Shown: piece by piece, positions 1-64,000 of the stretch | Numbering within the stretch: position 1 is the stretch's first letter | Layout: each line of letters opens with the position of its first letter | Source of the DNA: Rebecca billardiae RCC1528 | Taxonomy: Eukaryota; Protista; Haptophyta | Direction of reading: 5' to 3' | Assembly: GCA_965240325.2 (NCBI GenBank) | Contig: OZ251226.1 | Coordinates: 1,550,001-1,614,000, forward strand | DNA length: 64,000 nucleotides | Translations under genes and position numbers: made by a program | The notes under the pieces: model-generated | The model's input: the letters and a program-made list of their open reading frames with translations, nothing else | Database searches by the model: none | Told to the model about the DNA's origin: nothing

Positions 1-1
1 A

Positions 2-451
2 TGGCGAAGCAGTGCGGAGATGCTGGTGCTCGCGACGAGCCTCGTGGAGGCTCCCCCGCCCTTCTACAACCCGCCGGTGGCCCGATGCGACATGACACTC
101 ATCACCCATCGCATCGAGCTCGATGAACGCCTTCCTGCCAGTGCAACCAGCTCGCATGCAGCCGATGCGTCGAGCGCGGCCAAGGCAGCGGCATCGAAGC
201 TGGCAGCACGCGTCCCAACCGAGGCCATCAAGACGGCAACGACGACGACACACGCCACGCGTGCTCTGCGGGCGGCCACGCTGCCTGCGCCGTCCACATC
301 CGACCTCGAGGCTATTTCGACGAAGATGCTCGCCCTCGCAAGCGCGTATGGCGTGGATCTCACCCTTGCGGGCACCCGCCGCCCCATGGTGAGCGTCGCA
401 GAGTCTGAGGATGGCATCACCTTCACTATCCAGATCCAGAAGCATCATTGA
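2..451 (+). CDS. Hypothetical protein, probably 5'-truncated by the window edge
   Basis: Frame is open from the window start to TGA 449-451, with C/G-rich third positions; no recognisable domain. Confidence 0.4.
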   Translation, partial: WRSSAEMLVLATSLVEAPPPFYNPPVARCDMTLITHRIELDERLPASATSSHAADASSAAKAAASKLAARVPTEAIKTATTTTHATRALRAATLPAPSTSDLEAISTKMLALASAYGVDLTLAGTRRPMVSVAESEDGITFTIQIQKHH

Positions 452-1435
452 TATGACCGCGTGCCGCGCGGTCCTTTTTCGTCAGAACCAACGCAGTTGG
501 GGGCCCGCGGTGGCCGTGCACTCATCCGTCGCAGTTCATGAATCGTCGGCGGACTACGTTCGCATTCTCACGACTCTCACTCACTCTCTGCAGTCAGATA
601 TCTCAACTCTCCGCCGACTCAGACCGCGCCCCGAACGGCCATACGCCCGGGCGTCGTCAGCCCGCAAGTTCCGGGCGCGCGGGCCAGAGGCAGAGGCAGA
701 GCCCCACGGCCTGACGACTCGGTGACAGACTCCGCCGACGGTCCGGCCGAATCACTCAGTGAGTGACTCGTCATCAGAGTCTGCCACTGATGATCTGATC
801 CGACCAGTCTGCCGGACGTAGTCACACACCGTTCGGGCTCAGATCACCCGAGGACTGATCGGCGGGAAGTGCTTAGGGGCGGGAATGCTTAGGAATGCTC
901 TCCGAGCTGCAGCCGCTCACGCAGCTCGGCCGCCTGCGCGAGCCTGGAGCATAGCACAACGGCCTGGCGCACGGCACAACGGGCTCCCTGCGGCTCGTCA
1001 CTCGTGACACCCTGGATCGCGACCTTTGTCTGTAGCCTCGCCGCCGCGGCGCCGCGGTGCTATGCTGTCGACCGACGGCCCGCAGGGCGAGGGCGACTGC
1101 GAGCACGGGCGAGAGGGGAGCACGGCATCGCCCGTAGCAGATGCCACCTCGCCATCGTCGCGGGGCTCGCCGCTCGCAGATCAGCCTGTTGCTCTCGTGT
1201 CAGGCATCTGTCGTGCCCATCAGTGCTAGAGCCGCACAGAGCGCGGCTCGCGCGCCAAATGCCCACCCATGCGCCAGTCAAGCCGTCGAGACTCGAGACA
1301 GCTCGGATGCGGCGGACGAGAGCAAAATAGATGTGCGCGCGCCGCGGAGTCCAGCTCGTGCTGCGAAGACTCGCCCAGCCTCGCCGCCCGCAGATCTGCG
1401 CGCGCTACTTCGGCCGCGCTGCATCCAAGGAGACT

Positions 1436-2101
1436 TTAAAAATCCACATGTTCCGAACGACGATGGGCCGTACCGCGTACGTGTGGCATGCTGCCCGCCC
1501 TCTTGTATGCACGCATCGCATTCTCATCGCCACGGCCAGCCCCGAAATCCATGGCTGGGACCGCCGACAAAGCAGCTGCGGCAATGCCGACGGTCACAAT
1601 GGTGGAGTATGATAGGAATCCCACGCGCAGCTCGGAATTGTGCTTTCGCCGCTGAACACCCGCCGTGACTGCCAGCACGAGTCCCAGCACTCGGGTGAGG
1701 TGAGGGACGCGTCGGAGGCCAGGCAACCCCAAAGCATCAGGGTCCATGAGCACCAGCACCACGAAAGGCCATGCCACCTTGGCGGCACGGCCCACCTTCT
1801 TCGAGTTCCGCATGCCCACTCGCGCGGCATCTCGCGACGATGGCGATGATCCAGCATCACTTGCAGGACTGTCCTCGTCTGCCAACAAGCGTCGCAATTG
1901 CCGGCGTCGCACGCCAGCCACGATGGCCAACGCGAGCGCAAGCACGCGGGCGAAATGAGGCATGCGACGAAGCCCAGGCAGGCCCATAGCATCCTGGTCG
2001 ACGAGTGTCAGCACCACGAACGGCCACGCCACCTTCGCAACGCGGGCCGCCCTTCGTGAGGGCATCGTCTGCACTTCGCGACTGAGTTGAGTCGACGGCA
2101 T
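1436..2101 (-). CDS. Hypothetical small membrane protein with two internal ~50-aa repeats
   Basis: Two copies of KVAWPFVVLxLxDxDAxGLPGLRRxPHxxRVLxLxLA differ largely at synonymous positions in this frame; start (2101 or 2065) and end uncertain. Confidence 0.45.
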   Translation of the reverse strand: MPSTQLSREVQTMPSRRAARVAKVAWPFVVLTLVDQDAMGLPGLRRMPHFARVLALALAIVAGVRRRQLRRLLADEDSPASDAGSSPSSRDAARVGMRNSKKVGRAAKVAWPFVVLVLMDPDALGLPGLRRVPHLTRVLGLVLAVTAGVQRRKHNSELRVGFLSYSTIVTVGIAAAALSAVPAMDFGAGRGDENAMRAYKRAGSMPHVRGTAHRRSEHVDF

Positions 2102-2221
2102 CACTCGACCTCGCCGCCCCGTGAACCAAAGATGGCGGCGCGACGAGCAGCAGCAGCCATTTTTATTCATCGCGCGTCAATTTCGGCCGACGGGCAGCCA
2201 AAAAATATCGAGGTCGGCACG

Positions 2222-2521
2222 ATGTCGTCGCCCGCCGGCGGCAAACCACCGCTCATGGTGAAGCCAGGCGTGGCGTGGACGGGCGTGCTGATGAGCTCGG
2301 CCGCAGTCCTTGGTGCTGCGGCCCTGAGCGGCCGGGTCGATAATCCGTTGCTGCCATCGTGGTCTGCCTTTCACTTCGGTGCAGCTTTGGCGAGCGTCAA
2401 CGAGCGCCATGTTGTGAATGCTGGCATGCATGGCGCCTGCATGGTCGCTGTTCTCTGTGTGTGGCGCACGATGCAAACACCGACATCTAGCTCGCACGGT
2501 GTGTCGTCTGAAGGCAAGTGA
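2222..2521 (+). CDS. Hypothetical ~99-aa hydrophobic protein
   Basis: ATG follows a short AT-rich patch; 2-3 hydrophobic stretches; no homolog recognised. Confidence 0.35.
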   Translation: MSSPAGGKPPLMVKPGVAWTGVLMSSAAVLGAAALSGRVDNPLLPSWSAFHFGAALASVNERHVVNAGMHGACMVAVLCVWRTMQTPTSSSHGVSSEGK

Positions 2522-2924
2522 AGAATGCGCTCTCCGGCTGCCATTCGCAGGTCTTGCTTTTCATCAATCCTCGGAGATGACAGACGATGTGTCGGAGAAT
2601 CTGAATCCGATTCACGCCAAGAACGATCGTCGTGGAGTGCCGATTTGGTTCGCAGCTCCTAGATCGCGGCGCTGCGTGGACCACTTGATGTTCGTCGATC
2701 AAAGCGCGCGCGCGCCGTGGCATCATGATCATCATCATCATCACTACATCATCGTCGTCATATCGGGACGACGAACCTAAGTTGCGTGTAGTACTAGTTA
2801 GTAGTTTCTGCCGCTGCGGCTGCGTCGGTCAGCGACATGTCCATGTCCATGACGACATCAATTGATGACGACTACAATTTGATACGACTACTGGCTATGC
2901 GCTGCGGCATGCATCATGTTACTA

Positions 2925-2992
2925 CATGTTATATATTGAGAATTATTTGCGATACATATATATATCAGTATAATATTTTAAAAAAATAACAT
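2925..2992. other. AT-rich tract between convergent 3' ends (possible 3' processing region)
   Basis: atatattgagaattatttg...tatatatcagtataatattttaaaaaaataac in a very GC-rich background, downstream of the giant gene's stop. Confidence 0.3.
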
Positions 2993-3311
2993 CATGTAGT
3001 CGTCGTGTCGGCATCATATCCGTCATCGCTCATCAGGCTTAGTCGTATATCAGGCACTCATCATCACCAGCACGACAGTCGACAGTAGCAGCTGTCAGGC
3101 CTGTCAGCTGCCATCGTCGCCAATCAATAATGCTGATGCTGATGAGCGCTCACTCTCTTCAGTGGAGCACCGCTGGAGCTGCCTGCGGCGCGCGGGCGCA
3201 CCCGTGGCCGTGGGCCACGCTGCAGGCCCCGCCCCCAGGCCACGCGGGGCTGCGGCCCGGTCTCCATCCATCCGCGCAGCTCAGTTCGTCGCTGCTTACA
3301 CCTTGGTTGGT

Positions 3312-6300
3312 CTACATGGCGATCCTGCTTCTGGGAAGCGCGTTCGACCCGCGAGAGCCATGGGCAGACTGCTGCACCTGCCCGCGGTACGTGGTGTCCG
3401 CGAGACGCTCTGTGTTCATGCGGACAGATCGCATCTGGTCGACCAGATTCGCCACCTGTCGCACGCAGAGAGCGCCGCGCAAATCGCACGGGGCAAACGG
3501 CATCGTGATGAGTGCTGCCGCGGGCGGGGCAAGCGCGCGGACTGTGGGGGGCGCGGGGCACTCACGTTCTGCTGCAGGCCGCGAAGCACCTCGCCGAGCA
3601 CGTCCTGCACCGTCGGCGCATCGATCACCCACTTCTTGACGAGCGGGTAGATCCTCTCCAGGACGTAGTCGCGCACGGCCCGCTGCGAGGCCTCGAACGA
3701 TTTGATCTCGTCGAATAGTTCGGGCATCTGCTCGCGCGCGAGCGGGGCGGGCCGTACGCTGTGAGTCGCAGGGCTTGGCCCCCCGGGGGACGGCGCGCGC
3801 AGGCGAGCGCAATCGGCGCACCTCCTCGGCGAGCACGGGGCCCTGGCGGCGCTCCATGTCGCGCGCCTCCTCGACGATGACCGTGAAGTAGTGGATGCCG
3901 TCCTGCTGCGACTCCATCCAGTCGCGCAGCTGCTCGGCCTCCTGCAGCATCTCCTCCAGGCTGGAAATAGCCTTCTCCTCGTTCTCGAGCAGCTGCTCTT
4001 CGAAGTCGTCCACCTTGGCGCGCTCCTTGCGGGCGCTCGGGTCGCCGCGGACGCCGCCTCGCGACTGAATCAGCGAGCGGATGATCGGGTGCTCCTCGGA
4101 CTCCTCGCGCATGGCGTCGTCGAGCGGCGTGCGGCCGAAACTGTCGGTCGTGTTCACATTGATGCCTGGCACGGTCAGCAGGTAGTTGCACGCCGAGAGC
4201 TTCACCGAGGACGCGGCCACGTGCAGCGGCGTGCGGCCCATCGCGTCCTGCACGTTGACATCGCACCTGAAGCGAATGAGCCGCTGGAGCTGGTCGACGT
4301 CGTCGTCCACTGCCGCCTCGCACATCCACTGCGCGGGATCGAACGTCCCCAGGTGCGCTGAGTTGGAGAGCAGCAGGTCGACGCACGCGTCGTTCTTGGA
4401 GAGCAGCGCGTCCTGCAGCGGCGTCACGCCCCAGCGGTCGCGCGCATTCACGTGCGCGCCGTAGTCGATGAGCAGCTCGCAGTTGCGCACCTGGCCGCTC
4501 GCCGCGGCGACGTGCAGCGCCGTGCGCTTGTCTTGGTCGTTCAGGTTGACGTCCACGCCGAAGCGGCACAGCTTCATGAGCTTCACGTCGCCGCCCGTTT
4601 CTATCGCCGCGAGGCACAGGTCTTCGACCTGCGTGTCCCCGCCACGAGTGCCGCCCTTGCTCCACAAGAGCTCGGCCACGTCGTTGTGGTTGTGCCGGAG
4701 GGCGTCGCTGAGCGGGGTGCCGTTGTGATGATCCTCCACCGCCAGATCAGCGGACGAGTCGAGCAGGAGCTTGACGACCTCGAGGTGCCCGCCGCACGCC
4801 GCGAGGTGCAGCGCACGCCGCCCGCTGCGGTCGCCGCGGTTGACGTCCACGCTCGTGTTCTGGATGATCTCCTTCGCGCTCGCGAGGTCGCCCTTCGCGC
4901 ACGCGATGACGAGCCGGCTGAGGTGCAGGTCGTCGCGCTTCTCTCGCGCGCTCAGGAGCACCTTCTCCAATGACGTCCGGTTGTCTTCCACAGGGGCCTC
5001 AGCCTGCTTTGAGCCACTGTTGCCGGTCTTGTCGCTCGACTCCGATGGCGGTGATTTCACCGCAGTGAGGGCCGTTGCCTTGGACCTGGCAGACAGCTTC
5101 GACCTGTGGCTCCCCACTGCGCACGCAGAGGGCAACACAGGGCAACGGGCGCGCGGCGCGCGCACGAGTGCGTGTCAGCTGTGTGCGCAGCGCGTGAGAG
5201 CACCGCAGTCCGATCGCGCTCACCTTCATCGAAAATGCGCGCGTACTGGCGCATCGCGCTGTCCATCATCAGCCCCTCCTCCTGCGGGTACGTCTTGGTC
5301 AGCGCCTTGTACGCGTCGCGCGTGAGCGCGTACACGACCGTCTCCACGCTGCGTGCGGAGCGGCCGTTCTTGAAGTGGCGGATGTTGAATGTGAATGCCA
5401 TGCCGCCGACGGTGGTGCCAGAGCCGCGCACGTCGACACCGTCGTTGTCGTCGTACGCTGCCTCAATCTCGCTGAGCTGCATCTCGTCCTCGTACATCTC
5501 GATGCTGCCCGACTTGATGACAAGCAGCTCGCTGCAGACCTCGCCCATGCGGAAGACCATCGACTCCGGCTCGATGCGACGCTCCTTGAGCACCGAGGCG
5601 AAGCGATCCTTGAAGCCCTCCGAGCACTCGGCGAGCAGCGAGCAGCCGCTGATGAGATGCCGTACGGTGTGCTTGGACACTTCGAGCTGAAGCGACATGG
5701 GGAGCATGTCGTACACCTGCTCCGACTGCACGGACGAGAGCGACGCGTCCTTCAGCCGCGCGTGGAAGAACGCCTCGATCTTCGCCTTGAGGTCGGCAGG
5801 CACGCGGATGTGCGCGACGTACGACTGCACGATCTCGAGCTGCGCGCGCTTGGCCACGATCTCGTCGTCCTGCTTCATCACGAGCGCCGAGATCTGGCCG
5901 ACAGTCCACGCGTACACGGTCATGTTCACGATCATCGCGACCACGAAGAAGAGCAGCTCGGCGTACGTCGCCGGGAGCTGTGTCAGCCCGAGCGACGTGA
6001 GCATCGTCATGACGAAATAGAGGCACATCAGGTACTGGTTTGCAAACGAGCGGTGCTCGTCCTCCGCTGGGTTGATGGCCTGCTCGTTCTCGAGTAGCAT
6101 CGTCCACCACGTCGTCGGTTCGTTCTGGGCCGGCGGGGAGAATGCGCACAGATTCCAGATACACGAGCCGATGTGGGCCGTGTACAGCAGCACGCCCAGG
6201 TACAGCTGCAGGCCGCTGCGGAGGTCGTCATCGGGGCAGCGCTTCCGCCAGCGCCGCACAGCAGCGCGCACATACCGCATGTTGATCATGCGCAGCAAGC

Positions 6301-9300
6301 GGAGCACGAACGGAACGAAGGCGGGCGCGCCCACGGCGAGCGCAAGGAAGTTGTGCGGCCAGCACGCAAAGCAGTCGAGCGGGAAGTCCCTCGCAAAGTA
6401 TTGCCGAGCGATCCCAGCGGGGTCGTACACGGTGACCGAGTGCTGATTCACGACGGAGACGCGGAAGCGCAGCGCGATGCGCATGAGGTAGAAGATGTCT
6501 GCGACGATGCCCGTGAACAGCAGCTCTGGCGTGTGGACCGAGCGCTCCACGAAGCACACGCTGACGGGGATGATGACCGCATCCCACGCCGTGAGATACA
6601 GGAACAAGGTCTCGAACAGACCGAACGCCCTCGACTCGTGGCGGAGGATGAAGCGAGGCACATCGTGCGCGGACGTTGACGACCCACCGTCTGGCTTACC
6701 CTCAACCAGTGCAAGCAGTCGCGTTGACCGAGCTAGGCCGAGGGCTGCACCGATGCGCAGCTTTGCGCGGCTCGCCTCGTCGATGTGCTCCAGCAGCGGA
6801 GTCGCCTCCTCTGCAGCCGAGTCGCGGTCTTGGTTGTCCGTCAAGGCCTCGCGGTGTGCGTGCAGCGCTTCGACCATCCGCTGCCACGTCGGTGGCTGAT
6901 CAGCATCCTGCTGCTGCCCAACTTCGGTGAGCATGATGCCGTTGGCCTGCACGGGGCCGCCGTCGTCACTCGTGGCATCGCTGGTAGCATCGCTGTCATC
7001 GCTGTCGGGCGCCGCGCGAGCTGCGGCTTGCGGTTGAACCATCTTCACCTTCAGGTCCATGTCGAGCTTCTCGGCCGCCCACTCCTCGACGTGCGCCGGC
7101 GTGATGTCGTCCGGAATCGCGAGCGTCTGCCGCATGTGGTAGAGCAGCGCCCCAGCTTGCACCATGCCGGCGGGGTCCAGCCGCTCGCTGTCGATGTGCT
7201 GAGAGATGTGGCTTGCAAGGGCGATGCACGCGCGCGGCTCAGACAACGCACTGCCAAGCGCCTCCTTGGCCTTGTCCTCGAGCGTCAGCAGCTCCAGGCC
7301 CTGCAGGTCCTCGAGCCCACCCGCCTCGTCGTCGAGCGTGTTCTCGCGGCCACCGACCGTCAGCTGACTTACTGCGTTCGCCAGCAGCCATGATGAGACG
7401 CCGACGTAAAACTGCATCTCCGTCAAAAAGCGCGCCGAGCTCGACGCCTTCTTGAACGAAGACAGCGGGCTGCCAGAGCGAGAGCGCGAAGCTTCGGAAG
7501 AGTCCGTGTCCGAGTGCGAGCCAGCCGATTCTGAGGTCATCGTGCTCTCCGACAAGGAATCGCGCGGGGCACGCTGAGGGAAAGCTGGGTTCGACGTCTT
7601 AGGGGGAGGCGGCTCGGACGAGACGTCTGAGTCCGCGCCGTCGGAGTGCGAGATCATGGGCTCCATTGACACGGGTGGCGGCCCCGAAGCTGCAATGTCC
7701 GCGAGCATCTCGTCGTGGTGGTCCGCGTATCGGTCGGCGCCCTGCATGTCAAGAGCGCCGGCAGGCATTGTCGCGGTCGTCTCGAGCGCCTGCTTCAGCA
7801 GCTCGTCCTCCGTCTTGCCCATCTCCGCCGGCAGACGCTCCTTGCGGTGCTTCGGACCCACCTGATCCGAGCGGTGCGACACCTCCACCTCCGACGGCAG
7901 CAGCTGCAGCAGCTGACCCAGCTTCGCCAACCGCTCCTTCAGGTCGCTCCCGCCGCCAACCTCGAACTGCACGCCAAAGCACAGGCGGTACACGCCGTTC
8001 GAGTCGTGCACCGGACGCATCGACAGCAGGTTCTGGAACGTCTCGCCGTTCTTGCGGTAGTTGGTGATCTTCACGAAGCAGTCCGCGCCGCGGCGGAGCG
8101 TGTCCTGGATGATCGCCACAGACGCCGGCTCCGTGCGCGGGCCCTGCAAGAACCGGCAGTTCCGACCCTGCGCCTCGTACTTCGCAAAGCCCGTCACGCG
8201 GCAGAACTCGCGGTTCACAAACAGCATCGGGTTGCCCGGCATCGCCATGTCCGACAGCACGATGCACGCCTTGAACGTCTCCGCGAACGCGACGAACGAG
8301 TGGATGAAGCCAGCCAGGTCCTCCGGAACCTTGTACTTGTCCCAGATCAGGTCCTTGCGCTGCTTGATGCGCTGGCCCGCCACGGCAGCGTCCACGATCG
8401 CGTCGCACAACGGCGAGCGCACAAACCGAGCCAGCGCGTCGCCCGCGAGCTTCTTGCCAATCTCGGACACCTTCTCCTCCACGGCGCGCATGTCCATCGA
8501 CTTGGCCTGCGCAGAGCTCAGACCGAGGTGGCGCTCGAGCACCGTGCGCTTCCGCACGTCGCGAGACGCGCCCGCCGCCATGCTGCTCAGCTTCCGACCC
8601 TCGGACCAGAACTCGAGCTCGCTGTCCTCGTTGGACTCCTTCAGGAACGAGCGGAACGCGTCGTACGCCTGCGCGTCCTCAGTCAGACGCTCCAGGCTCG
8701 ACTCAGAGTCGAGCGTCCACTTCAGACGAGTGAACAGCGCCTGCGCCGAGCGGAACTGACGCTCCTTCGCGCCCTCGTCCACATACACCGCCTGCGCAGC
8801 AAACGTCGACGGCTGCGCAGACGCCGGCATGCGCCGCGGCAGCAGCTCGCGCAGCGCCGACAGCGCCTGCTGCTCCTCCGCCGTCTGCTCCTCCGCGCAC
8901 GACAGCACGCCCAGCGAGTACCGGTACTCGCCGTTCGTGTCCATCACCGGCGTGAGCGACAGGTCGTTCGTGAAGCGAGAGCCGTTCTTGCGGTAGTTCG
9001 TCACCTGCACGCGCAGCTCTGTCTTCTTGCGCAGCGCGCGCACCATCTTCGACACCATGTTCGGCTCCGTCCGGTCGCCCTGCAAGAAGCGGCAGTTGCG
9101 GCCCTCCACCTCGTACTTCGGGTAGCCGGTCACGCGCGTGAAGCCGCCGTTGCAGTACATCACCGTCACGCCCGGCACCGTCATGTCCGTGATCGCAACC
9201 GCGAGCGGCAGCTGATCGACGGCCGCCTTGAGCGCGCCCAGCCACGTGCCGTCGCCCACGCTCGGCACGCTGCCCGCGCTCAGCGCCTGCAGGATCTCCA

Positions 9301-12300
9301 TCGTCGGCTGCGGAAGGCTGACGCCACCGTAAGCGTCGCCTGCAACACTCATCGAGCTCACCTGATACTGCTGCTCCTGCTGCTGCGCCATGCCCATGCC
9401 CAGAGCGCCTGAAGCCATGCTCATCGACATGCGAGGCTGCATGGCTGGGGACATCGCCTGCGCGCTGGCGTAGCCGTTGCAACAACTGCCCATTGCACCC
9501 ATCACGCCAAGTGGCTGCTGCGCCATGCCCAGGCCAGGGCTCAGACCCGCGCCCATGCCCATGCCCACGCCCATGCCCATACCTGGCGCCATCGACATGC
9601 GCGAAGGCGGCGCGCCCGACGACATGCTCATCGACGCGCGCGACGCCATCGCCGGGCTCATCGACATCGGCGGCGCCATCATCGGCGCCGCCATCGTCGG
9701 CGCCATCGGCGTCTCGTCGAACGGCAGGCTGCCGCCCGAGATCTCCGCCATCATCTCGTCGTGGTGGTCCGCGTAGCGGTCGGCGCCCTGCATGTCGAGC
9801 GCGGTCGGCGGCATCGCGGCGGTCGTCTCGAGCGCCTGCTTCAGCAGCTCGTCCTCCGTCTTGCCCATCTCCGCCGGCAGACGCTCCTTGCGGTGCTTCG
9901 GGCCCACCTGATCCGAGCGGTGCGACACCTCCACCTCCGACGGCAGCAGCTGCAGCAGCTGACCCAGCTTCGCCAACCGCTCCTTCAGGTCGCTCCCGCC
10001 GCCAACCTCGAACTGCACGCCAAAGCACAGGCGGTACACGCCGTTCGAGTCGTGCACCGGACGCATCGACAGCAGGTTCTGGAACGTCTCGCCGTTCTTG
10101 CGGTAGTTGGTGATCTTCACGAAGCAGTCCGCGCCGCGGCGGAGCGTGTCCTGGATGATCGCCACAGACGCCGGCTCCGTGCGCGGGCCCTGCAAGAACC
10201 GGCAGTTCCGACCCTGCGCCTCGTACTTCGCAAAGCCCGTCACGCGGCAGAACTCGCGGTTCACAAACAGCATCGGGTTGCCCGGCATCGCCATGTCCGA
10301 CAGCACGATGCACGCCTTGAACGTCTCCGCGAACGCGACGAACGAGTGGATGAAGCCAGCCAGGTCCTCCGGAACCTTGTACTTGTCCCAGATCAGGTCC
10401 TTGCGCTGCTTGATGCGCTGGCCCGCCACGGCAGCGTCCACGATCGCGTCGCACAACGGCGAGCGCACAAACCGAGCCAGGGCGTCGCCCGCGAGCTTCT
10501 TGCCAATCTCGGACACCTTCTCCTCCACGGCGCGCATGTCCATCGACTTGGCCTGCGCAGAGCTCAGACCGAGGTGGCGCTCGAGCACCGTGCGCTTCCG
10601 CACGTCGCGAGACGCGCCCGCCGCCATGCTGCTCAGCTTCCGACCCTCGGACCAGAACTCGAGCTCGCTGTCCTCGTTGGACTCCTTCAGGAACGAGCGG
10701 AACGCGTCGTACGCCTGCGCGTCCTCAGTCAGACGCTCCAGGCTCGACTCAGAGTCGAGCGTCCACTTCAGACGAGTGAACAGCGCCTGCGCCGAGCGGA
10801 ACTGACGCTCCTTCGCGCCCTCGTCCACATACACCGCCTGCGCAGCAAACGTCGACGGCTGCGCAGACGCCGGCATGCGCCGCGGCAGCAGCTCGCGCAG
10901 CGCCGACAGCGCCTGCTGCTCCTCCGCCGTCTGCTCCTCCGCGCACGACAGCACGCCCAGCGAGTACCGGTACTCGCCGTTCGTGTCCATCACCGGCGTG
11001 AGCGACAGGTCGTTCGTGAAGCGAGAGCCGTTCTTGCGGTAGTTCGTCACCTGCACGTGCAGCTCCTTCTTCTTGCGCAGCGCGCGCACCATCTTCGACA
11101 CGATGTTCGGCTCCGTCCGGTCGCCCTGCAAGAAGCGGCAGTTGCGGCCCTCCACCTCGTACTTCGGGTAGCCGGTCACGCGCGTGAAGCCGCCGTTGCA
11201 GTACATCACCGTCACGCCCGGCACCGTCATGTCCGTGATCGCAACCGCGAGCGGCAGCTGATCGACGGCCGCCTTGAGCGCGCCCAGCCACGTGCCGTCG
11301 CCCATGCTCGGCACGCTGCCCGCGCTCAGCGCCTGCAGGATCTCCATCGTCGGCTGCGGAAGGCTGAAGCCGCCACCGCCGTCGCCCATGCCGCCCGCGC
11401 CGCCCATCGCGCTCGGCGGCTGCTGCGCCGCCATGCCCATGCCCATGCCCATGCCCGGCGCCATCGACATGCGCGAAGGCGGCGCGCCCGACGACATGCT
11501 CATCGACGCGCGCGGCGCCATCGCCGGGCTCATCGACATCGGCGCCGCCATCATCGGCGCCGCCATCGTCGGCGCCATCGGCGTCTCGTCGAACGGCAGG
11601 CTGCCGCCCGAGATCTCCGCCATCATCTCGTCGTGGTGGTCCGCGTAGCGGTCGGCGCCCTTCATGTCGAGCGCGGTCGGCGGCATCGCGGCGGTCGTCT
11701 CGAGCGCCTGCTTCAGCAGCTCGTCCTCCGTCTTGCCCATCTCCGCCGGCAGACGCTCCTTGCGGTGCTTCGGGCCCACCTGATCCGAGCGGTGCGACAC
11801 CTCCACCTCCGACGGCAGCAGCTGCAGCAGCTGACCCAGCTTCGCCAACCGCTCCTTCAGGTCGCTCCCGCCGCCAACCTCGAACTGCACGCCAAAGCAC
11901 AGGCGGTACACGCCGTTCGAGTCGTGCACCGGACGCATCGACAGCAGGTTCTGGAACGTCTCGCCGTTCTTGCGGTAGTTGGTGATCTTCACGAAGCAGT
12001 CCGCGCCGCGGCGGAGCGTGTCCTGGATGATCGCCACAGACGCCGGCTCCGTGCGCGGGCCCTGCAAGAACCGGCAGTTCCGACCCTGCGCCTCGTGCTT
12101 CGCAAAGCCCGTCACGCGGCAGAACTCGCGGTTCACAAACAGCATCGGGTTGCCCGGCATCGCCATGTCCGACAGCACGATGCACGCCTTGAACGTCTCC
12201 GCGAACGCGACGAACGAGTGGATGAAGCCAGCCAGGTCCTCCGGAACCTTGTACTTGTCCCAGATCAGGTCCTTGCGCTGCTTGATGCGCTGGCCCGCCA

Positions 12301-15300
12301 CGGCAGCGTCCACGATCGCGTCGCACAACGGCGAGCGCACAAACCGAGCCAGCGCGTCGCCCGCGAGCTTCTTGCCAATCTCGGACACCTTCTCCTCCAC
12401 GGCGCGCATGTCCATCGACTTGGCCTGCGCAGAGCTCAGACCGAGGTGGCGCTCGAGCACCGTGCGCTTCCGCACGTCGCGAGACGCGCCCGCCGCCATG
12501 CTGCTCAGCTTCCGACCCTCGGACCAGAACTCGAGCTCGCTGTCCTCGTTGGACTCCTTCAGGAACGAGCGGAACGCGTCGTACGCCTGCGCGTCCTCAG
12601 TCAGACGCTCCAGGCTCGACTCAGAGTCGAGCGTCCACTTCAGACGAGTGAACAGCGCCTGCGCCGAGCGGAACTGACGCTCCTTCGCGCCCTCGTCCAC
12701 GTGCACCACGTCCGCCGCGAACGTCGACGGCTGCGCAGACGCCGGCATGCGCCGCGGCAGCAGCTCGCGCAGCGCCGACAGCGCCTGCTGCTCCTCCGCC
12801 GTCTGCTCCTCCGCGCACGACAGCACGCCCAGCGAGTACCGGTACTCGCCGTTCGTGTCCATCACCGGCGTGAGCGACAGGTCGTTCGTGAAGCGAGAGC
12901 CGTTCTTGCGGTAGTTCGTCACCTGCACGTGCAGCTCCTTCTTCTTGCGCAGCGCGCGCACCATCTTCGACACGATGTTCGGCTCCGTCCGGTCGCCCTG
13001 CAAGAAGCGGCAGTTGCGGCCCTCCACCTCGTACTTCGGGTAGCCGGTCACGCGCGTGAAGCCGCCGTTGCAGTACATCACCGTCACGCCCGGCACCGTC
13101 ATGTCCGTGATCGCAACCGCGAGCGGCAGCTGATCGACGGCCGCCTTGAGCGCGCCCAGCCACGTGCCGTCGCCCACGCTCGGCACGCTGCCCGCGCTCA
13201 GCGCCTGCAGGATCTCCATCGTCGGCTGCGGAAGGCTGAAGCCGCCACCGCCGTCGCCCATGCCGCCCGCGCCGCCCATCGCACTCGGCGGCTGCTGCGC
13301 CGCCATGCCCATGCCCATGCCCATGCCCGGCGCCATCGACATGCGCGGCGCCATCGACATGCGCGAAGGCGGCGCGCCCGACGACATGCTCATCGACGCG
13401 CGCGGCGCCATCGCCGGGCTCATCGACATTGGCGGCGCCATCATCGGCGCCGCCATCGTCGGCGCCATCGGCGTCTCGTCGAACGGCAGGCTGCCGCCCG
13501 AGATCTCCGCCATCATCTCGTCGTGGTGGTCCGCGTAGCGGTCGGCGCCCTGCATGTCGAGCGCGGTCGGCGGCATCGCGGCGGTCGTCTCGAGCGCCTG
13601 CTTCAGCAGCTCGTCCTCCGTCTTGCCCATCTCCGCCGGCAGACGCTCCTTGCGGTGCTTCGGGCCCACCTGATCCGAGCGGTGCGACACCTCCACCTCC
13701 GACGGCAGCAGCTGCAGCAGCTGACCCAGCTTCGCCAACCGCTCCTTCAGGTCGCTCCCGCCGCCAACCTCGAACTGCACGCCAAAGCACAGGCGGTACA
13801 CGCCGTTCGAGTCGTGCACCGGACGCATCGACAGCAGGTTCTGGAACGTCTCGCCGTTCTTGCGGTAGTTGGTGATCTTCACGAAGCAGTCCGCGCCGCG
13901 GCGGAGCGTGTCCTGGATGATCGCCACAGACGCCGGCTCCGTGCGCGGGCCCTGCAAGAACCGGCAGTTCCGACCCTGCGCCTCGTGCTTCGCAAAGCCC
14001 GTCACGCGGCAGAACTCGCGGTTCACAAACAGCATCGGGTTGCCCGGCATCGCCATGTCCGACAGCACGATGCACGCCTTGAACGTCTCCGCGAACGCGA
14101 CGAACGAGTGGATGAAGCCAGCCAGGTCCTCCGGAACCTTGTACTTGTCCCAGATCAGGTCCTTGCGCTGCTTGATGCGCTGGCCCGCCACGGCAGCGTC
14201 CACGATCGCGTCGCACAACGGCGAGCGCACAAACCGAGCCAGCGCGTCGCCCGCGAGCTTCTTGCCAATCTCGGACACCTTCTCCTCCACGGCGCGCATG
14301 TCCATCGACTTGGCCTGCGCAGAGCTCAGACCGAGGTGGCGCTCGAGCACCGTGCGCTTCCGCACGTCGCGAGACGCGCCCGCCGCCATGCTGCTCAGCT
14401 TCCGACCCTCGGACCAGAACTCGAGCTCGCTGTCCTCGTTGGACTCCTTCAGGAACGAGCGGAACGCGTCGTACGCCTGCGCGTCCTCAGTCAGACGCTC
14501 CAGGCTCGACTCAGAGTCGAGCGTCCACTTCAGACGAGTGAAGAGCGCCTGCGCCGAGCGGAACTGACGCTCCTTCGCGCCCTCGTCCACGTGCACCACG
14601 TCCGCCGCGAACGTCGACGGCTGCGCAGACGCCGGCATGCGCCGCGGCAGCAGCTCGCGCAGCGCCGACAGCGCCTGCTGCTCCTCCGCCGTCTGCTCCT
14701 CCGCGCACGACAGCACGCCCAGCGAGTACCGGTACTCGCCGTTCGTGTCCATCACCGGCGTGAGCGACAGGTCGTTCGTGAAGCGAGAGCCGTTCTTGCG
14801 GTAGTTCGTCACCTGCACGTGCAGCTCCTTCTTCTTGCGCAGCGCGCGCACCATCTTCGACACGATGTTCGGCTCCGTCCGGTCGCCCTGCAAGAAGCGG
14901 CAGTTGCGGCCCTCCACCTCGTACTTCGGGTAGCCGGTCACGCGCGTGAAGCCGCCGTTGCAGTACATCACCGTCACGCCCGGCACCGTCATGTCCGTGA
15001 TCGCAACCGCGAGCGGCAGCTGATCGACGGCCGCCTTGAGCGCGCCCAGCCACGTGCCGTCGCCCACGCTCGGCACGCTGCCCGCGCTCAGCGCCTGCAG
15101 GATCTCCATCGTCGGCTGCGGAAGGCTGAAGCCGCCACCGCCGTCGCCCATGCCGCCCGCGCCGCCCATCGCGCTCGGCGGCTGCTGCGCCGCCATGCCC
15201 ATGCCCATGCCCATGCCCGGCGCCATCGACATGCGCGGCGCCATCGACATGCGCGAAGGTGGCGCGCTCGACGACATGCTCATCGACGCGCGCGGCGCCA

Positions 15301-18300
15301 TCGCTGGGCTCATCGACATCGGCGGCGCCATCATCGGCGCCGCCATCGTCGGCGCCATCGGCGTCTCGTCGAACGGCAGGCTGCCGCCCGAGATCTCCGC
15401 CATCATCTCGTCGTGGTGGTCCGCGTAGCGGTCGGCGCCCTGCATGTCGAGCGCGGTCGGCGGCATCGCGGCGGTCGTCTCGAGCGCCTGCTTCAGCAGC
15501 TCGTCCTCCGTCTTGCCCATCTCCGCCGGCAGACGCTCCTTGCGGTGCTTCGGGCCCACCTGATCCGAGCGGTGCGACACCTCCACCTCCGACGGCAGCA
15601 GCTGCAGCAGCTGACCCAGCTTCGCCAACCGCTCCTTCAGGTCGCTCCCGCCGCCAACCTCGAACTGCACGCCAAAGCACAGGCGGTACACGCCGTTCGA
15701 GTCGTGCACCGGACGCATCGACAGCAGGTTCTGGAACGTCTCGCCGTTCTTGCGGTAGTTGGTGATCTTCACGAAGCAGTCCGCGCCGCGGCGGAGCGTG
15801 TCCTGGATGATCGCCACAGACGCCGGCTCCGTGCGCGGGCCCTGCAAGAACCGGCAGTTCCGACCCTGCGCCTCGTGCTTCGCAAAGCCCGTCACGCGGC
15901 AGAACTCGCGGTTCACAAACAGCATCGGGTTGCCCGGCATCGCCATGTCCGACAGCACGATGCACGCCTTGAACGTCTCCGCGAACGCGACGAACGAGTG
16001 GATGAAGCCAGCCAGGTCCTCCGGAACCTTGTACTTGTCCCAGATCAGGTCCTTGCGCTGCTTGATGCGCTGGCCCGCCACGGCAGCGTCCACGATCGCG
16101 TCGCACAACGGCGAGCGCACAAACCGAGCCAGCGCGTCGCCCGCGAGCTTCTTGCCAATCTCGGACACCTTCTCCTCCACGGCGCGCATGTCCATCGACT
16201 TGGCCTGCGCAGAGCTCAGACCGAGGTGGCGCTCGAGCACCGTGCGCTTCCGCACGTCGCGAGACGCGCCCGCCGCCATGCTGCTCAGCTTCCGACCCTC
16301 GGACCAGAACTCGAGCTCGCTGTCCTCGTTGGACTCCTTCAGGAACGAGCGGAACGCGTCGTACGCCTGCGCGTCCTCAGTCAGACGCTCCAGGCTCGAC
16401 TCAGAGTCGAGCGTCCACTTCAGACGAGTGAACAGCGCCTGCGCCGAGCGGAACTGACGCTCCTTCGCGCCCTCGTCCACGTGCACCACGTCCGCCGCGA
16501 ACGTCGACGGCTGCGCAGACGCCGGCATGCGCCGCGGCAGCAGCTCGCGCAGCGCCGACAGCGCCTGCTGCTCCTCCGCCGTCTGCTCCTCCGCGCACGA
16601 CAGCACGCCCAGCGAGTACCGGTACTCGCCGTTCGTGTCCATCACCGGCGTGAGCGACAGGTCGTTCGTGAAGCGAGAGCCGTTCTTGCGGTAGTTCGTC
16701 ACCTGCACGTGCAGCTCCTTCTTCTTGCGCAGCGCGCGCACCATCTTCGACACGATGTTCGGCTCCGTCCGGTCGCCCTGCAAGAAGCGGCAGTTGCGGC
16801 CCTCCACCTCGTACTTCGGGTAGCCGGTCACGCGCGTGAAGCCGCCGTTGCAGTACATCACCGTCACGCCCGGCACCGTCATGTCCGTGATCGCAACCGC
16901 GAGCGGCAGCTGATCGACGGCCGCCTTGAGCGCGCCCAGCCACGTGCCGTCGCCCACGCTCGGCACGCTGCCCGCGCTCAGCGCCTGCAGGATCTCCATC
17001 GTCGGCTGCGGAAGGCTGAAGCCGCCACCGCCGTCGCCCATGCCGCCCGCGCCGCCCATCGCGCTCGGCGGCTGCTGCGCCGCCATGCCCATGCCCATGC
17101 CCATGCCCGGCGCCATCGACATGCGCGAAGGCGGCGCGCCCGACGACATGCTCATCGACGCGCGCGGCGCCATCGCCGGGCTCATCGACATCGGCGCCGC
17201 CATCATCGGCGCCGCCATCGTCGGCGCCATCGGCGTCTCGTCGAACGGCAGGCTGCCGCCCGAGATCTCCGCCATCATCTCGTCGTGGTGGTCCGCGTAG
17301 CGGTCGGCGCCCTGCATGTCGAGCGCGGTCGGCGGCATCGCGGCGGTCGTCTCGAGCGCCTGCTTCAGCAGCTCGTCCTCCGTCTTGCCCATCTCCGCCG
17401 GCAGACGCTCCTTGCGGTGCTTCGGGCCCACCTGATCCGAGCGGTGCGACACCTCCACCTCCGACGGCAGCAGCTGCAGCAGCTGACCCAGCTTCGCCAA
17501 CCGCTCCTTCAGGTCGCTCCCGCCGCCAACCTCGAACTGCACGCCAAAGCACAGGCGGTACACGCCGTTCGAGTCGTGCACCGGACGCATCGACAGCAGG
17601 TTCTGGAACGTCTCGCCGTTCTTGCGGTAGTTGGTGATCTTCACGAAGCAGTCCGCGCCGCGGCGGAGCGTGTCCTGGATGATCGCCACAGACGCCGGCT
17701 CCGTGCGCGGGCCCTGCAAGAACCGGCAGTTCCGACCCTGCGCCTCGTGCTTCGCAAAGCCCGTCACGCGGCAGAACTCGCGGTTCACAAACAGCATCGG
17801 GTTGCCCGGCATCGCCATGTCCGACAGCACGATGCACGCCTTGAACGTCTCCGCGAACGCGACGAACGAGTGGATGAAGCCAGCCAGGTCCTCCGGAACC
17901 TTGTACTTGTCCCAGATCAGGTCCTTGCGCTGCTTGATGCGCTGGCCCGCCACGGCAGCGTCCACGATCGCGTCGCACAACGGCGAGCGCACAAACCGAG
18001 CCAGCGCGTCGCCCGCGAGCTTCTTGCCAATCTCGGACACCTTCTCCTCCACGGCGCGCATGTCCATCGACTTGGCCTGCGCAGAGCTCAGACCGAGGTG
18101 GCGCTCGAGCACCGTGCGCTTCCGCACGTCGCGAGACGCGCCCGCCGCCATGCTGCTCAGCTTCCGACCCTCGGACCAGAACTCGAGCTCGCTGTCCTCG
18201 TTGGACTCCTTCAGGAACGAGCGGAACGCGTCGTACGCCTGCGCGTCCTCAGTCAGACGCTCCAGGCTCGACTCAGAGTCGAGCGTCCACTTCAGACGAG

Positions 18301-21300
18301 TGAAGAGCGCCTGCGCCGAGCGGAACTGACGCTCCTTCGCGCCCTCGTCCACGTGCACCACGTCCGCCGCGAACGTCGACGGCTGCGCAGACGCCGGCAT
18401 GCGCCGCGGCAGCAGCTCGCGCAGCGCCGACAGCGCCTGCTGCTCCTCCGCCGTCTGCTCCTCCGCGCACGACAGCACGCCCAGCGAGTACCGGTACTCG
18501 CCGTTCGTGTCCATCACCGGCGTGAGCGACAGGTCGTTCGTGAAGCGAGAGCCGTTCTTGCGGTAGTTCGTCACCTGCACGTGCAGCTCCTTCTTCTTGC
18601 GCAGCGCGCGCACCATCTTCGACACCATGTTCGGCTCCGTCCGGTCGCCCTGCAAGAAGCGGCAGTTGCGGCCCTCCACCTCGTACTTCGGGTAGCCGGT
18701 CACGCGCGTGAAGCCGCCGTTGCAGTACATCACCGTCACGCCCGGCACCGTCATGTCCGTGATCGCAACCGCGAGCGGCAGCTGATCGACGGCCGCCTTG
18801 AGCGCGCCCAGCCACGTGCCGTCGCCCACGCTCGGCACGCTGCCCGCGCTCAGCGCCTGCAGGATCTCCATCGTCGGCTGCGGAAGGCTGAAGCCGCCAC
18901 CGCCGTCGCCCATGCCGCCCGCGCCGCCCATCGCGCTCGGCGGCTGCTGCGCCGCCATGCCCATGCCCATGCCCATGCCCGGCGCCATCGACATGCGCGG
19001 CGCCATCGACATGCGCGAAGGCGGCGCGCCCGACGACATGCTCATCGACGCGCGCGGCGCCATCGCCGGGCTCATCGACATTGGCGGCGCCATCATCGGC
19101 GCCGCCATCGTCGGCGCCATCGGCGTCTCGTCGAACGGCAGGCTGCCGCCCGAGATCTCCGCCATCATCTCGTCGTGGTGGTCCGCGTAGCGGTCGGCGC
19201 CCTGCATGTCGAGCGCGGTCGGCGGCATCGCGGCGGTCGTCTCGAGCGCCTGCTTCAGCAGCTCGTCCTCCGTCTTGCCCATCTCCGCCGGCAGACGCTC
19301 CTTGCGGTGCTTCGGGCCCACCTGATCCGAGCGGTGCGACACCTCCACCTCCGACGGCAGCAGCTGCAGCAGCTGACCCAGCTTCGCCAACCGCTCCTTC
19401 AGGTCGCTCCCGCCGCCAACCTCGAACTGCACGCCAAAGCACAGGCGGTACACGCCGTTCGAGTCGTGCACCGGACGCATCGACAGCAGGTTCTGGAACG
19501 TCTCGCCGTTCTTGCGGTAGTTGGTGATCTTCACGAAGCAGTCCGCGCCGCGGCGGAGCGTGTCCTGGATGATCGCCACAGACGCCGGCTCCGTGCGCGG
19601 GCCCTGCAAGAACCGGCAGTTCCGACCCTGCGCCTCGTGCTTCGCAAAGCCCGTCACGCGGCAGAACTCGCGGTTCACAAACAGCATCGGGTTGCCCGGC
19701 ATCGCCATGTCCGACAGCACGATGCACGCCTTGAACGTCTCCGCGAACGCGACGAACGAGTGGATGAAGCCAGCCAGGTCCTCCGGAACCTTGTACTTGT
19801 CCCAGATCAGCTCCTTGCGCTGCTTGATGCGCTGGCCCGCCACGGCAGCGTCCACGATCGCGTCGCACAACGGCGAGCGCACAAACCGAGCCAGCGCGTC
19901 GCCCGCGAGCTTCTTGCCAATCTCGGACACCTTCTCCTCCACGGCGCGCATGTCCATCGACTTGGCCTGCGCAGAGCTCAGACCGAGGTGGCGCTCGAGC
20001 ACCGTGCGCTTCCGCACGTCGCGAGACGCGCCCGCCGCCATGCTGCTCAGCTTCCGACCCTCGGACCAGAACTCGAGCTCGCTGTCCTCGTTGGACTCCT
20101 TCAGGAACGAGCGGAACGCGTCGTACGCCTGCGCGTCCTCAGTCAGACGCTCCAGGCTCGACTCAGAGTCGAGCGTCCACTTCAGACGAGTGAACAGCGC
20201 CTGCGCCGAGCGGAACTGACGCTCCTTCGCGCCCTCGTCCACGTGCACCACGTCCGCCGCGAACGTCGACGGCTGCGCAGACGCCGGCATGCGCCGCGGC
20301 AGCAGCTCGCGCAGCGCCGACAGCGCCTGCTGCTCCTCCGCCGTCTGCTCCTCCGCGCACGACAGCACGCCCAGCGAGTACCGGTACTCGCCGTTCGTGT
20401 CCATCACCGGCGTGAGCGACAGGTCGTTCGTGAAGCGAGAGCCGTTCTTGCGGTAGTTCGTCACCTGCACGTGCAGCTCCTTCTTCTTGCGCAGCGCGCG
20501 CACCATCTTCGACACCATGTTCGGCTCCGTCCGGTCGCCCTGCAAGAAGCGGCAGTTGCGGCCCTCCACCTCGTACTTCGGGTAGCCGGTCACGCGCGTG
20601 AAGCCGCCGTTGCAGTACATCACCGTCACGCCCGGCACCGTCATGTCCGTGATCGCAACCGCGAGCGGCAGCTGATCGACGGCCGCCTTGAGCGCGCCCA
20701 GCCACGTGCCGTCGCCCACGCTCGGCACGCTGCCCGCGCTCAGCGCCTGCAGGATCTCCATCGTCGGCTGCGGAAGGCTGAAGCCGCCACCGCCGTCGCC
20801 CATGCCGCCCGCGCCGCCCATCGCGCTCGGCGGCTGCTGCGCCGCCATGCCCATGCCCATGCCCATGCCCGGCGCCATCGACATGCGCGGCGCCATCGAC
20901 ATGCGCGAAGGCGGCGCGCCCGACGACATGCTCATCGACGCGCGCGGCGCCATCGCCGGGCTCATCGACATTGGCGGCGCCATCATCGGCGCCGCCATCG
21001 TCGGCGCCATCGGCGTCTCGTCGAACGGCAGGCTGCCGCCCGAGATCTCCGCCATCATCTCGTCGTGGTGGTCCGCGTAGCGGTCGGCGCCCTGCATGTC
21101 GAGCGCGGTCGGCGGCATCGCGGCGGTCGTCTCGAGCGCCTGCTTCAGCAGCTCGTCCTCCGTCTTGCCCATCTCCGCCGGCAGACGCTCCTTGCGGTGC
21201 TTCGGGCCCACCTGATCCGAGCGGTGCGACACCTCCACCTCCGACGGCAGCAGCTGCAGCAGCTGACCCAGCTTCGCCAACCGCTCCTTCAGGTCGCTCC

Positions 21301-24300
21301 CGCCGCCAACCTCGAACTGCACGCCAAAGCACAGGCGGTACACGCCGTTCGAGTCGTGCACCGGACGCATCGACAGCAGGTTCTGGAACGTCTCGCCGTT
21401 CTTGCGGTAGTTGGTGATCTTCACGAAGCAGTCCGCGCCGCGGCGGAGCGTGTCCTGGATGATCGCCACAGACGCCGGCTCCGTGCGCGGGCCCTGCAAG
21501 AACCGGCAGTTCCGACCCTGCGCCTCGTGCTTCGCAAAGCCCGTCACGCGGCAGAACTCGCGGTTCACAAACAGCATCGGGTTGCCCGGCATCGCCATGT
21601 CCGACAGCACGATGCACGCCTTGAACGTCTCCGCGAACGCGACGAACGAGTGGATGAAGCCAGCCAGGTCCTCCGGAACCTTGTACTTGTCCCAGATCAG
21701 GTCCTTGCGCTGCTTGATGCGCTGGCCCGCCACGGCAGCGTCCACGATCGCGTCGCACAACGGCGAGCGCACAAACCGAGCCAGCGCGTCGCCCGCGAGC
21801 TTCTTGCCAATCTCGGACACCTTCTCCTCCACGGCGCGCATGTCCATCGACTTGGCCTGCGCAGAGCTCAGACCGAGGTGGCGCTCGAGCACCGTGCGCT
21901 TCCGCACGTCGCGAGACGCGCCCGCCGCCATGCTGCTCAGCTTCCGACCCTCGGACCAGAACTCGAGCTCGCTGTCCTCGTTGGACTCCTTCAGGAACGA
22001 GCGGAACGCGTCGTACGCCTGCGCGTCCTCAGTCAGACGCTCCAGGCTCGACTCAGAGTCGAGCGTCCACTTCAGACGAGTGAACAGCGCCTGCGCCGAG
22101 CGGAACTGACGCTCCTTCGCGCCCTCGTCCACGTGCACCACGTCCGCCGCGAACGTCGACGGCTGCGCAGACGCCGGCATGCGCCGCGGCAGCAGCTCGC
22201 GCAGCGCCGACAGCGCCTGCTGCTCCTCCGCCGTCTGCTCCTCCGCGCACGACAGCACGCCCAGCGAGTACCGGTACTCGCCGTTCGTGTCCATCACCGG
22301 CGTGAGCGACAGGTCGTTCGTGAAGCGAGAGCCGTTCTTGCGGTAGTTCGTCACCTGCACGTGCAGCTCCTTCTTCTTGCGCAGCGCGCGCACCATCTTC
22401 GACACCATGTTCGGCTCCGTCCGGTCGCCCTGCAAGAAGCGGCAGTTGCGGCCCTCCACCTCGTACTTCGGGTAGCCGGTCACGCGCGTGAAGCCGCCGT
22501 TGCAGTACATCACCGTCACGCCCGGCACCGTCATGTCCGTGATCGCAACCGCGAGCGGCAGCTGATCGACGGCCGCCTTGAGCGCGCCCAGCCACGTGCC
22601 GTCGCCCACGCTCGGCACGCTGCCCGCGCTCAGCGCCTGCAGGATCTCCATCGTCGGCTGCGGAAGGCTGAAGCCGCCACCGCCGTCGCCCATGCCGCCC
22701 GCGCCGCCCATCGCGCTCGGCGGCTGCTGCGCCGCCATGCCCATGCCCATGCCCATGCCCGGCGCCATCGACATGCGCGGCGCCATCGACATGCGCGAAG
22801 GCGGCGCGCCCGACGACATGCTCATCGACGCGCGCGGCGCCATCGCCGGGCTCATCGACATTGGCGGCGCCATCATCGGCGCCGCCATCGTCGGCGCCAT
22901 CGGCGTCTCGTCGAACGGCAGGCTGCCGCCCGAGATCTCCGCCATCATCTCGTCGTGGTGGTCCGCGTAGCGGTCGGCGCCCTGCATGTCGAGCGCGGTC
23001 GGCGGCATCGCGGCGGTCGTCTCGAGCGCCTGCTTCAGCAGCTCGTCCTCCGTCTTGCCCATCTCCGCCGGCAGACGCTCCTTGCGGTGCTTCGGGCCCA
23101 CCTGATCCGAGCGGTGCGACACCTCCACCTCCGACGGCAGCAGCTGCAGCAGCTGACCCAGCTTCGCCAACCGCTCCTTCAGGTCGCTCCCGCCGCCAAC
23201 CTCGAACTGCACGCCAAAGCACAGGCGGTACACGCCGTTCGAGTCGTGCACCGGACGCATCGACAGCAGGTTCTGGAACGTCTCGCCGTTCTTGCGGTAG
23301 TTGGTGATCTTCACGAAGCAGTCCGCGCCGCGGCGGAGCGTGTCCTGGATGATCGCCACAGACGCCGGCTCCGTGCGCGGGCCCTGCAAGAACCGGCAGT
23401 TCCGACCCTGCGCCTCGTGCTTCGCAAAGCCCGTCACGCGGCAGAACTCGCGGTTCACAAACAGCATCGGGTTGCCCGGCATCGCCATGTCCGACAGCAC
23501 GATGCACGCCTTGAACGTCTCCGCGAACGCGACGAACGAGTGGATGAAGCCAGCCAGGTCCTCTGGAACCTTGTACTTGTCCCAGATCAGGTCCTTGCGC
23601 TGCTTGATGCGCTGGCCCGCCACGGCAGCGTCCACGATCGCGTCGCACAACGGCGAGCGCACAAACCGAGCCAGCGCGTCGCCCGCGAGCTTCTTGCCAA
23701 TCTCGGACACCTTCTCCTCCACGGCGCGCATGTCCATCGACTTGGCCTGCGCAGAGCTCAGACCGAGGTGGCGCTCGAGCACCGTGCGCTTCCGCACGTC
23801 GCGAGACGCGCCCGCCGCCATGCTGCTCAGCTTCCGACCCTCGGACCAGAACTCGAGCTCGCTGTCCTCGTTGGACTCCTTCAGGAACGAGCGGAACGCG
23901 TCGTACGCCTGCGCGTCCTCAGTCAGACGCTCCAGGCTCGACTCAGAGTCGAGCGTCCACTTCAGACGAGTGAACAGCGCCTGCGCCGAGCGGAACTGAC
24001 GCTCCTTCGCGCCCTCGTCCACGTGCACCACGTCCGCCGCGAACGTCGACGGCTGCGCAGACGCCGGCATGCGCCGCGGCAGCAGCTCGCGCAGCGCCGA
24101 CAGCGCCTGCTGCTCCTCCGCCGTCTGCTCCTCCGCGCACGACAGCACGCCCAGCGAGTACCGGTACTCGCCGTTCGTGTCCATCACCGGCGTGAGCGAC
24201 AGGTCGTTCGTGAAGCGAGAGCCGTTCTTGCGGTAGTTCGTCACCTGCACGTGCAGCTCCTTCTTCTTGCGCAGCGCGCGCACCATCTTCGACACCATGT

Positions 24301-27300
24301 TCGGCTCCGTCCGGTCGCCCTGCAAGAAGCGGCAGTTGCGGCCCTCCACCTCGTACTTCGGGTAGCCGGTCACGCGCGTGAAGCCGCCGTTGCAGTACAT
24401 CACCGTCACGCCCGGCACCGTCATGTCCGTGATCGCAACCGCGAGCGGCAGCTGATCGACGGCCGCCTTGAGCGCGCCCAGCCACGTGCCGTCGCCCACG
24501 CTCGGCACGCTGCCCGCGCTCAGCGCCTGCAGGATCTCCATCGTCGGCTGCGGAAGGCTGAAGCCGCCACCGCCGTCGCCCATGCCGCCCGCGCCGCCCA
24601 TCGCGCTCGGCGGCTGCTGCGCCGCCATGCCCATGCCCATGCCCATGCCCGGCGCCATCGACATGCGCGGCGCCATCGACATGCGCGAAGGCGGCGCGCC
24701 CGACGACATGCTCATCGACGCGCGCGGCGCCATCGCCGGGCTCATCGACATTGGCGGCGCCATCATCGGCGCCGCCATCGTCGGCGCCATCGGCGTCTCG
24801 TCGAACGGCAGGCTGCCGCCCGAGATCTCCGCCATCATCTCGTCGTGGTGGTCCGCGTAGCGGTCGGCGCCCTGCATGTCGAGCGCGGTCGGCGGCATCG
24901 CGGCGGTCGTCTCGAGCGCCTGCTTCAGCAGCTCGTCCTCCGTCTTGCCCATCTCCGCCGGCAGACGCTCCTTGCGGTGCTTCGGGCCCACCTGATCCGA
25001 GCGGTGCGACACCTCCACCTCCGACGGCAGCAGCTGCAGCAGCTGACCCAGCTTCGCCAACCGCTCCTTCAGGTCGCTCCCGCCGCCAACCTCGAACTGC
25101 ACGCCAAAGCACAGGCGGTACACGCCGTTCGAGTCGTGCACCGGACGCATCGACAGCAGGTTCTGGAACGTCTCGCCGTTCTTGCGGTAGTTGGTGATCT
25201 TCACGAAGCAGTCCGCGCCGCGGCGGAGCGTGTCCTGGATGATCGCCACAGACGCCGGCTCCGTGCGCGGGCCCTGCAAGAACCGGCAGTTCCGACCCTG
25301 CGCCTCGTGCTTCGCAAAGCCCGTCACGCGGCAGAACTCGCGGTTCACAAACAGCATCGGGTTGCCCGGCATCGCCATGTCCGACAGCACGATGCACGCC
25401 TTGAACGTCTCCGCGAACGCGACGAACGAGTGGATGAAGCCAGCCAGGTCCTCCGGAACCTTGTACTTGTCCCAGATCAGCTCCTTGCGCTGCTTGATGC
25501 GCTGGCCCGCCACGGCAGCGTCCACGATCGCGTCGCACAACGGCGAGCGCACAAACCGAGCCAGCGCGTCGCCCGCGAGCTTCTTGCCAATCTCGGACAC
25601 CTTCTCCTCCACGGCGCGCATGTCCATCGACTTGGCCTGCGCAGAGCTCAGACCGAGGTGGCGCTCGAGCACCGTGCGCTTCCGCACGTCGCGAGACGCG
25701 CCCGCCGCCATGCTGCTCAGCTTCCGACCCTCGGACCAGAACTCGAGCTCGCTGTCCTCGTTGGACTCCTTCAGGAACGAGCGGAACGCGTCGTACGCCT
25801 GCGCGTCCTCAGTCAGACGCTCCAGGCTCGACTCAGAGTCGAGCGTCCACTTCAGACGAGTGAACAGCGCCTGCGCCGAGCGGAACTGACGCTCCTTCGC
25901 GCCCTCGTCCACGTGCACCACGTCCGCCGCGAACGTCGACGGCTGCGCAGACGCCGGCATGCGCCGCGGCAGCAGCTCGCGCAGCGCCGACAGCGCCTGC
26001 TGCTCCTCCGCCGTCTGCTCCTCCGCGCACGACAGCACGCCCAGCGAGTACCGGTACTCGCCGTTCGTGTCCATCACCGGCGTGAGCGACAGGTCGTTCG
26101 TGAAGCGAGAGCCGTTCTTGCGGTAGTTCGTCACCTGCACGTGCAGCTCCTTCTTCTTGCGCAGCGCGCGCACCATCTTCGACACGATGTTCGGCTCCGT
26201 CCGGTCGCCCTGCAAGAAGCGGCAGTTGCGGCCCTCCACCTCGTACTTCGGGTAGCCGGTCACGCGCGTGAAGCCGCCGTTGCAGTACATCACCGTCACG
26301 CCCGGCACCGTCATGTCCGTGATCGCAACCGCGAGCGGCAGCTGATCGACGGCCGCCTTGAGCGCGCCCAGCCACGTGCCGTCGCCCACGCTCGGCACGC
26401 TGCCCGCGCTCAGCGCCTGCAGGATCTCCATCGTCGGCTGCGGAAGGCTGAAGCCGCCACCGCCGTCGCCCATGCCGCCCGCGCCGCCCCTCGCGCTCGG
26501 CGGCTGCTGCGCCGCCATGCCCATGCCCATGCCCATGCCCGGCGCCATCGACATGCGCGGCGCCATCGACATGCGCGAAGGCGGCGCGCCCGACGACATG
26601 CTCATCGACGCGCGCGGCGCCATCGCCGGGCTCATCGACATTGGCGGCGCCATCATCGGCGCCGCCATCGTCGGCGCCATCGGCGTCTCGTCGAACGGCA
26701 GGCTGCCGCCCGAGATCTCCGCCATCATCTCGTCGTGGTGGTCCGCGTAGCGGTCGGCGCCCTGCATGTCGAGCGCGGTCGGCGGCATCGCGGCGGTCGT
26801 CTCGAGCGCCTGCTTCAGCAGCTCGTCCTCCGTCTTGCCCATCTCCGCCGGCAGACGCTCCTTGCGGTGCTTCGGGCCCACCTGATCCGAGCGGTGCGAC
26901 ACCTCCACCTCCGACGGCAGCAGCTGCAGCAGCTGACCCAGCTTCGCCAACCGCTCCTTCAGGTCGCTCCCGCCGCCAACCTCGAACTGCACGCCAAAGC
27001 ACAGGCGGTACACGCCGTTCGAGTCGTGCACCGGACGCATCGACAGCAGGTTCTGGAACGTCTCGCCGTTCTTGCGGTAGTTGGTGATCTTCACGAAGCA
27101 GTCCGCGCCGCGGCGGAGCGTGTCCTGGATGATCGCCACAGACGCCGGCTCCGTGCGCGGGCCCTGCAAGAACCGGCAGTTCCGACCCTGCGCCTCGTGC
27201 TTCGCAAAGCCCGTCACGCGGCAGAACTCGCGGTTCACAAACAGCATCGGGTTGCCCGGCATCGCCATGTCCGACAGCACGATGCACGCCTTGAACGTCT

Positions 27301-30300
27301 CCGCGAACGCGACGAACGAGTGGATGAAGCCAGCCAGGTCCTCCGGAACCTTGTACTTGTCCCAGATCAGCTCCTTGCGCTGCTTGATGCGCTGGCCCGC
27401 CACGGCAGCGTCCACGATCGCGTCGCACAACGGCGAGCGCACAAACCGAGCCAGCGCGTCGCCCGCGAGCTTCTTGCCAATCTCGGACACCTTCTCCTCC
27501 ACGGCGCGCATGTCCATCGACTTGGCCTGCGCAGAGCTCAGACCGAGGTGGCGCTCGAGCACCGTGCGCTTCCGCACGTCGCGAGACGCGCCCGCCGCCA
27601 TGCTGCTCAGCTTCCGACCCTCGGACCAGAACTCGAGCTCGCTGTCCTCGTTGGACTCCTTCAGGAACGAGCGGAACGCGTCGTACGCCTGCGCGTCCTC
27701 AGTCAGACGCTCCAGGCTCGACTCAGAGTCGAGCGTCCACTTCAGACGAGTGAACAGCGCCTGCGCCGAGCGGAACTGACGCTCCTTCGCGCCCTCGTCC
27801 ACATACACCGCCTGCGCAGCAAACGTCGACGGCTGCGCAGACGCCGGCATGCGCCGCGGCAGCAGCTCGCGCAGCGCCGACAGCGCCTGCTGCTCCTCCG
27901 CCGTCTGCTCCTCCGCGCACGACAGCACGCCCAGCGAGTACCGGTACTCGCCGTTCGTGTCCATCACCGGCGTAAGCGACAGGTCGTTCGTGAAGCGAGA
28001 GCCGTTCTTGCGGTAGTTCGTCACCTGCACGTGCAGCTCCTTCTTCTTGCGCAGCGCGCGCACCATCTTCGACACGATGTTCGGCTCCGTCCGGTCGCCC
28101 TGCAAGAAGCGGCAGTTGCGGCCCTCCACCTCGTACTTCGGGTAGCCGGTCACGCGCGTGAAGCCGCCGTTGCAGTACATCACCGTCACGCCCGGCACCG
28201 TCATGTCCGTGATCGCAACCGCGAGCGGCAGCTGATCGACGGCCGCCTTGAGCGCGCCCAGCCACGTGCCGTCGCCCACGCTCGGCACGCTGCCCGCGCT
28301 CAGCGCCTGCAGGATCTCCATCGTCGGCTGCGGAAGGCTGAAGCCGCCACCGCCGTCGCCCATGCCGCCCGCGCCGCCCATTGCGCTCGGCGGCTGCTGC
28401 GCCGCCATGCCCATGCCCATGCCCATGCCCGGCGCCATCGACATGCGCGAAGGCGGCGCGCCTGACGACATGCTCATCGACGCGCGCGGCGCCATCGCCG
28501 GGCTCATCGACATTGGCGGCGCCATCATCGGCGCCGCCATCGTCGGCGCCATCGGCGTCTCGTCGAACGGCAGGCTGCCGCCCGAGATCTCCGCCATCAT
28601 CTCGTCGTGGTGGTCCGCGTAGCGGTCGGCGCCCTGCATGTCGAGCGCGGTCGGCGGCATCGCGGCGGTCGTCTCGAGCGCCTGCTTCAGCAGCTCGTCC
28701 TCCGTCTTGCCCATCTCCGCCGGCAGACGCTCCTTGCGGTGCTTCGGGCCCACCTGATCCGAGCGGTGCGACACCTCCACCTCCGACGGCAGCAGCTGCA
28801 GCAGCTGACCCAGCTTCGCCAACCGCTCCTTCAGGTCGCTCCCGCCGCCAACCTCGAACTGCACGCCAAAGCACAGGCGGTACACGCCGTTCGAGTCGTG
28901 CACCGGACGCATCGACAGCAGGTTCTGGAACGTCTCGCCGTTCTTGCGGTAGTTGGTGATCTTCACGAAGCAGTCCGCGCCGCGGCGGAGCGTGTCCTGG
29001 ATGATCGCCACAGACGCCGGCTCCGTGCGCGGGCCCTGCAAGAACCGGCAGTTCCGACCCTGCGCCTCGTGCTTCGCAAAGCCCGTCACGCGGCAGAACT
29101 CGCGGTTCACAAACAGCATCGGGTTGCCCGGCATCGCCATGTCCGACAGCACGATGCACGCCTTGAACGTCTCCGCGAACGCGACGAACGAGTGGATGAA
29201 GCCAGCCAGGTCCTCCGGAACCTTGTACTTGTCCCAGATCAGGTCCTTGCGCTGCTTGATGCGCTGGCCCGCCACGGCAGCGTCCACGATCGCGTCGCAC
29301 AACGGCGAGCGCACAAACCGAGCCAGCGCGTCGCCCGCGAGCTTCTTGCCAATCTCGGACACCTTCTCCTCCACGGCGCGCATGTCCATCGACTTGGCCT
29401 GCGCAGAGCTCAGACCGAGGTGGCGCTCGAGCACCGTGCGCTTCCGCACGTCGCGAGACGCGCCCGCCGCCATGCTGCTCAGCTTCCGACCCTCGGACCA
29501 GAACTCGAGCTCGCTGTCCTCGTTGGACTCCTTCAGGAACGAGCGGAACGCGTCGTACGCCTGCGCGTCCTCAGTCAGACGCTCCAGGCTCGACTCAGAG
29601 TCGAGCGTCCACTTCAGACGAGTGAACAGCGCCTGCGCCGAGCGGAACTGACGCTCCTTCGCGCCCTCGTCCACATACACCGCCTGCGCAGCAAACGTCG
29701 ACGGCTGCGCAGACGCCGGCATGCGCCGCGGCAGCAGCTCGCGCAGCGCCGACAGCGCCTGCTGCTCCTCCGCCGTCTGCTCCTCCGCGCACGACAGCAC
29801 GCCCAGCGAGTACCGGTACTCGCCGTTCGTGTCCATCACCGGCGTGAGCGACAGGTCGTTCGTGAAGCGAGAGCCGTTCTTGCGGTAGTTCGTCACCTGC
29901 ACGTGCAGCTCCTTCTTCTTGCGCAGCGCGCGCACCATCTTCGACACGATGTTCGGCTCCGTCCGGTCGCCCTGCAAGAAGCGGCAGTTGCGGCCCTCCA
30001 CCTCGTACTTCGGGTAGCCGGTCACGCGCGTGAAGCCGCCGTTGCAGTACATCACCGTCACGCCCGGCACCGTCATGTCCGTGATCGCAACCGCGAGCGG
30101 CAGCTGATCGACGGCCGCCTTGAGCGCGCCCAGCCACGTGCCGTCGCCCACGCTCGGCACGCTGCCCGCGCTCAGCGCCTGCAGGATCTCCATCGTCGGC
30201 TGCGGAAGGCTGAAGCCGCCACCGCCGTCGCCCATGCCGCCCGCGCCGCCCATTGCGCTCGGCGGCTGCTGCGCCGCCATGCCCATGCCCATGCCCATGC

Positions 30301-33300
30301 CCGGCGCCATCGACATGCGCGAAGGCGGCGCGCCCGACGACATGCTCATCGACGCGCGCGGCGCCATCGCCGGGCTCATCGACATTGGCGGCGCCATCAT
30401 CGGCGCCGCCATCGTCGGCGCCATCGGCGTCTCGTCGAACGGCAGGCTGCCGCCCGAGATCTCCGCCATCATCTCGTCGTGGTGGTCCGCGTAGCGGTCG
30501 GCGCCCTGCATGTCGAGCGCGGTCGGCGGCATCGCGGCGGTCGTCTCGAGCGCCTGCTTCAGCAGCTCGTCCTCCGTCTTGCCCATCTCCGCCGGCAGAC
30601 GCTCCTTGCGGTGCTTCGGGCCCACCTGATCCGAGCGGTGCGACACCTCCACCTCCGACGGCAGCAGCTGCAGCAGCTGACCCAGCTTCGCCAACCGCTC
30701 CTTCAGGTCGCTCCCGCCGCCAACCTCGAACTGCACGCCAAAGCACAGGCGGTACACGCCGTTCGAGTCGTGCACCGGACGCATCGACAGCAGGTTCTGG
30801 AACGTCTCGCCGTTCTTGCGGTAGTTGGTGATCTTCACGAAGCAGTCCGCGCCGCGGCGGAGCGTGTCCTGGATGATCGCCACAGACGCCGGCTCCGTGC
30901 GCGGGCCCTGCAAGAACCGGCAGTTCCGACCCTGCGCCTCGTGCTTCGCAAAGCCCGTCACGCGGCAGAACTCGCGGTTCACAAACAGCATCGGGTTGCC
31001 CGGCATCGCCATGTCCGACAGCACGATGCACGCCTTGAACGTCTCCGCGAACGCGACGAACGAGTGGATGAAGCCAGCCAGGTCCTCCGGAACCTTGTAC
31101 TTGTCCCAGATCAGGTCCTTGCGCTGCTTGATGCGCTGGCCCGCCACGGCAGCGTCCACGATCGCGTCGCACAACGGCGAGCGCACAAACCGAGCCAGCG
31201 CGTCGCCCGCGAGCTTCTTGCCAATCTCGGACACCTTCTCCTCCACGGCGCGCATGTCCATCGACTTGGCCTGCGCAGAGCTCAGACCGAGGTGGCGCTC
31301 GAGCACCGTGCGCTTCCGCACGTCGCGAGACGCGCCCGCCGCCATGCTGCTCAGCTTCCGACCCTCGGACCAGAACTCGAGCTCGCTGTCCTCGTTGGAC
31401 TCCTTCAGGAACGAGCGGAACGCGTCGTACGCCTGCGCGTCCTCAGTCAGACGCTCCAGGCTCGACTCAGAGTCGAGCGTCCACTTCAGACGAGTGAACA
31501 GCGCCTGCGCCGAGCGGAACTGACGCTCCTTCGCGCCCTCGTCCACGTGCACCACGTCCGCCGCGAACGTCGACGGCTGCGCAGACGCCGGCATGCGCCG
31601 CGGCAGCAGCTCGCGCAGCGCCGACAGCGCCTGCTGCTCCTCCGCCGTCTGCTCCTCCGCGCACGACAGCACGCCCAGCGAGTACCGGTACTCGCCGTTC
31701 GTGTCCATCACCGGCGTGAGCGACAGGTCGTTCGTGAAGCGAGAGCCGTTCTTGCGGTAGTTCGTCACCTGCACGTGCAGCTCCTTCTTCTTGCGCAGCG
31801 CGCGCACCATCTTCGACACGATGTTCGGCTCCGTCCGGTCGCCCTGCAAGAAGCGGCAGTTGCGGCCCTCCACCTCGTACTTCGGGTAGCCGGTCACGCG
31901 CGTGAAGCCGCCGTTGCAGTACATCACCGTCACGCCCGGCACCGTCATGTCCGTGATCGCAACCGCGAGCGGCAGCTGATCGACGGCCGCCTTGAGCGCG
32001 CCCAGCCACGTGCCGTCGCCCACGCTCGGCACGCTGCCCGCGCTCAGCGCCTGCAGGATCTCCATCGTCGGCTGCGGAAGGCTGAAGCCGCCACCGCCGT
32101 CGCCCATGCCGCCCGCGCCGCCCCTCGCGCTCGGCGGCTGCTGCGTCGCCATGCCCATGCCCATGCCCATGCCCGGCGCCATCGACATGCGCGGCGCCAT
32201 CGACATGCGCGAAGGCGGCGCGCCCGACGACATGCTCATCGACGCGCGCGGCGCCATCGCCGGGCTCATCGACATTGGCGGCGCCATCATCGGCGCCGCC
32301 ATCGTCGGCGCCATCGGCGTCTCGTCGAACGGCAGGCTGCCGCCCGAGATCTCCGCCATCATCTCGTCGTGGTGGTCCGCGTAGCGGTCGGCGCCCTGCA
32401 TGTCGAGCGCGGTCGGCGGCATCGCGGCGGTCGTCTCGAGCGCCTGCTTCAGCAGCTCGTCCTCCGTCTTGCCCATCTCCGCCGGCAGACGCTCCTTGCG
32501 GTGCTTCGGGCCCACCTGATCCGAGCGGTGCGACACCTCCACCTCCGACGGCAGCAGCTGCAGCAGCTGACCCAGCTTCGCCAACCGCTCCTTCAGGTCG
32601 CTCCCGCCGCCAACCTCGAACTGCACGCCAAAGCACAGGCGGTACACGCCGTTCGAGTCGTGCACCGGACGCATCGACAGCAGGTTCTGGAACGTCTCGC
32701 CGTTCTTGCGGTAGTTGGTGATCTTCACGAAGCAGTCCGCGCCGCGGCGGAGCGTGTCCTGGATGATCGCCACAGACGCCGGCTCCGTGCGCGGGCCCTG
32801 CAAGAACCGGCAGTTCCGACCCTGCGCCTCGTGCTTCGCAAAGCCCGTCACGCGGCAGAACTCGCGGTTCACAAACAGCATCGGGTTGCCCGGCATCGCC
32901 ATGTCCGACAGCACGATGCACGCCTTGAACGTCTCCGCGAACGCGACGAACGAGTGGATGAAGCCAGCCAGGTCCTCCGGAACCTTGTACTTGTCCCAGA
33001 TCAGCTCCTTGCGCTGCTTGATGCGCTGGCCCGCCACGGCAGCGTCCACGATCGCGTCGCACAACGGCGAGCGCACAAACCGAGCCAGCGCGTCGCCCGC
33101 GAGCTTCTTGCCAATCTCGGACACCTTCTCCTCCACGGCGCGCATGTCCATCGACTTGGCCTGCGCAGAGCTCAGACCGAGGTGGCGCTCGAGCACCGTG
33201 CGCTTCCGCACGTCGCGAGACGCGCCCGCCGCCATGCTGCTCAGCTTCCGACCCTCGGACCAGAACTCGAGCTCGCTGTCCTCGTTGGACTCCTTCAGGA

Positions 33301-36300
33301 ACGAGCGGAACGCGTCGTACGCCTGCGCGTCCTCAGTCAGACGCTCCAGGCTCGACTCAGAGTCGAGCGTCCACTTCAGACGAGTGAACAGCGCCTGCGC
33401 CGAGCGGAACTGACGCTCCTTCGCGCCCTCGTCCACGTGCACCACGTCCGCCGCGAACGTCGACGGCTGCGCAGACGCCGGCATGCGCCGCGGCAGCAGC
33501 TCGCGCAGCGCCGACAGCGCCTGCTGCTCCTCAGCCGTCTGCTCCTCCGCGCACGACAGCACGCCCAGCGAGTACCGGTACTCGCCGTTCGTGTCCATCA
33601 CCGGCGTGAGCGACAGGTCGTTCGTGAAGCGAGAGCCGTTCTTGCGGTAGTTCGTCACCTGCACGTGCAGCTCCTTCTTCTTGCGCAGCGCGCGCACCAT
33701 CTTCGACACGATGTTCGGCTCCGTCCGGTCGCCCTGCAAGAAGCGGCAGTTGCGGCCCTCTACCTCGTACTTCGGGTAGCCGGTCACGCGCATGAAGCCG
33801 CCGTTGCAGTACATCACCGTCACGCCCGGCACCGTCATGTCCGTGATCGCAACCGCGAGCGGCAGCTGATCGACGGCCGCCTTGAGCGCGCCCAGCCACG
33901 TGCCGTCGCCCACGCTCGGCATCGTGCCGCTGCCCTCGCCCGCCGCCCGCAGCGCCTGCAGAATGTCTGTCGACGCGAGGGGAAGCGTTGTCGCGGTCTC
34001 ATCGGCCACACCGGAAGTGCTCACGCCAGCCGTATCCCTCGAATCTGCCCCGGCATACATGCCGGGCTGGGGCCACGGCGATGAGTCGAGCCCGTGCGCC
34101 GGCGACTCAGGCAAAAATCCCACAACGCTGTCGAGCGAAGGCTGTTCATCCTCCATCACGTACGAGGGCTCGTCCGGATAGCTTGGTAACTCCGCGATAT
34201 ACTCGAGCATCTCGTCGTGGTGGTCCGCGTAACGGTCGGCGCCCTGCATGTCGAGCGCGGTCGGCGGGATCGTCGCAGTCGTCTCGAGCGCCTGCTTCAG
34301 CAGCTCGTCCTCCGTCTTGCCGAAGTCACTGCTCGACACCTCCTTGCGGTGCTTCGGACCCACCCGCTGCGATGAGTGGTGCACGTCGATCTCGGACGGG
34401 AGCAGCTGCAGCAGCTGACCCAGCTTCGCCAACCGCTCCTTCAGGTCGCTCCCGCCGCCAACCTCGAACTGCACGCCAAAGCACAGGCGGTACACGCCGT
34501 TCGAGTCGTGCACCGGACGCATCGACAGCAGGTTCTGGAACGTCTCGCCGTTCTTGCGGTAGTTGGTGATCTTCACAAAGCAGTCCGCGCCGCGGCGGAG
34601 CGTGTCCTGGATGATCGCCACAGACGCCGGCTCCGTGCGCGGGCCCTGCAAGAACCGGCAGTTCCGACCCTGCGCCTCGCGCTTCGCAAAGCCGGTCACG
34701 CGGCAGAACTCGCGGTTCACAAACAGCATCGGGTTGCCCGGCATCGCCATGTCCGACAGCACGATGCACGCCTTGAACGTCTCCGCGAACGCGACGAACG
34801 AGTGGATGAAGCCAGCCAGGTCCTCCGGCACCTTGTACTTGTCCCAGATCAGCTCCTTGCGCTGCTTGATGCGCTGGCCCGCCACAGCCGCGTCCACGAT
34901 CGGCTCGCACGCCGATGATCTGACAAAGTCGGGCAAGACCTCGTTGGCCAGCTTCGAGCCGATCTCTGCTGCTCGGCGCTGCACGCTCGCGAAATCGAGG
35001 AACTTCGCCTGCTCCGCGCTCAAGCCGAGGTACTTCTCGCAGATCGTGCGCTTCAGCACGTCGCGAGACGCGCCCGCCATCGTCGAAAGCCGGCGCGCCT
35101 CAACCCAAAACTCGAGCTCGTTCGCATCGCCGCCCGTGTCGCGCACGAACGCACGAAGCGCGCTCAATGCGCTGGTGTCGCCTACCAGACGCTCAAGGCT
35201 CTTCTCTGACTCGAGAGTCCACTGCAGCCGAGTGAACAGCGCTTGCGCCGAGCGGAACTGCCTGTCCTTCGCCTCGTCGTCTACCGCTGCTTCGCGCACG
35301 AAGCTCAGCGGCTGCGCAGACGCCGGCATGCGCCGCGGCAGCAGCTCGCGCAGCGCCGACAGCGCCTGCTGCTCCTCCGCCGTCTGCTCCTCCGCGCACG
35401 ACAGCACGCCCAGCGAGTACCGGTACTCGCCGTTCGTGTCCATCACCGGCGTGAGCGACAGGTCGTTCGTGAAGCGAGAGCCGTTCTTGCGGTAGTTCGT
35501 CACCTGCACGTGCAGCTCCTTCTTCTTGCGCAGCGCGCGCACCATCTTCGACACGATGTTCGGCTCCGTCCGGTCGCCCTGCAAGAAGCGGCAGTTGCGG
35601 CCCTCCACCTCGTACTTCGGGTAGCCGGTCACGCGCGTGAAGCCATCGTTGCAGTACATCACCGTCACGCCCGGCACCGTCATGTCCGTGATCGCAACCG
35701 CGAGCGGCAGCGGCTCGACGGCCGCCTTGAGCGCGCCCAGCCACGTGCCGTCGCCCACACTCGGCATCGTGCCGCTGCCCTCGCCCGCCTCGCTCAGTGC
35801 CTGCAGAATGTCCGTCGTGTCCAGTGGCAACAACGGCTCGAAGGTCTCGTCCTCGGGCCCGTGCTCGAGAGCAAGGGCGGCCACCTCCTCGAGCATCTCG
35901 TCGTGGTGGTCCGCGTAACGGTCGGCGCCCTGCATGTCGAGCGCGGTCGGCGGGATCGCGGCGGTCGTCTCGAGCGCCTGCTTCAGCAGCTCGTCCTCCG
36001 TCTTGCCGAAGTCACTGCTCGACACCTCCTTGCGGTGCTTCGGACCCACCCGCTGCGATGAGTGGTGCACGTCGATCTCGGACGGGAGCAGCTGCAGCAG
36101 CTGACCCAGCTTCGCCAACCGCTCCTTCAGGTCGCTCCCGCCGCCAACCTCGAACTGCACGCCAAAGCACAGGCGGTACACGCCGTTCGAGTCGTGCACC
36201 GGACGCATCGACAGCAGGTTCTGGAACGTCTCGCCGTTCTTGCGGTAGTTGGTGATCTTCACGAAGCAGTCCGCGCCGCGGCGGAGCGTGTCCTGGATGA

Positions 36301-39300
36301 TCGCCACAGATGCGGGCTCCGTGCGCGGGCCCTGCAAGAACCGGCAGTTCCGACCCTGCGCCTCGCGCTTCGCAAAGCCGGTCACGCGGCAGAACTCGCG
36401 GTTCACAAACAGCATCGGGTTGCCCGGCATCGCCATGTCCGACAGCACGATGCACGCCTTGAACGTCTCCGCGAACGCGACGAACGAGTGGATGAAGCCA
36501 GCCAGGTCCTCCGGCACCTTGTACTTGTCCCAGATCAGCTCCTTGCGCTGCTTGATGCGCTGGCCCGCCACAGCCGCGTCCACGATCGGCTCGCACGCCG
36601 ATGATCTGACAAAGTCGGGCAAGACCTCGTTGGCCAGCTTCGAGCCGATCTCTGCTGCTCGGCGCTGCACGCTCGCGAAGTCGATCGACTTCGCCTGCAC
36701 CGCGCTCAAGCCGATGTACTTCTCGCAGATCGTGCGCTTCAGCACGTCGCGAGATGCTCCCGCACCCATGCTCGACAACTTGCGCGCCTCAACCCAAAAC
36801 TCGAGCTCGTTCGCGTTGCCGCCCATGTCGCGCATGTACGCACGAAGCGCGCTCGACGCGCGGGAGTCACCCACCAGACGCTCCAGGCTCGACTCAGAGT
36901 CAAGCGTCCACTTCAGACGAGTGAACAGCGCCTGCGCCGAGCGGAACTGCCTGTCCTTCGCCTCGTCGTCCACCGCTGCTTCGCGCGCGAAGCTCAGCGG
37001 CTGCGCAGACGCCGGCATGCGCCGCGGCAGCAGCTCGCGCAGCGCCGACAGCGCCTGCTGCTCCTCCGCCGTCTGCTCCTCCGCGCACGACAGCACGCCC
37101 AGCGAGTACCGGTACTCGCCGTTCGTGTCCATCACCGGCGTGAGCGACAGGTCGTTCGTGAAGCGAGAGCCGTTCTTGCGGTAGTTCGTCACCTGCACGT
37201 GCAGCTCCTTCTTCTTGCGCAGCGCGCGCACCATCTTCGACACGATGTTCGGCTCCGTCCGGTCGCCCTGCAAGAAGCGGCAGTTCCGGCCCTCCACCTC
37301 GTACTTCGGGTAGCCGGTCACGCGCGTGAAGCCGCCGTTGCAGTACATCACCGTCACGCCCGGCACCGTCATGTCCGTGATCGCAACCGCGAGCGGCAGC
37401 TGATCGACGGCCGCCTTGAGCGCGCCCAGCCACGTGCCTTCGCCCACGCTCGGCATCGTGCCGCTGCCCTCGCCCGCCGCGCTCAGAGCACGAAGTATCT
37501 CCGTCGTCGTCTGAGGAAGGGGCCCTGCCAACGGCAATGCGCTCGACTCCAACCGCCGCGCGTGCGGCTTCTCCTCGTCCGCCAGCGCAATCACGTCGGT
37601 CAGGTCAGCGCTCGCAAATAATGGCACCTCGTCGTCGTGCGAGGCGGATGAGGGCTGACGAGGCGGCCACTGGTCTGATGGTTGGCGCGGGCGCGCGACG
37701 GAGGCGGCACTTGCCCCAAAAAGCTCAGGCTGTGCAGGCAAGCCGTTGAGATCCGACAGCATCTCGTCGTGATGATCGGCGAAGCGCTCGGAGCCCTGCA
37801 TGTCCTGTGCACCATCTGGCATGAGCGCGACCTGCTTGAGAGCAGCCTGCAAAGACTCCACCTCCGTCTTGCCCGTCTCCTCTGGCAACCGCTCCTTGCG
37901 ATGCCTTGGACCCACCCGCTCCGATGCGTGCTGCACCTGCACCTCCGACGGCAGCAGCTGCAGCAGCTGACCCAGCTTCGCCAACCGCTCCTTCAGGTCG
38001 CTCCCGCCGCCAACCTCGAACTGCACGCCAAAGCACAGGCGGTACACGCCGTTCGAGTCGTGCACCGGACGCATCGACAGCAGGTTCTGGAACGTCTCGC
38101 CGTTCTTGCGGTAGTTGGTGATCTTCACGAAGCAGTCCGCGCCGCGGCGGAGCGTGTCCTGGATGATCGCCACAGACGCCGGTTCCGTGCGCGGGCCCTG
38201 CAAGAAGCGGCAGTTCCGACCCTGCGCCTCGTGCTTCGCAAAGCCCGTCACGCGGCAGAACTCGCGGTTCACAAACAGCATCGGGTTGCCCGGCATCGCC
38301 ATGTCCGACAGCACGATGCACGCCGGGAACGTCTCCGCGAATGCGACGAACGAGTGGATGAAGCCAGACAGGTCATCCGGCACCTTGTACTTGTCCCAGA
38401 TCAGCTCCTTGCGCTGCTTGATGCGCTGGCTGCCGACAGCAGCCTCGACGAGGGGCGCGCATGCTGCCGAGCGGACAAAGCGAGGCACGCAGTCGAAGGC
38501 CAACCGTCCTCGGACCTCGGCGACCTTGCTCTCGATGGCGTCCATGTCCATCGCCTTCGCCTGCGCGCTCGTCATCTTGAGGTACTTCTCGCAGATCTTG
38601 CGCTTGTGCGCGTCGCGCGAGCCGCCCTTCATGTTGGCCAGCTTGCGCGACTCGATCCAGAACTCGAGCTCGCTGTCCTCGCCGGTCTGCTTAAGGAACG
38701 AGCGGAACGCGACGAGGGACGCGGCGTCGTCGGTCAAGCGCGTCAGCGTGGACTCCTCCTTGAGCGTCCACTGCAGCTTGGTGAAGAGCAGCTGCGCGTC
38801 GCGGAACTGCCTGTCCTTCGCCTCGTCGTCCACCGCTGCTTCGCGCGCGAAGCTCAGCGGCTGCGCAGACGCCGGCATGCGCCGCGGCAGCAGCTCGCGC
38901 AGCGCCGCCAGCGCCTGCTGCTCCCCCGCCGTCTGCAGCTCGAGGCACGACAGCACGCCCAACGAGTACCGGTACTCGCCGTTCGTGTCCATCACCGGCG
39001 TGAGCGACAGGTCGTTCGTGAAGCGAGAGCCGTCCTTGCGGTAGTTCGTCACCTGCACGTGCAGCTCCTTCTTCTTGCGCAGCGCGCGCACCATCTTCGA
39101 CACGATGTTCGGCTCCGTCCGGTCGCCCTGCAAGAAGCGGCAGTTCCGGCCCTCCACCTCGTACTTCGGGTAGCCGGTCACGCGCGTGAAGCCGCCGTTG
39201 CAGTACATCACCGTCACGCCCGGCACCGTCATGTCCGTGATCGCAACCGCGAGCGGCAGCTGATCGACGGCCGCCTTGAGCACGCCCAGCCACGTGCCGT

Positions 39301-42300
39301 CGCCAACACTTGGCATTGTGGCCCGCCCATCCGCGGTGGCCGTCAACGCGCGTAGGATGCCCGCGGTCGCCTCCGGCAGCTGAAAGTTGATGTTCTCCTG
39401 GCCCGGTGCAGGTGCGTGCATGATGCGGCTCGGGTTCAACCCACTGATCTCCTCGAGCATCTCGTCGTGGTGGTCCGCGAAACGGTCGGCGCCGTGCATG
39501 TCGAGCGCGGTCGGCGGGATCGTCGCAGTCGTCTCGAGCGCCTGCTTCAGCAGCTCGTCCTCCGTCTTGCCCATCTCCGCCGGCAGACGCTCCTTGCGGT
39601 GCTTTGGCCCGACCCGCTCCGATGCGTGCTGCACCTGCACCTCCGACGGCAGCAGCTGCAGCAGCTGACCCAGCTTCGCCAACCGCTCCTTCAGGTCGCT
39701 CCCGCCGCCAACCTCGAACTGCACGCCAAAGCACAGGCGGTACACGCCGTTCGAGTCGTGCACCGGACGCATCGACAGCAGGTTCTGGAACGTCTCGCCG
39801 TTCTTGCGGTAGTTGGTGATCTTCACAAAGCAGTCTGCGCCGCGGCGGAGCGTGTCCTGGATGATCGCCACAGACGCCGGCTCCGTGCGCGGGCCCTGCA
39901 AGAACCGGCAGTTCCGACCCTGCGCCTCGTGCTTCGCAAAGCCCGTCACGCGGCAGAACTCGCGGTTCACAAACAGCATCGGGTTGCCCGGCATCGCCAT
40001 GTCCGACAGCACGATGCACGCCTTGAACGTCTCCGCGAACGCGACGAACGAGTGGATGAAGCCCGACAGGTCCTCCGGCACCTTGTACTTGTCCCAGATC
40101 AGCTCCTTGCGCTGCTTGATGCGCTGGCTGCCGACAGCAGCCTCGACGAGGGGCGCGCATGCTGCCGAGCGGACAAAGCGAGGCACGCAGTCGACAGCCA
40201 ACCGTCCTCGGACCTCGGCGACCTTGCTCTCGATGGCGTCCATGTCCATCGCCTTCGCCTGCGCGCTCGTCATCTTGAGGTACTTCTCGCAGATCTTGCG
40301 CTTGTGCGCGTCGCGCGAGCCGCCCTTCATGTTGGCCAGCTTGCGCGACTCGATCCAGAACTCGAGCTCGTTGTCCTCGCCGGTCTCCTTGAGGAACGAG
40401 CGGAACGCGGCGAGAGACGCAGCGTCGTCGGCCAAGCGCGCAAGTGTCGCATCGGCGTCGAGCGTCCACTGCAGCTTGGTGAAGAGCAGCTGCGCGTCGC
40501 GGAACTGCCTGTCCTTCGCCTCGTCGTCCACCGCTGCTTCGCGCGCGAAGCTCAGCGGCTGCGCAGACGCCGGCATGCGCCGCGGCAGCAGCTCGCGCAG
40601 CGCCGCCAGCGCCTTCTGCTCCCCCGCCGTCTGCAGCTCGAGGCACGACAGCACGCCCAACGAGTACCGGTACTCGCCGTTCGTGTCCATCACCGGCGTG
40701 AGCGACAGGTCGTTCGTGAAGCGAGAGCCGTCCTTGCGGTAGTTCGTCACCTGCACGTGCAGCTCCTTCTTCTTGCGCAGCGCGCGCACCATCTTCGACA
40801 CCATGTTCGGCTCCGTCCGGTCGCCCTGCAAGAAGCGGCAGTTCCGGCCCTCCGTGTCGTACTTTGGGTAGCCCGTCACGCGCGTGAAGCCGCCGTTGCA
40901 GTACATCACCGTCACGCCCGGCACCGTCATGTCCGTGATCGCAACCGCGAGCGGCAGCTGATCGACCGCCACCTTGAGCGCGCCGAGCCACGTGCCGTCG
41001 CCAACACTTGGCATTGTGGCCCGCCCATCCGCGGCGGCCGTCAACGCCCGTAGGATGCCCGTGGTCGCCTCCGGCAGCTGAAAGTCGATGTCCTCTCCCC
41101 GTGCAACTGCGTGGACGATGCGGCTCGGGTTCAACCCACTGATCTCCTCGAGCATCTCGTCGTGGTGGTCCGCGAAACGGTCGGCGCCGTGCATGTCGAG
41201 CGCGGTCGGCGGGATCGTCGCAGTCGTCTCGAGCGCCTGCTTCAGCAGCTCGTCCTCCGTCTTGCCCATCTCCGCCGGCAGACGCTCCTTGCGGTGCTTT
41301 GGCCCGACCCGCTCCGATGCGTGCTGCACCTGCACCTCCGACGGCAGCAGCTGCAGCAGCTGACCCAGCTTCGCCAACCGCTCCTTCAGGTCGCTCCCGC
41401 CGCCAACCTCGAACTGCACGCCAAAGCACAGGCGGTACACGCCGTTCGAGTCGTGCACCGGACGCATCGACAGCAGGTTCTGGAACGTCTCGCCGTTCTT
41501 GCGGTAGTTGGTGATCTTCACGAAGCAGTCCGCGCCGCGGCGGAGCGTGTCATGGATGATCGCCACAGACGCCGGCTCCGTGCGCGGGCCCTGCAAGAAG
41601 CGGCAGTTCCGACCCTGCGCCTCGTGCTTCGCAAAGCCCGTCACGCGGCAGAACTCGCGGTTCACAAACAGCATCGGGTTGCCCGGCATCGCCATGTCCG
41701 ACAGCACGATGCACGCCTTGAACGTCTCCGCGAACGCGACGAACGAGTGGATGAAGCCAGCCAGGTCCTCCGGAACCTTGTACTTGTCCCAGATCAGCTC
41801 CTTGCGCTGCTTGATGCGCTGGCTGCCGACAGCAGCCTCGACGAGGGGCGCGCATGCTGCCGAGCGGACAAAGCGAGGAACACAGTCGAAGGCCAACCGT
41901 CCTCGGACCTCGGCGACCTTGCTCTCGATGGCGTCCATGTCCATCGCCTTCGCCTGCGCGCTCGTCATCTTGAGGTACTTCTCGCAGATCTTGCGCTTGT
42001 GCGCGTCGCGCGAGCCGCCCTTCATGTTGGCCAGCTTGCGCGACTCGATCCAGAACTCGAGCTCGTTGTCCTCGCCGGTCTCCTTGAGGAACGAGCGGAA
42101 CGCGGCGAGAGACGCAGCGTCGTCGGCCAAGCGCGGGAGTGTCGCCTCCGTGTCGAGCGTCCACTGCAGCTTGGTGAAGAGCAACTGCGCGTCGCGGAAC
42201 TGCCTGTCCTTCGCCTCGTCGTCCACCGCTGCTTCGTGCGCGAAGCTCAGCGGCTGCGCCGACGCCGGCATGCATCGCGGCAGCAGCTGCCGCAGCGCCG

Positions 42301-45113
42301 ACAGCGCCTGCTGCTCCTCCGCCGTCTGCTCCTCCGCGCACGACAGCACGCCCAGCGAGTACCGGTACTCGCCGTTCGTGTCCATCACCGGCGTGAGCGA
42401 CAGGTCGTTTGTGAAGCGAGAGCCGTCCTTGCGGTAGTTCGTCACCTGCACGTGCAGCTCTGTCTTCCTGCGCAGCGCGCGGACCATCTGCGAGACGATG
42501 TTTGGCTCCGTCTGCTCGCCCTGCAAGAAGCGGCAGTTGCGGCCCTCGACCTCGAACTTGGCGTAGCCCGTCAGCCGCGCGAAGGCGTCGTTGCAGTACA
42601 TCACCTTCACGCCGGGCACGGTCATGTCCGTGATCGCCACCGCGATGGACAGCGGCTCGACCGCCGCCTTGAGCGCGCCGAGCCAGGTGCCGTCGCCCGC
42701 CTTGGCGGGCATCGAGCCGCGGCCCTCGCCCGCCCCGCACATCGCCTTCAAGGTGTCCACCGTCTGCTGCGGCAGGTGCTCGCGCGCCACGTCGCTTTGC
42801 TCATTGCCCGCCGAGGACTCGTCGTCATCGCGCTCGAAAGACGCGGCCATGTTGGTCGCCGCCATCACCTTGGTCGCCTCCTTGAGGTGCGTGCGCAGCG
42901 ACTCGAGCTCCTCGCTGCCCACCTCCGTCTGCAGCTGCCTCACGTCGCTCAGCCGGATCGCGCCGCGCTTCTTGGCGTCGAACACCTTGTGCAGGTTGGA
43001 CAGCACGAATGCCGTGTCGGCGAGGGCCTCGCGCATCCCCGAGAGGCTCCCCTTGGCGCTCGCGCTGGAGATGCTGCTCTTCGCGGTCCGCGCCGCGAGC
43101 AGGTTGACGAAGCGCTTCGAGCAGAAGAGCACGACGCAGCCGAGGTCGGAGATGAAGAAGGGCGCCGTCGACTCGGACGATGGCTGGATGTTCGTCATGC
43201 CGGCGAGCGCGTTGAGCGAGGCGGCGAGGATGCTCTGCGGGGCGGGCTGGGTCGAGCCGCGGCGGGCGAACGAGGCACCGTTGCTCGGCGCGATGCTGCC
43301 GCGCGCGCCCGCGCCTGCCTCACCGCCGGCTGCCTGCCCCTGCGTGCTGCCCCGCCGGCGCGGCGCCCCGCCGGCCAAGTGCTGGGTGACCGCAAAGAGC
43401 GAGCTGCCCTGGATGGAGCCGGAGCGGAGGAAGCGGCGGATGGCGAAGTCGCCGGTCGGCATGGGCGTGTCGTGCGGCGACGGGCTCGGCCGCCGTGGCG
43501 CGTTCGCGCCGGCGAATGATTTGAGTCCCGTGTAGATCTCGTCCATCACCGCGTTGGCGTCCACGTAGTCCAGGCCGACGTCGCGGAGCAGGATGTCCTC
43601 GAGCGCGAGCGCCTCCTGCCGCAGCCGCTCGTTGACGGGCAGCGAGTCGCGCGCCTCGGGCGAGAGCCGCTTGAGGAAGAGGTCGCGGAGCATCGAGATG
43701 CCCTCTTCCGCGCGCGGCATGCGGAGGATCGTGCGCACGAACAGCTTGGTCGCCTGCTCGGTGTCGTCATCATTCGCGTCGTGGCCGGAGCGGTCGGCGC
43801 CATCGTCGCTGTCCGAGCCCTCCGACTGGTCGGAGGCATCCTCGTACGAGTCGAGGTCGGACTGGCTGCCGCTGTCCGAGCCGCCCGCGTCCTTCGAGTA
43901 GTTGGCGATCCAGCTGTCCGTCGCCTTGTCCAGCATCCGCGCCAGGATCTTGGACGCCCTGGTGAACCTGTTCACGTCCTTGCTGAGCGACTTGAGGCTG
44001 ACGGTGATCGGCTGCCGCAGCGCCTGCTTGGTCTCGCGCAGCGCCATCCGCTTCTCGCCGTGCACCTTGAGCTTGCGGTCGATGCGGTACAGGTTGACCG
44101 TCTTGGCCTGGTCGAACGCCTCGCACAGCTCCTCGTCCTCGGCGTACCCATCGGGCAGGTGCGCTCCGCACATCTGCACGACCAGCGCGGCCGTGTCGAG
44201 GTTGCTCTCGAGCGCGGGCACGAGCGGCGACGCGCCCCAGCGGTCGAGCGCCATCACGTCCGCGCGCGCGGCGATGAGCACGGCTGCGGCGGAGATGGCG
44301 CCCGTCGACGCGACGCGGTGGAAGGCGGTGCGCCCGTCGTAGTCCGACGCGTCCACCTCCACGCCCATGTCGACGAGGAAGCGCAGGAAGTTGATGTCGG
44401 ACGTGGTGGCCGCGTGGAGCAGGGCCTTCTCCATGCGCACCGGGTCCGCGCGCGAGTTGGCCTCGGCGAGCATGCGCGCGACGTGGAGGTGCTGGTTCTG
44501 GATGGCGTCGTCGATCGGCTTGCGCCCGCGCTTGTCCTCCGCGTTCACGTCCGCGAGGTGCGACATCAGGTGCTCGACGACGCGCACGTTGCCCTCCGCC
44601 GCGGCGATGTGCAGCGCGGTGCGGTCGTCGTAGTTCTTTGCCTGCACGTCGATGCCGTACGCGAGGATCATCGACATGTACGTGAGGTCGCCGTCACTCG
44701 CCGCCTTGTGCATCCACGCGGCGGGGTGCTCGACGTCGATCTCCGCGCCGAAGCTGCTCAGCACGCTCGCCACGTTGTCGTGCCGGCTGTCGATCGCATC
44801 GCGCATCGGCGTGCAGCCCCAGCGGTCCTTGGCGTTGACGTCGGCGCCGAGCTCGCACAGCAGCTGCACCACCTTGAAGCTGCCGTCGGCGGCGGCGAGG
44901 TGCATCGTCGTGCGCGAGTCGTAGCCCGACATGTTCAGGTCGAAGCCGCGGTCGGCGAGCGTGCGCACGGTCTCCACGTCGCCCTGCATCGCCGCCGCCG
45001 ACATCTGCGCGAACGCCGCCTGGTTGCGCTCGATGATGGTCTGGCGGATCTTCTCCTTGAGCTCCTCCGCCTCCTCGTCCGCGTTCTTGGAGTCCTCCGC
45101 GTCCGCGCTGGCC

Positions 45114-45190
<77 letters not shown>

Positions 45191-47291
45191 AACGTAGCCG
45201 ATCTGCGTGATGTCGTTGCCGTGCTTGTCGAGCCCAAACTTGCGCAGCAGGCTCGACGTGATCATGTCGGCCTGGTCGGGGTACGACTGGATGATGTTCT
45301 CGTACTCGGAGACGGTGAGGGCGAGCAGCGTGACGTAGCCGGCGGAGGAGGCCATCACCGTGTACGGCTGGTGGATGCCGAGGAAGAAGGCGAGCTCGCC
45401 CACCACTTGGCCCGGCCCGAGGTCGGCGAGGATGGTCGCCACGTTCTCGTCGCCCTTGCGCACGTGGAGGGTGCCGCCGACGCACCACAGCAGCTCGGTC
45501 GCGCCCTCGCCCTGGAAGAAGAGAGGCTCTCCCGGCATGACGAAGCGCTCGCGCACGGCGAGGACGATCTGGCCGAGGAACTGCGGCGAGCAGCCGTACA
45601 GCACCCACGTGGCCTGCATCTCGCGCAGGTACTGCGCCGACGCGACCTGCGTGCGCAGCGAGGGCGGCAGCTGCTGGAACACCTTGCCCGAGCTGGACGA
45701 GCTCTTGTGGTGCTGCGCGGTGCCGACAGATGCGCGTGCCCAGGGCCAGGGCGGGGAGCGGAGCGTGTGAGCGCGCGCGCGGGGGGGCGCAGGCTGGCCG
45801 CGCAGCAAGGGGCGCGCGGCGCACCTGGAACTCGAAGTGCGCGCGCACGCGCCCCGCGAGCGCCGTCGGCAGCTTGTTGGCGCGCGTGTACCCGTCGACG
45901 GCCTTCATCAGCTCCTTGAAGTGGACGGTCGACTCGTCCACGCGCACGAGGTAGTGAAAGAGAGTACCGAGCACGAAGGCGTAGAAGACGATCTGCAGGA
46001 CCATGATGAAGATGGCGAAGGACGCCTCGGGCTCGCGCCCGGTGAGCTGCACCGAGCCGTAGCCCATCGACGTGATGCCCGCCCAGCCCATGTACGACGA
46101 GAGCAGGTACGCCTGCCAGCCCGCAGCCTGCGTCGGGTCAAAGTCGTCGTTGTGTGCCCACTGCGCAGGCCACGAGGGCAGCTTGAGCGCCTCGTCCGAG
46201 TCCACAGCGCGCTCGGAGAGGAGCCACCACACGCAGCTCACCCAGTGCGGCACCGAGACGAGCACGAGCGCGAACTTGAACGAGGCGAAGAAGGTGACGT
46301 TCGTCGTGAGGTCCGTGGACATGCGGTGCATGTGCTCGAGCAGGTCGTACACACGCGCGCAGCGCAGGACCTGCCCGAGCGTCCACACCCACTCGAAGTC
46401 GTTGATGATGTACAGCGCGCGCCCGACGTGCAGCACGCTGATCACCGCGATGTCGCGGAGCACGTGGCTCAGCGTGTACGCCGGGGGGGCGCCCTCGGCG
46501 GCCTGCTCCGTGGCGGGCGCCGGCTCGCGGCACGTCTTGGCGATGTAGAGCAGCTCGTACCCGTCGATCACGATGTCGACCAGGATGCCCGCGGGGCTGG
46601 CGAGCAGCAAGGTCGGGAAGGCGACGCGCACGGGGATGAGCAGCTCCTCGCCCGCGAGGAACCAGAGGCGCGCGGCGCGGTACTTGCGCCACGAGCGCCG
46701 CTCCTCCGACGCAGCGGCGCGGGCCATCAGCCCCAGCGCGTCCTCGGCGCCCGACTCCTCCGCCGCCGCGCGCTCCTCGTCGTTGCCCACGAGGACGGCA
46801 CGCCAGGTCACGCGGCGCTCGCGTGGGCTCGAGGCGCTTGTGCTCGAAGGCTCGTCACGCGCACCCGCGCGCCTCCCGGCGTCTGGCGAGGTCGCGTCCT
46901 CCGCGCTCGAGTTGCGCAGGATGCCCTTCACCTGCGGCGACGGCGGAAGTGGCGACAGCCGTGAGGATGCCGAACCTCGCCCGGGCGGCGAGTCAGGGAG
47001 CCGCATAGCGCCCGCCTTCCAGTTGGCCTGCTTCTTCCAGCTCGAGCCCAAACCACCTTCCCCTTCGCTCGTCGCCGCTCCGCGCGCGGACCGGCCGCCC
47101 ACGGACGTGCTGAGCGCCGCACGCACATTCGCAACAGCGCTGCGCGACGCCTCCGCGGCCCGATGCAGCGGGGCGTTCGAGCTCTGCGCCGTGGGTTGCG
47201 GCTTTGGCTGATCCCCGGTGGACACCAGCGCTGCGCGCTCCGCGCCCCGCCGACGTGGCGGAGGCGAGTAGTAGCCCGCCGGAGCAGACAT
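3312..47291 (-). CDS. Giant tandem two-module SKOR/GORK-like (CNBD-ankyrin) K+-channel-family protein with an internal array of 19 LOV-RGS-LOV units; about 14,518 aa; exons 47291-45825, 45712-5224, 5116-3822, 3727-3566, 3455-3312
   Basis: ORFs 44694..47420, 5057..45808, 3312..5165 and 3416..3727 join in frame through four GT...CAG introns (exon sum 43,557 nt = 14,519 codons including TAG). Motifs in order: pore TSMGYGS, CNBHD GELAFFLGIHQPYTV, ankyrins, 38 x GRNCRFLQG, 19 x ELEFW RGS-like, second 6TM with pore TSLGLT, CNBHD, ankyrins. Start ATG 47291 is the first in-frame ATG and is not confirmed. Confidence 0.88.
3456..3565 (-). other. Intron 4 of the giant gene (110 bp)
   Basis: AAC|GTGAGT ... 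CGACAG|GTG. Confidence 0.75.
3728..3821 (-). other. Intron 3 of the giant gene (94 bp)
   Basis: GAG|GTGCGC ... GAGCAG|ATG. Confidence 0.75.
4050..4925 (-). other. Ankyrin repeat block 2, followed by a C-terminal coiled-coil-like acidic region
   Basis: DRSGRRALHLAACGG, DHHNGTPLSDA, DQDKRTALHVAAASG, DRWGVTPLQDA, DAMGRTPLHVAAS, DSFGRTPLDDA. Confidence 0.92.
5117..5223 (-). other. Intron 2 of the giant gene (107 bp, phase 1)
   Basis: G|GTGAG ... GCGCAG|TG; joins CNBHD2 to the ankyrin ORF in frame. Confidence 0.8.
5270..5869 (-). other. C-linker and cyclic-nucleotide-binding homology domain 2
   Basis: VPADLKAKIEAFF, LPMSLQLEV, PESMVFRMGEVCSELLVIKSG, GTTVGGMAFTFNIRH, YKALTKTYP. Confidence 0.82.
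5870..6660 (-). other. Channel module 2 transmembrane region (S1-S6) with non-canonical filter TSLGLT at 5981-5998
   Basis: FETLFLYLTAWDAVIIPVSVCF (S1), IVADIFYLMRIALRFR (S2), FPLDCFACWP (S3), LRLLRMINMRYVR (S4), YTAHIGSCIW (S5), YLMCLYFVMTMLTSLGLT (pore), FFVVAMIVNMTVYAWTVGQISALV (S6). Confidence 0.87.
7700..42780 (-). repeat. In-frame tandem array of 19 LOV-A / RGS-like / LOV-B units; period 1686-2046 bp, mostly 1872 or 1890 bp
   Basis: Homologous marker positions 8061, 10107, 11979, 13869, 15759, 17631, 19521, 21411, 23301, 25191, 27081, 28953, 30825, 32715, 34563, 36249, 38115, 39813, 41508; every spacing is a multiple of 3; each unit has two GRNCRFLQG motifs. Confidence 0.96.
44160..45010 (-). 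other. Ankyrin repeat block 1
   Basis: YDSRTTMHLAAADG, DRWGCTPMRDA, YDDRTALHIAAAEG, DKRGRKPIDDA, DYDGRTAFHRVASTG, DRWGASPL. Confidence 0.92.
45116..45187 (-). repeat. (GGC)n microsatellite encoding 24 glycines, with one GGT interruption
   Basis: Direct read: gcc repeats 45116-45187 with acc at 45152. Confidence 0.95.
45275..45944 (-). other. C-linker and cyclic-nucleotide-binding homology domain 1 (spans intron 1)
   Basis: LPTALAGRVRAHFEFQ, LPPSLRTQV, PGEPLFFQGE, GQVVGELAFFLGIHQPYTV; QPYTV matches the plant SKOR/GORK form as I recall it. Confidence 0.85.
45713..45824 (-). other. Intron 1 of the giant gene (112 bp)
   Basis: CAG|GTGCGC ... GCGCAG|CAC; joins HFEFQ to HHKSS in frame and restores the C-linker. 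Confidence 0.85.
45945..46690 (-). other. Channel module 1 transmembrane region (S1-S6) with K+ signature TSMGYGS at 46053-46073
   Basis: Hydrophobic segments: S4-like QVLRCARVY, S5 LVSVPHWVSCVWWLL, pore helix YLLSSYMGWAGITSMGYGS, S6 FAIFIMVLQIVFYAFVLGTLF. Boundaries approximate. Confidence 0.85.
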
Positions 47292-48618
47292 CTCGTCACC
47301 CCGTGTCGGCAAGATGAGACGATCAGAATGGATGGAGGCACGTCCAAGATGAGCGCAGATCGTCGCGTAGGCGCGGCAGCGGCCCTTCGAACTCGGAAAA
47401 AACACGCGCGGGGGGCGCAATCATACGCGAATCGGATTAGTGATCAGTGCGGAGGCATTTCGGCGCCGATAGGGCTTCGTCAAGAGCGGGTAACACTGTA
47501 GGAGCTTCAGGAGCTTCTCAACGCGGTGTCTCGTCAATTCCCGACTCCTTCGTCTAAAACGATTCTTGTCGACCGCCCGAAGGTGTTCACTCACGAACGC
47601 TATGATGTCTATGGTACGAGGTAGTACTTGACGACTGTTTTGCACCCCACATACAATACGCGAGTCTTGCAAGTTCGAGCAAACAGCCAGCTAATTTACG
47701 GGTGTAAGTTTCTGTAACGACATTCGATCCGATAATTCGCATTTTTAATGCGGCGGGCCGGCGGCGGCGGTCGTGTCGTTTTCCGAAATTTGAGCCGGAG
47801 GCTGGTCTTGGTGATCGGCCGACGGTGCGCCGTGCGGACGCCGTTGCCGGCGTCGTCTTGAGCCTTAGGCGTAGTAGCTGCGTATTAGTCGATCCATTCG
47901 ACGATGCCGTGATGGGACCGCCAACTCACGGGCAACTCAAACTGGTGGCTCGCGGAACGGCGCATGCAGTATGCATATAATGCAACGGCGACCCGTCGAC
48001 CCGAGTCCCGACGCGGACCGTCACTCTCACTGCGCCCACGCGGCCACGGGAGTGATGACGGTAGTGGCACGGGATGACGGGTCACGGGACACGGCCGGAC
48101 GCGGGACGAGCCATTGCGCGGCGGCCCGGCGGCCCGCGCCCGATTCTTTTAGTTTATTATAATTGGCGGCGCATTTTGCCAACCGCGGCCCAGGCAACTT
48201 TTAAAATTAAATGGCTGTCTGGGCGTGTCTGGCTGACGCCAGTACGACGCCGACTCGCGACGGTGTCTGTCGGCGCGGACCGCCGGCTGGCGGCTTAGCT
48301 ACCCAACCGGAACTGTCTTGTGTAAGTCTCAAACTGTGAGAAGTTGAATTTGAGGCGGCAGCGTCCGCCGAGATCACGCAGCAGGACTCGCCACTCGGTC
48401 AGCGATGGCCTGCCGATGCCAGCAGTCCGCAGCTTCAAGCTGCGCCGCGCCTGACTCTGCAGTGGCAAACGCGGAAACTCGCCGATGCGGCGGCGCAGAC
48501 GCCGTGGCCTGCATGCGGCCATTCGCCCAGGCGTCGTCGTCGTCTGGCGATGGGCGGGCCGGCGGGTGGGCAGCCCCTCTGGTGTGGGGCGCCTACGGAC
48601 AGCCTACGGTCGGTCGGC

Positions 48619-50002
<1,384 letters not shown>

Positions 50003-50307
50003 CGGGTGATCGATCGGCCTGCCGCCGAACGGAGCGACCGATGTGACGAAACAGCACGTGCCAAAGCGGCAAAGCCCGTTGCTCTTGAAAGACCGGATGG
50101 AGGATGGACGTCCGCGTTGGTTCGCGCGCCCATGTCGCCCGGTCTTTTTTGGAAGCGCATCGATCATTTCTGCGTCACTGTCTTTCCGGCCGCTCGTCAA
50201 GTCGTCAGTCATTTCAAAATGCAAGTCCCCCATACTGCCAAGCGGGAGGAAGCGCGTGGCTATCTCGATCACCGCGGCCGGCGACTCACTGGCCGAGCGG
50301 GCGCGCA

Positions 50308-51171
50308 ATGAAGATGCAGGGCGGCACGCCCGCCAGGGGTCCCACGACGGCGTCGACGCCATCCAGCTCCTGGCGGTCGCTCTTTGGCGGCTCCTCCCCC
50401 GCCGCGGATCCGAAGCCTCCGCTTGTCAAGGCGAGCTTCCGCGACGACGTGCGCAGCTCCACATTTGCGTCGCTCAGGTCTGTGTTCGGGATCAAGGCGA
50501 CGCAGCGCGCGTCACCCGCCAAGCTGGAGCTGGTGCAGGCGGATGCTCCGGCAGCACACCCCGGCGAAGGCTCCGAGAGGCGCGCGCCCACCCCCGTCGC
50601 CATGGTCGACTTGCCCAATCCCGGTGCTGCGGTGCGCCGCAACGCCGCGGCGATCATGTCCTCGACGATGGTGCTGCGGCGCTACTTGCGCGGAGCGGTG
50701 AGGCGCCGCCGCGAGACCTCGATGCAGCGCGCGTCGGCAGCCACGCAGATCCAGGCCACGGCGCGACGCCACTTGTCCCGCACGGGCTCGTCAACCATTG
50801 TCGGGCCCGGGCTACGCGCGGCCGTGACGGGCGCCCGGCTTGTGCACACTGACGGTGGGCGCATCGGCATGTATACCGTGCGATGCTTGTCGCCGCACGG
50901 CGGCAGCTGGGAGGTCACGCATCGCTACAGCGAGTGGCGCGCCCTGTACCACGCGCTCATGCGCCTCGCGCCATTCGAGGACGCGCTGCGCGGGCTCATC
51001 TTCCCCCGGCGGCTGGGCGCGTGCCTCTCGCAGCTGCAGTGGGTGCTGGTGCGACGCATGCACGCGCTCAAGGCATTCCTGCAGGCCGTGCTGGAAGTAA
51101 CGACTCGGGCCGGCATCCCCGCCGAGCTCGCCGTGTTCCTGCGTGAGTCGACGCCCACGGTCTACGGATGA
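50308..51171 (+). CDS. PX (phox homology) domain protein with an IQ motif
   Basis: IQ: AATQIQATARRHLSR. PX: YTVRC...WEVTHRYSEWRALY...FPRR...RRMHALKAFLQAVL. Confidence 0.75.
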   Translation: MKMQGGTPARGPTTASTPSSSWRSLFGGSSPAADPKPPLVKASFRDDVRSSTFASLRSVFGIKATQRASPAKLELVQADAPAAHPGEGSERRAPTPVAMVDLPNPGAAVRRNAAAIMSSTMVLRRYLRGAVRRRRETSMQRASAATQIQATARRHLSRTGSSTIVGPGLRAAVTGARLVHTDGGRIGMYTVRCLSPHGGSWEVTHRYSEWRALYHALMRLAPFEDALRGLIFPRRLGACLSQLQWVLVRRMHALKAFLQAVLEVTTRAGIPAELAVFLRESTPTVYG

Positions 51172-51613
51172 GCACTCGACGGTCGCGCACAACTAGCTAA
51201 CTACCGACAGTACTCCCAACTCCGCAGACCGCACTCCGCAGTCCGCACGCGCGCCGGCCGGACGGCCGACGGGCCGCCGGCTGGCGAACTGACGAACTCA
51301 TTCATCGTAGTCAGCCGTCAAGCATACCACCGTACGTGATGTACAGTCGCAGCTGAATCATCAACTATATGACGACGACGTCTCAAGCATCAGACTCGCG
51401 TCGTCATCCACATTGTCAACAATAAAGTCAAATATAATTTTGCGGCGGGCGCGCGGTATAAAGATTCTGCAGCGCCGAGACTCGCGCGTGAGCCGGTGCC
51501 AGCCGTGGCAGCCGACGAATTGCCGTCGGCGCGTCATATAGTCATACTCATTGCCGTGTCCGTGACGAACTCGTACTGCTAGTGTCAAGTGTCTAGTGTA
51601 GTCGTCTATATAT

Positions 51614-54600
51614 CTACGTAGCCGTTATTATTGCGTGTCGACTGGTGATGAGCTGCGGGCACGCAGCCGCGCGACCTCGGACAGCGCCTTCTGCAACGCG
51701 AGCTCCTGCGCGCAGCAGCAGCCAGCAGGGCAGTGGGGTGGCGTGCGTGCTGGGGATCAGGGGCAGAACGGGCGTCCCCCCGCAACAACTACCCCTCGCA
51801 CCCAGGCATCGCGCCTCTGCACGGCGCGCGGCGCGCGCGCGCACTTCAGCCTGCCGAGCTCGGATCGCAGCAGCCTCCAGCTGCGAGCAGCGCTCGGCGG
51901 CGTGGGCCGTGCCGAGTGCGATGGCCGGGGGCACCTTGCCGAGCTCGCACGCGCCCAGGTGCGCGGCGAGCGTGAGCGCGCGCTCGGCCGCGAGCCTCGT
52001 GCGCTCGGCCCCGGCCGCGCGCCGGGGCCTCGCATCGAGCGCGACGAGCGCGGCCGCGGTGCCGCGCGCGTGCAGGAAGCAGCGCTCCACCCAGCGGCAC
52101 AGGGCGTGCGCACCGCTGGCGCCGGCCGGCGCTGCGGGAGGGCCCGAGGGCGGCGGCGCGTCGCCATCGGCCGAAGCCTGCGCGTCCTCGGCCGCGCCCC
52201 GCTGCGCCCCCGTGGCGCCGCTCGCGCCCGCGGCGTGCGCGCGCGCAAACGCTCGCTCCAGCCCGGTCAGCAGCGGCGGCAGCGGCGGCAGCGCGCCGTG
52301 CTGCGCGGCGGAGGCGTCCAACGGGCGGGGCAGCACGAGCAGCAGCTGCCCGCCGGCAGCGCCGTGCGGCGGCGCCTCGACGAGCGCGAGCAGCAGCACC
52401 ACGTGTGGCGAGCCCGAGCGCGCCCCCTCCGTCCCGCCCGCCGGCTCGGCCGCGCGCGCGCCGCCCGCGCACGCGCGCGCGCACGCCTCCGCCACCGCGC
52501 GCGCGTCGTCGGCCGTTCGAATCCGGCGCGCGGGCGCGCCGCGCAGTTGCGCGCCCTCGCGCGGCTCGCTCCCCGCGCCCGCGCCCGCCACGGGCTCCAC
52601 ACCCGCGCTCGGCTCGCACGGCGCAGCGCTCGGCGCGCCGTCCTCCTCCTCCAGCCGCAGAGCGCGCAGCGCGGGCGCGGCCGCGCCGCGGCCGCGGCCG
52701 TCTCCGCGGCCGTCGTCGTCGTCGAGGACGCACGCGCTCGCGAAGAGCGCGGGTGGCTCGGGCGCCCCCGGCGGGTGGCCGCCGGCCGCCGCGTCGAGGA
52801 GCGCGCGCGCGAGCCGCTCGACCACGCCCGCGGCGGCGCCCACGCCCGCCGAGCGCCCGTGCGCCACCTCGGCCAGCGCGCGCGCGTGCCCCAGCGCGAG
52901 CACACACGCCGTGCCGCCCGCGCACACGGCGTGCACGGCCGGCAGCAGCGGCAGCAGCAGCCGGTGGGGCGCGGCCTCGGCGGCGACGACGTCGAGCTCG
53001 ACCTTGACAAAGTCGGCGTCCACGCGCGCAGCCGCCGCGCGCGCATCGGCGTCCCCACCGCCGCCGCCGCGCACGACGATGGCGCCCTCGCCCACGAGCG
53101 CGCGCACCAGCGCGGCCGGCCGCGGCGGGCGCGGCTCGGCCGCGCCGCGCGCGCTCGCGGGCGCGCGGCGCGGCGTGGCCAGCGGGCGCGTGCACACGAC
53201 GCCGAGCGTGCGCACGGCGTTTGCGCGCGAGCGCAGCACGCCCAGCACGGCGCGACGGTCGCGCAGCACACTTGCCCGCTCCACCCACGCGCGCTCTGCG
53301 CGCGCCAACCCCGCCTCCGCGCGCTGAGCGAGGCCGCGCGCGCTGCGCGGCGCAGCCGATGCCGCTGCGCCCTCCACCTCAGCCCACGCGCGCTCCGCCT
53401 CGGCACGCGCCGCATCGAGCGCCTCGAGCGCGCGCGCCACGCGCTGCGCCTCCGCGCGCTCGCGCGCGCTCGCGCTCGCCGCGTCACTCCGCGGCGCTTC
53501 CGCCGCCGCGCTCTCCGCCGCCGCGTCCCCCGCCTCGGCCGCCGACAACTCGTCGCCGGCCGCTGCCGGCGCGCGCGCGCCGTCCGCGTCGTCGGCCGCG
53601 ACGCGCAGCGCGTGGGCGTCGACGCGGGCGCGGGCGAGCAGTGCCTCCGCGGCGCCCCCCCGCGAGCGTGCCGCCTCCGCCTCGGCCGCGCGCTCCTCCG
53701 CGCCGCGCGCGAGCACCGCCGCCTCGGCCGTGGCCGCGGCTGCGCTCGCCCACAGCGCCGCGGCCGCGCGGTCGTCGCGCGCGGCTCGCGCGGCGGCTGC
53801 CGCCGAAGCGCCGTCGGCGCCGTCGGCGCCGTCGGCGCGGAGCGCGCAGAGGGCCGCCTCGGCCTCGGAGAGGGCGGCGACCGCGGCTGCGCACACCTCC
53901 GCATCCGCGGCCAAGCTCGCGCCCACATCCAACACGCGCGTGCCCGCCGCCGCGCCGGGCCCCGGCGCGTCCGCGCCGGCCGCCGCCGCGGCCGCTGGCG
54001 GCCCGACCGCCGCCGGGCCGCTGGCGGCGCCGGGCGGCGGCGGCAGTGCGCGCTGCAGGGCGCGGAGCATCGCCTCGACGGCGCCGCGCGCGCGCGGCGG
54101 CGGTGGCTCGGAGGTGCCGACGCCCGAGCCGCGCCCAACCCCGAGTGCCACGCGCCCAGCAGCGCGCGCGGCCGCGCGCGCCTCGGCGTGCGCACGGCAC
54201 TCGACCTCCAGGGCTGCCGCCGCCTCGTCCGCCTCCGCGCGGGCTGCGGACGCTCGCGCGTCTGCTGCGCCGAGGGCGCGCTCCGCGTGCGCGGCGTCGT
54301 GCTCGGCGTCGAGGAGGGCCGCGTGGAGCGCCGCGCGCACGGCCTCCTGCACTCCGTCCGAGCCGTCCGCACGCGCTCTCGCGCGCGGCTGCGTCCGACC
54401 GGCGGCCAGCAGCCGAGCCTCCGCCGCCGCAGCGTCGCGCTCGGCCGCGGCGGCAGCGGCCGTCGCCGCCTGCGCCGCGCTGCGCAGCTCGCGCACCTGC
54501 GCGCTGACCGCGCCCGCCTCGACGGCGGCGCGGGCGATCCGGCGCTCGGACGCACGCGCGGCCGCCTCCGCGCGCACGCGCTCGCCCGCGAAGCCGTCCA

Positions 54601-55132
54601 TCGCCCCCTCGAGCGCGGCGCGCAGCCCCGCCGCCGAGCGCGCACTGCCGGTGCGCCGCACGCCGAGAGCGTCAAGCTCAGCGTGCGCGCGGCGGAGGGC
54701 GCCGAGGGCGAGGGCGTGCGCGGCCTCGAGGGCGTGCAGCTCGGCGAGCGACTCGCTCAGCTGCGCGCTCGCCGCGGCCTCCTCCGCCCACGCCCGGCGC
54801 AGCTCCGCCTCGAGCCTGTCGGCCTCTCGCAGCGCTCTCGAGTGCTGCGCGCGCTGCTGCTCGAGCGTGCCGAGCTGCGCGTGCGCGACGGCCGCGAGCG
54901 ACGTGGGCGAGGGAGGAGGCGTCCCGCGCGCGCGGTGCTTCGACAGGCCCTGCTCACGCTCGTCCGAGCCGCCGTTCCCGCCCTGCAGGGAGTCTGCACG
55001 CGCCGCGAGCGCCGCGAGCCGGTGCTCCGCCGTCTCCGGCCCGGCTGCCGCCTCGGGCCGCAGGGCGCGGAGCTCCGCGCGGAGCGCGGCAAGCTCACGT
55101 GCAGTGGCGCGCGACGAGGCGCGTGCATCCAC
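51614..55132 (-). CDS. Ala-rich coiled-coil protein with a degenerate C-terminal kinesin-14-like motor-homology region; 5' end and any introns unresolved
   Basis: Long E/A/R/L heptad-like N-half, then ordered remnants AVRTLGVVCTRP, VHAVCAGGTACVLALG, GVVERLARALL, RSGSPHVVLLL, GQLLLV, ALTLAAHLGACELG; no ATG at the ORF start. Confidence 0.5.
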   Translation of the reverse strand: MDARASSRATARELAALRAELRALRPEAAAGPETAEHRLAALAARADSLQGGNGGSDEREQGLSKHRARGTPPPSPTSLAAVAHAQLGTLEQQRAQHSRALREADRLEAELRRAWAEEAAASAQLSESLAELHALEAAHALALGALRRAHAELDALGVRRTGSARSAAGLRAALEGAMDGFAGERVRAEAAARASERRIARAAVEAGAVSAQVRELRSAAQAATAAAAAAERDAAAAEARLLAAGRTQPRARARADGSDGVQEAVRAALHAALLDAEHDAAHAERALGAADARASAARAEADEAAAALEVECRAHAEARAAARAAGRVALGVGRGSGVGTSEPPPPRARGAVEAMLRALQRALPPPPGAASGPAAVGPPAAAAAAGADAPGPGAAAGTRVLDVGASLAADAEVCAAAVAALSEAEAALCALRADGADGADGASAAAAARAARDDRAAAALWASAAAATAEAAVLARGAEERAAEAEAARSRGGAAEALLARARVDAHALRVAADDADGARAPAAAGDELSAAEAGDAAAESAAAEAPRSDAASASARERAEAQRVARALEALDAARAEAERAWAEVEGAAASAAPRSARGLAQRAEAGLARAERAWVERASVLRDRRAVLGVLRSRANAVRTLGVVCTRPLATPRRAPASARGAAEPRPPRPAALVRALVGEGAIVVRGGGGGDADARAAAARVDADFVKVELDVVAAEAAPHRLLLPLLPAVHAVCAGGTACVLALGHARALAEVAHGRSAGVGAAAGVVERLARALLDAAAGGHPPGAPEPPALFASACVLDDDDGRGDGRGRGAAAPALRALRLEEEDGAPSAAPCEPSAGVEPVAGAGAGSEPREGAQLRGAPARRIRTADDARAVAEACARACAGGARAAEPAGGTEGARSGSPHVVLLLALVEAPPHGAAGGQLLLVLPRPLDASAAQHGALPPLPPLLTGLERAFARAHAAGASGATGAQRGAAEDAQASADGDAPPPSGPPAAPAGASGAHALCRWVERCFLHARGTAAALVALDARPRRAAGAERTRLAAERALTLAAHLGACELGKVPPAIALGTAHAAERCSQLEAAAIRARQAEVRARAARRAEARCLGARGSCCGGTPVLPLIPSTHATPLPCWLLLRAGARVAEGAVRGRAAACPQLITSRHAIITAT

Positions 55133-55368
55133 CTCGGCGAGCGCCCGCGCCTCCGGCGCGCGTCGGCGGCCCCGCGACGCCAGGGCTCAAAGCAATGCAA
55201 GACCTTCAACCTGATACGCCGGCCATTGCTTTGATTTCATCAGTCATCATCACAGCAGACTTTTCACATTGTAAAGTTATCTCGCCTGCCTGAGCTGTGT
55301 GCGTCTCTTATTCTTAGTAAACTGTAGTATCACTTTTGGCCAAATTTGGCCGCGGTCAGCTTCCCAAG

Positions 55369-56652
55369 ATGGCGCCCATCCTGGTGGACAGCATACCGCC
55401 GTCGTTCGCCTGCGCGGACTTGCGTGACTTCTTCGCCCCCGAGGTCGAGTCCGGCTGCTACTTCGACTGCTTCCACTTCCTCAAGCGCCCATCTCCCGTC
55501 ACACCTGGCACGCTGTGCGCCGTCATCCGCACGAGCTCAGCCGCGCGCGCGACGCAGCTCAGGAGCAAATATGAGGGGCGGCCGTGGATGGAGGCCGACG
55601 ACGCGCGGATATGCACCTTCCGCGAGCTTCCCGAGCAGCTCCGTGTCGCTGAGCGGGCCGCAGAGGCGCGCGGGCGCTTCCAGACGCGCGCCGAGCGGCG
55701 CGCGGCGGCAGGCGTCGCCGGCGCGGGTGAACTGCCAGAGCTGCGGCCTCCGCACTGGCTCGCGCGAGGGAACGTGGGCACGTGCACGCGGGAGCTGCGC
55801 GCTGCAGTGGCCAGCTGCCGGCTGCCGCCCAGCGCCCTCGTCGCCCTGGGCCTCGACGTCGGCCTCAGCGCGTGGGCGCGGCCCGCGCGCGCGCACGGCG
55901 CAGAGCCGCCCCCGTACGGCGCGGGCGCGCCGCCGATGGACGCGCTGGCGCGGGGGGCGCAGGGCGGCACGCTGCGCGCCGGCACGTCGTGGGCTGAGCG
56001 GCGCGCGCGCGAGCGCCGCGAGCGCGTCGAGGCCGGGCAGGGCAGCTGGCTGCTGAGCCGCGCCGATGCGTGCGAGGACGCGTGGGAGCCGCAGGAGTGG
56101 GATCGGCACCTCGCCCTCACGGACGAGGGCGCGTGGGAGCGCAGCGAGCGGCCCACGTCTGCCTACTGGAACTCGGAGCACAAGGAGCGCTTTGAGGAGG
56201 AGATCGAGGCCACGTGGGAGAAGGGCGGGAGTGGCCTCGTCTTCTACACCGACGAGGCGCACTGGCGCGCGCAGGAGAGCGCCGAGGACAGACTCGTGGA
56301 CGGCTGGGGCGTCGAGTACGCGGAGGAGGGCGTGGGAGAGGCGCCGCCGCCGCCCGCCGTCCCTCGCGCGAGCGCGAGTTTGGGCGCGGAGAGGCGTGAT
56401 GCGCGCACGGCTGCCGCGGACGTGACGCCCCACGAGCATCAGGGGCGCACCCGTCGCGGCAAGAGGCCGCGCAGTGCGGCAGGCGAGGCGCAGGCTGCGC
56501 TGCACCTCGACGGTTCCAACGTCGGCTTCCGCATGCTGCTGAGCATGGGCTGGAGCGATGCCCAGCCGGCCCTGGGCAAGCGGAAGGAGGGACGCGTGAT
56601 GCCCGTGGGCGCGACACTGAAGCGCAAGCTCGATCGGCACGGCTTGGGCTGA
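55369..56652 (+). CDS. GPATCH3: G-patch domain-containing protein 3 homolog
   Basis: IPPSFACADLRDFF, FDCFHFLKRP, ELRPPHWLARGNVGT, CRLP, QEWDRH, FEEEIEATWEKGGSGLVFYTD, and C-terminal G-patch SNVGFRMLLSMGW...LGKRKEG. Confidence 0.88.
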   Translation: MAPILVDSIPPSFACADLRDFFAPEVESGCYFDCFHFLKRPSPVTPGTLCAVIRTSSAARATQLRSKYEGRPWMEADDARICTFRELPEQLRVAERAAEARGRFQTRAERRAAAGVAGAGELPELRPPHWLARGNVGTCTRELRAAVASCRLPPSALVALGLDVGLSAWARPARAHGAEPPPYGAGAPPMDALARGAQGGTLRAGTSWAERRARERRERVEAGQGSWLLSRADACEDAWEPQEWDRHLALTDEGAWERSERPTSAYWNSEHKERFEEEIEATWEKGGSGLVFYTDEAHWRAQESAEDRLVDGWGVEYAEEGVGEAPPPPAVPRASASLGAERRDARTAAADVTPHEHQGRTRRGKRPRSAAGEAQAALHLDGSNVGFRMLLSMGWSDAQPALGKRKEGRVMPVGATLKRKLDRHGLG

Positions 56653-56956
56653 AGGCCGAGTGAATGCGCGTGGCTACCAGTACCAGCGGCACCCGCCTTG
56701 GCCGACCTGCTTGAGTCGTAGCTTACCGTACTGTGGAACCGGTGTCGGCAGCAGCGGGAAGGTAGACGAGTCAATGATGATGAGTGATGACTTCAGACAG
56801 TCACAGTTCAGCGTTCAGAGTTCAGACTGACTTGGGCACTGTCTTGGCTGCCGGGAATCTCCTTGTCACGTAACTCGTAAGACAGTCTCCGAATCTCACC
56901 ATGGCCGCCGCGACAGCGTGACGTCCTTGTGGCAAGGCAAGCGAGGGCAAGGCGCC

Positions 56957-58156
56957 ATGAAGCCGCCGCCGCTGCTTCTGCGCCGACGTCTCGTCCCCGC
57001 ACTGACCGCGAGCACGCAAGTTGCCGGGCTAGCCGCGGGCCTGACCTCACCCGCCGTATCCGTCGTGGGGTTGGTCCTGTGGGACGCAAACTGGACGGGG
57101 TCGGCGTTTGCGCTCAACCTGTACAAATGCTCGCTCGCGAGTATCATGTTCCTGGTCACAGTGCTGGCACTGCCTAGCGAGGCAGCACGCGTGGTGGCAC
57201 GGCTGGACGTGCCCACGGCCGCGGCTCTCGCGGTCTCGTCCACCCTCGGCATCGTCATCGGGGACAACACCTGGCTAGCTTCGATGCGCATCTTGGGTGC
57301 CCGACGAGTCATTCTGGTCGATTCGCTCAAGCCCTTCCTCGCCGCAGGAATGGCCGGCACGGTGCTTCGTGAGCGCAGCTCGCCGCTTGCTCTTCTCGCC
57401 ATGGCCGTGGGCATCGCCGGCGTCGTCACCGTGTCGCTCGAGCGCGTCGCGCCGAATGCCCACTCCGACCGACCGGCCTCCGTTGACGCGCAGCTGCTTG
57501 GGTACGCGCTCGCTGTGGTGAACGTGGTCTTTGACGTGCTGGGCAGCGTGCTCACGAAGCGGTACGGAGGCGGCCTGGGCCCGTGGGCCATTGGGCTGTT
57601 GCGCTTCGGCTTCGCGGCGTGCGCCATGTGGGTCATGGTCGCTGGGCGCGCGCTGCTCGCCCTGCTCGGCCGCTTGTTGTGCCGCGAGGGTGACCGCCCG
57701 GTCAGGCCTGCCCATGGCATGACTGAGCTCATGCCAGCCGTGCCGGAGGTTGAGGACACGCTTGCAGAGGGCGCGCCTGCTGCACCGGAGCTGAAGGAGA
57801 CTGCTGGCGACGGCGCGGCGACTGGCGCGGTGGCTGAGGCTGCTCCGGCCTCGTCGCCAAAATCTGCGGGCGGATCGGAACTGGCATCACGAGCACCGCT
57901 GATGCCGGCGCTGAGCGCGCGCGCTTGGGCGCTGGTCTCGTGCGGCGTCGTCCTCGTGACATACCTGAGTGTCGCGTTGGGCAATGTCGCCCTGTTTGCC
58001 TTGCCTCTCTCGCTTTGCCTCACTCTTTCCAGCTTGGGACCGGTGTACGCGATCCCACTCAGCTATCTGATCAAGCGCGAGGTTGTCTCCTGGCGTGCCG
58101 CACTGGGAAGCATGCTGGCCGTGATCGGCGTCGGAGCGTTCTGCCAGCTCGGGTAG
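56957..58156 (+). CDS. EamA/DMT-superfamily transporter (about 10 TM)
   Basis: Two EamA-like halves: SSTLGIVIGDNTWLASMRILGARR...LKPFLAA...LRER and LTLSSLGPVYAIPLSYLIKREVVSWRAALG. Confidence 0.82.
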   Translation: MKPPPLLLRRRLVPALTASTQVAGLAAGLTSPAVSVVGLVLWDANWTGSAFALNLYKCSLASIMFLVTVLALPSEAARVVARLDVPTAAALAVSSTLGIVIGDNTWLASMRILGARRVILVDSLKPFLAAGMAGTVLRERSSPLALLAMAVGIAGVVTVSLERVAPNAHSDRPASVDAQLLGYALAVVNVVFDVLGSVLTKRYGGGLGPWAIGLLRFGFAACAMWVMVAGRALLALLGRLLCREGDRPVRPAHGMTELMPAVPEVEDTLAEGAPAAPELKETAGDGAATGAVAEAAPASSPKSAGGSELASRAPLMPALSARAWALVSCGVVLVTYLSVALGNVALFALPLSLCLTLSSLGPVYAIPLSYLIKREVVSWRAALGSMLAVIGVGAFCQLG

Positions 58157-59474
58157 CCCTGGGTGGGCACCCAGCCTGGCCCACGACCTAACTTATAAAG
58201 GATGGGGCATCATGCATTGAGCAGCTTACTACTGCTAGTCACTGATGCACTGAGACCCGACCGGCGCTGCCGTCCGCGGGACGGCCATTTCGGACTCACT
58301 CCACACTCCACATCAGGCATGGCAGACGGGCGCCACTCCTCAGGCTCAGACTCAGCAGTCTCAGTCTCAGACGTCGTCAAGCCGTTATACCGTATGGCTG
58401 CTTACGATTATTATTCGGTCGTTACGAATACGATCGGATATACGACTGCGTGGTGTCAAGGCACTTGGTGTCTCGGTCAGTGGTTTTAGAGGTTGCCGGG
58501 TGAGGGTGGTGGTTGGTTGGGGGCTGGCCAGGGTAGGGCTGGAGGCTTCGGCCCCCAGTCTGATCACCCGGAGCCCGTTATAAAGGGGAATTTATAATAA
58601 CTATCAATAGTAGACTGACTGCACTACGACTACGGGGGCGGCATGCATTCAGACTGTCGAGTTTGAAACGGCGCCCGCCCAGCTGCGCACCCAGGTTGTG
58701 CGGAAAAAAAAGATCCGCGCCCTTTATTTCGCACGAGCTCGAACGAACTCAGCATGGGGAGCCGCCAAGGCGCCATCCATCAACGACGTGTAAGCCGTGT
58801 CACGGCATTGTGAACCAAGTGGAGGGCGGGCATTTGGTCGGGTGCACCCGCTCGCTGTCCGGCGCGCTAGTGCCGGCGGTTCCGCGGCGGATCAATCATC
58901 GCATGTAAACACAGTCACAGTCCGTGTTGAACCCCTCCCCGCACCCGTGTCCCGGACCGCGCCGCGGCCGCCAACGCGCGCGCACCGAGACTTGATGCGC
59001 ACCTGCTTGGGCTTGGCCGTCTGGAGCCTCGGGCATTTCAGACTCGACACTTATACAACTACTACTACTATGCCCCCCCTTAGTAACTCCTTAGTACTGA
59101 CAGTATCGTCGGCTGCATGCATGTCCTCGATCGTCGGGACGGGTCATCCTCGATGATGAATATATTAATCACCCGACTCAGTCTCAGTCGCAGCACGATC
59201 GCCACTGTAGTGACTGTCTGTGAGTGCGACGTGCCCTGTGACATTGTCACTGACACTCTCGGCAGCGGCGCAGGCTCCGTATATGACATCAGGCTCGGTC
59301 CTCGCGTCTCGAGACTAGCGCTCGCGCCGTGGGAACCACACCTCACGGAATTTGTACGGGTTGATTCGCGGCCGGAACTCCTCCGGCGAAATCGACTGCC
59401 GTGACTGGGCGGCCTGCGGCGCCGCGCAGATCGCGGAAGCGAAGGGGCGGAGGGACGCAGCGCCGCACCGTTGG

Positions 59475-60944
59475 TCACGCGCCAGCACACGAGCCGGGCA
59501 TTGGGCAAAACTCGCGGGCGCAGGGGAAGGAGGGGGCGTGGATGCCTCGGCGCGCGGCCCGCACCTGCCCCCCGATGAGATCGCTCGGCGTCGCGGGCGG
59601 CGAGGGCAGCGAGGGCGGCGCACTCGTGATCTCGCCAAACACCACCGAGCCCGCGCGGCCGAGCTCAACCATCCTGGGTGGCGCGGTGCGCTGCGGTGTG
59701 ATCTGTGGCACGCGGTTGAGGACGGAGTCCTGCACGGGCGCGCGCTCCTCGCGTCGGCCGCGCTCGTCCCGGGGCGGCGGCACGGCCGTCGGCTGTGCGA
59801 GCACGGGCTGCGTGACGCATCGGCGTGGGCGTGTCGGCGCCGCGCCGTACGCCGCGTGCGAAGGGGCGATGGGCGAGTGCGCCTGCGCGCCATACGCCGA
59901 GCTGGGCGCCGCAGCAGGGTGGCCAGCACCGCGCTGCGCCTCGGGGCACTTGCGCCGCCACCCCGCCCGCCCTGCTGTGGCCGTCTGGTCGAGAGCGCCC
60001 GTGCGCGTGTCGCGCGGCAGCGGCTCGCCCTGCAGCTGCAGCATGAGCGAGTGCGCGACCTCCGTCGGCTTCGTCACCGAGTCGCGGCGCTCGGCGTGCA
60101 CGATGGGCACGGCGGCGGAGCGCGAGCGCGCGAGCGGCGCAGGCACCGCGTCACGCCCCAGGCCGCCCACCCGCGGGAGCGTCGAGAGCCGACGCGCCGG
60201 CACCGCCTCCTCCTGCCGGTGCGTGCGGTAAGTGCCTGCCAGCAGCTTCCCCACCGAGCGCACCTTCGACATCTGCTCGGCCTGGCGGCGCTCGTGGCGC
60301 GCGCGGAGGCGCTTGAACTCTCCGGCGGACTGGTGCGGCTTCCCGTCGAAGCGGCCGTCCACCAGCTGGTCGAGCGGGATGTAGAACTTGGGCAGCAGGC
60401 CGTAGCAGAGGTGGCGGATGAGCCACGCGAGCGAGACCAGCAGCGCCACCACCGTGATCAGGGCGGTCAGGTAGTGGTAGGTGAGCAGCGCGTTGAACGC
60501 GATGGAGATGTGGAAGAAGACGATGCCGATGAAGAAGATGTGGATCGTCTTCTGGTTCTCGATCGCCATCCCCTTCACAGCCTTGTCCATCGAGCCCTCA
60601 GGGCCGCGCAGCGCGAGGCCCTGTCCAAGGATCGTCGCCATGATGCCGTTGATCATGGTCCACAGCTGGCACACGATGGCGGCGGTGGTGGAGAGGATGT
60701 ACACCAGCTCCAGATAATTCTTCTGGTCCCTCCAGTCATCCAGCGAGAAGTTCGTCACCTCGGACCAGTTCTTGTCCGACGTCTCGTAGTTGGACAGAAT
60801 CGTCATCGCAAAGCCGACCAGCAGGGCGGAGTTGGTGGCGATGTGCTGCATGTTCGCGGTGTAGTAGTCGAGCTCCTTATCACGCACACGAAGCAGCTCG
60901 ACCGCGAGGCTGCTGTGCAGCGCGAGCTTGTCTGCGTACAGCAT
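59475..60944 (-). CDS. 4TM membrane protein with Orai-like TM1/TM2 and a long disordered C-tail
   Basis: SALLVGFAMT resembles Orai TM1 SALLSGFAMV; ILSTTAAIVCQLWTM resembles TM2; GLALRGPEGSM loop; two further TM segments; strong codon bias in the 5' half. Confidence 0.72.
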   Translation of the reverse strand: MLYADKLALHSSLAVELLRVRDKELDYYTANMQHIATNSALLVGFAMTILSNYETSDKNWSEVTNFSLDDWRDQKNYLELVYILSTTAAIVCQLWTMINGIMATILGQGLALRGPEGSMDKAVKGMAIENQKTIHIFFIGIVFFHISIAFNALLTYHYLTALITVVALLVSLAWLIRHLCYGLLPKFYIPLDQLVDGRFDGKPHQSAGEFKRLRARHERRQAEQMSKVRSVGKLLAGTYRTHRQEEAVPARRLSTLPRVGGLGRDAVPAPLARSRSAAVPIVHAERRDSVTKPTEVAHSLMLQLQGEPLPRDTRTGALDQTATAGRAGWRRKCPEAQRGAGHPAAAPSSAYGAQAHSPIAPSHAAYGAAPTRPRRCVTQPVLAQPTAVPPPRDERGRREERAPVQDSVLNRVPQITPQRTAPPRMVELGRAGSVVFGEITSAPPSLPSPPATPSDLIGGQVRAARRGIHAPSFPCAREFCPMPGSCAGA

Positions 60945-61124
60945 CGCGCCGGTCCGTGGCCGCTGCCCTCCACGCCGGCCGTGAGAGAGCCGACCCCCTC
61001 GCCCGCCAGCGGCGTTCCGCGCGGCAGTTCTGCTGCTGGGTTTCCAGGTTATTCAAAATGGGTGGCTGGTCAGGAGCGCGCAGACGCTTGTTGTCCGGAG
61101 ATTCCTCCCGGGCCTCTTGGCACG

Positions 61125-62057
61125 ATGGCGGCATCACCCAGCACAAGGCGGACAATGCTCCCGGAGGCGCAGGAGGAGTGCGCGGACGAAGTCATGTGTC
61201 GATTCTGTCTGGGTGATGACGCTGCTCTGGGCGAGATGATATCCCCATGTCTCTGTACTGGCACTTCGCGCCTCGTGCACCGCAGCTGCCTGAACGAGTG
61301 GCGCGCGCAAGAGGCCGTGCCGCGCGCGTTCACGCACTGCCCGACGTGCGCCTTTCAATACGTCGTCGATGCGGTCCAGGTGCCTCGACACCAAGCGTGC
61401 CGACAGCTCTGGATATTCCGCCTGCTTGTTGCGCGCGACTTGGGTGCGTTTTTCTTGCTCGCGCAGCTCGTGATCGCGGCTGTCGCGCGGCTGATTCACG
61501 TCCTGGACTCAGCCGGGCGCATCAAAGCGCTCTACCCTCCGGACTGGGCCGCGCGGCACAGCGCCTCGCTCGCGATTGGCCCGTACTATGTATCCGGCGC
61601 CGTCATCGTGTTCGCCGTCATCGGCCTCGCCGGCCTCGTGCACGAGTGCTCGACGAGCGCGACGCGCGCGCGGCACCGTCGGCGCTGCGACTGCGCGCTG
61701 GACCCGTGTGCGCTCGCGTGCGACGGCTGCGACTGCGAGCCGTGCGGGTGCTGCTGCGAGCCCGTTGCTGTTGATGCGAGCGCGCTCCCGGTGTACGCGA
61801 CGGTCCTCCTCCTCCTCCTCCTCCTCCTCGCCGCTGTCGGCATCGTCGCCTCCGTGTTCTTCTCCACAGTGGTCCTGCAGCGCGCAGCCGAGCGGCACGT
61901 GCACGTGATCGAGCGGCGGCGGGAGGCGGACTTGCTGGTCGTGCGCGACGTGGGCACGCAGCCCGAGCTGCTGCGCGCACTCGCGCAGTCTGCGCGCACG
62001 GCGCGCACATCACCGATGTCGGCCGTGCCGCCGGATGCCAGCCTGCTGCCGGCCTGA
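61125..62057 (+). CDS. RING-CH (RINGv/MARCH-type) E3 ubiquitin ligase with TM helices and a Cys-rich loop
   Basis: CRFC...SPCLCTGTSRLVHRSCLNEWR...CPTC (C4HC3), followed by three hydrophobic segments. Confidence 0.9.
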   Translation: MAASPSTRRTMLPEAQEECADEVMCRFCLGDDAALGEMISPCLCTGTSRLVHRSCLNEWRAQEAVPRAFTHCPTCAFQYVVDAVQVPRHQACRQLWIFRLLVARDLGAFFLLAQLVIAAVARLIHVLDSAGRIKALYPPDWAARHSASLAIGPYYVSGAVIVFAVIGLAGLVHECSTSATRARHRRRCDCALDPCALACDGCDCEPCGCCCEPVAVDASALPVYATVLLLLLLLLAAVGIVASVFFSTVVLQRAAERHVHVIERRREADLLVVRDVGTQPELLRALAQSARTARTSPMSAVPPDASLLPA

Positions 62058-62714
62058 CAATGCTGATGCTGGCGCAGCGAGCACACTGCCAGACGAATTC
62101 GGGTGATATACCGCCTCTGCAGATGATGAACGCTGTTTTCAAATACAGCTCCAGCTCCGGCTCGTCGCCATCGCAGCTCGAGCTCCCCGGCCGACCGGAC
62201 TACAATTCCGGCCGCCCTGCGGGAGCCCGAGCTGCGTGGCGAGGAGCCGGAGCATGGAGCTGACCCCGCGGCCGCCACGTGGGTAGCCGGAGGATTTGCA
62301 AGGATAACAAGGTGGTCACCGTAGGCCCATCAGGCACCCACGGCGCCGGGACACCTCGTGCACCTGCGGCAAGCGGCGTGGCAAGCGTGCCCGGCGGCTT
62401 CGCCGTCACGGTCGGTCAGGTCGGGCGACTCGGTCGCCTCGGGTTGCAGAGCGGCAGGCAGGCTTGCGCAGTTGCAGTCGTTCGGCTGGCGGCATTGACT
62501 GGGCGCGCGGGACGCACGGGATCGTCGGCGCGTCTCGCCGCGCGCGCCCGCCTGGCGCGACACTGGCGGCGGGCGTGTTGCGGCCGGCAGACACGCGCGC
62601 GCCTGGCCATCATTCGCCCTTTTTTGGCGCGGGCGTCATCCTTCGGCGATCAGCCCCGGCGCGGGGATGAGCCTCGGTGAAGTTGGCGAATAAATTGTGT
62701 GTGCGCCGGTTTTT

Positions 62715-64000
62715 TTAGATTGTAAAGTAAATCTCACCTGTCCCGTGTCCGTGGCCATCGGCCGGCAGCGTGACACAAACCGCATCATTGGCTGTGGGAC
62801 TGTGTGCACGCAACTTGCTACTCAGCAGCGCGCGGGGCGGCGTGGCGTGACACACCAACGCCGCGATGTGATGCGCCCGCACGATCATGACGTGGGTGCC
62901 TGGGTCCTGGCCGGCGTGCAGCGTGTCGAGCACACGGTCGGCAGCGCAGCCGTGTGCTCGTCGACGCCATGGCCCATGGCGCACGCAACGAAGGGCGTCG
63001 GCCATGGCATCGACACCGAGCTTGGACGAGAGCGCCGGGGCGTCGTCAGGAGTCGCACCGGCGAGTGCTTCGGCGCCATGCTTGTGGTACGTCGGCCTGA
63101 AGTACTGCATGACGTCGTGCAGCTTGGGCTCCTCCGCCACACGCCCCGTGTGTGGAAGCGAGGGCATGTCATCACGCGGCACGAACTTGTCGCGCATGCA
63201 CTGCGCGTAGCCGACGCTCAGATGGCCGTGCGCGTCGACGCCGCTGTCGCGCATGTGCTCGTACGGCAGCGCGTTCACCCTGAAGTCCGCCGCGCGCAGC
63301 GCGGCGACGGAGCACAGCAGCTCGTCAGGCGCGTGGTGTGTGCAGAGGTCGACGACGCTGCAGTGCCCGCCTGGCCCATGAAGCCGACGTGAGCGGGGTC
63401 GTAGCGCATGCGCCGGGGCAGCTCACCGGTGGCACCGAAGCGGCGGGCCTCCTCCAGATCGAGATCTTCGATGTCGCCGAACGGGCGCAGGAACGCAGGG
63501 CGCCACGAATGTGCAGCCGGCTCGAGGGCAGCAAGCTCAGGCTGCAGGCGGCGCTCCTCCACGCTGCACAGCACCGAGCACACGAACAGCAGGTCGGCGG
63601 CGCGCGCCCGATGCGCGTTGATGATGGCGATGGCCTCGAGACGCAACTCTTGGCCGCCCTGCGAGTAGCGTGGGACGAGTTGCCCGTCCGCGGCGCTCGA
63701 ACATGAGCACGAGCGTCGTCACATTCATGGCGTTGACCTTGACCTTGCCGCGGCGATCGGCGAAGGTGAGGTTGAGCTTGCCGAAGCCGTACGTGTTCAA
63801 ACTCGCGCGCTTGAGCACGAACGCGTCCCACCAGCGCGCGGCTTTCTCCGGAGTGAGCTCGACGCCGCCCGTGAATGTTGAGGTAATGCTACTCCTCATG
63901 GTCCTTCCACGTGTAGGCCACCTGGTCGCCGAACATGGCGTCGTCAGCGGCGTGTGCGTCGGGCATGGCCTCGGGGCGCACGGTGCGCGAGATGCTCTCG
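62715..64000 (-). other. Unresolved coding-like region: overlapping minus-strand ORF fragments in different frames, running off the window end
   Basis: ORFs 63537..63899, 63275..63646 and 62715..63278 each have protein-like stretches, but I could not join them with confident splice sites. Confidence 0.3.

What the first reader, a model, noticed from the sequence alone, without database searches (positions are those of the whole stretch)
3312..47291. Candidate natural blue-light-regulated ion channel: 38 LOV photosensor domains fused inside a tandem K+-channel-family protein
Seen: one uninterrupted 40.5-kb exon runs from CNBHD1 and ankyrins through 19 LOV-RGS-LOV units into a second complete 6TM channel and CNBHD, so the LOV-channel fusion does not depend on any splice prediction. 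All 38 LOV domains keep GRNCRFLQG. Known: LOV domains bind flavin and form a blue-light-induced Cys adduct; 6TM-CNBHD-ankyrin is the plant Shaker (AKT1/SKOR/GORK) architecture. The light-gated channels I know of are rhodopsins or engineered LOV fusions such as BLINK; I do not know of a natural LOV-bearing channel, but I cannot search. Inference: the cytosolic array couples blue light to channel gating, clustering or localisation, i.e. flavin-based photoelectric signalling.
Basis: partly seen in the sequence, partly recalled or inferred. Interest (0 to 1): 0.97.

Follow-up and report, generated by a model that had tools for sequence, protein, structure and literature searches.

The report
Giant LOV photoreceptor array–ion channel fusion
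One 44-kb algal gene encodes a protein of about 14,500 residues in which 38 blue-light-sensing LOV domains and 19 RGS domains sit between the two halves of a potassium-channel-type ion channel; I found no description of such a natural flavin-photoreceptor/channel fusion, and it is a candidate for the still unknown light sensor of haptophyte algae.

Summary
A 40,489-nt exon on the minus strand (45712-5224) runs without a stop from CNBHD1 and ankyrins, through 19 LOV-RGS-LOV units, into a complete 6TM channel and CNBHD. All 38 LOV domains keep GRNCRFLQG.

With four short GT-AG introns, the gene (47291-3312) encodes 14,518 aa. Its layout is channel module 1 (GYG filter), CNBHD, Ank, the array, channel module 2 (non-GYG filter), CNBHD, Ank.

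Three results argue that the fusion is real:
- LOV-less relatives, including one from Diacronema lutheri, are tandem two-module channels colinear with both flanks of the array.
- An independent contig from another organism (P0011, 56% identity) carries (LOV-RGS-LOV)x2, linker, channel, CNBHD, Ank in one ORF.
- The spliced model aligns without gaps to that protein across the intron sites.

The repeat unit is helmchrome-like.

Limits:
- Units 6-19 are 97-99.9% identical, so the copy number depends on the assembly.
- No RNA run was listed for this organism.
- K+ selectivity, GAP activity, cNMP binding and light gating are untested.

I found no report of a natural photoactive LOV-channel fusion. 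Unchecked scan notes list two more such loci in this genome (s1-343699, s1-348438).

The parts
45825..47291 (-). Exon 1: ATG at 47291, disordered N-terminus, channel module 1 (S1-S6 about 45948-46670) with K+-type filter TSMGYGS at 46053-46073
   Evidence: Pfam Ion_trans; tblastn colinearity with P0023/P0025/P0082; translation; PDB hits EAG1/SKOR/AKT1 about 1e-8; coordinates
45713..45824 (-). Intron 1, 112 nt, GT..AG, between the C-linker and CNBHD1
   Evidence: Frame shift -3 to -1 at the same residue of P0025/P0082; splice sites read
5224..45712 (-). Exon 2, 40,489 nt, uninterrupted: CNBHD1, poly-Gly, Ank1, linker, 19 units, linker, module 2, CNBHD2
44162..45601 (-). CNBHD1 (45245-45601; PBC reads GELA...QPYTV, so the canonical Arg is replaced), a poly-Gly run of about two dozen residues, and ankyrin repeats 1 (44162-45025)
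   Evidence: Pfam cNMP_binding 1e-9, Ank_2 4e-33; sequence; coordinates
33938..42724 (-). Array units 1-5: the older, diverged LOV-A/RGS/LOV-B units (80-95% nt identity to each other and to the core)
7928..33937 (-). Array units 6-19: the young core, period 1,872/1,890 nt, 97-99.9% identical. Unit 18 has a longer Met/Gly/Ser-rich linker. Unit 19 ends just after the LOV-B J-alpha helix.
   Evidence: AF2 model of unit 10: pLDDT 77, pTM 0.67, three folded domains at about 90
7055..7315 (-). Conserved helical domain before S1 in the post-array linker, shared with LOV-less relatives
   Evidence: pLDDT 86-96 in the AF2 model; homology to P0011/P0001/P0023
5273..6625 (-). Channel module 2: S1-S6 (5879-6625; S4 with RLLRxxNxRxxR), non-GYG filter TSLGLTQ (5978-5998), C-linker, CNBHD2 (5273-5638)
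   Evidence: Pfam Ion_trans 1e-9; PDB sequence hits GORK 3e-25, hERG 1e-24, HCN1 3e-23; AF2 pLDDT about 85-93 and Foldseek hits GORK/HCN1/CNGA1/AKT1 at E about 1e-20
3312..5223 (-). 3' part: intron 2 (5117-5223), exon 3 with Ank2 (3822-5116), intron 3 (3728-3821), exon 4 (3566-3727), intron 4 (3456-3565), exon 5 with the stop codon at 3312-3314
   Evidence: Pfam Ank_2 4e-43; GT..AG sites; the spliced product aligns without gaps to P0011 and P0001 across exon junctions 3/4 and 4/5, and across junction 2/3 with only small gaps in a poorly conserved low-complexity stretch

Best explanation
This is a genuine, very large gene of a high-GC flagellate alga, probably a haptophyte of the pavlovophyte kind. 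A helmchrome-type blue-light receptor cassette (LOV-A, RGS, LOV-B, conserved J-alpha extension) was inserted into the cytosolic linker between the two modules of an older tandem channel of the form (6TM-CNBHD-Ank)x2. It was then amplified by unequal crossing-over to about 19 units. The product is a membrane-anchored flavin photoreceptor with up to 38 FMN sites per chain, hanging as a roughly 11,600-residue cytosolic loop from a CNBD-family cation channel. If the two modules share one pore, as in a dimer of tandems, that pore alternates a GYG filter with a non-GYG filter. Shown here: the anatomy, the intact photochemical motifs, the fold assignments, the insertion site, and the existence of the same LOV-to-channel junction in a second organism. 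Inferred: blue light forms Cys-flavin adducts and releases the J-alpha extensions, and this conformational change reaches the channel. The signal could travel through the LOV nearest to S1, about 440 residues upstream. That is the same PAS, long linker, 6TM, CNBHD topology as in KCNH channels, where the PAS domain docks on the CNBHD. Alternatively it could act through light-dependent compaction or membrane binding of the whole loop. Either way, photoreception would be converted locally into ion flux for photobehaviour. The RGS domains may add a G-protein output.
For: Single stop-free exon with 38 intact GRNCRFLQG motifs. Pfam architecture. LOV matches to solved LOV structures at 1e-27, with conserved flavin-contact residues. 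RGS profile against PDB at 8e-10. AF2 model of a unit with three confident domains. Module 2 sequence and fold matches to GORK/hERG/HCN1/CNG/AKT1. LOV-less tandem relatives (P0023, P0025 from MMETSP, P0031, P0082 = Diacronema lutheri KAG8466681.1) have Ion_trans-cNMP-Ank twice. Their linker aligns to the window up to 42860, about 45 residues before the array start at 42724, and again from 7432, about 165 residues after its end, with only about 110 of their residues in between (P0023). P0011 on JGI contig Ga0186516_100041 (locus L002) carries LOV-A-RGS-LOV-B twice, then the same linker, channel, CNBHD and Ank in one ORF at 56% identity. It is continuous where the window has introns. All unit length differences are in frame. 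Hydropathy peaks of 1.6 or more lie in the two channel modules, plus one ankyrin-repeat false positive; the array maximum is 1.58. A language-model search puts LOV-B + linker + module 2 next to KCNH clusters with PAS_9 + Ion_trans (score 0.98). Helmchrome-like LOV/RGS transcripts are reported from Pavlovophyceae and Prymnesiophyceae with unknown role (PMC8017926). The photopigment of haptophyte phototaxis is unknown (PMC2781859).
Against: No RNA run was listed for this organism, and reads gave only short contigs that bridge nothing. Transcription of the whole 43.6-kb CDS, and the absence of internal promoters or of splicing within the array, are therefore unproven. The nearest LOV lies about 440 residues from S1 and about 500 residues from Ank1, and most LOVs are thousands of residues away, so direct allosteric gating by most of them is implausible. 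RGS regions evolve fast (dN/dS 0.5-0.7), and by inspection the RGS4 Asn88/Asn128 equivalents are not kept. By inspection, CNBHD1 lacks the PBC Arg, and CNBHD2 lacks the PBC Glu while its Arg is not conserved in P0001. In L002 the array is interrupted by a run of N. Its transcript origin is inferred from the lack of introns and from my memory of that JGI series, not shown.
Confidence: 0.55

Rival explanations
1. Anchor or antenna only. The channel, or just its membrane domains and ankyrins, positions a very dense helmchrome-type flavin array at a particular membrane such as the flagellar base or the area over the stigma. The light signal leaves through RGS or partner proteins, and channel conductance is not light-regulated.
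For: Stand-alone multi-LOV/RGS arrays without any channel exist (P0012, 4,197 aa with 10 LOVs, a complete gene on an 18.6-kb contig; P0013, P0014). The array therefore functions on its own elsewhere. Most LOVs are too far from the pore for allostery. Helmchrome is a flagellar protein without a channel (PMC5795050).
Against: The same fusion to a channel is kept at 56% identity in a second organism, together with the conserved linker and pre-S1 domain. The insertion lies inside the channel polypeptide rather than at a free end.
Confidence: 0.25
2. Indirect second-messenger loop. Light controls the GAP activity of the RGS domains towards a G-alpha subunit, this changes cAMP/cGMP levels, and the CNBHDs of the same protein read out the nucleotide to gate the pore.
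For: RGS and cNMP-binding-type domains occur together in one protein. Loss of the fungal RGS-LOV MoRGS5 raises cAMP (PMC6099885).
Against: By inspection, the key G-alpha-contacting Asn positions are not conserved in the family alignment. CNBHD1 has Tyr in place of the PBC Arg. CNBHD2 has Gly in place of the PBC Glu, and its Arg is lost in P0001, as in the ligand-free CNBHDs of plant Shaker and KCNH channels.
Confidence: 0.1
3. Assembly or annotation artefact. Near-identical repeats caused two different genes, one ending in an array and one starting with an array, to be joined. Alternatively the array length was inflated, or the locus is transcribed as several separate products.
For: Core units differ by as little as 1-6 nt per 1,890 nt. 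Scan notes describe paralogous array genes close by (s1-343699), which could be confused during assembly. No read or RNA support could be obtained. The L002 transcript-like contig starts just before a LOV and may lack module 1.
Against: Both flanks of the array are colinear with consecutive parts of the linker of LOV-less tandem channels, as expected if they belong to one gene. The diverged units 1-5 adjoin unique upstream sequence, and unit 19 adjoins unique downstream sequence in the same frame. The LOV-to-module-2 junction is reproduced in another organism. This rival can change the copy number or detach module 1, but it cannot remove the LOV-channel fusion.
Confidence: 0.12

Closest known systems
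Helmchrome and helmchrome-like LOV/RGS proteins of stramenopiles and haptophytes
   Same: LOV domains with an intact GXNCRFLQG motif combined with RGS domains in one cytosolic polypeptide. Relatives of the unit include Heterococcus (xanthophyte) and Pavlovales sp. CCMP2436 proteins. The LOV-A Gln-to-Leu change and the post-LOV-B extension are shared across the family.
   Different: Helmchrome is described with a few LOV and RGS domains and no membrane or channel part (PMC8017926, PMC13737086). Here there are 19 units and they are embedded in an ion channel. Homology to the named brown-algal protein itself was not tested.
KCNH (EAG/ERG/ELK) channels
   Same: PAS domain, long linker, 6TM, C-linker and CNBHD in one chain. 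Module 2 hits hERG at 1e-24. The language-model search puts the LOV-B-to-CNBHD2 segment next to KCNH clusters.
   Different: The KCNH PAS domain lacks the photoactive motif and is not light-sensitive (PMC8017926). KCNH has one PAS, no RGS, no ankyrins and no tandem module. The LOV cassette here is an insertion derived from helmchrome-like genes, so the resemblance is convergent.
Plant Shaker channels AKT1/GORK/SKOR
   Same: 6TM, CNBHD and ankyrin order. GORK is the best solved-structure match of module 2 (3e-25; Foldseek 6e-21). Module 1 has a GYG filter.
   Different: The plant channels are single-module subunits with GYG in every subunit and carry no photoreceptor. Here two modules are fused and the second has TSLGLTQ.
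LOV-less tandem (6TM-CNBHD-Ank)x2 proteins, e.g. Diacronema lutheri KAG8466681.1 (P0082), MMETSP transcript P0025, P0023, P0031, Rhodelphis P0062
   Same: Same two-module backbone, colinear on both sides of the array. GYG is kept in module 1 and a divergent filter in module 2.
   Different: Their inter-module linker is about 800 residues with no LOV or RGS. I found no publication on this tandem family.
BcLOV4 and other fungal RGS-LOV proteins
   Same: RGS next to LOV. The signal leaves through the J-alpha helix and a basic segment. The units here have a conserved J-alpha followed by GPKHRKE.
   Different: The fungal order is RGS-LOV-DUF with one LOV, in a soluble protein that binds anionic lipids in light (PMC6099885). 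Lipid binding is not tested here.
BLINK1 (engineered LOV2-Kcv channel)
   Same: A LOV domain in the same polypeptide as a K+-channel-type pore.
   Different: BLINK1 is synthetic, with one LOV2 fused closely to a minimal viral pore (PMC12332018). Here the fusion is natural, with 38 LOVs, long linkers and a 6TM-CNBHD channel.

Membership tests
LOV photosensor domains | GXNCRFLQG motif with the adduct-forming Cys | tested here: met
   38 of 38 domains read GRNCRFLQG
LOV photosensor domains | Flavin-contacting Arg/Gln of the motif, second Arg, two Asn, and the I-beta Gln | tested here: met
   LOV-B (even-numbered domains): all are present, read from alignments to solved LOV domains
LOV photosensor domains | I-beta Gln (AsLOV2 Q513 equivalent) in LOV-A | tested here: not met
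   All 19 LOV-A domains have Leu (GVLS). The same holds in 14 of 20 family members. From my own knowledge, Q513L variants still form the adduct but signal differently.
LOV photosensor domains | PAS alpha/beta fold | tested here: met
   AF2 model of unit 10, pLDDT about 90 for both LOVs; Foldseek hits to phototropins and TWIN LOV 1
LOV photosensor domains | Binds FMN and shows a blue-light photocycle | not testable with these tools
   Needs protein spectroscopy
Helmchrome-type LOV/RGS photoreceptors | LOV and RGS domains together in one polypeptide | tested here: met
   Pfam PAS_9 + RGS; RGS profile against PDB 8e-10
Helmchrome-type LOV/RGS photoreceptors | Sequence homology to the named brown-algal helmchrome (CBJ26132.1) | not tested
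   That sequence was not returned by any tool. Named relatives found were Heterococcus and Pavlovales sp. CCMP2436.
Helmchrome-type LOV/RGS photoreceptors | Flagellar localisation | not testable with these tools
   Needs microscopy or flagellar proteomics
RGS (GAP for G-alpha) | Helical RGS fold | tested here: met
   Pfam RGS 6.9e-7, 30.1 bits against a cut-off of 23.9 for unit 1; the C-terminal piece scores 21.2, below the cut-off. Profile hits to RGS5/16/8/4. Helical bundle at residues 170-301 with pLDDT above 90.
RGS (GAP for G-alpha) | G-alpha-contacting Asn residues (RGS4 N88, N128) | tested here: inconclusive
   By inspection of A3 and the RGS5 alignment, the positions read Glu and Asp or are variable. 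The alignment there is gapped.
CNBD-family 6TM channels (plant Shaker / KCNH / HCN / CNG) | S1-S6, pore helix, C-linker and CNBHD in this order | tested here: met
   Both modules. AF2 plus Foldseek for module 2, TM by target up to 0.58 with HCN1.
CNBD-family 6TM channels (plant Shaker / KCNH / HCN / CNG) | K+ selectivity filter T-x-G-Y-G | tested here: met
   Module 1: TSMGYGS, conserved in relatives
CNBD-family 6TM channels (plant Shaker / KCNH / HCN / CNG) | K+ selectivity filter in module 2 | tested here: not met
   TSLGLTQ. Relatives have T[AS]LG[LIVM][AT]Q.
CNBD-family 6TM channels (plant Shaker / KCNH / HCN / CNG) | Canonical cNMP contacts in the phosphate-binding cassette (Glu, Arg) | tested here: inconclusive
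   By inspection, CNBHD1 has Tyr for Arg; CNBHD2 has Gly for Glu and its Arg is not conserved
Plant Shaker subfamily (AKT1/GORK/SKOR) | Ankyrin repeats after the CNBHD | tested here: met
   Ank after both CNBHDs
KCNH channels | PAS domain docks on the CNBHD and tunes gating | not testable with these tools
   Only the linear order is shared. The AF2 monomer modelled the LOV poorly in the long construct.

The most novel reading that the evidence does not exclude
A natural flavin-based light-regulated ion channel. Blue light absorbed by the LOV array directly changes the open probability, or the clustering and membrane apposition, of the CNBD-type pore to which it is covalently joined. This would give haptophytes a non-rhodopsin photoelectric receptor, and optogenetics a natural LOV-channel template.
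Probability: 0.3. Interest if true: 0.95.

Novelty: new variant of a known kind. Interest (0 to 1): 0.85.

Why it matters
All natural light-gated channels known so far use retinal. LOV-controlled channels exist only as engineered constructs (PMC12332018). A natural gene that joins photochemically intact LOV domains to a complete 6TM-CNBHD channel, conserved in at least two organisms, makes three questions directly testable:
- Can flavin photochemistry drive an ion channel in nature?
- What do helmchrome-type LOV/RGS proteins signal to? Their output is unknown.
- What is the photoreceptor of haptophyte photobehaviour? It is listed as unknown in PMC2781859.

The 19-fold array, with up to 38 flavins per chain, is also an extreme case of photoreceptor multiplication and of concerted evolution inside a coding exon. 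The LOV-less tandem two-module CNBD channels with asymmetric filters appear to be an undescribed channel family in their own right.

Tried and rejected
- **Tandem Repeats Finder** found nothing, because its longest period is 500. I defined the units by motif positions instead.
- **RNA evidence:** no RNA run was listed.
- **Reads:** the only holder (X1, kind unknown, same organism code) gave 11 short contigs at depth 3-13 that bridge neither junction.
- **The metagenome-contig scan** with the junction alignment gave one weak, irrelevant locus.
- **The search for the upstream junction** (CNBHD-Ank-LOV) in other organisms was swamped by ankyrin proteins. Only the downstream junction is independently reproduced.
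- **A second word-based search** from P0011 found no further LOV + Ion_trans protein.
- **The look-up of encoding contigs** for P0001 found no record. P0012 has no DNA available.
- **Cluster look-ups** gave few names, so neither the organism of the window nor that of P0011 could be named.
- **Foldseek on the whole unit** is dominated by the LOV domains. The RGS was therefore confirmed by a sequence profile.
- **AF2 of LOV-B + linker + module 2** modelled the LOV poorly and says nothing about LOV-CNBHD docking.
- **Literature access:** Glantz et al. 2016 (PNAS) is not held, and the supplements of PMC8017926 listing all LOV-adjacent domains are not held. A mention of such an architecture in those tables cannot be excluded.
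- **Rejected readings:**
  - The long ORF is not a chance effect of high GC, because homology fixes the frame.
  - The array is not a transposon or satellite, because it consists of folded LOV and RGS domains with in-frame indels.
  - The PAS-channel order is not homologous to KCNH, because LOV-less relatives show that the cassette was inserted.
Full report
**1. The observation**

The window has 65-70% G+C over the region. On the minus strand a single ORF of 13,583 codons runs 45808-5057, and the frame is open from 45904. It contains GRNCRFLQG exactly 38 times.

Pfam scans of the two ends and of the neighbouring ORFs gave this order:
- Ion_trans, in a different frame upstream;
- cNMP_binding, ankyrin repeats, PAS_9, RGS, PAS_9;
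- at the other end PAS_9, RGS, Ion_trans (positions 3-233 of 241) and cNMP_binding;
- ankyrin repeats in the ORF 3312-5165.

A 6,234-codon ORF on the opposite strand shows that a stop-free repeat with a length divisible by three produces long ORFs mechanically. The coding frame therefore rests on homology, not on ORF length.

**2. Gene model**

tblastn with full-length relatives showed frame changes at three or four places. Each coincides with a canonical GT..AG intron of 94-112 nt.

The five exons are 47291-45825, 45712-5224, 5116-3822, 3727-3566 and 3455-3312. They give an uninterrupted CDS of 43,557 nt, encoding 14,518 aa and about 1.59 MDa.

The spliced product aligns without gaps to P0011 and P0001 across exon junctions 3/4 and 4/5. 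Across junction 2/3 the alignments have only small gaps, in a poorly conserved low-complexity stretch. This supports the splice sites. It also shows that those two database proteins come from DNA without these introns.

Exon 2 alone (40,489 nt) joins CNBHD1, Ank1, all 19 units, module 2 and CNBHD2.

**3. The domains**

*LOV.* One unit matches solved LOV domains at E 1e-27 (a histidine-kinase LOV) and 7e-23 (aureochrome), and also phototropin LOV2. Two types alternate.
- LOV-B, the even-numbered domains, has every flavin-contacting residue including the I-beta Gln (GVQFE).
- LOV-A, the odd-numbered domains, has Leu there (GVLSC).
- This Leu is a family trait, seen in 14 of 20 relatives.

*RGS.* Pfam scores are modest: 30.1 bits in unit 1, and 21.2 in the C-terminal piece, against a cut-off of 23.9. 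A profile of 20 family members hits RGS5, RGS16, RGS8 and RGS4 at 8e-10 to 4e-7. AF2 gives a confident helical bundle between two confident LOV folds, with mean pLDDT 77 and pTM 0.67. By inspection, the Asn residues that contact G-alpha in RGS4 are not kept, so GAP activity is uncertain.

*Extension after LOV-B.* A J-alpha helix, a basic GPKHRKE patch and an ADHHDEML motif follow LOV-B and are conserved across the family.

*Channels.*
- Module 2 matches GORK (3e-25), hERG (1e-24), HCN1, SKOR, EAG1, CNGA1 and AKT1 by sequence.
- Module 2 also matches by fold. Its AF2 pLDDT is 85-93 over the 6TM, C-linker and CNBHD, and Foldseek gives E about 1e-20.
- Module 1 matches EAG1, SKOR and AKT1 at about 1e-8.
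- Module 1 has a K+-type filter, TSMGYGS. Module 2 has TSLGLTQ.
- By inspection, neither CNBHD has the full canonical phosphate-binding cassette.
- Hydropathy peaks of 1.6 or more lie in the two modules, plus one false positive in an ankyrin repeat. The array maximum is 1.58. The array therefore lies in the cytosol between the C-terminal side of module 1 and the N-terminal side of module 2.

**4. The repeats**

- Units 1-5 are 80-95% identical at the DNA level to each other and to the rest.
- Units 6-19 are 97-99.9% identical, and some pairs differ by only 1-6 nt in 1,890.
- Unit lengths vary from 563 to 682 aa, always in frame.
- Between old and young units the RGS region has dS 0.4-0.5 and dN/dS 0.5-0.7. 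LOV-B has dS of only 0.01-0.06.
- The LOV segments are thus being homogenised by gene conversion, on top of any purifying selection, while the RGS and linkers drift.
- The array is young and dynamic, and its exact copy number depends on the assembly.

**5. Relatives, and why I think the fusion is real**

An exhaustive HMMER search used the segment LOV-B + linker + module 2. I followed it with my own domain mapping of the hits. This gave three classes.

*(a) Stand-alone LOV/RGS proteins.* There are many, up to 10 LOVs in 4,197 aa (P0012, a complete gene). Named members come from Heterococcus and Pavlovales sp. CCMP2436. This is the helmchrome-like class, reported from stramenopiles and as transcripts of unknown role from Pavlovophyceae and Prymnesiophyceae (PMC8017926; PMC13737086).

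*(b) LOV-less proteins of 2,100-3,000 aa.*
- Their order is Ion_trans-cNMP-Ank twice (Pfam).
- Members include Diacronema lutheri KAG8466681.1, an MMETSP transcript and Rhodelphis.
- In the closest ones module 1 keeps GYG and module 2 does not.
- P0023 aligns to the window from module 1 up to 42860, about 45 residues before the array start at 42724. It resumes at 7432, about 165 residues after the array end, with only about 110 of its own residues in between.
- The array is thus an insertion at one point of a pre-existing inter-module linker, and both flanks belong to one gene.

*(c) One protein with both LOVs and a channel.* This is P0011 (2,567 aa, 56% identical).
- It lies on JGI contig Ga0186516_100041 (locus L002, 62% G+C).
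- Its order is LOV-A-RGS-LOV-B twice, the same linker with the same pre-S1 helical domain, channel (filter STLGLAQ), CNBHD, Ank and tail, in one ORF.
- The contig has a run of N inside the array, and its 5' end lies just before a LOV. The array is therefore probably collapsed, and module 1 may or may not belong to that transcript.
- From memory, this JGI series holds re-assembled MMETSP culture transcriptomes. I could not verify that, but the absence of the three introns fits it.

Unchecked scan notes report two further such genes in the same genome. One lies 23 kb before this window (s1-343699) and one on another piece (s1-348438).

**6. What could not be obtained**

- No RNA run was listed.
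- The one run that holds the sequence gave short, low-depth contigs that confirm pieces of unique linker and repeat but bridge nothing.
- No other organism with the upstream Ank-to-LOV junction was found.

**7. Mechanism**

*Shown:* a cytosolic loop of about 11,600 residues with 38 photochemically intact-looking LOV domains is covalently tied at both ends to CNBD-type channel modules.

*Inferred:*
- If the two modules of a chain enter the same pseudo-tetrameric pore, as the conserved GYG/non-GYG asymmetry of the LOV-less family suggests, the array is a closed loop under the channel. If they enter different pores, it cross-links channels.
- Light-induced release of the J-alpha extensions could act on the channel through the terminal LOVs. 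The order LOV, about 440 residues, S1-S6, C-linker, CNBHD is the order found in KCNH channels, whose non-photoactive PAS domain docks on the CNBHD. A language-model search indeed places this segment next to KCNH clusters (score 0.98).
- Alternatively, light could drive collective compaction or membrane binding of the units. Fungal RGS-LOV proteins bind anionic lipids in light through a basic helix after J-alpha (PMC6099885).
- A route through RGS, G-alpha, cNMP and CNBHD looks less likely, because the diagnostic residues of both the RGS and the CNBHDs are degenerate.
- A pure anchor or antenna role for the channel cannot be excluded.

**8. Comparison and novelty**

The parts are known: LOV, RGS, helmchrome-like units and CNBD-family channels with ankyrins. 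The combination is new to the literature I could search.
- No paper combines LOV with such a channel.
- Surveys of LOV architectures in marine protists list RGS, bZIP, HSF, EF-hand, homeobox and others. They mention channels only as the non-photoactive animal Kv PAS domains.
- A 2025 review discusses LOV-gated K+ channels only as engineered constructs (BLINK1), in a section on channels with new functional properties.

I therefore rate it a new variant of known kinds, of high interest. The anatomy is solid and is reproduced in a second organism. The function is open but directly testable. It bears on the unknown photoreceptor of haptophyte photobehaviour (PMC2781859).

Noticed in passing
window 51614-55132 (minus strand): A 3.5-kb stretch of 81-84% G+C is open in several frames. 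The minus-strand frame reads as an Ala/Arg/Leu/Glu-rich, coiled-coil-like protein of 1,172 aa. No tandem repeat was found and no Pfam scan was run on it (the one attempted call failed on another entry).
   Followed up: partly
window 9761-28465 (+ strand): A 6,234-codon ORF lies antisense to the array. It is a mechanical consequence of stop-free repeat units whose length is a multiple of three, not a gene.
   Followed up: yes
P0023, P0025, P0031, P0082 (Diacronema lutheri KAG8466681.1), P0062 (Rhodelphis): These form a family of tandem (6TM-CNBHD-Ank)x2 proteins of 2,100-3,000 aa. GYG is kept in module 1 and a divergent, non-GYG filter in module 2. I found no publication on it. It implies a pseudo-tetrameric pore with two kinds of filter.
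   Followed up: partly
P0012 (4,197 aa, JGI sample 3300045300), P0013 (3,055 aa), P0014, P0024: Stand-alone multi-LOV/RGS arrays with up to 10 LOV domains and no channel occur in metagenomes. Amplification of helmchrome-like units is therefore not unique to this gene.
   Followed up: partly
window about 45095-45190 (minus strand): A run of about two dozen glycine codons lies between CNBHD1 and the first ankyrin block.
   Followed up: no
window 7055-7315 (minus strand): A compact helical domain about 140 residues before S1 of module 2 is confidently folded (pLDDT 86-96) and conserved in the LOV-less relatives. It may be a counterpart of the N-terminal helical domains that contact the voltage sensor or CNBD in HCN-type channels.
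   Followed up: no
window 7928-33937, inter-unit linkers: The young units carry a Met/Ser/Pro/Ala/Gly-rich low-complexity linker (MSMS, GMGMGM) that the older units 1, 2 and 4 lack and that is expanded in unit 18. LOV-B DNA is homogenised across all units (dS 0.01-0.06), while the RGS DNA is not (dS 0.4-0.5).
   Followed up: partly
window 56918-58156 (+), 55336-56652 (+), 59352-62057 (+): Neighbouring ORFs have EamA transporter, G-patch and RING-variant Pfam hits. They show no evident functional link to the photoreceptor gene.
   Followed up: no
L002 290-385: The only other LOV-channel contig has a run of N exactly inside the first LOV-A. The frame differs on the two sides, which suggests a scaffolded, collapsed repeat array. 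The true unit number in that organism is unknown.
   Followed up: partly

What the first reader, a model, noticed from the sequence alone, without database searches (positions are those of the whole stretch)
7700..42780. Helmchrome-like RGS/LOV array expanded 19-fold, a possible photon-collecting polymer
Seen: read cyclically, the array is RGS-LOV-LOV repeated. Known: RGS-LOV-LOV twice over is the architecture of helmchrome, a candidate phototaxis receptor from heterokont flagella; phototropins carry two LOV domains. Inference: 38 flavin sites per chain (76 in a dimer) would raise the absorption cross-section or build a dense flavin body tethered to the membrane by the channel, like a paraflagellar swelling.
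Basis: partly seen in the sequence, partly recalled or inferred. Interest (0 to 1): 0.85.

Follow-up and report, generated by a model that had tools for sequence, protein, structure and literature searches.

The report
Giant two-channel protein carrying 38 LOV domains
A haptophyte-type alga has one roughly 44-kb gene for a 14,518-residue protein in which 19 tandem blue-light-sensor units (38 flavin-type LOV domains, 19 RGS-like domains) sit in the string joining two potassium-channel-like halves, making it a strong but untested candidate for a natural flavin-based light-regulated channel.

Summary
On the minus strand there are exactly 38 LOV cores, all with the adduct cysteine, and 19 RGS-like domains, ordered LOV-A–RGS–LOV-B ×19 (window 7,709–42,691).

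The full gene runs 3,312–47,291 and has five exons and four short GT–AG introns. It predicts a 14,518-aa (1.59 MDa) protein: [channel 1 with a GYG pore–CNBD–ankyrin]–array–[channel 2 with a degenerate pore–CNBD–ankyrin].

The channel backbone also exists without any LOV or RGS domain, as roughly 2,650-aa proteins in Diacronema lutheri and in a complete MMETSP transcript. The array is therefore an insertion into the linker between the two channels.

"Helmchrome-like" is supported. LOV-B is 55–66% identical to the post-RGS LOV of stramenopile RGS-LOV-LOV proteins, against 32–38% to phototropin LOVs. All RGS-linked LOVs form one clade.

Fourteen units are 97–99.9% identical, so the amplification is recent. 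No reads were available to confirm the copy number.

"Photon-collecting polymer" is untested. LOV domains are independent switches, not an energy-funnelling antenna.

The scan has already noted sister loci in this same genome (s1-343699, s1-352975, s1-348438). In the searchable literature I found only a passing mention of a LOV–K+ channel fusion in a Pavlova strain.

The parts
3312..47291 (-). Whole predicted coding region (ATG to stop): 5 exons, 14,518 aa, 1.59 MDa
   Evidence: Spliced model built from the ORF, in-frame GC3 of 0.85-1.0, GT..AG introns, and collinearity with P0002 and P0270
45825..47291 (-). Exon 1: low-complexity N-terminus plus the channel-1 membrane domain. S1 lies near 46670 and the pore signature TSMGYG near 46060-46076.
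   Evidence: Translation. PDB matches to KCNH1, SKOR and AKT1, E 5e-9. Positions.
45713..45824 (-). Intron 1 (112 nt, GT..AG); it restores the frame between FEFQ and HHKSS
5224..45712 (-). Exon 2, 40,489 nt without a stop
45281..45547 (-). Channel-1 cyclic-nucleotide-binding-homology domain
   Evidence: Pfam cNMP_binding, E 8.7e-10
44129..45010 (-). Channel-1 ankyrin repeats
   Evidence: Pfam Ank_2, E 6.6e-33
42692..44128 (-). Pre-array linker, homologous to the inter-channel linker of the LOV-less relatives
   Evidence: blastp to P0265, P0267 and P0270; GC3 0.92-0.98
33905..42691 (-). Old units U1-U5 (LOV-A - RGS - LOV-B), 80-95% identical in DNA to one another and to the young block
7709..33904 (-). 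Young units U6-U19, 97-99.9% identical in DNA, with Met/Pro/Gly-rich 170-228 aa linkers
6635..7708 (-). Post-array linker, homologous to the segment before channel 2 in P0002, P0264 and P0267
5879..6619 (-). Channel-2 membrane domain (Ion_trans), with an Arg-rich S4 and a degenerate pore TSLGLT near 6001
   Evidence: Pfam Ion_trans, E 8.8e-10. PDB best match GORK, E 2.2e-25, where the filter aligns to TVGYGD.
5291..5581 (-). Channel-2 cyclic-nucleotide-binding-homology domain
   Evidence: Pfam cNMP_binding, E 5.5e-4, 20.3 bits, below the curated cutoff of 27.5; aligned with the GORK CNBHD
5117..5223 (-). Intron 2 (107 nt, GT..AG, phase 1)
3822..5116 (-). Exon 3: channel-2 ankyrin repeats (about 4139-4910) and a coiled tail
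   Evidence: Translation; tblastn with P0002, 49% identity
3312..3727 (-). Exon 4 (3566-3727), intron 4 (3456-3565) and exon 5 with the stop codon (3312-3455). Intron 3 lies at 3728-3821.
   Evidence: collinear with the C-terminus of P0002

Best explanation
Shown: this is one giant gene. Its backbone is a conserved haptophyte protein with two channel subunits of the CNBD family (relatives of plant Shaker GORK/SKOR/AKT1, KCNH and HCN) in one chain. Each subunit has a C-linker, a CNB-homology domain and ankyrin repeats, and the two are joined by a cytoplasmic linker. Channel 1 keeps a K+-type TSMGYG filter; channel 2 has TSLGLT. A helmchrome-type LOV-RGS-LOV module lies in that linker and has been amplified in tandem to 19 units. 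Five are older diverged units and 14 are near-identical, amplified by recent unequal crossing-over. Gene conversion keeps the LOV segments uniform across the whole array.

Inferred: each of the 38 LOV domains binds FMN and forms the cysteinyl adduct in blue light. Because the array is the physical tether between the two pore-forming halves and sits next to their cytoplasmic gating domains, light-driven changes in the units alter the gating or clustering of the channel itself. By analogy with other LOV proteins, these changes would be undocking of flanking helices, possibly exposing the basic PKHRK stretch after LOV-B. The protein would then be a flavin-based blue-light receptor wired directly to an ion channel. 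Two chains would supply four pore domains and 76 LOVs.

The many LOVs would work as independent switches whose captures add up, giving more photon hits per channel or a graded response. They would not work as an antenna that funnels energy.
For: - One reading frame with GC3 of 0.85-1.0 runs across both junctions, and four clean GT..AG introns complete the gene.
- Channels 1 and 2 are paralogous over 830 aa. PDB matches are to GORK, hERG, HCN1, SKOR and AKT1.
- The LOV-less backbone occurs as a complete MMETSP transcript (P0270, 2647 aa), as Diacronema lutheri P0271 (2687 aa), and as P0272, P0273, P0267 and P0265. It is collinear with channel 1, the pre-array linker, the post-array linker and channel 2.
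- Transcript contig P0002/L002 from a relative joins LOV-RGS-LOV units to the channel-2 orthologue in one mRNA.
- All 38 LOVs keep the adduct Cys and the flavin contacts.
- The LOV fold is confirmed: TM 0.8-0.96 and rmsd 0.7-3 A to solved LOV domains.
- dN/dS is 0.05-0.37 in the LOVs.
- Relatives carry 1, 2 or up to 13 LOVs.
Against: - There is no expression, protein or photochemical evidence of any kind. No sequencing runs could be listed.
- The copy number rests on the assembly alone.
- No transcript from a relative shows the channel-1-to-array junction; two metagenome scans found none.
- LOV-A lacks the Ibeta Gln that normally relays the signal.
- The young units are so alike that selection on them cannot be measured.
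- The channel-2 filter is degenerate and the CNBDs look atypical, so ion selectivity and gating mode are unknown.
- Coupling of the array to gating is inferred from position only.
Confidence: 0.55

Rival explanations
1. The array is mainly a photon-collecting mass: a dense, flavin-rich body like the paraflagellar swelling of brown-algal or Euglena flagella. The channel serves chiefly as its membrane anchor.
For: - There are 38 intact-looking flavin sites per chain.
- Helmchrome, the nearest described relative, concentrates in the flagellar swelling (PMC5795050 and PMC8017926, citing Fu et al. 2014).
- The Met/Pro/Gly-rich low-complexity linkers of the young units could drive condensation.
- Scan notes report other giant arrays in this genome.
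Against: - LOV domains do not pass excitation to one another; each adduct is local (established LOV photochemistry).
- Two complete channel modules with gating domains are more than an anchor needs, and the backbone is conserved without the array.
- No localisation data exist.
Confidence: 0.2
2. The array acts through its RGS domains. It would be a light-regulated GTPase-activating scaffold for a Galpha subunit, recruited to the membrane as in fungal BcLOV4, with the channels only placing it at the membrane.
For: - The RGS profile of the family matches solved RGS5, RGS16, RGS10 and RGS4 structures, E 1e-9 to 1e-7.
- BcLOV4, an RGS-LOV protein, binds anionic lipids in blue light through a polybasic helix after the LOV domain (PMC6099885).
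- A basic PKHRK stretch follows LOV-B.
Against: - Pfam RGS scores in the window are only 18-34 bits and cover about the first two thirds of the model.
- dN/dS is 0.5-0.7 in the RGS region against 0.05-0.37 in the LOVs, and the RGS region is not homogenised by gene conversion.
- The RGS5 segment that carries the conserved Galpha-contacting Asn falls in a 16-residue gap of the algal family.
Confidence: 0.1
3. The 19-fold number carries little biological meaning. It could be an assembly inflation of a near-identical repeat, or a very recent, neutral and unstable runaway amplification that varies between strains.
For: - U6-U19 are 97-99.9% identical.
- No reads were available.
- Assemblies of relatives break or collapse in the same arrays: L001 ends inside one, and L002 has an N gap and two protein-identical units.
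Against: - All 14 young units are distinct, and neighbouring units share variant blocks.
- The 40.5-kb frame is intact.
- The five older units show that the array was already multi-unit before the recent burst.
- Relatives with 10-13 LOVs exist.
- Scan notes report other loci with 13-34 LOVs in this genome (not checked by me).
Confidence: 0.15

Closest known systems
HELMCHROME (stramenopile flagellar RGS-LOV-LOV x2 protein; Fu et al. 2014/2016, as cited in PMC8017926 and PMC5795050) and the 'helmchrome-like' LOV/RGS transcripts of Pavlovophyceae and Prymnesiophyceae (PMC8017926)
   Same: The same two domain kinds occur in the same cyclic order. LOV-B is 55-66% identical to the post-RGS LOV of stramenopile RGS-LOV-LOV proteins, and RGS-linked LOVs form one clade.
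   Different: There are 19 units instead of two (or one). The units are embedded in a membrane channel chain rather than in a soluble flagellar protein. LOV-A carries Leu at the Ibeta Gln site. The RGS is degenerate. The lineage is haptophyte. No brown-algal HELMCHROME sequence was in hand for a direct comparison.
Plant Shaker-type and KCNH/HCN channels of the CNBD family (GORK, SKOR, AKT1, hERG, HCN1)
   Same: Six-helix Ion_trans domain, C-linker, CNB-homology domain and ankyrin repeats in the GORK/SKOR/AKT1 order. Channel 1 has a TxGYG filter.
   Different: Two such subunits sit in one chain. The second has a TSLGLT filter. An 11,600-aa photoreceptor array lies between them.
LOV-less two-module channel proteins of haptophytes (Diacronema lutheri KFE25_003141 = P0271; MMETSP transcript P0270; P0272, P0273, P0267, P0265)
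   Same: Collinear backbone of channel 1-CNBD-Ank-linker-channel 2-CNBD-Ank-tail, at 33-46% identity.
   Different: They have no LOV or RGS (HMM search negative). The window protein is about 5.5 times longer.
BcLOV4 (fungal RGS-LOV-DUF; PMC6099885) and the synthetic LOV2-Kcv channel BLINK1 (from my own knowledge)
   Same: RGS is paired with LOV. In BLINK1, LOV is joined to a K+ channel to make it respond to light.
   Different: BcLOV4 has one LOV, no channel, and a different domain order. BLINK1 is engineered. Here the fusion is natural and massively repeated. Homology to BcLOV4 was not tested.
'LOV-voltage-dependent potassium channel' listed from Pavlova sp. RCC6257 (bioRxiv 10.1101/2025.06.20.660589)
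   Same: A LOV-channel fusion in a Pavlovales alga, noted by bioinformatics only.
   Different: That preprint's main text has no occurrence of 'RGS' or 'tandem' and does not describe a repeat array or a second channel module. Its LOV is said to carry an R-to-Q change that is absent here. Identity with this gene family is not established.

Membership tests
LOV photoreceptor domain | PAS fold with a flavin pocket | tested here: met
   Pfam PAS_9, E 1e-42. AF2 unit model pLDDT 89.4. Foldseek TM 0.8-0.96 and rmsd 0.7-3 A to solved LOV domains.
LOV photoreceptor domain | GxNCRFLQ motif with the adduct-forming Cys, plus the flavin-contacting R, Q, N, R, N | tested here: met
   The motif is present in 38 of 38 domains. 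The contact residues are identical to phototropin in all 12 sampled domains.
LOV photoreceptor domain | Ibeta glutamine that relays the adduct signal | tested here: inconclusive
   Gln is present in all 19 LOV-B. Leu replaces it in all 19 LOV-A, as in the Pavlovales relatives.
LOV photoreceptor domain | FMN binding and a blue-light photocycle | not testable with these tools
   Needs recombinant protein and spectroscopy.
Helmchrome | RGS and paired LOV domains in the RGS-LOV-LOV repeat order | tested here: met
   The order is cyclically identical. Stramenopile relatives map as R-L-L-R-L-L.
Helmchrome | LOV domains cluster with helmchrome-type LOVs rather than with phototropin or other LOVs | tested here: met
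   Clade of RGS-linked LOVs, SH-aLRT 95. LOV-B is 55-66% identical to the stramenopile post-RGS LOV against 32-38% to phototropin. Aureochrome, fungal RGS-LOV and the brown-algal type sequence were not in the tree.
Helmchrome | Soluble flagellar protein of stramenopiles concentrated in the posterior-flagellum swelling | tested here: not met
   Here the module is internal to a chain with two Ion_trans domains in a haptophyte-type genome. Localisation cannot be tested.
RGS (GTPase-activating) domain | RGS helical-bundle homology | tested here: met
   The family profile matches RGS5 at E 9.8e-10 over nearly the whole domain. The model has eight helices at residues 166-298. Pfam scores in the window are only 18-34 bits.
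RGS (GTPase-activating) domain | Galpha-contacting Asn loop between helices 5 and 6 | tested here: not met
   The RGS5 segment that carries it aligns to a 16-residue gap in the algal family profile.
CNBD-family K+ channel (plant Shaker / KCNH type) | Ion_trans domain, C-linker and CNB-homology domain, with ankyrin repeats as in AKT1, GORK and SKOR | tested here: met
   Both modules have them.
CNBD-family K+ channel (plant Shaker / KCNH type) | TxGYG selectivity filter | tested here: inconclusive
   Channel 1 has TSMGYG. Channel 2 has TSLGLT aligned to the TVGYGD of GORK.

The most novel reading that the evidence does not exclude
This is a natural flavin-gated ion channel. Two chains would form a four-pore-domain channel whose 76 LOV switches sum blue-light captures to open or close a K+-type pore. 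It would be the long-sought blue-light receptor current of haptophyte swimming behaviour, and a template for LOV-based channel optogenetics whose sensitivity is set by unit number.
Probability: 0.3. Interest if true: 0.95.

Novelty: new variant of a known kind. Interest (0 to 1): 0.8.

Why it matters
All proven light-gated channels in nature are rhodopsins. LOV-controlled channels exist only as engineered tools.

Here a helmchrome-type LOV module, a family still without a demonstrated output, is wired covalently between the two halves of a channel. That suggests an output which can be tested directly by electrophysiology.

The unit series in nature (1, 2, 10-13 and 38 LOVs) offers a built-in experiment on whether multiplying chromophores raises sensitivity.

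The protein would also be among the largest predicted from any protist. It shows how tandem amplification and gene conversion can build a 1.6-MDa sensor within a conserved scaffold.

Tried and rejected
- Tandem Repeats Finder found nothing because its longest period is 500 and the unit is about 1,890 nt. I segmented the units by motif instead.
- Both searches for sequencing runs listed none, so read laying was never used.
- Two metagenome scans for the channel-1-to-array junction found no close relative.
- The contig of P0264 is not on record.
- The Coesel et al. supplement is not held, so I could not map their helmchrome accessions.
- P0217, P0025 and P0045 (LOV with Ank or CNBD) were checked as possible junction evidence. 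They are not clear orthologues of the junction.
- I considered that the ORF might be two or three genes read through. I rejected this because in-frame GC3 stays at 0.73-0.98 across both junctions and because LOV-less relatives carry both channels in one ORF or transcript.
- I considered an energy-transfer antenna and set it aside on established LOV photochemistry.
- Aureochrome, BcLOV4 and brown-algal HELMCHROME sequences could not be obtained as tool-delivered sequences, so they are missing from the tree.


Full report
**1. Observation**

The window is about 68% G+C. Its minus strand holds one uninterrupted ORF, 5057..45808, of 13,583 codons. It contains 38 NCRFLQ LOV cores and 19 ELEFW RGS cores in strict LOV–RGS–LOV order, with a period of 563–682 aa. 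Pfam confirms PAS_9 (E 1e-42), RGS, ankyrin, cNMP_binding and Ion_trans. The 19 units run from U1 at 40,997–42,691 to U19 at 7,709–9,250.

**2. Age structure of the array**

- U6–U19 are 97–99.9% identical in DNA. U1–U5 are 80–95% identical to each other and to the young block.
- All 14 young units differ from one another. Adjacent units share variant blocks and an 18-nt indel. That pattern fits a resolved tandem array growing by local unequal exchange.
- Divergence is uneven along the unit. Between old and young units, dS is 0.01–0.06 in LOV-B and 0.01–0.2 in LOV-A, but 0.4–0.9 in the RGS and the linkers. Gene conversion therefore homogenises the LOV segments across the whole array, while the RGS drifts (dN/dS 0.5–0.7).
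- The young units have 170–228 aa linkers with 14% Met, 12% Pro and 12% Gly. The old units have shorter linkers that are not Met-rich.
- No public sequencing runs could be listed for the locus. The copy number therefore rests on the assembly.

**3. True extent of the gene**

In-frame third-position G+C is 0.85–1.0 over nearly all of the ORF. It dips to 0.73–0.86 in the post-array linker but stays coding-like.

Coding signal continues in another frame on both sides of the ORF. Four short GT..AG introns connect the frames, at 45,713–45,824, 5,117–5,223, 3,728–3,821 and 3,456–3,565.

The spliced model starts at the ATG at 47,291 and ends at the stop at 3,312. It gives 14,518 aa and 1.59 MDa.

- Exon 1 encodes a six-helix channel domain with a TSMGYG filter.
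- Exon 2 continues with a C-linker, a CNB-homology domain and ankyrin repeats, then a 515-aa linker, then the array, then a 409-aa linker. It ends with a second Ion_trans domain (pore TSLGLT, Arg-rich S4) and a CNB-homology domain.
- Exons 3–5 add ankyrin repeats and a coiled tail.

The two channel modules are paralogous over 830 aa at 23% identity. Both match the CNBD-channel clade, including GORK, SKOR, AKT1, hERG and HCN1.

The neighbouring genes are ordinary: an ornithine carbamoyltransferase, a G-patch protein and an EamA transporter.

**4. Relatives**

*The LOV–RGS–LOV unit.*
- A full HMMER scan of 1.84 billion representative proteins found 291 proteins at E<1e-30.
- Many have one LOV–RGS–LOV unit and some have two. 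P0001 (4,197 aa) has 13 LOVs. P0004 (3,055 aa) has a RhoGEF plus 10 LOVs. None in the list approaches 38.
- Named relatives are Pavlovales sp. CCMP2436 (58%), Prymnesium, Aureococcus, other pelagophytes, Tribonema and Chromulina.
- The CCMP2436 contig ends inside such an array.

*The array-to-channel junction.* P0002 is a transcript contig from a relative, 67% identical. It joins at least two protein-identical units to the orthologue of channel 2, its CNBD, its ankyrin repeats and its tail.

*The backbone without the array.*
- P0270 (a complete MMETSP transcript, 2,647 aa), P0271 (Diacronema lutheri, 2,687 aa), P0272, P0273, P0267 and P0265 carry the backbone with no LOV or RGS.
- They are collinear with channel 1, the pre-array linker, the post-array linker and channel 2.
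- In P0267 the homologues of the pre- and post-array segments lie about 40 aa apart.

The array is therefore an insertion into the inter-module linker of a conserved two-module channel. This also settles that the ORF is one gene, not two or three genes read through.

**5. The domains**

- *LOV.* All sampled LOVs keep the adduct Cys and the flavin contacts. LOV-A has Leu where LOV-B has the Ibeta Gln, in all 19 pairs. The Pavlovales relatives show the same alternation, as do several environmental arrays.
- *Unit structure.* The AF2 model of one unit is confident (pLDDT 89.4, pTM 0.70). It shows LOV with a C-terminal helix, then an eight-helix bundle, then LOV with flanking helices. The LOV parts superpose on solved LOV domains at rmsd 0.7–3 Å.
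- *RGS.* The family profile matches RGS5 at E 9.8e-10. In the window, Pfam scores are only 18–34 bits. The RGS5 segment bearing the Gα-contacting Asn falls in a gap of the family profile.

**6. Helmchrome question**

In a tree of 101 LOV domains, all RGS-linked LOVs (haptophyte and stramenopile) form one clade with SH-aLRT 95. Phototropin LOV1, phototropin LOV2 and histidine-kinase LOVs fall outside it. LOV-A groups with the pre-RGS LOVs of Pavlovales, and LOV-B with the post-RGS LOVs.

LOV-B is 55–66% identical to the post-RGS LOV of stramenopile RGS-LOV-LOV proteins. It is 32–38% identical to phototropin LOVs and about 38–39% identical to solved aureochrome LOV domains (Foldseek).

The module is therefore helmchrome-type. 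The protein is not a helmchrome, because it is a membrane channel chain in a haptophyte-type alga. Aureochromes, BcLOV4 and the brown-algal type sequence could not be put in the tree.

**7. Mechanism**

Shown: the architecture, the intact photochemical residues, the conserved backbone, and the amplification with gene conversion.

Inferred: FMN binding and a photocycle; that the array, as the tether between the two pore-forming halves and beside their C-linker/CNBD/ankyrin gating parts, modulates the gating or clustering of its own channel; and that two chains make a four-pore-domain channel with 76 LOVs.

A rough estimate, using values from my own memory (ε450 about 12,500 M⁻¹cm⁻¹, so σ about 4.8e-17 cm² per flavin):
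- At 1 µmol photons m⁻² s⁻¹, one LOV absorbs about 0.003 photons per second.
- A chain of 38 LOVs absorbs about 0.11 per second.

Multiplicity could therefore matter in dim light, but only if the independent switches sum. LOV domains do not funnel energy, so "photon-collecting polymer" is at best a loose metaphor. A flavin-dense body remains possible and untested.

**8. Prior knowledge**

- Helmchrome and haptophyte "helmchrome-like" LOV/RGS transcripts are described (PMC8017926).
- RGS-LOV membrane recruitment is shown for fungal BcLOV4 (PMC6099885).
- A 2025 preprint lists a LOV–voltage-dependent K+ channel from Pavlova sp. RCC6257 without further anatomy.
- I found no paper describing the repeat array, the two-module backbone or their union.
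- Within this scan, sister loci in the same genome were already noted: s1-343699, s1-352975 and s1-348438, plus a stand-alone unit, s1-365420. I reached the two-module reading on this locus before seeing those notes.

**9. Verdict**

The feature is real. It is a new variant of known kinds (a helmchrome-type module and a CNBD channel) and of high interest. The function is untested, and the copy number still needs long-read confirmation.

Noticed in passing
window 7709-33904 (inter-unit linkers of U6-U19): The linkers of the 14 young units are 170-228 aa with 14% Met, 12% Pro and 12% Gly. The old units have 109-168 aa linkers with 2-4% Met. A Met-rich low-complexity string beside 38 flavin sites might act as a sink for reactive oxygen or drive condensation.
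   Followed up: partly
window 7709-42691: Between old and young units, synonymous divergence is 0.01-0.2 in the LOV segments but 0.4-0.9 in the RGS and linkers. Gene conversion homogenises the LOVs across the whole array and spares the RGS.
   Followed up: yes
P0270, P0271 (Diacronema lutheri KFE25_003141), P0272, P0273, P0267 (L004), P0265 (L003): This is a family of roughly 2,650-aa single-chain proteins with two CNBD/ankyrin channel modules and no LOV. I found it described in no paper in the searchable library. The first module has a GYG filter and the second lacks it.
   Followed up: partly
P0004 (Logan, 3055 aa) and P0001 (JGI, 4197 aa): Other LOV arrays are attached to different partners. 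P0004 has a RhoGEF, an RGS and 10 LOVs that alternate Gln and Leu at the Ibeta site. P0001 has 13 LOVs with at least 6 RGS domains.
   Followed up: partly
L001 (Pavlovales sp. CCMP2436, MU631518.1, first 17 kb): The contig ends inside a LOV-RGS-LOV array that is annotated as four or five separate fragmentary genes. It is probably a broken assembly of a similar giant gene.
   Followed up: no
window 51617-55132: This 3.5-kb stretch of 76-84% G+C is open on both strands. The minus frame reads as an Ala/Glu/Arg-rich coiled-coil-like protein of 1,172 aa with no Pfam match.
   Followed up: partly
window 48596-50425 (-), 55336-56652 (+), 56918-58156 (+): The neighbouring genes are an intron-containing ornithine carbamoyltransferase, a G-patch protein and an EamA-type transporter. 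Nothing links them to the giant gene.
   Followed up: partly
window, after each LOV-B (for example 24974-25030): A basic PKHRK(E) stretch follows the C-terminal helix of LOV-B and is kept as PKHKKK in P0002. It recalls the light-exposed polybasic helix of BcLOV4.
   Followed up: no
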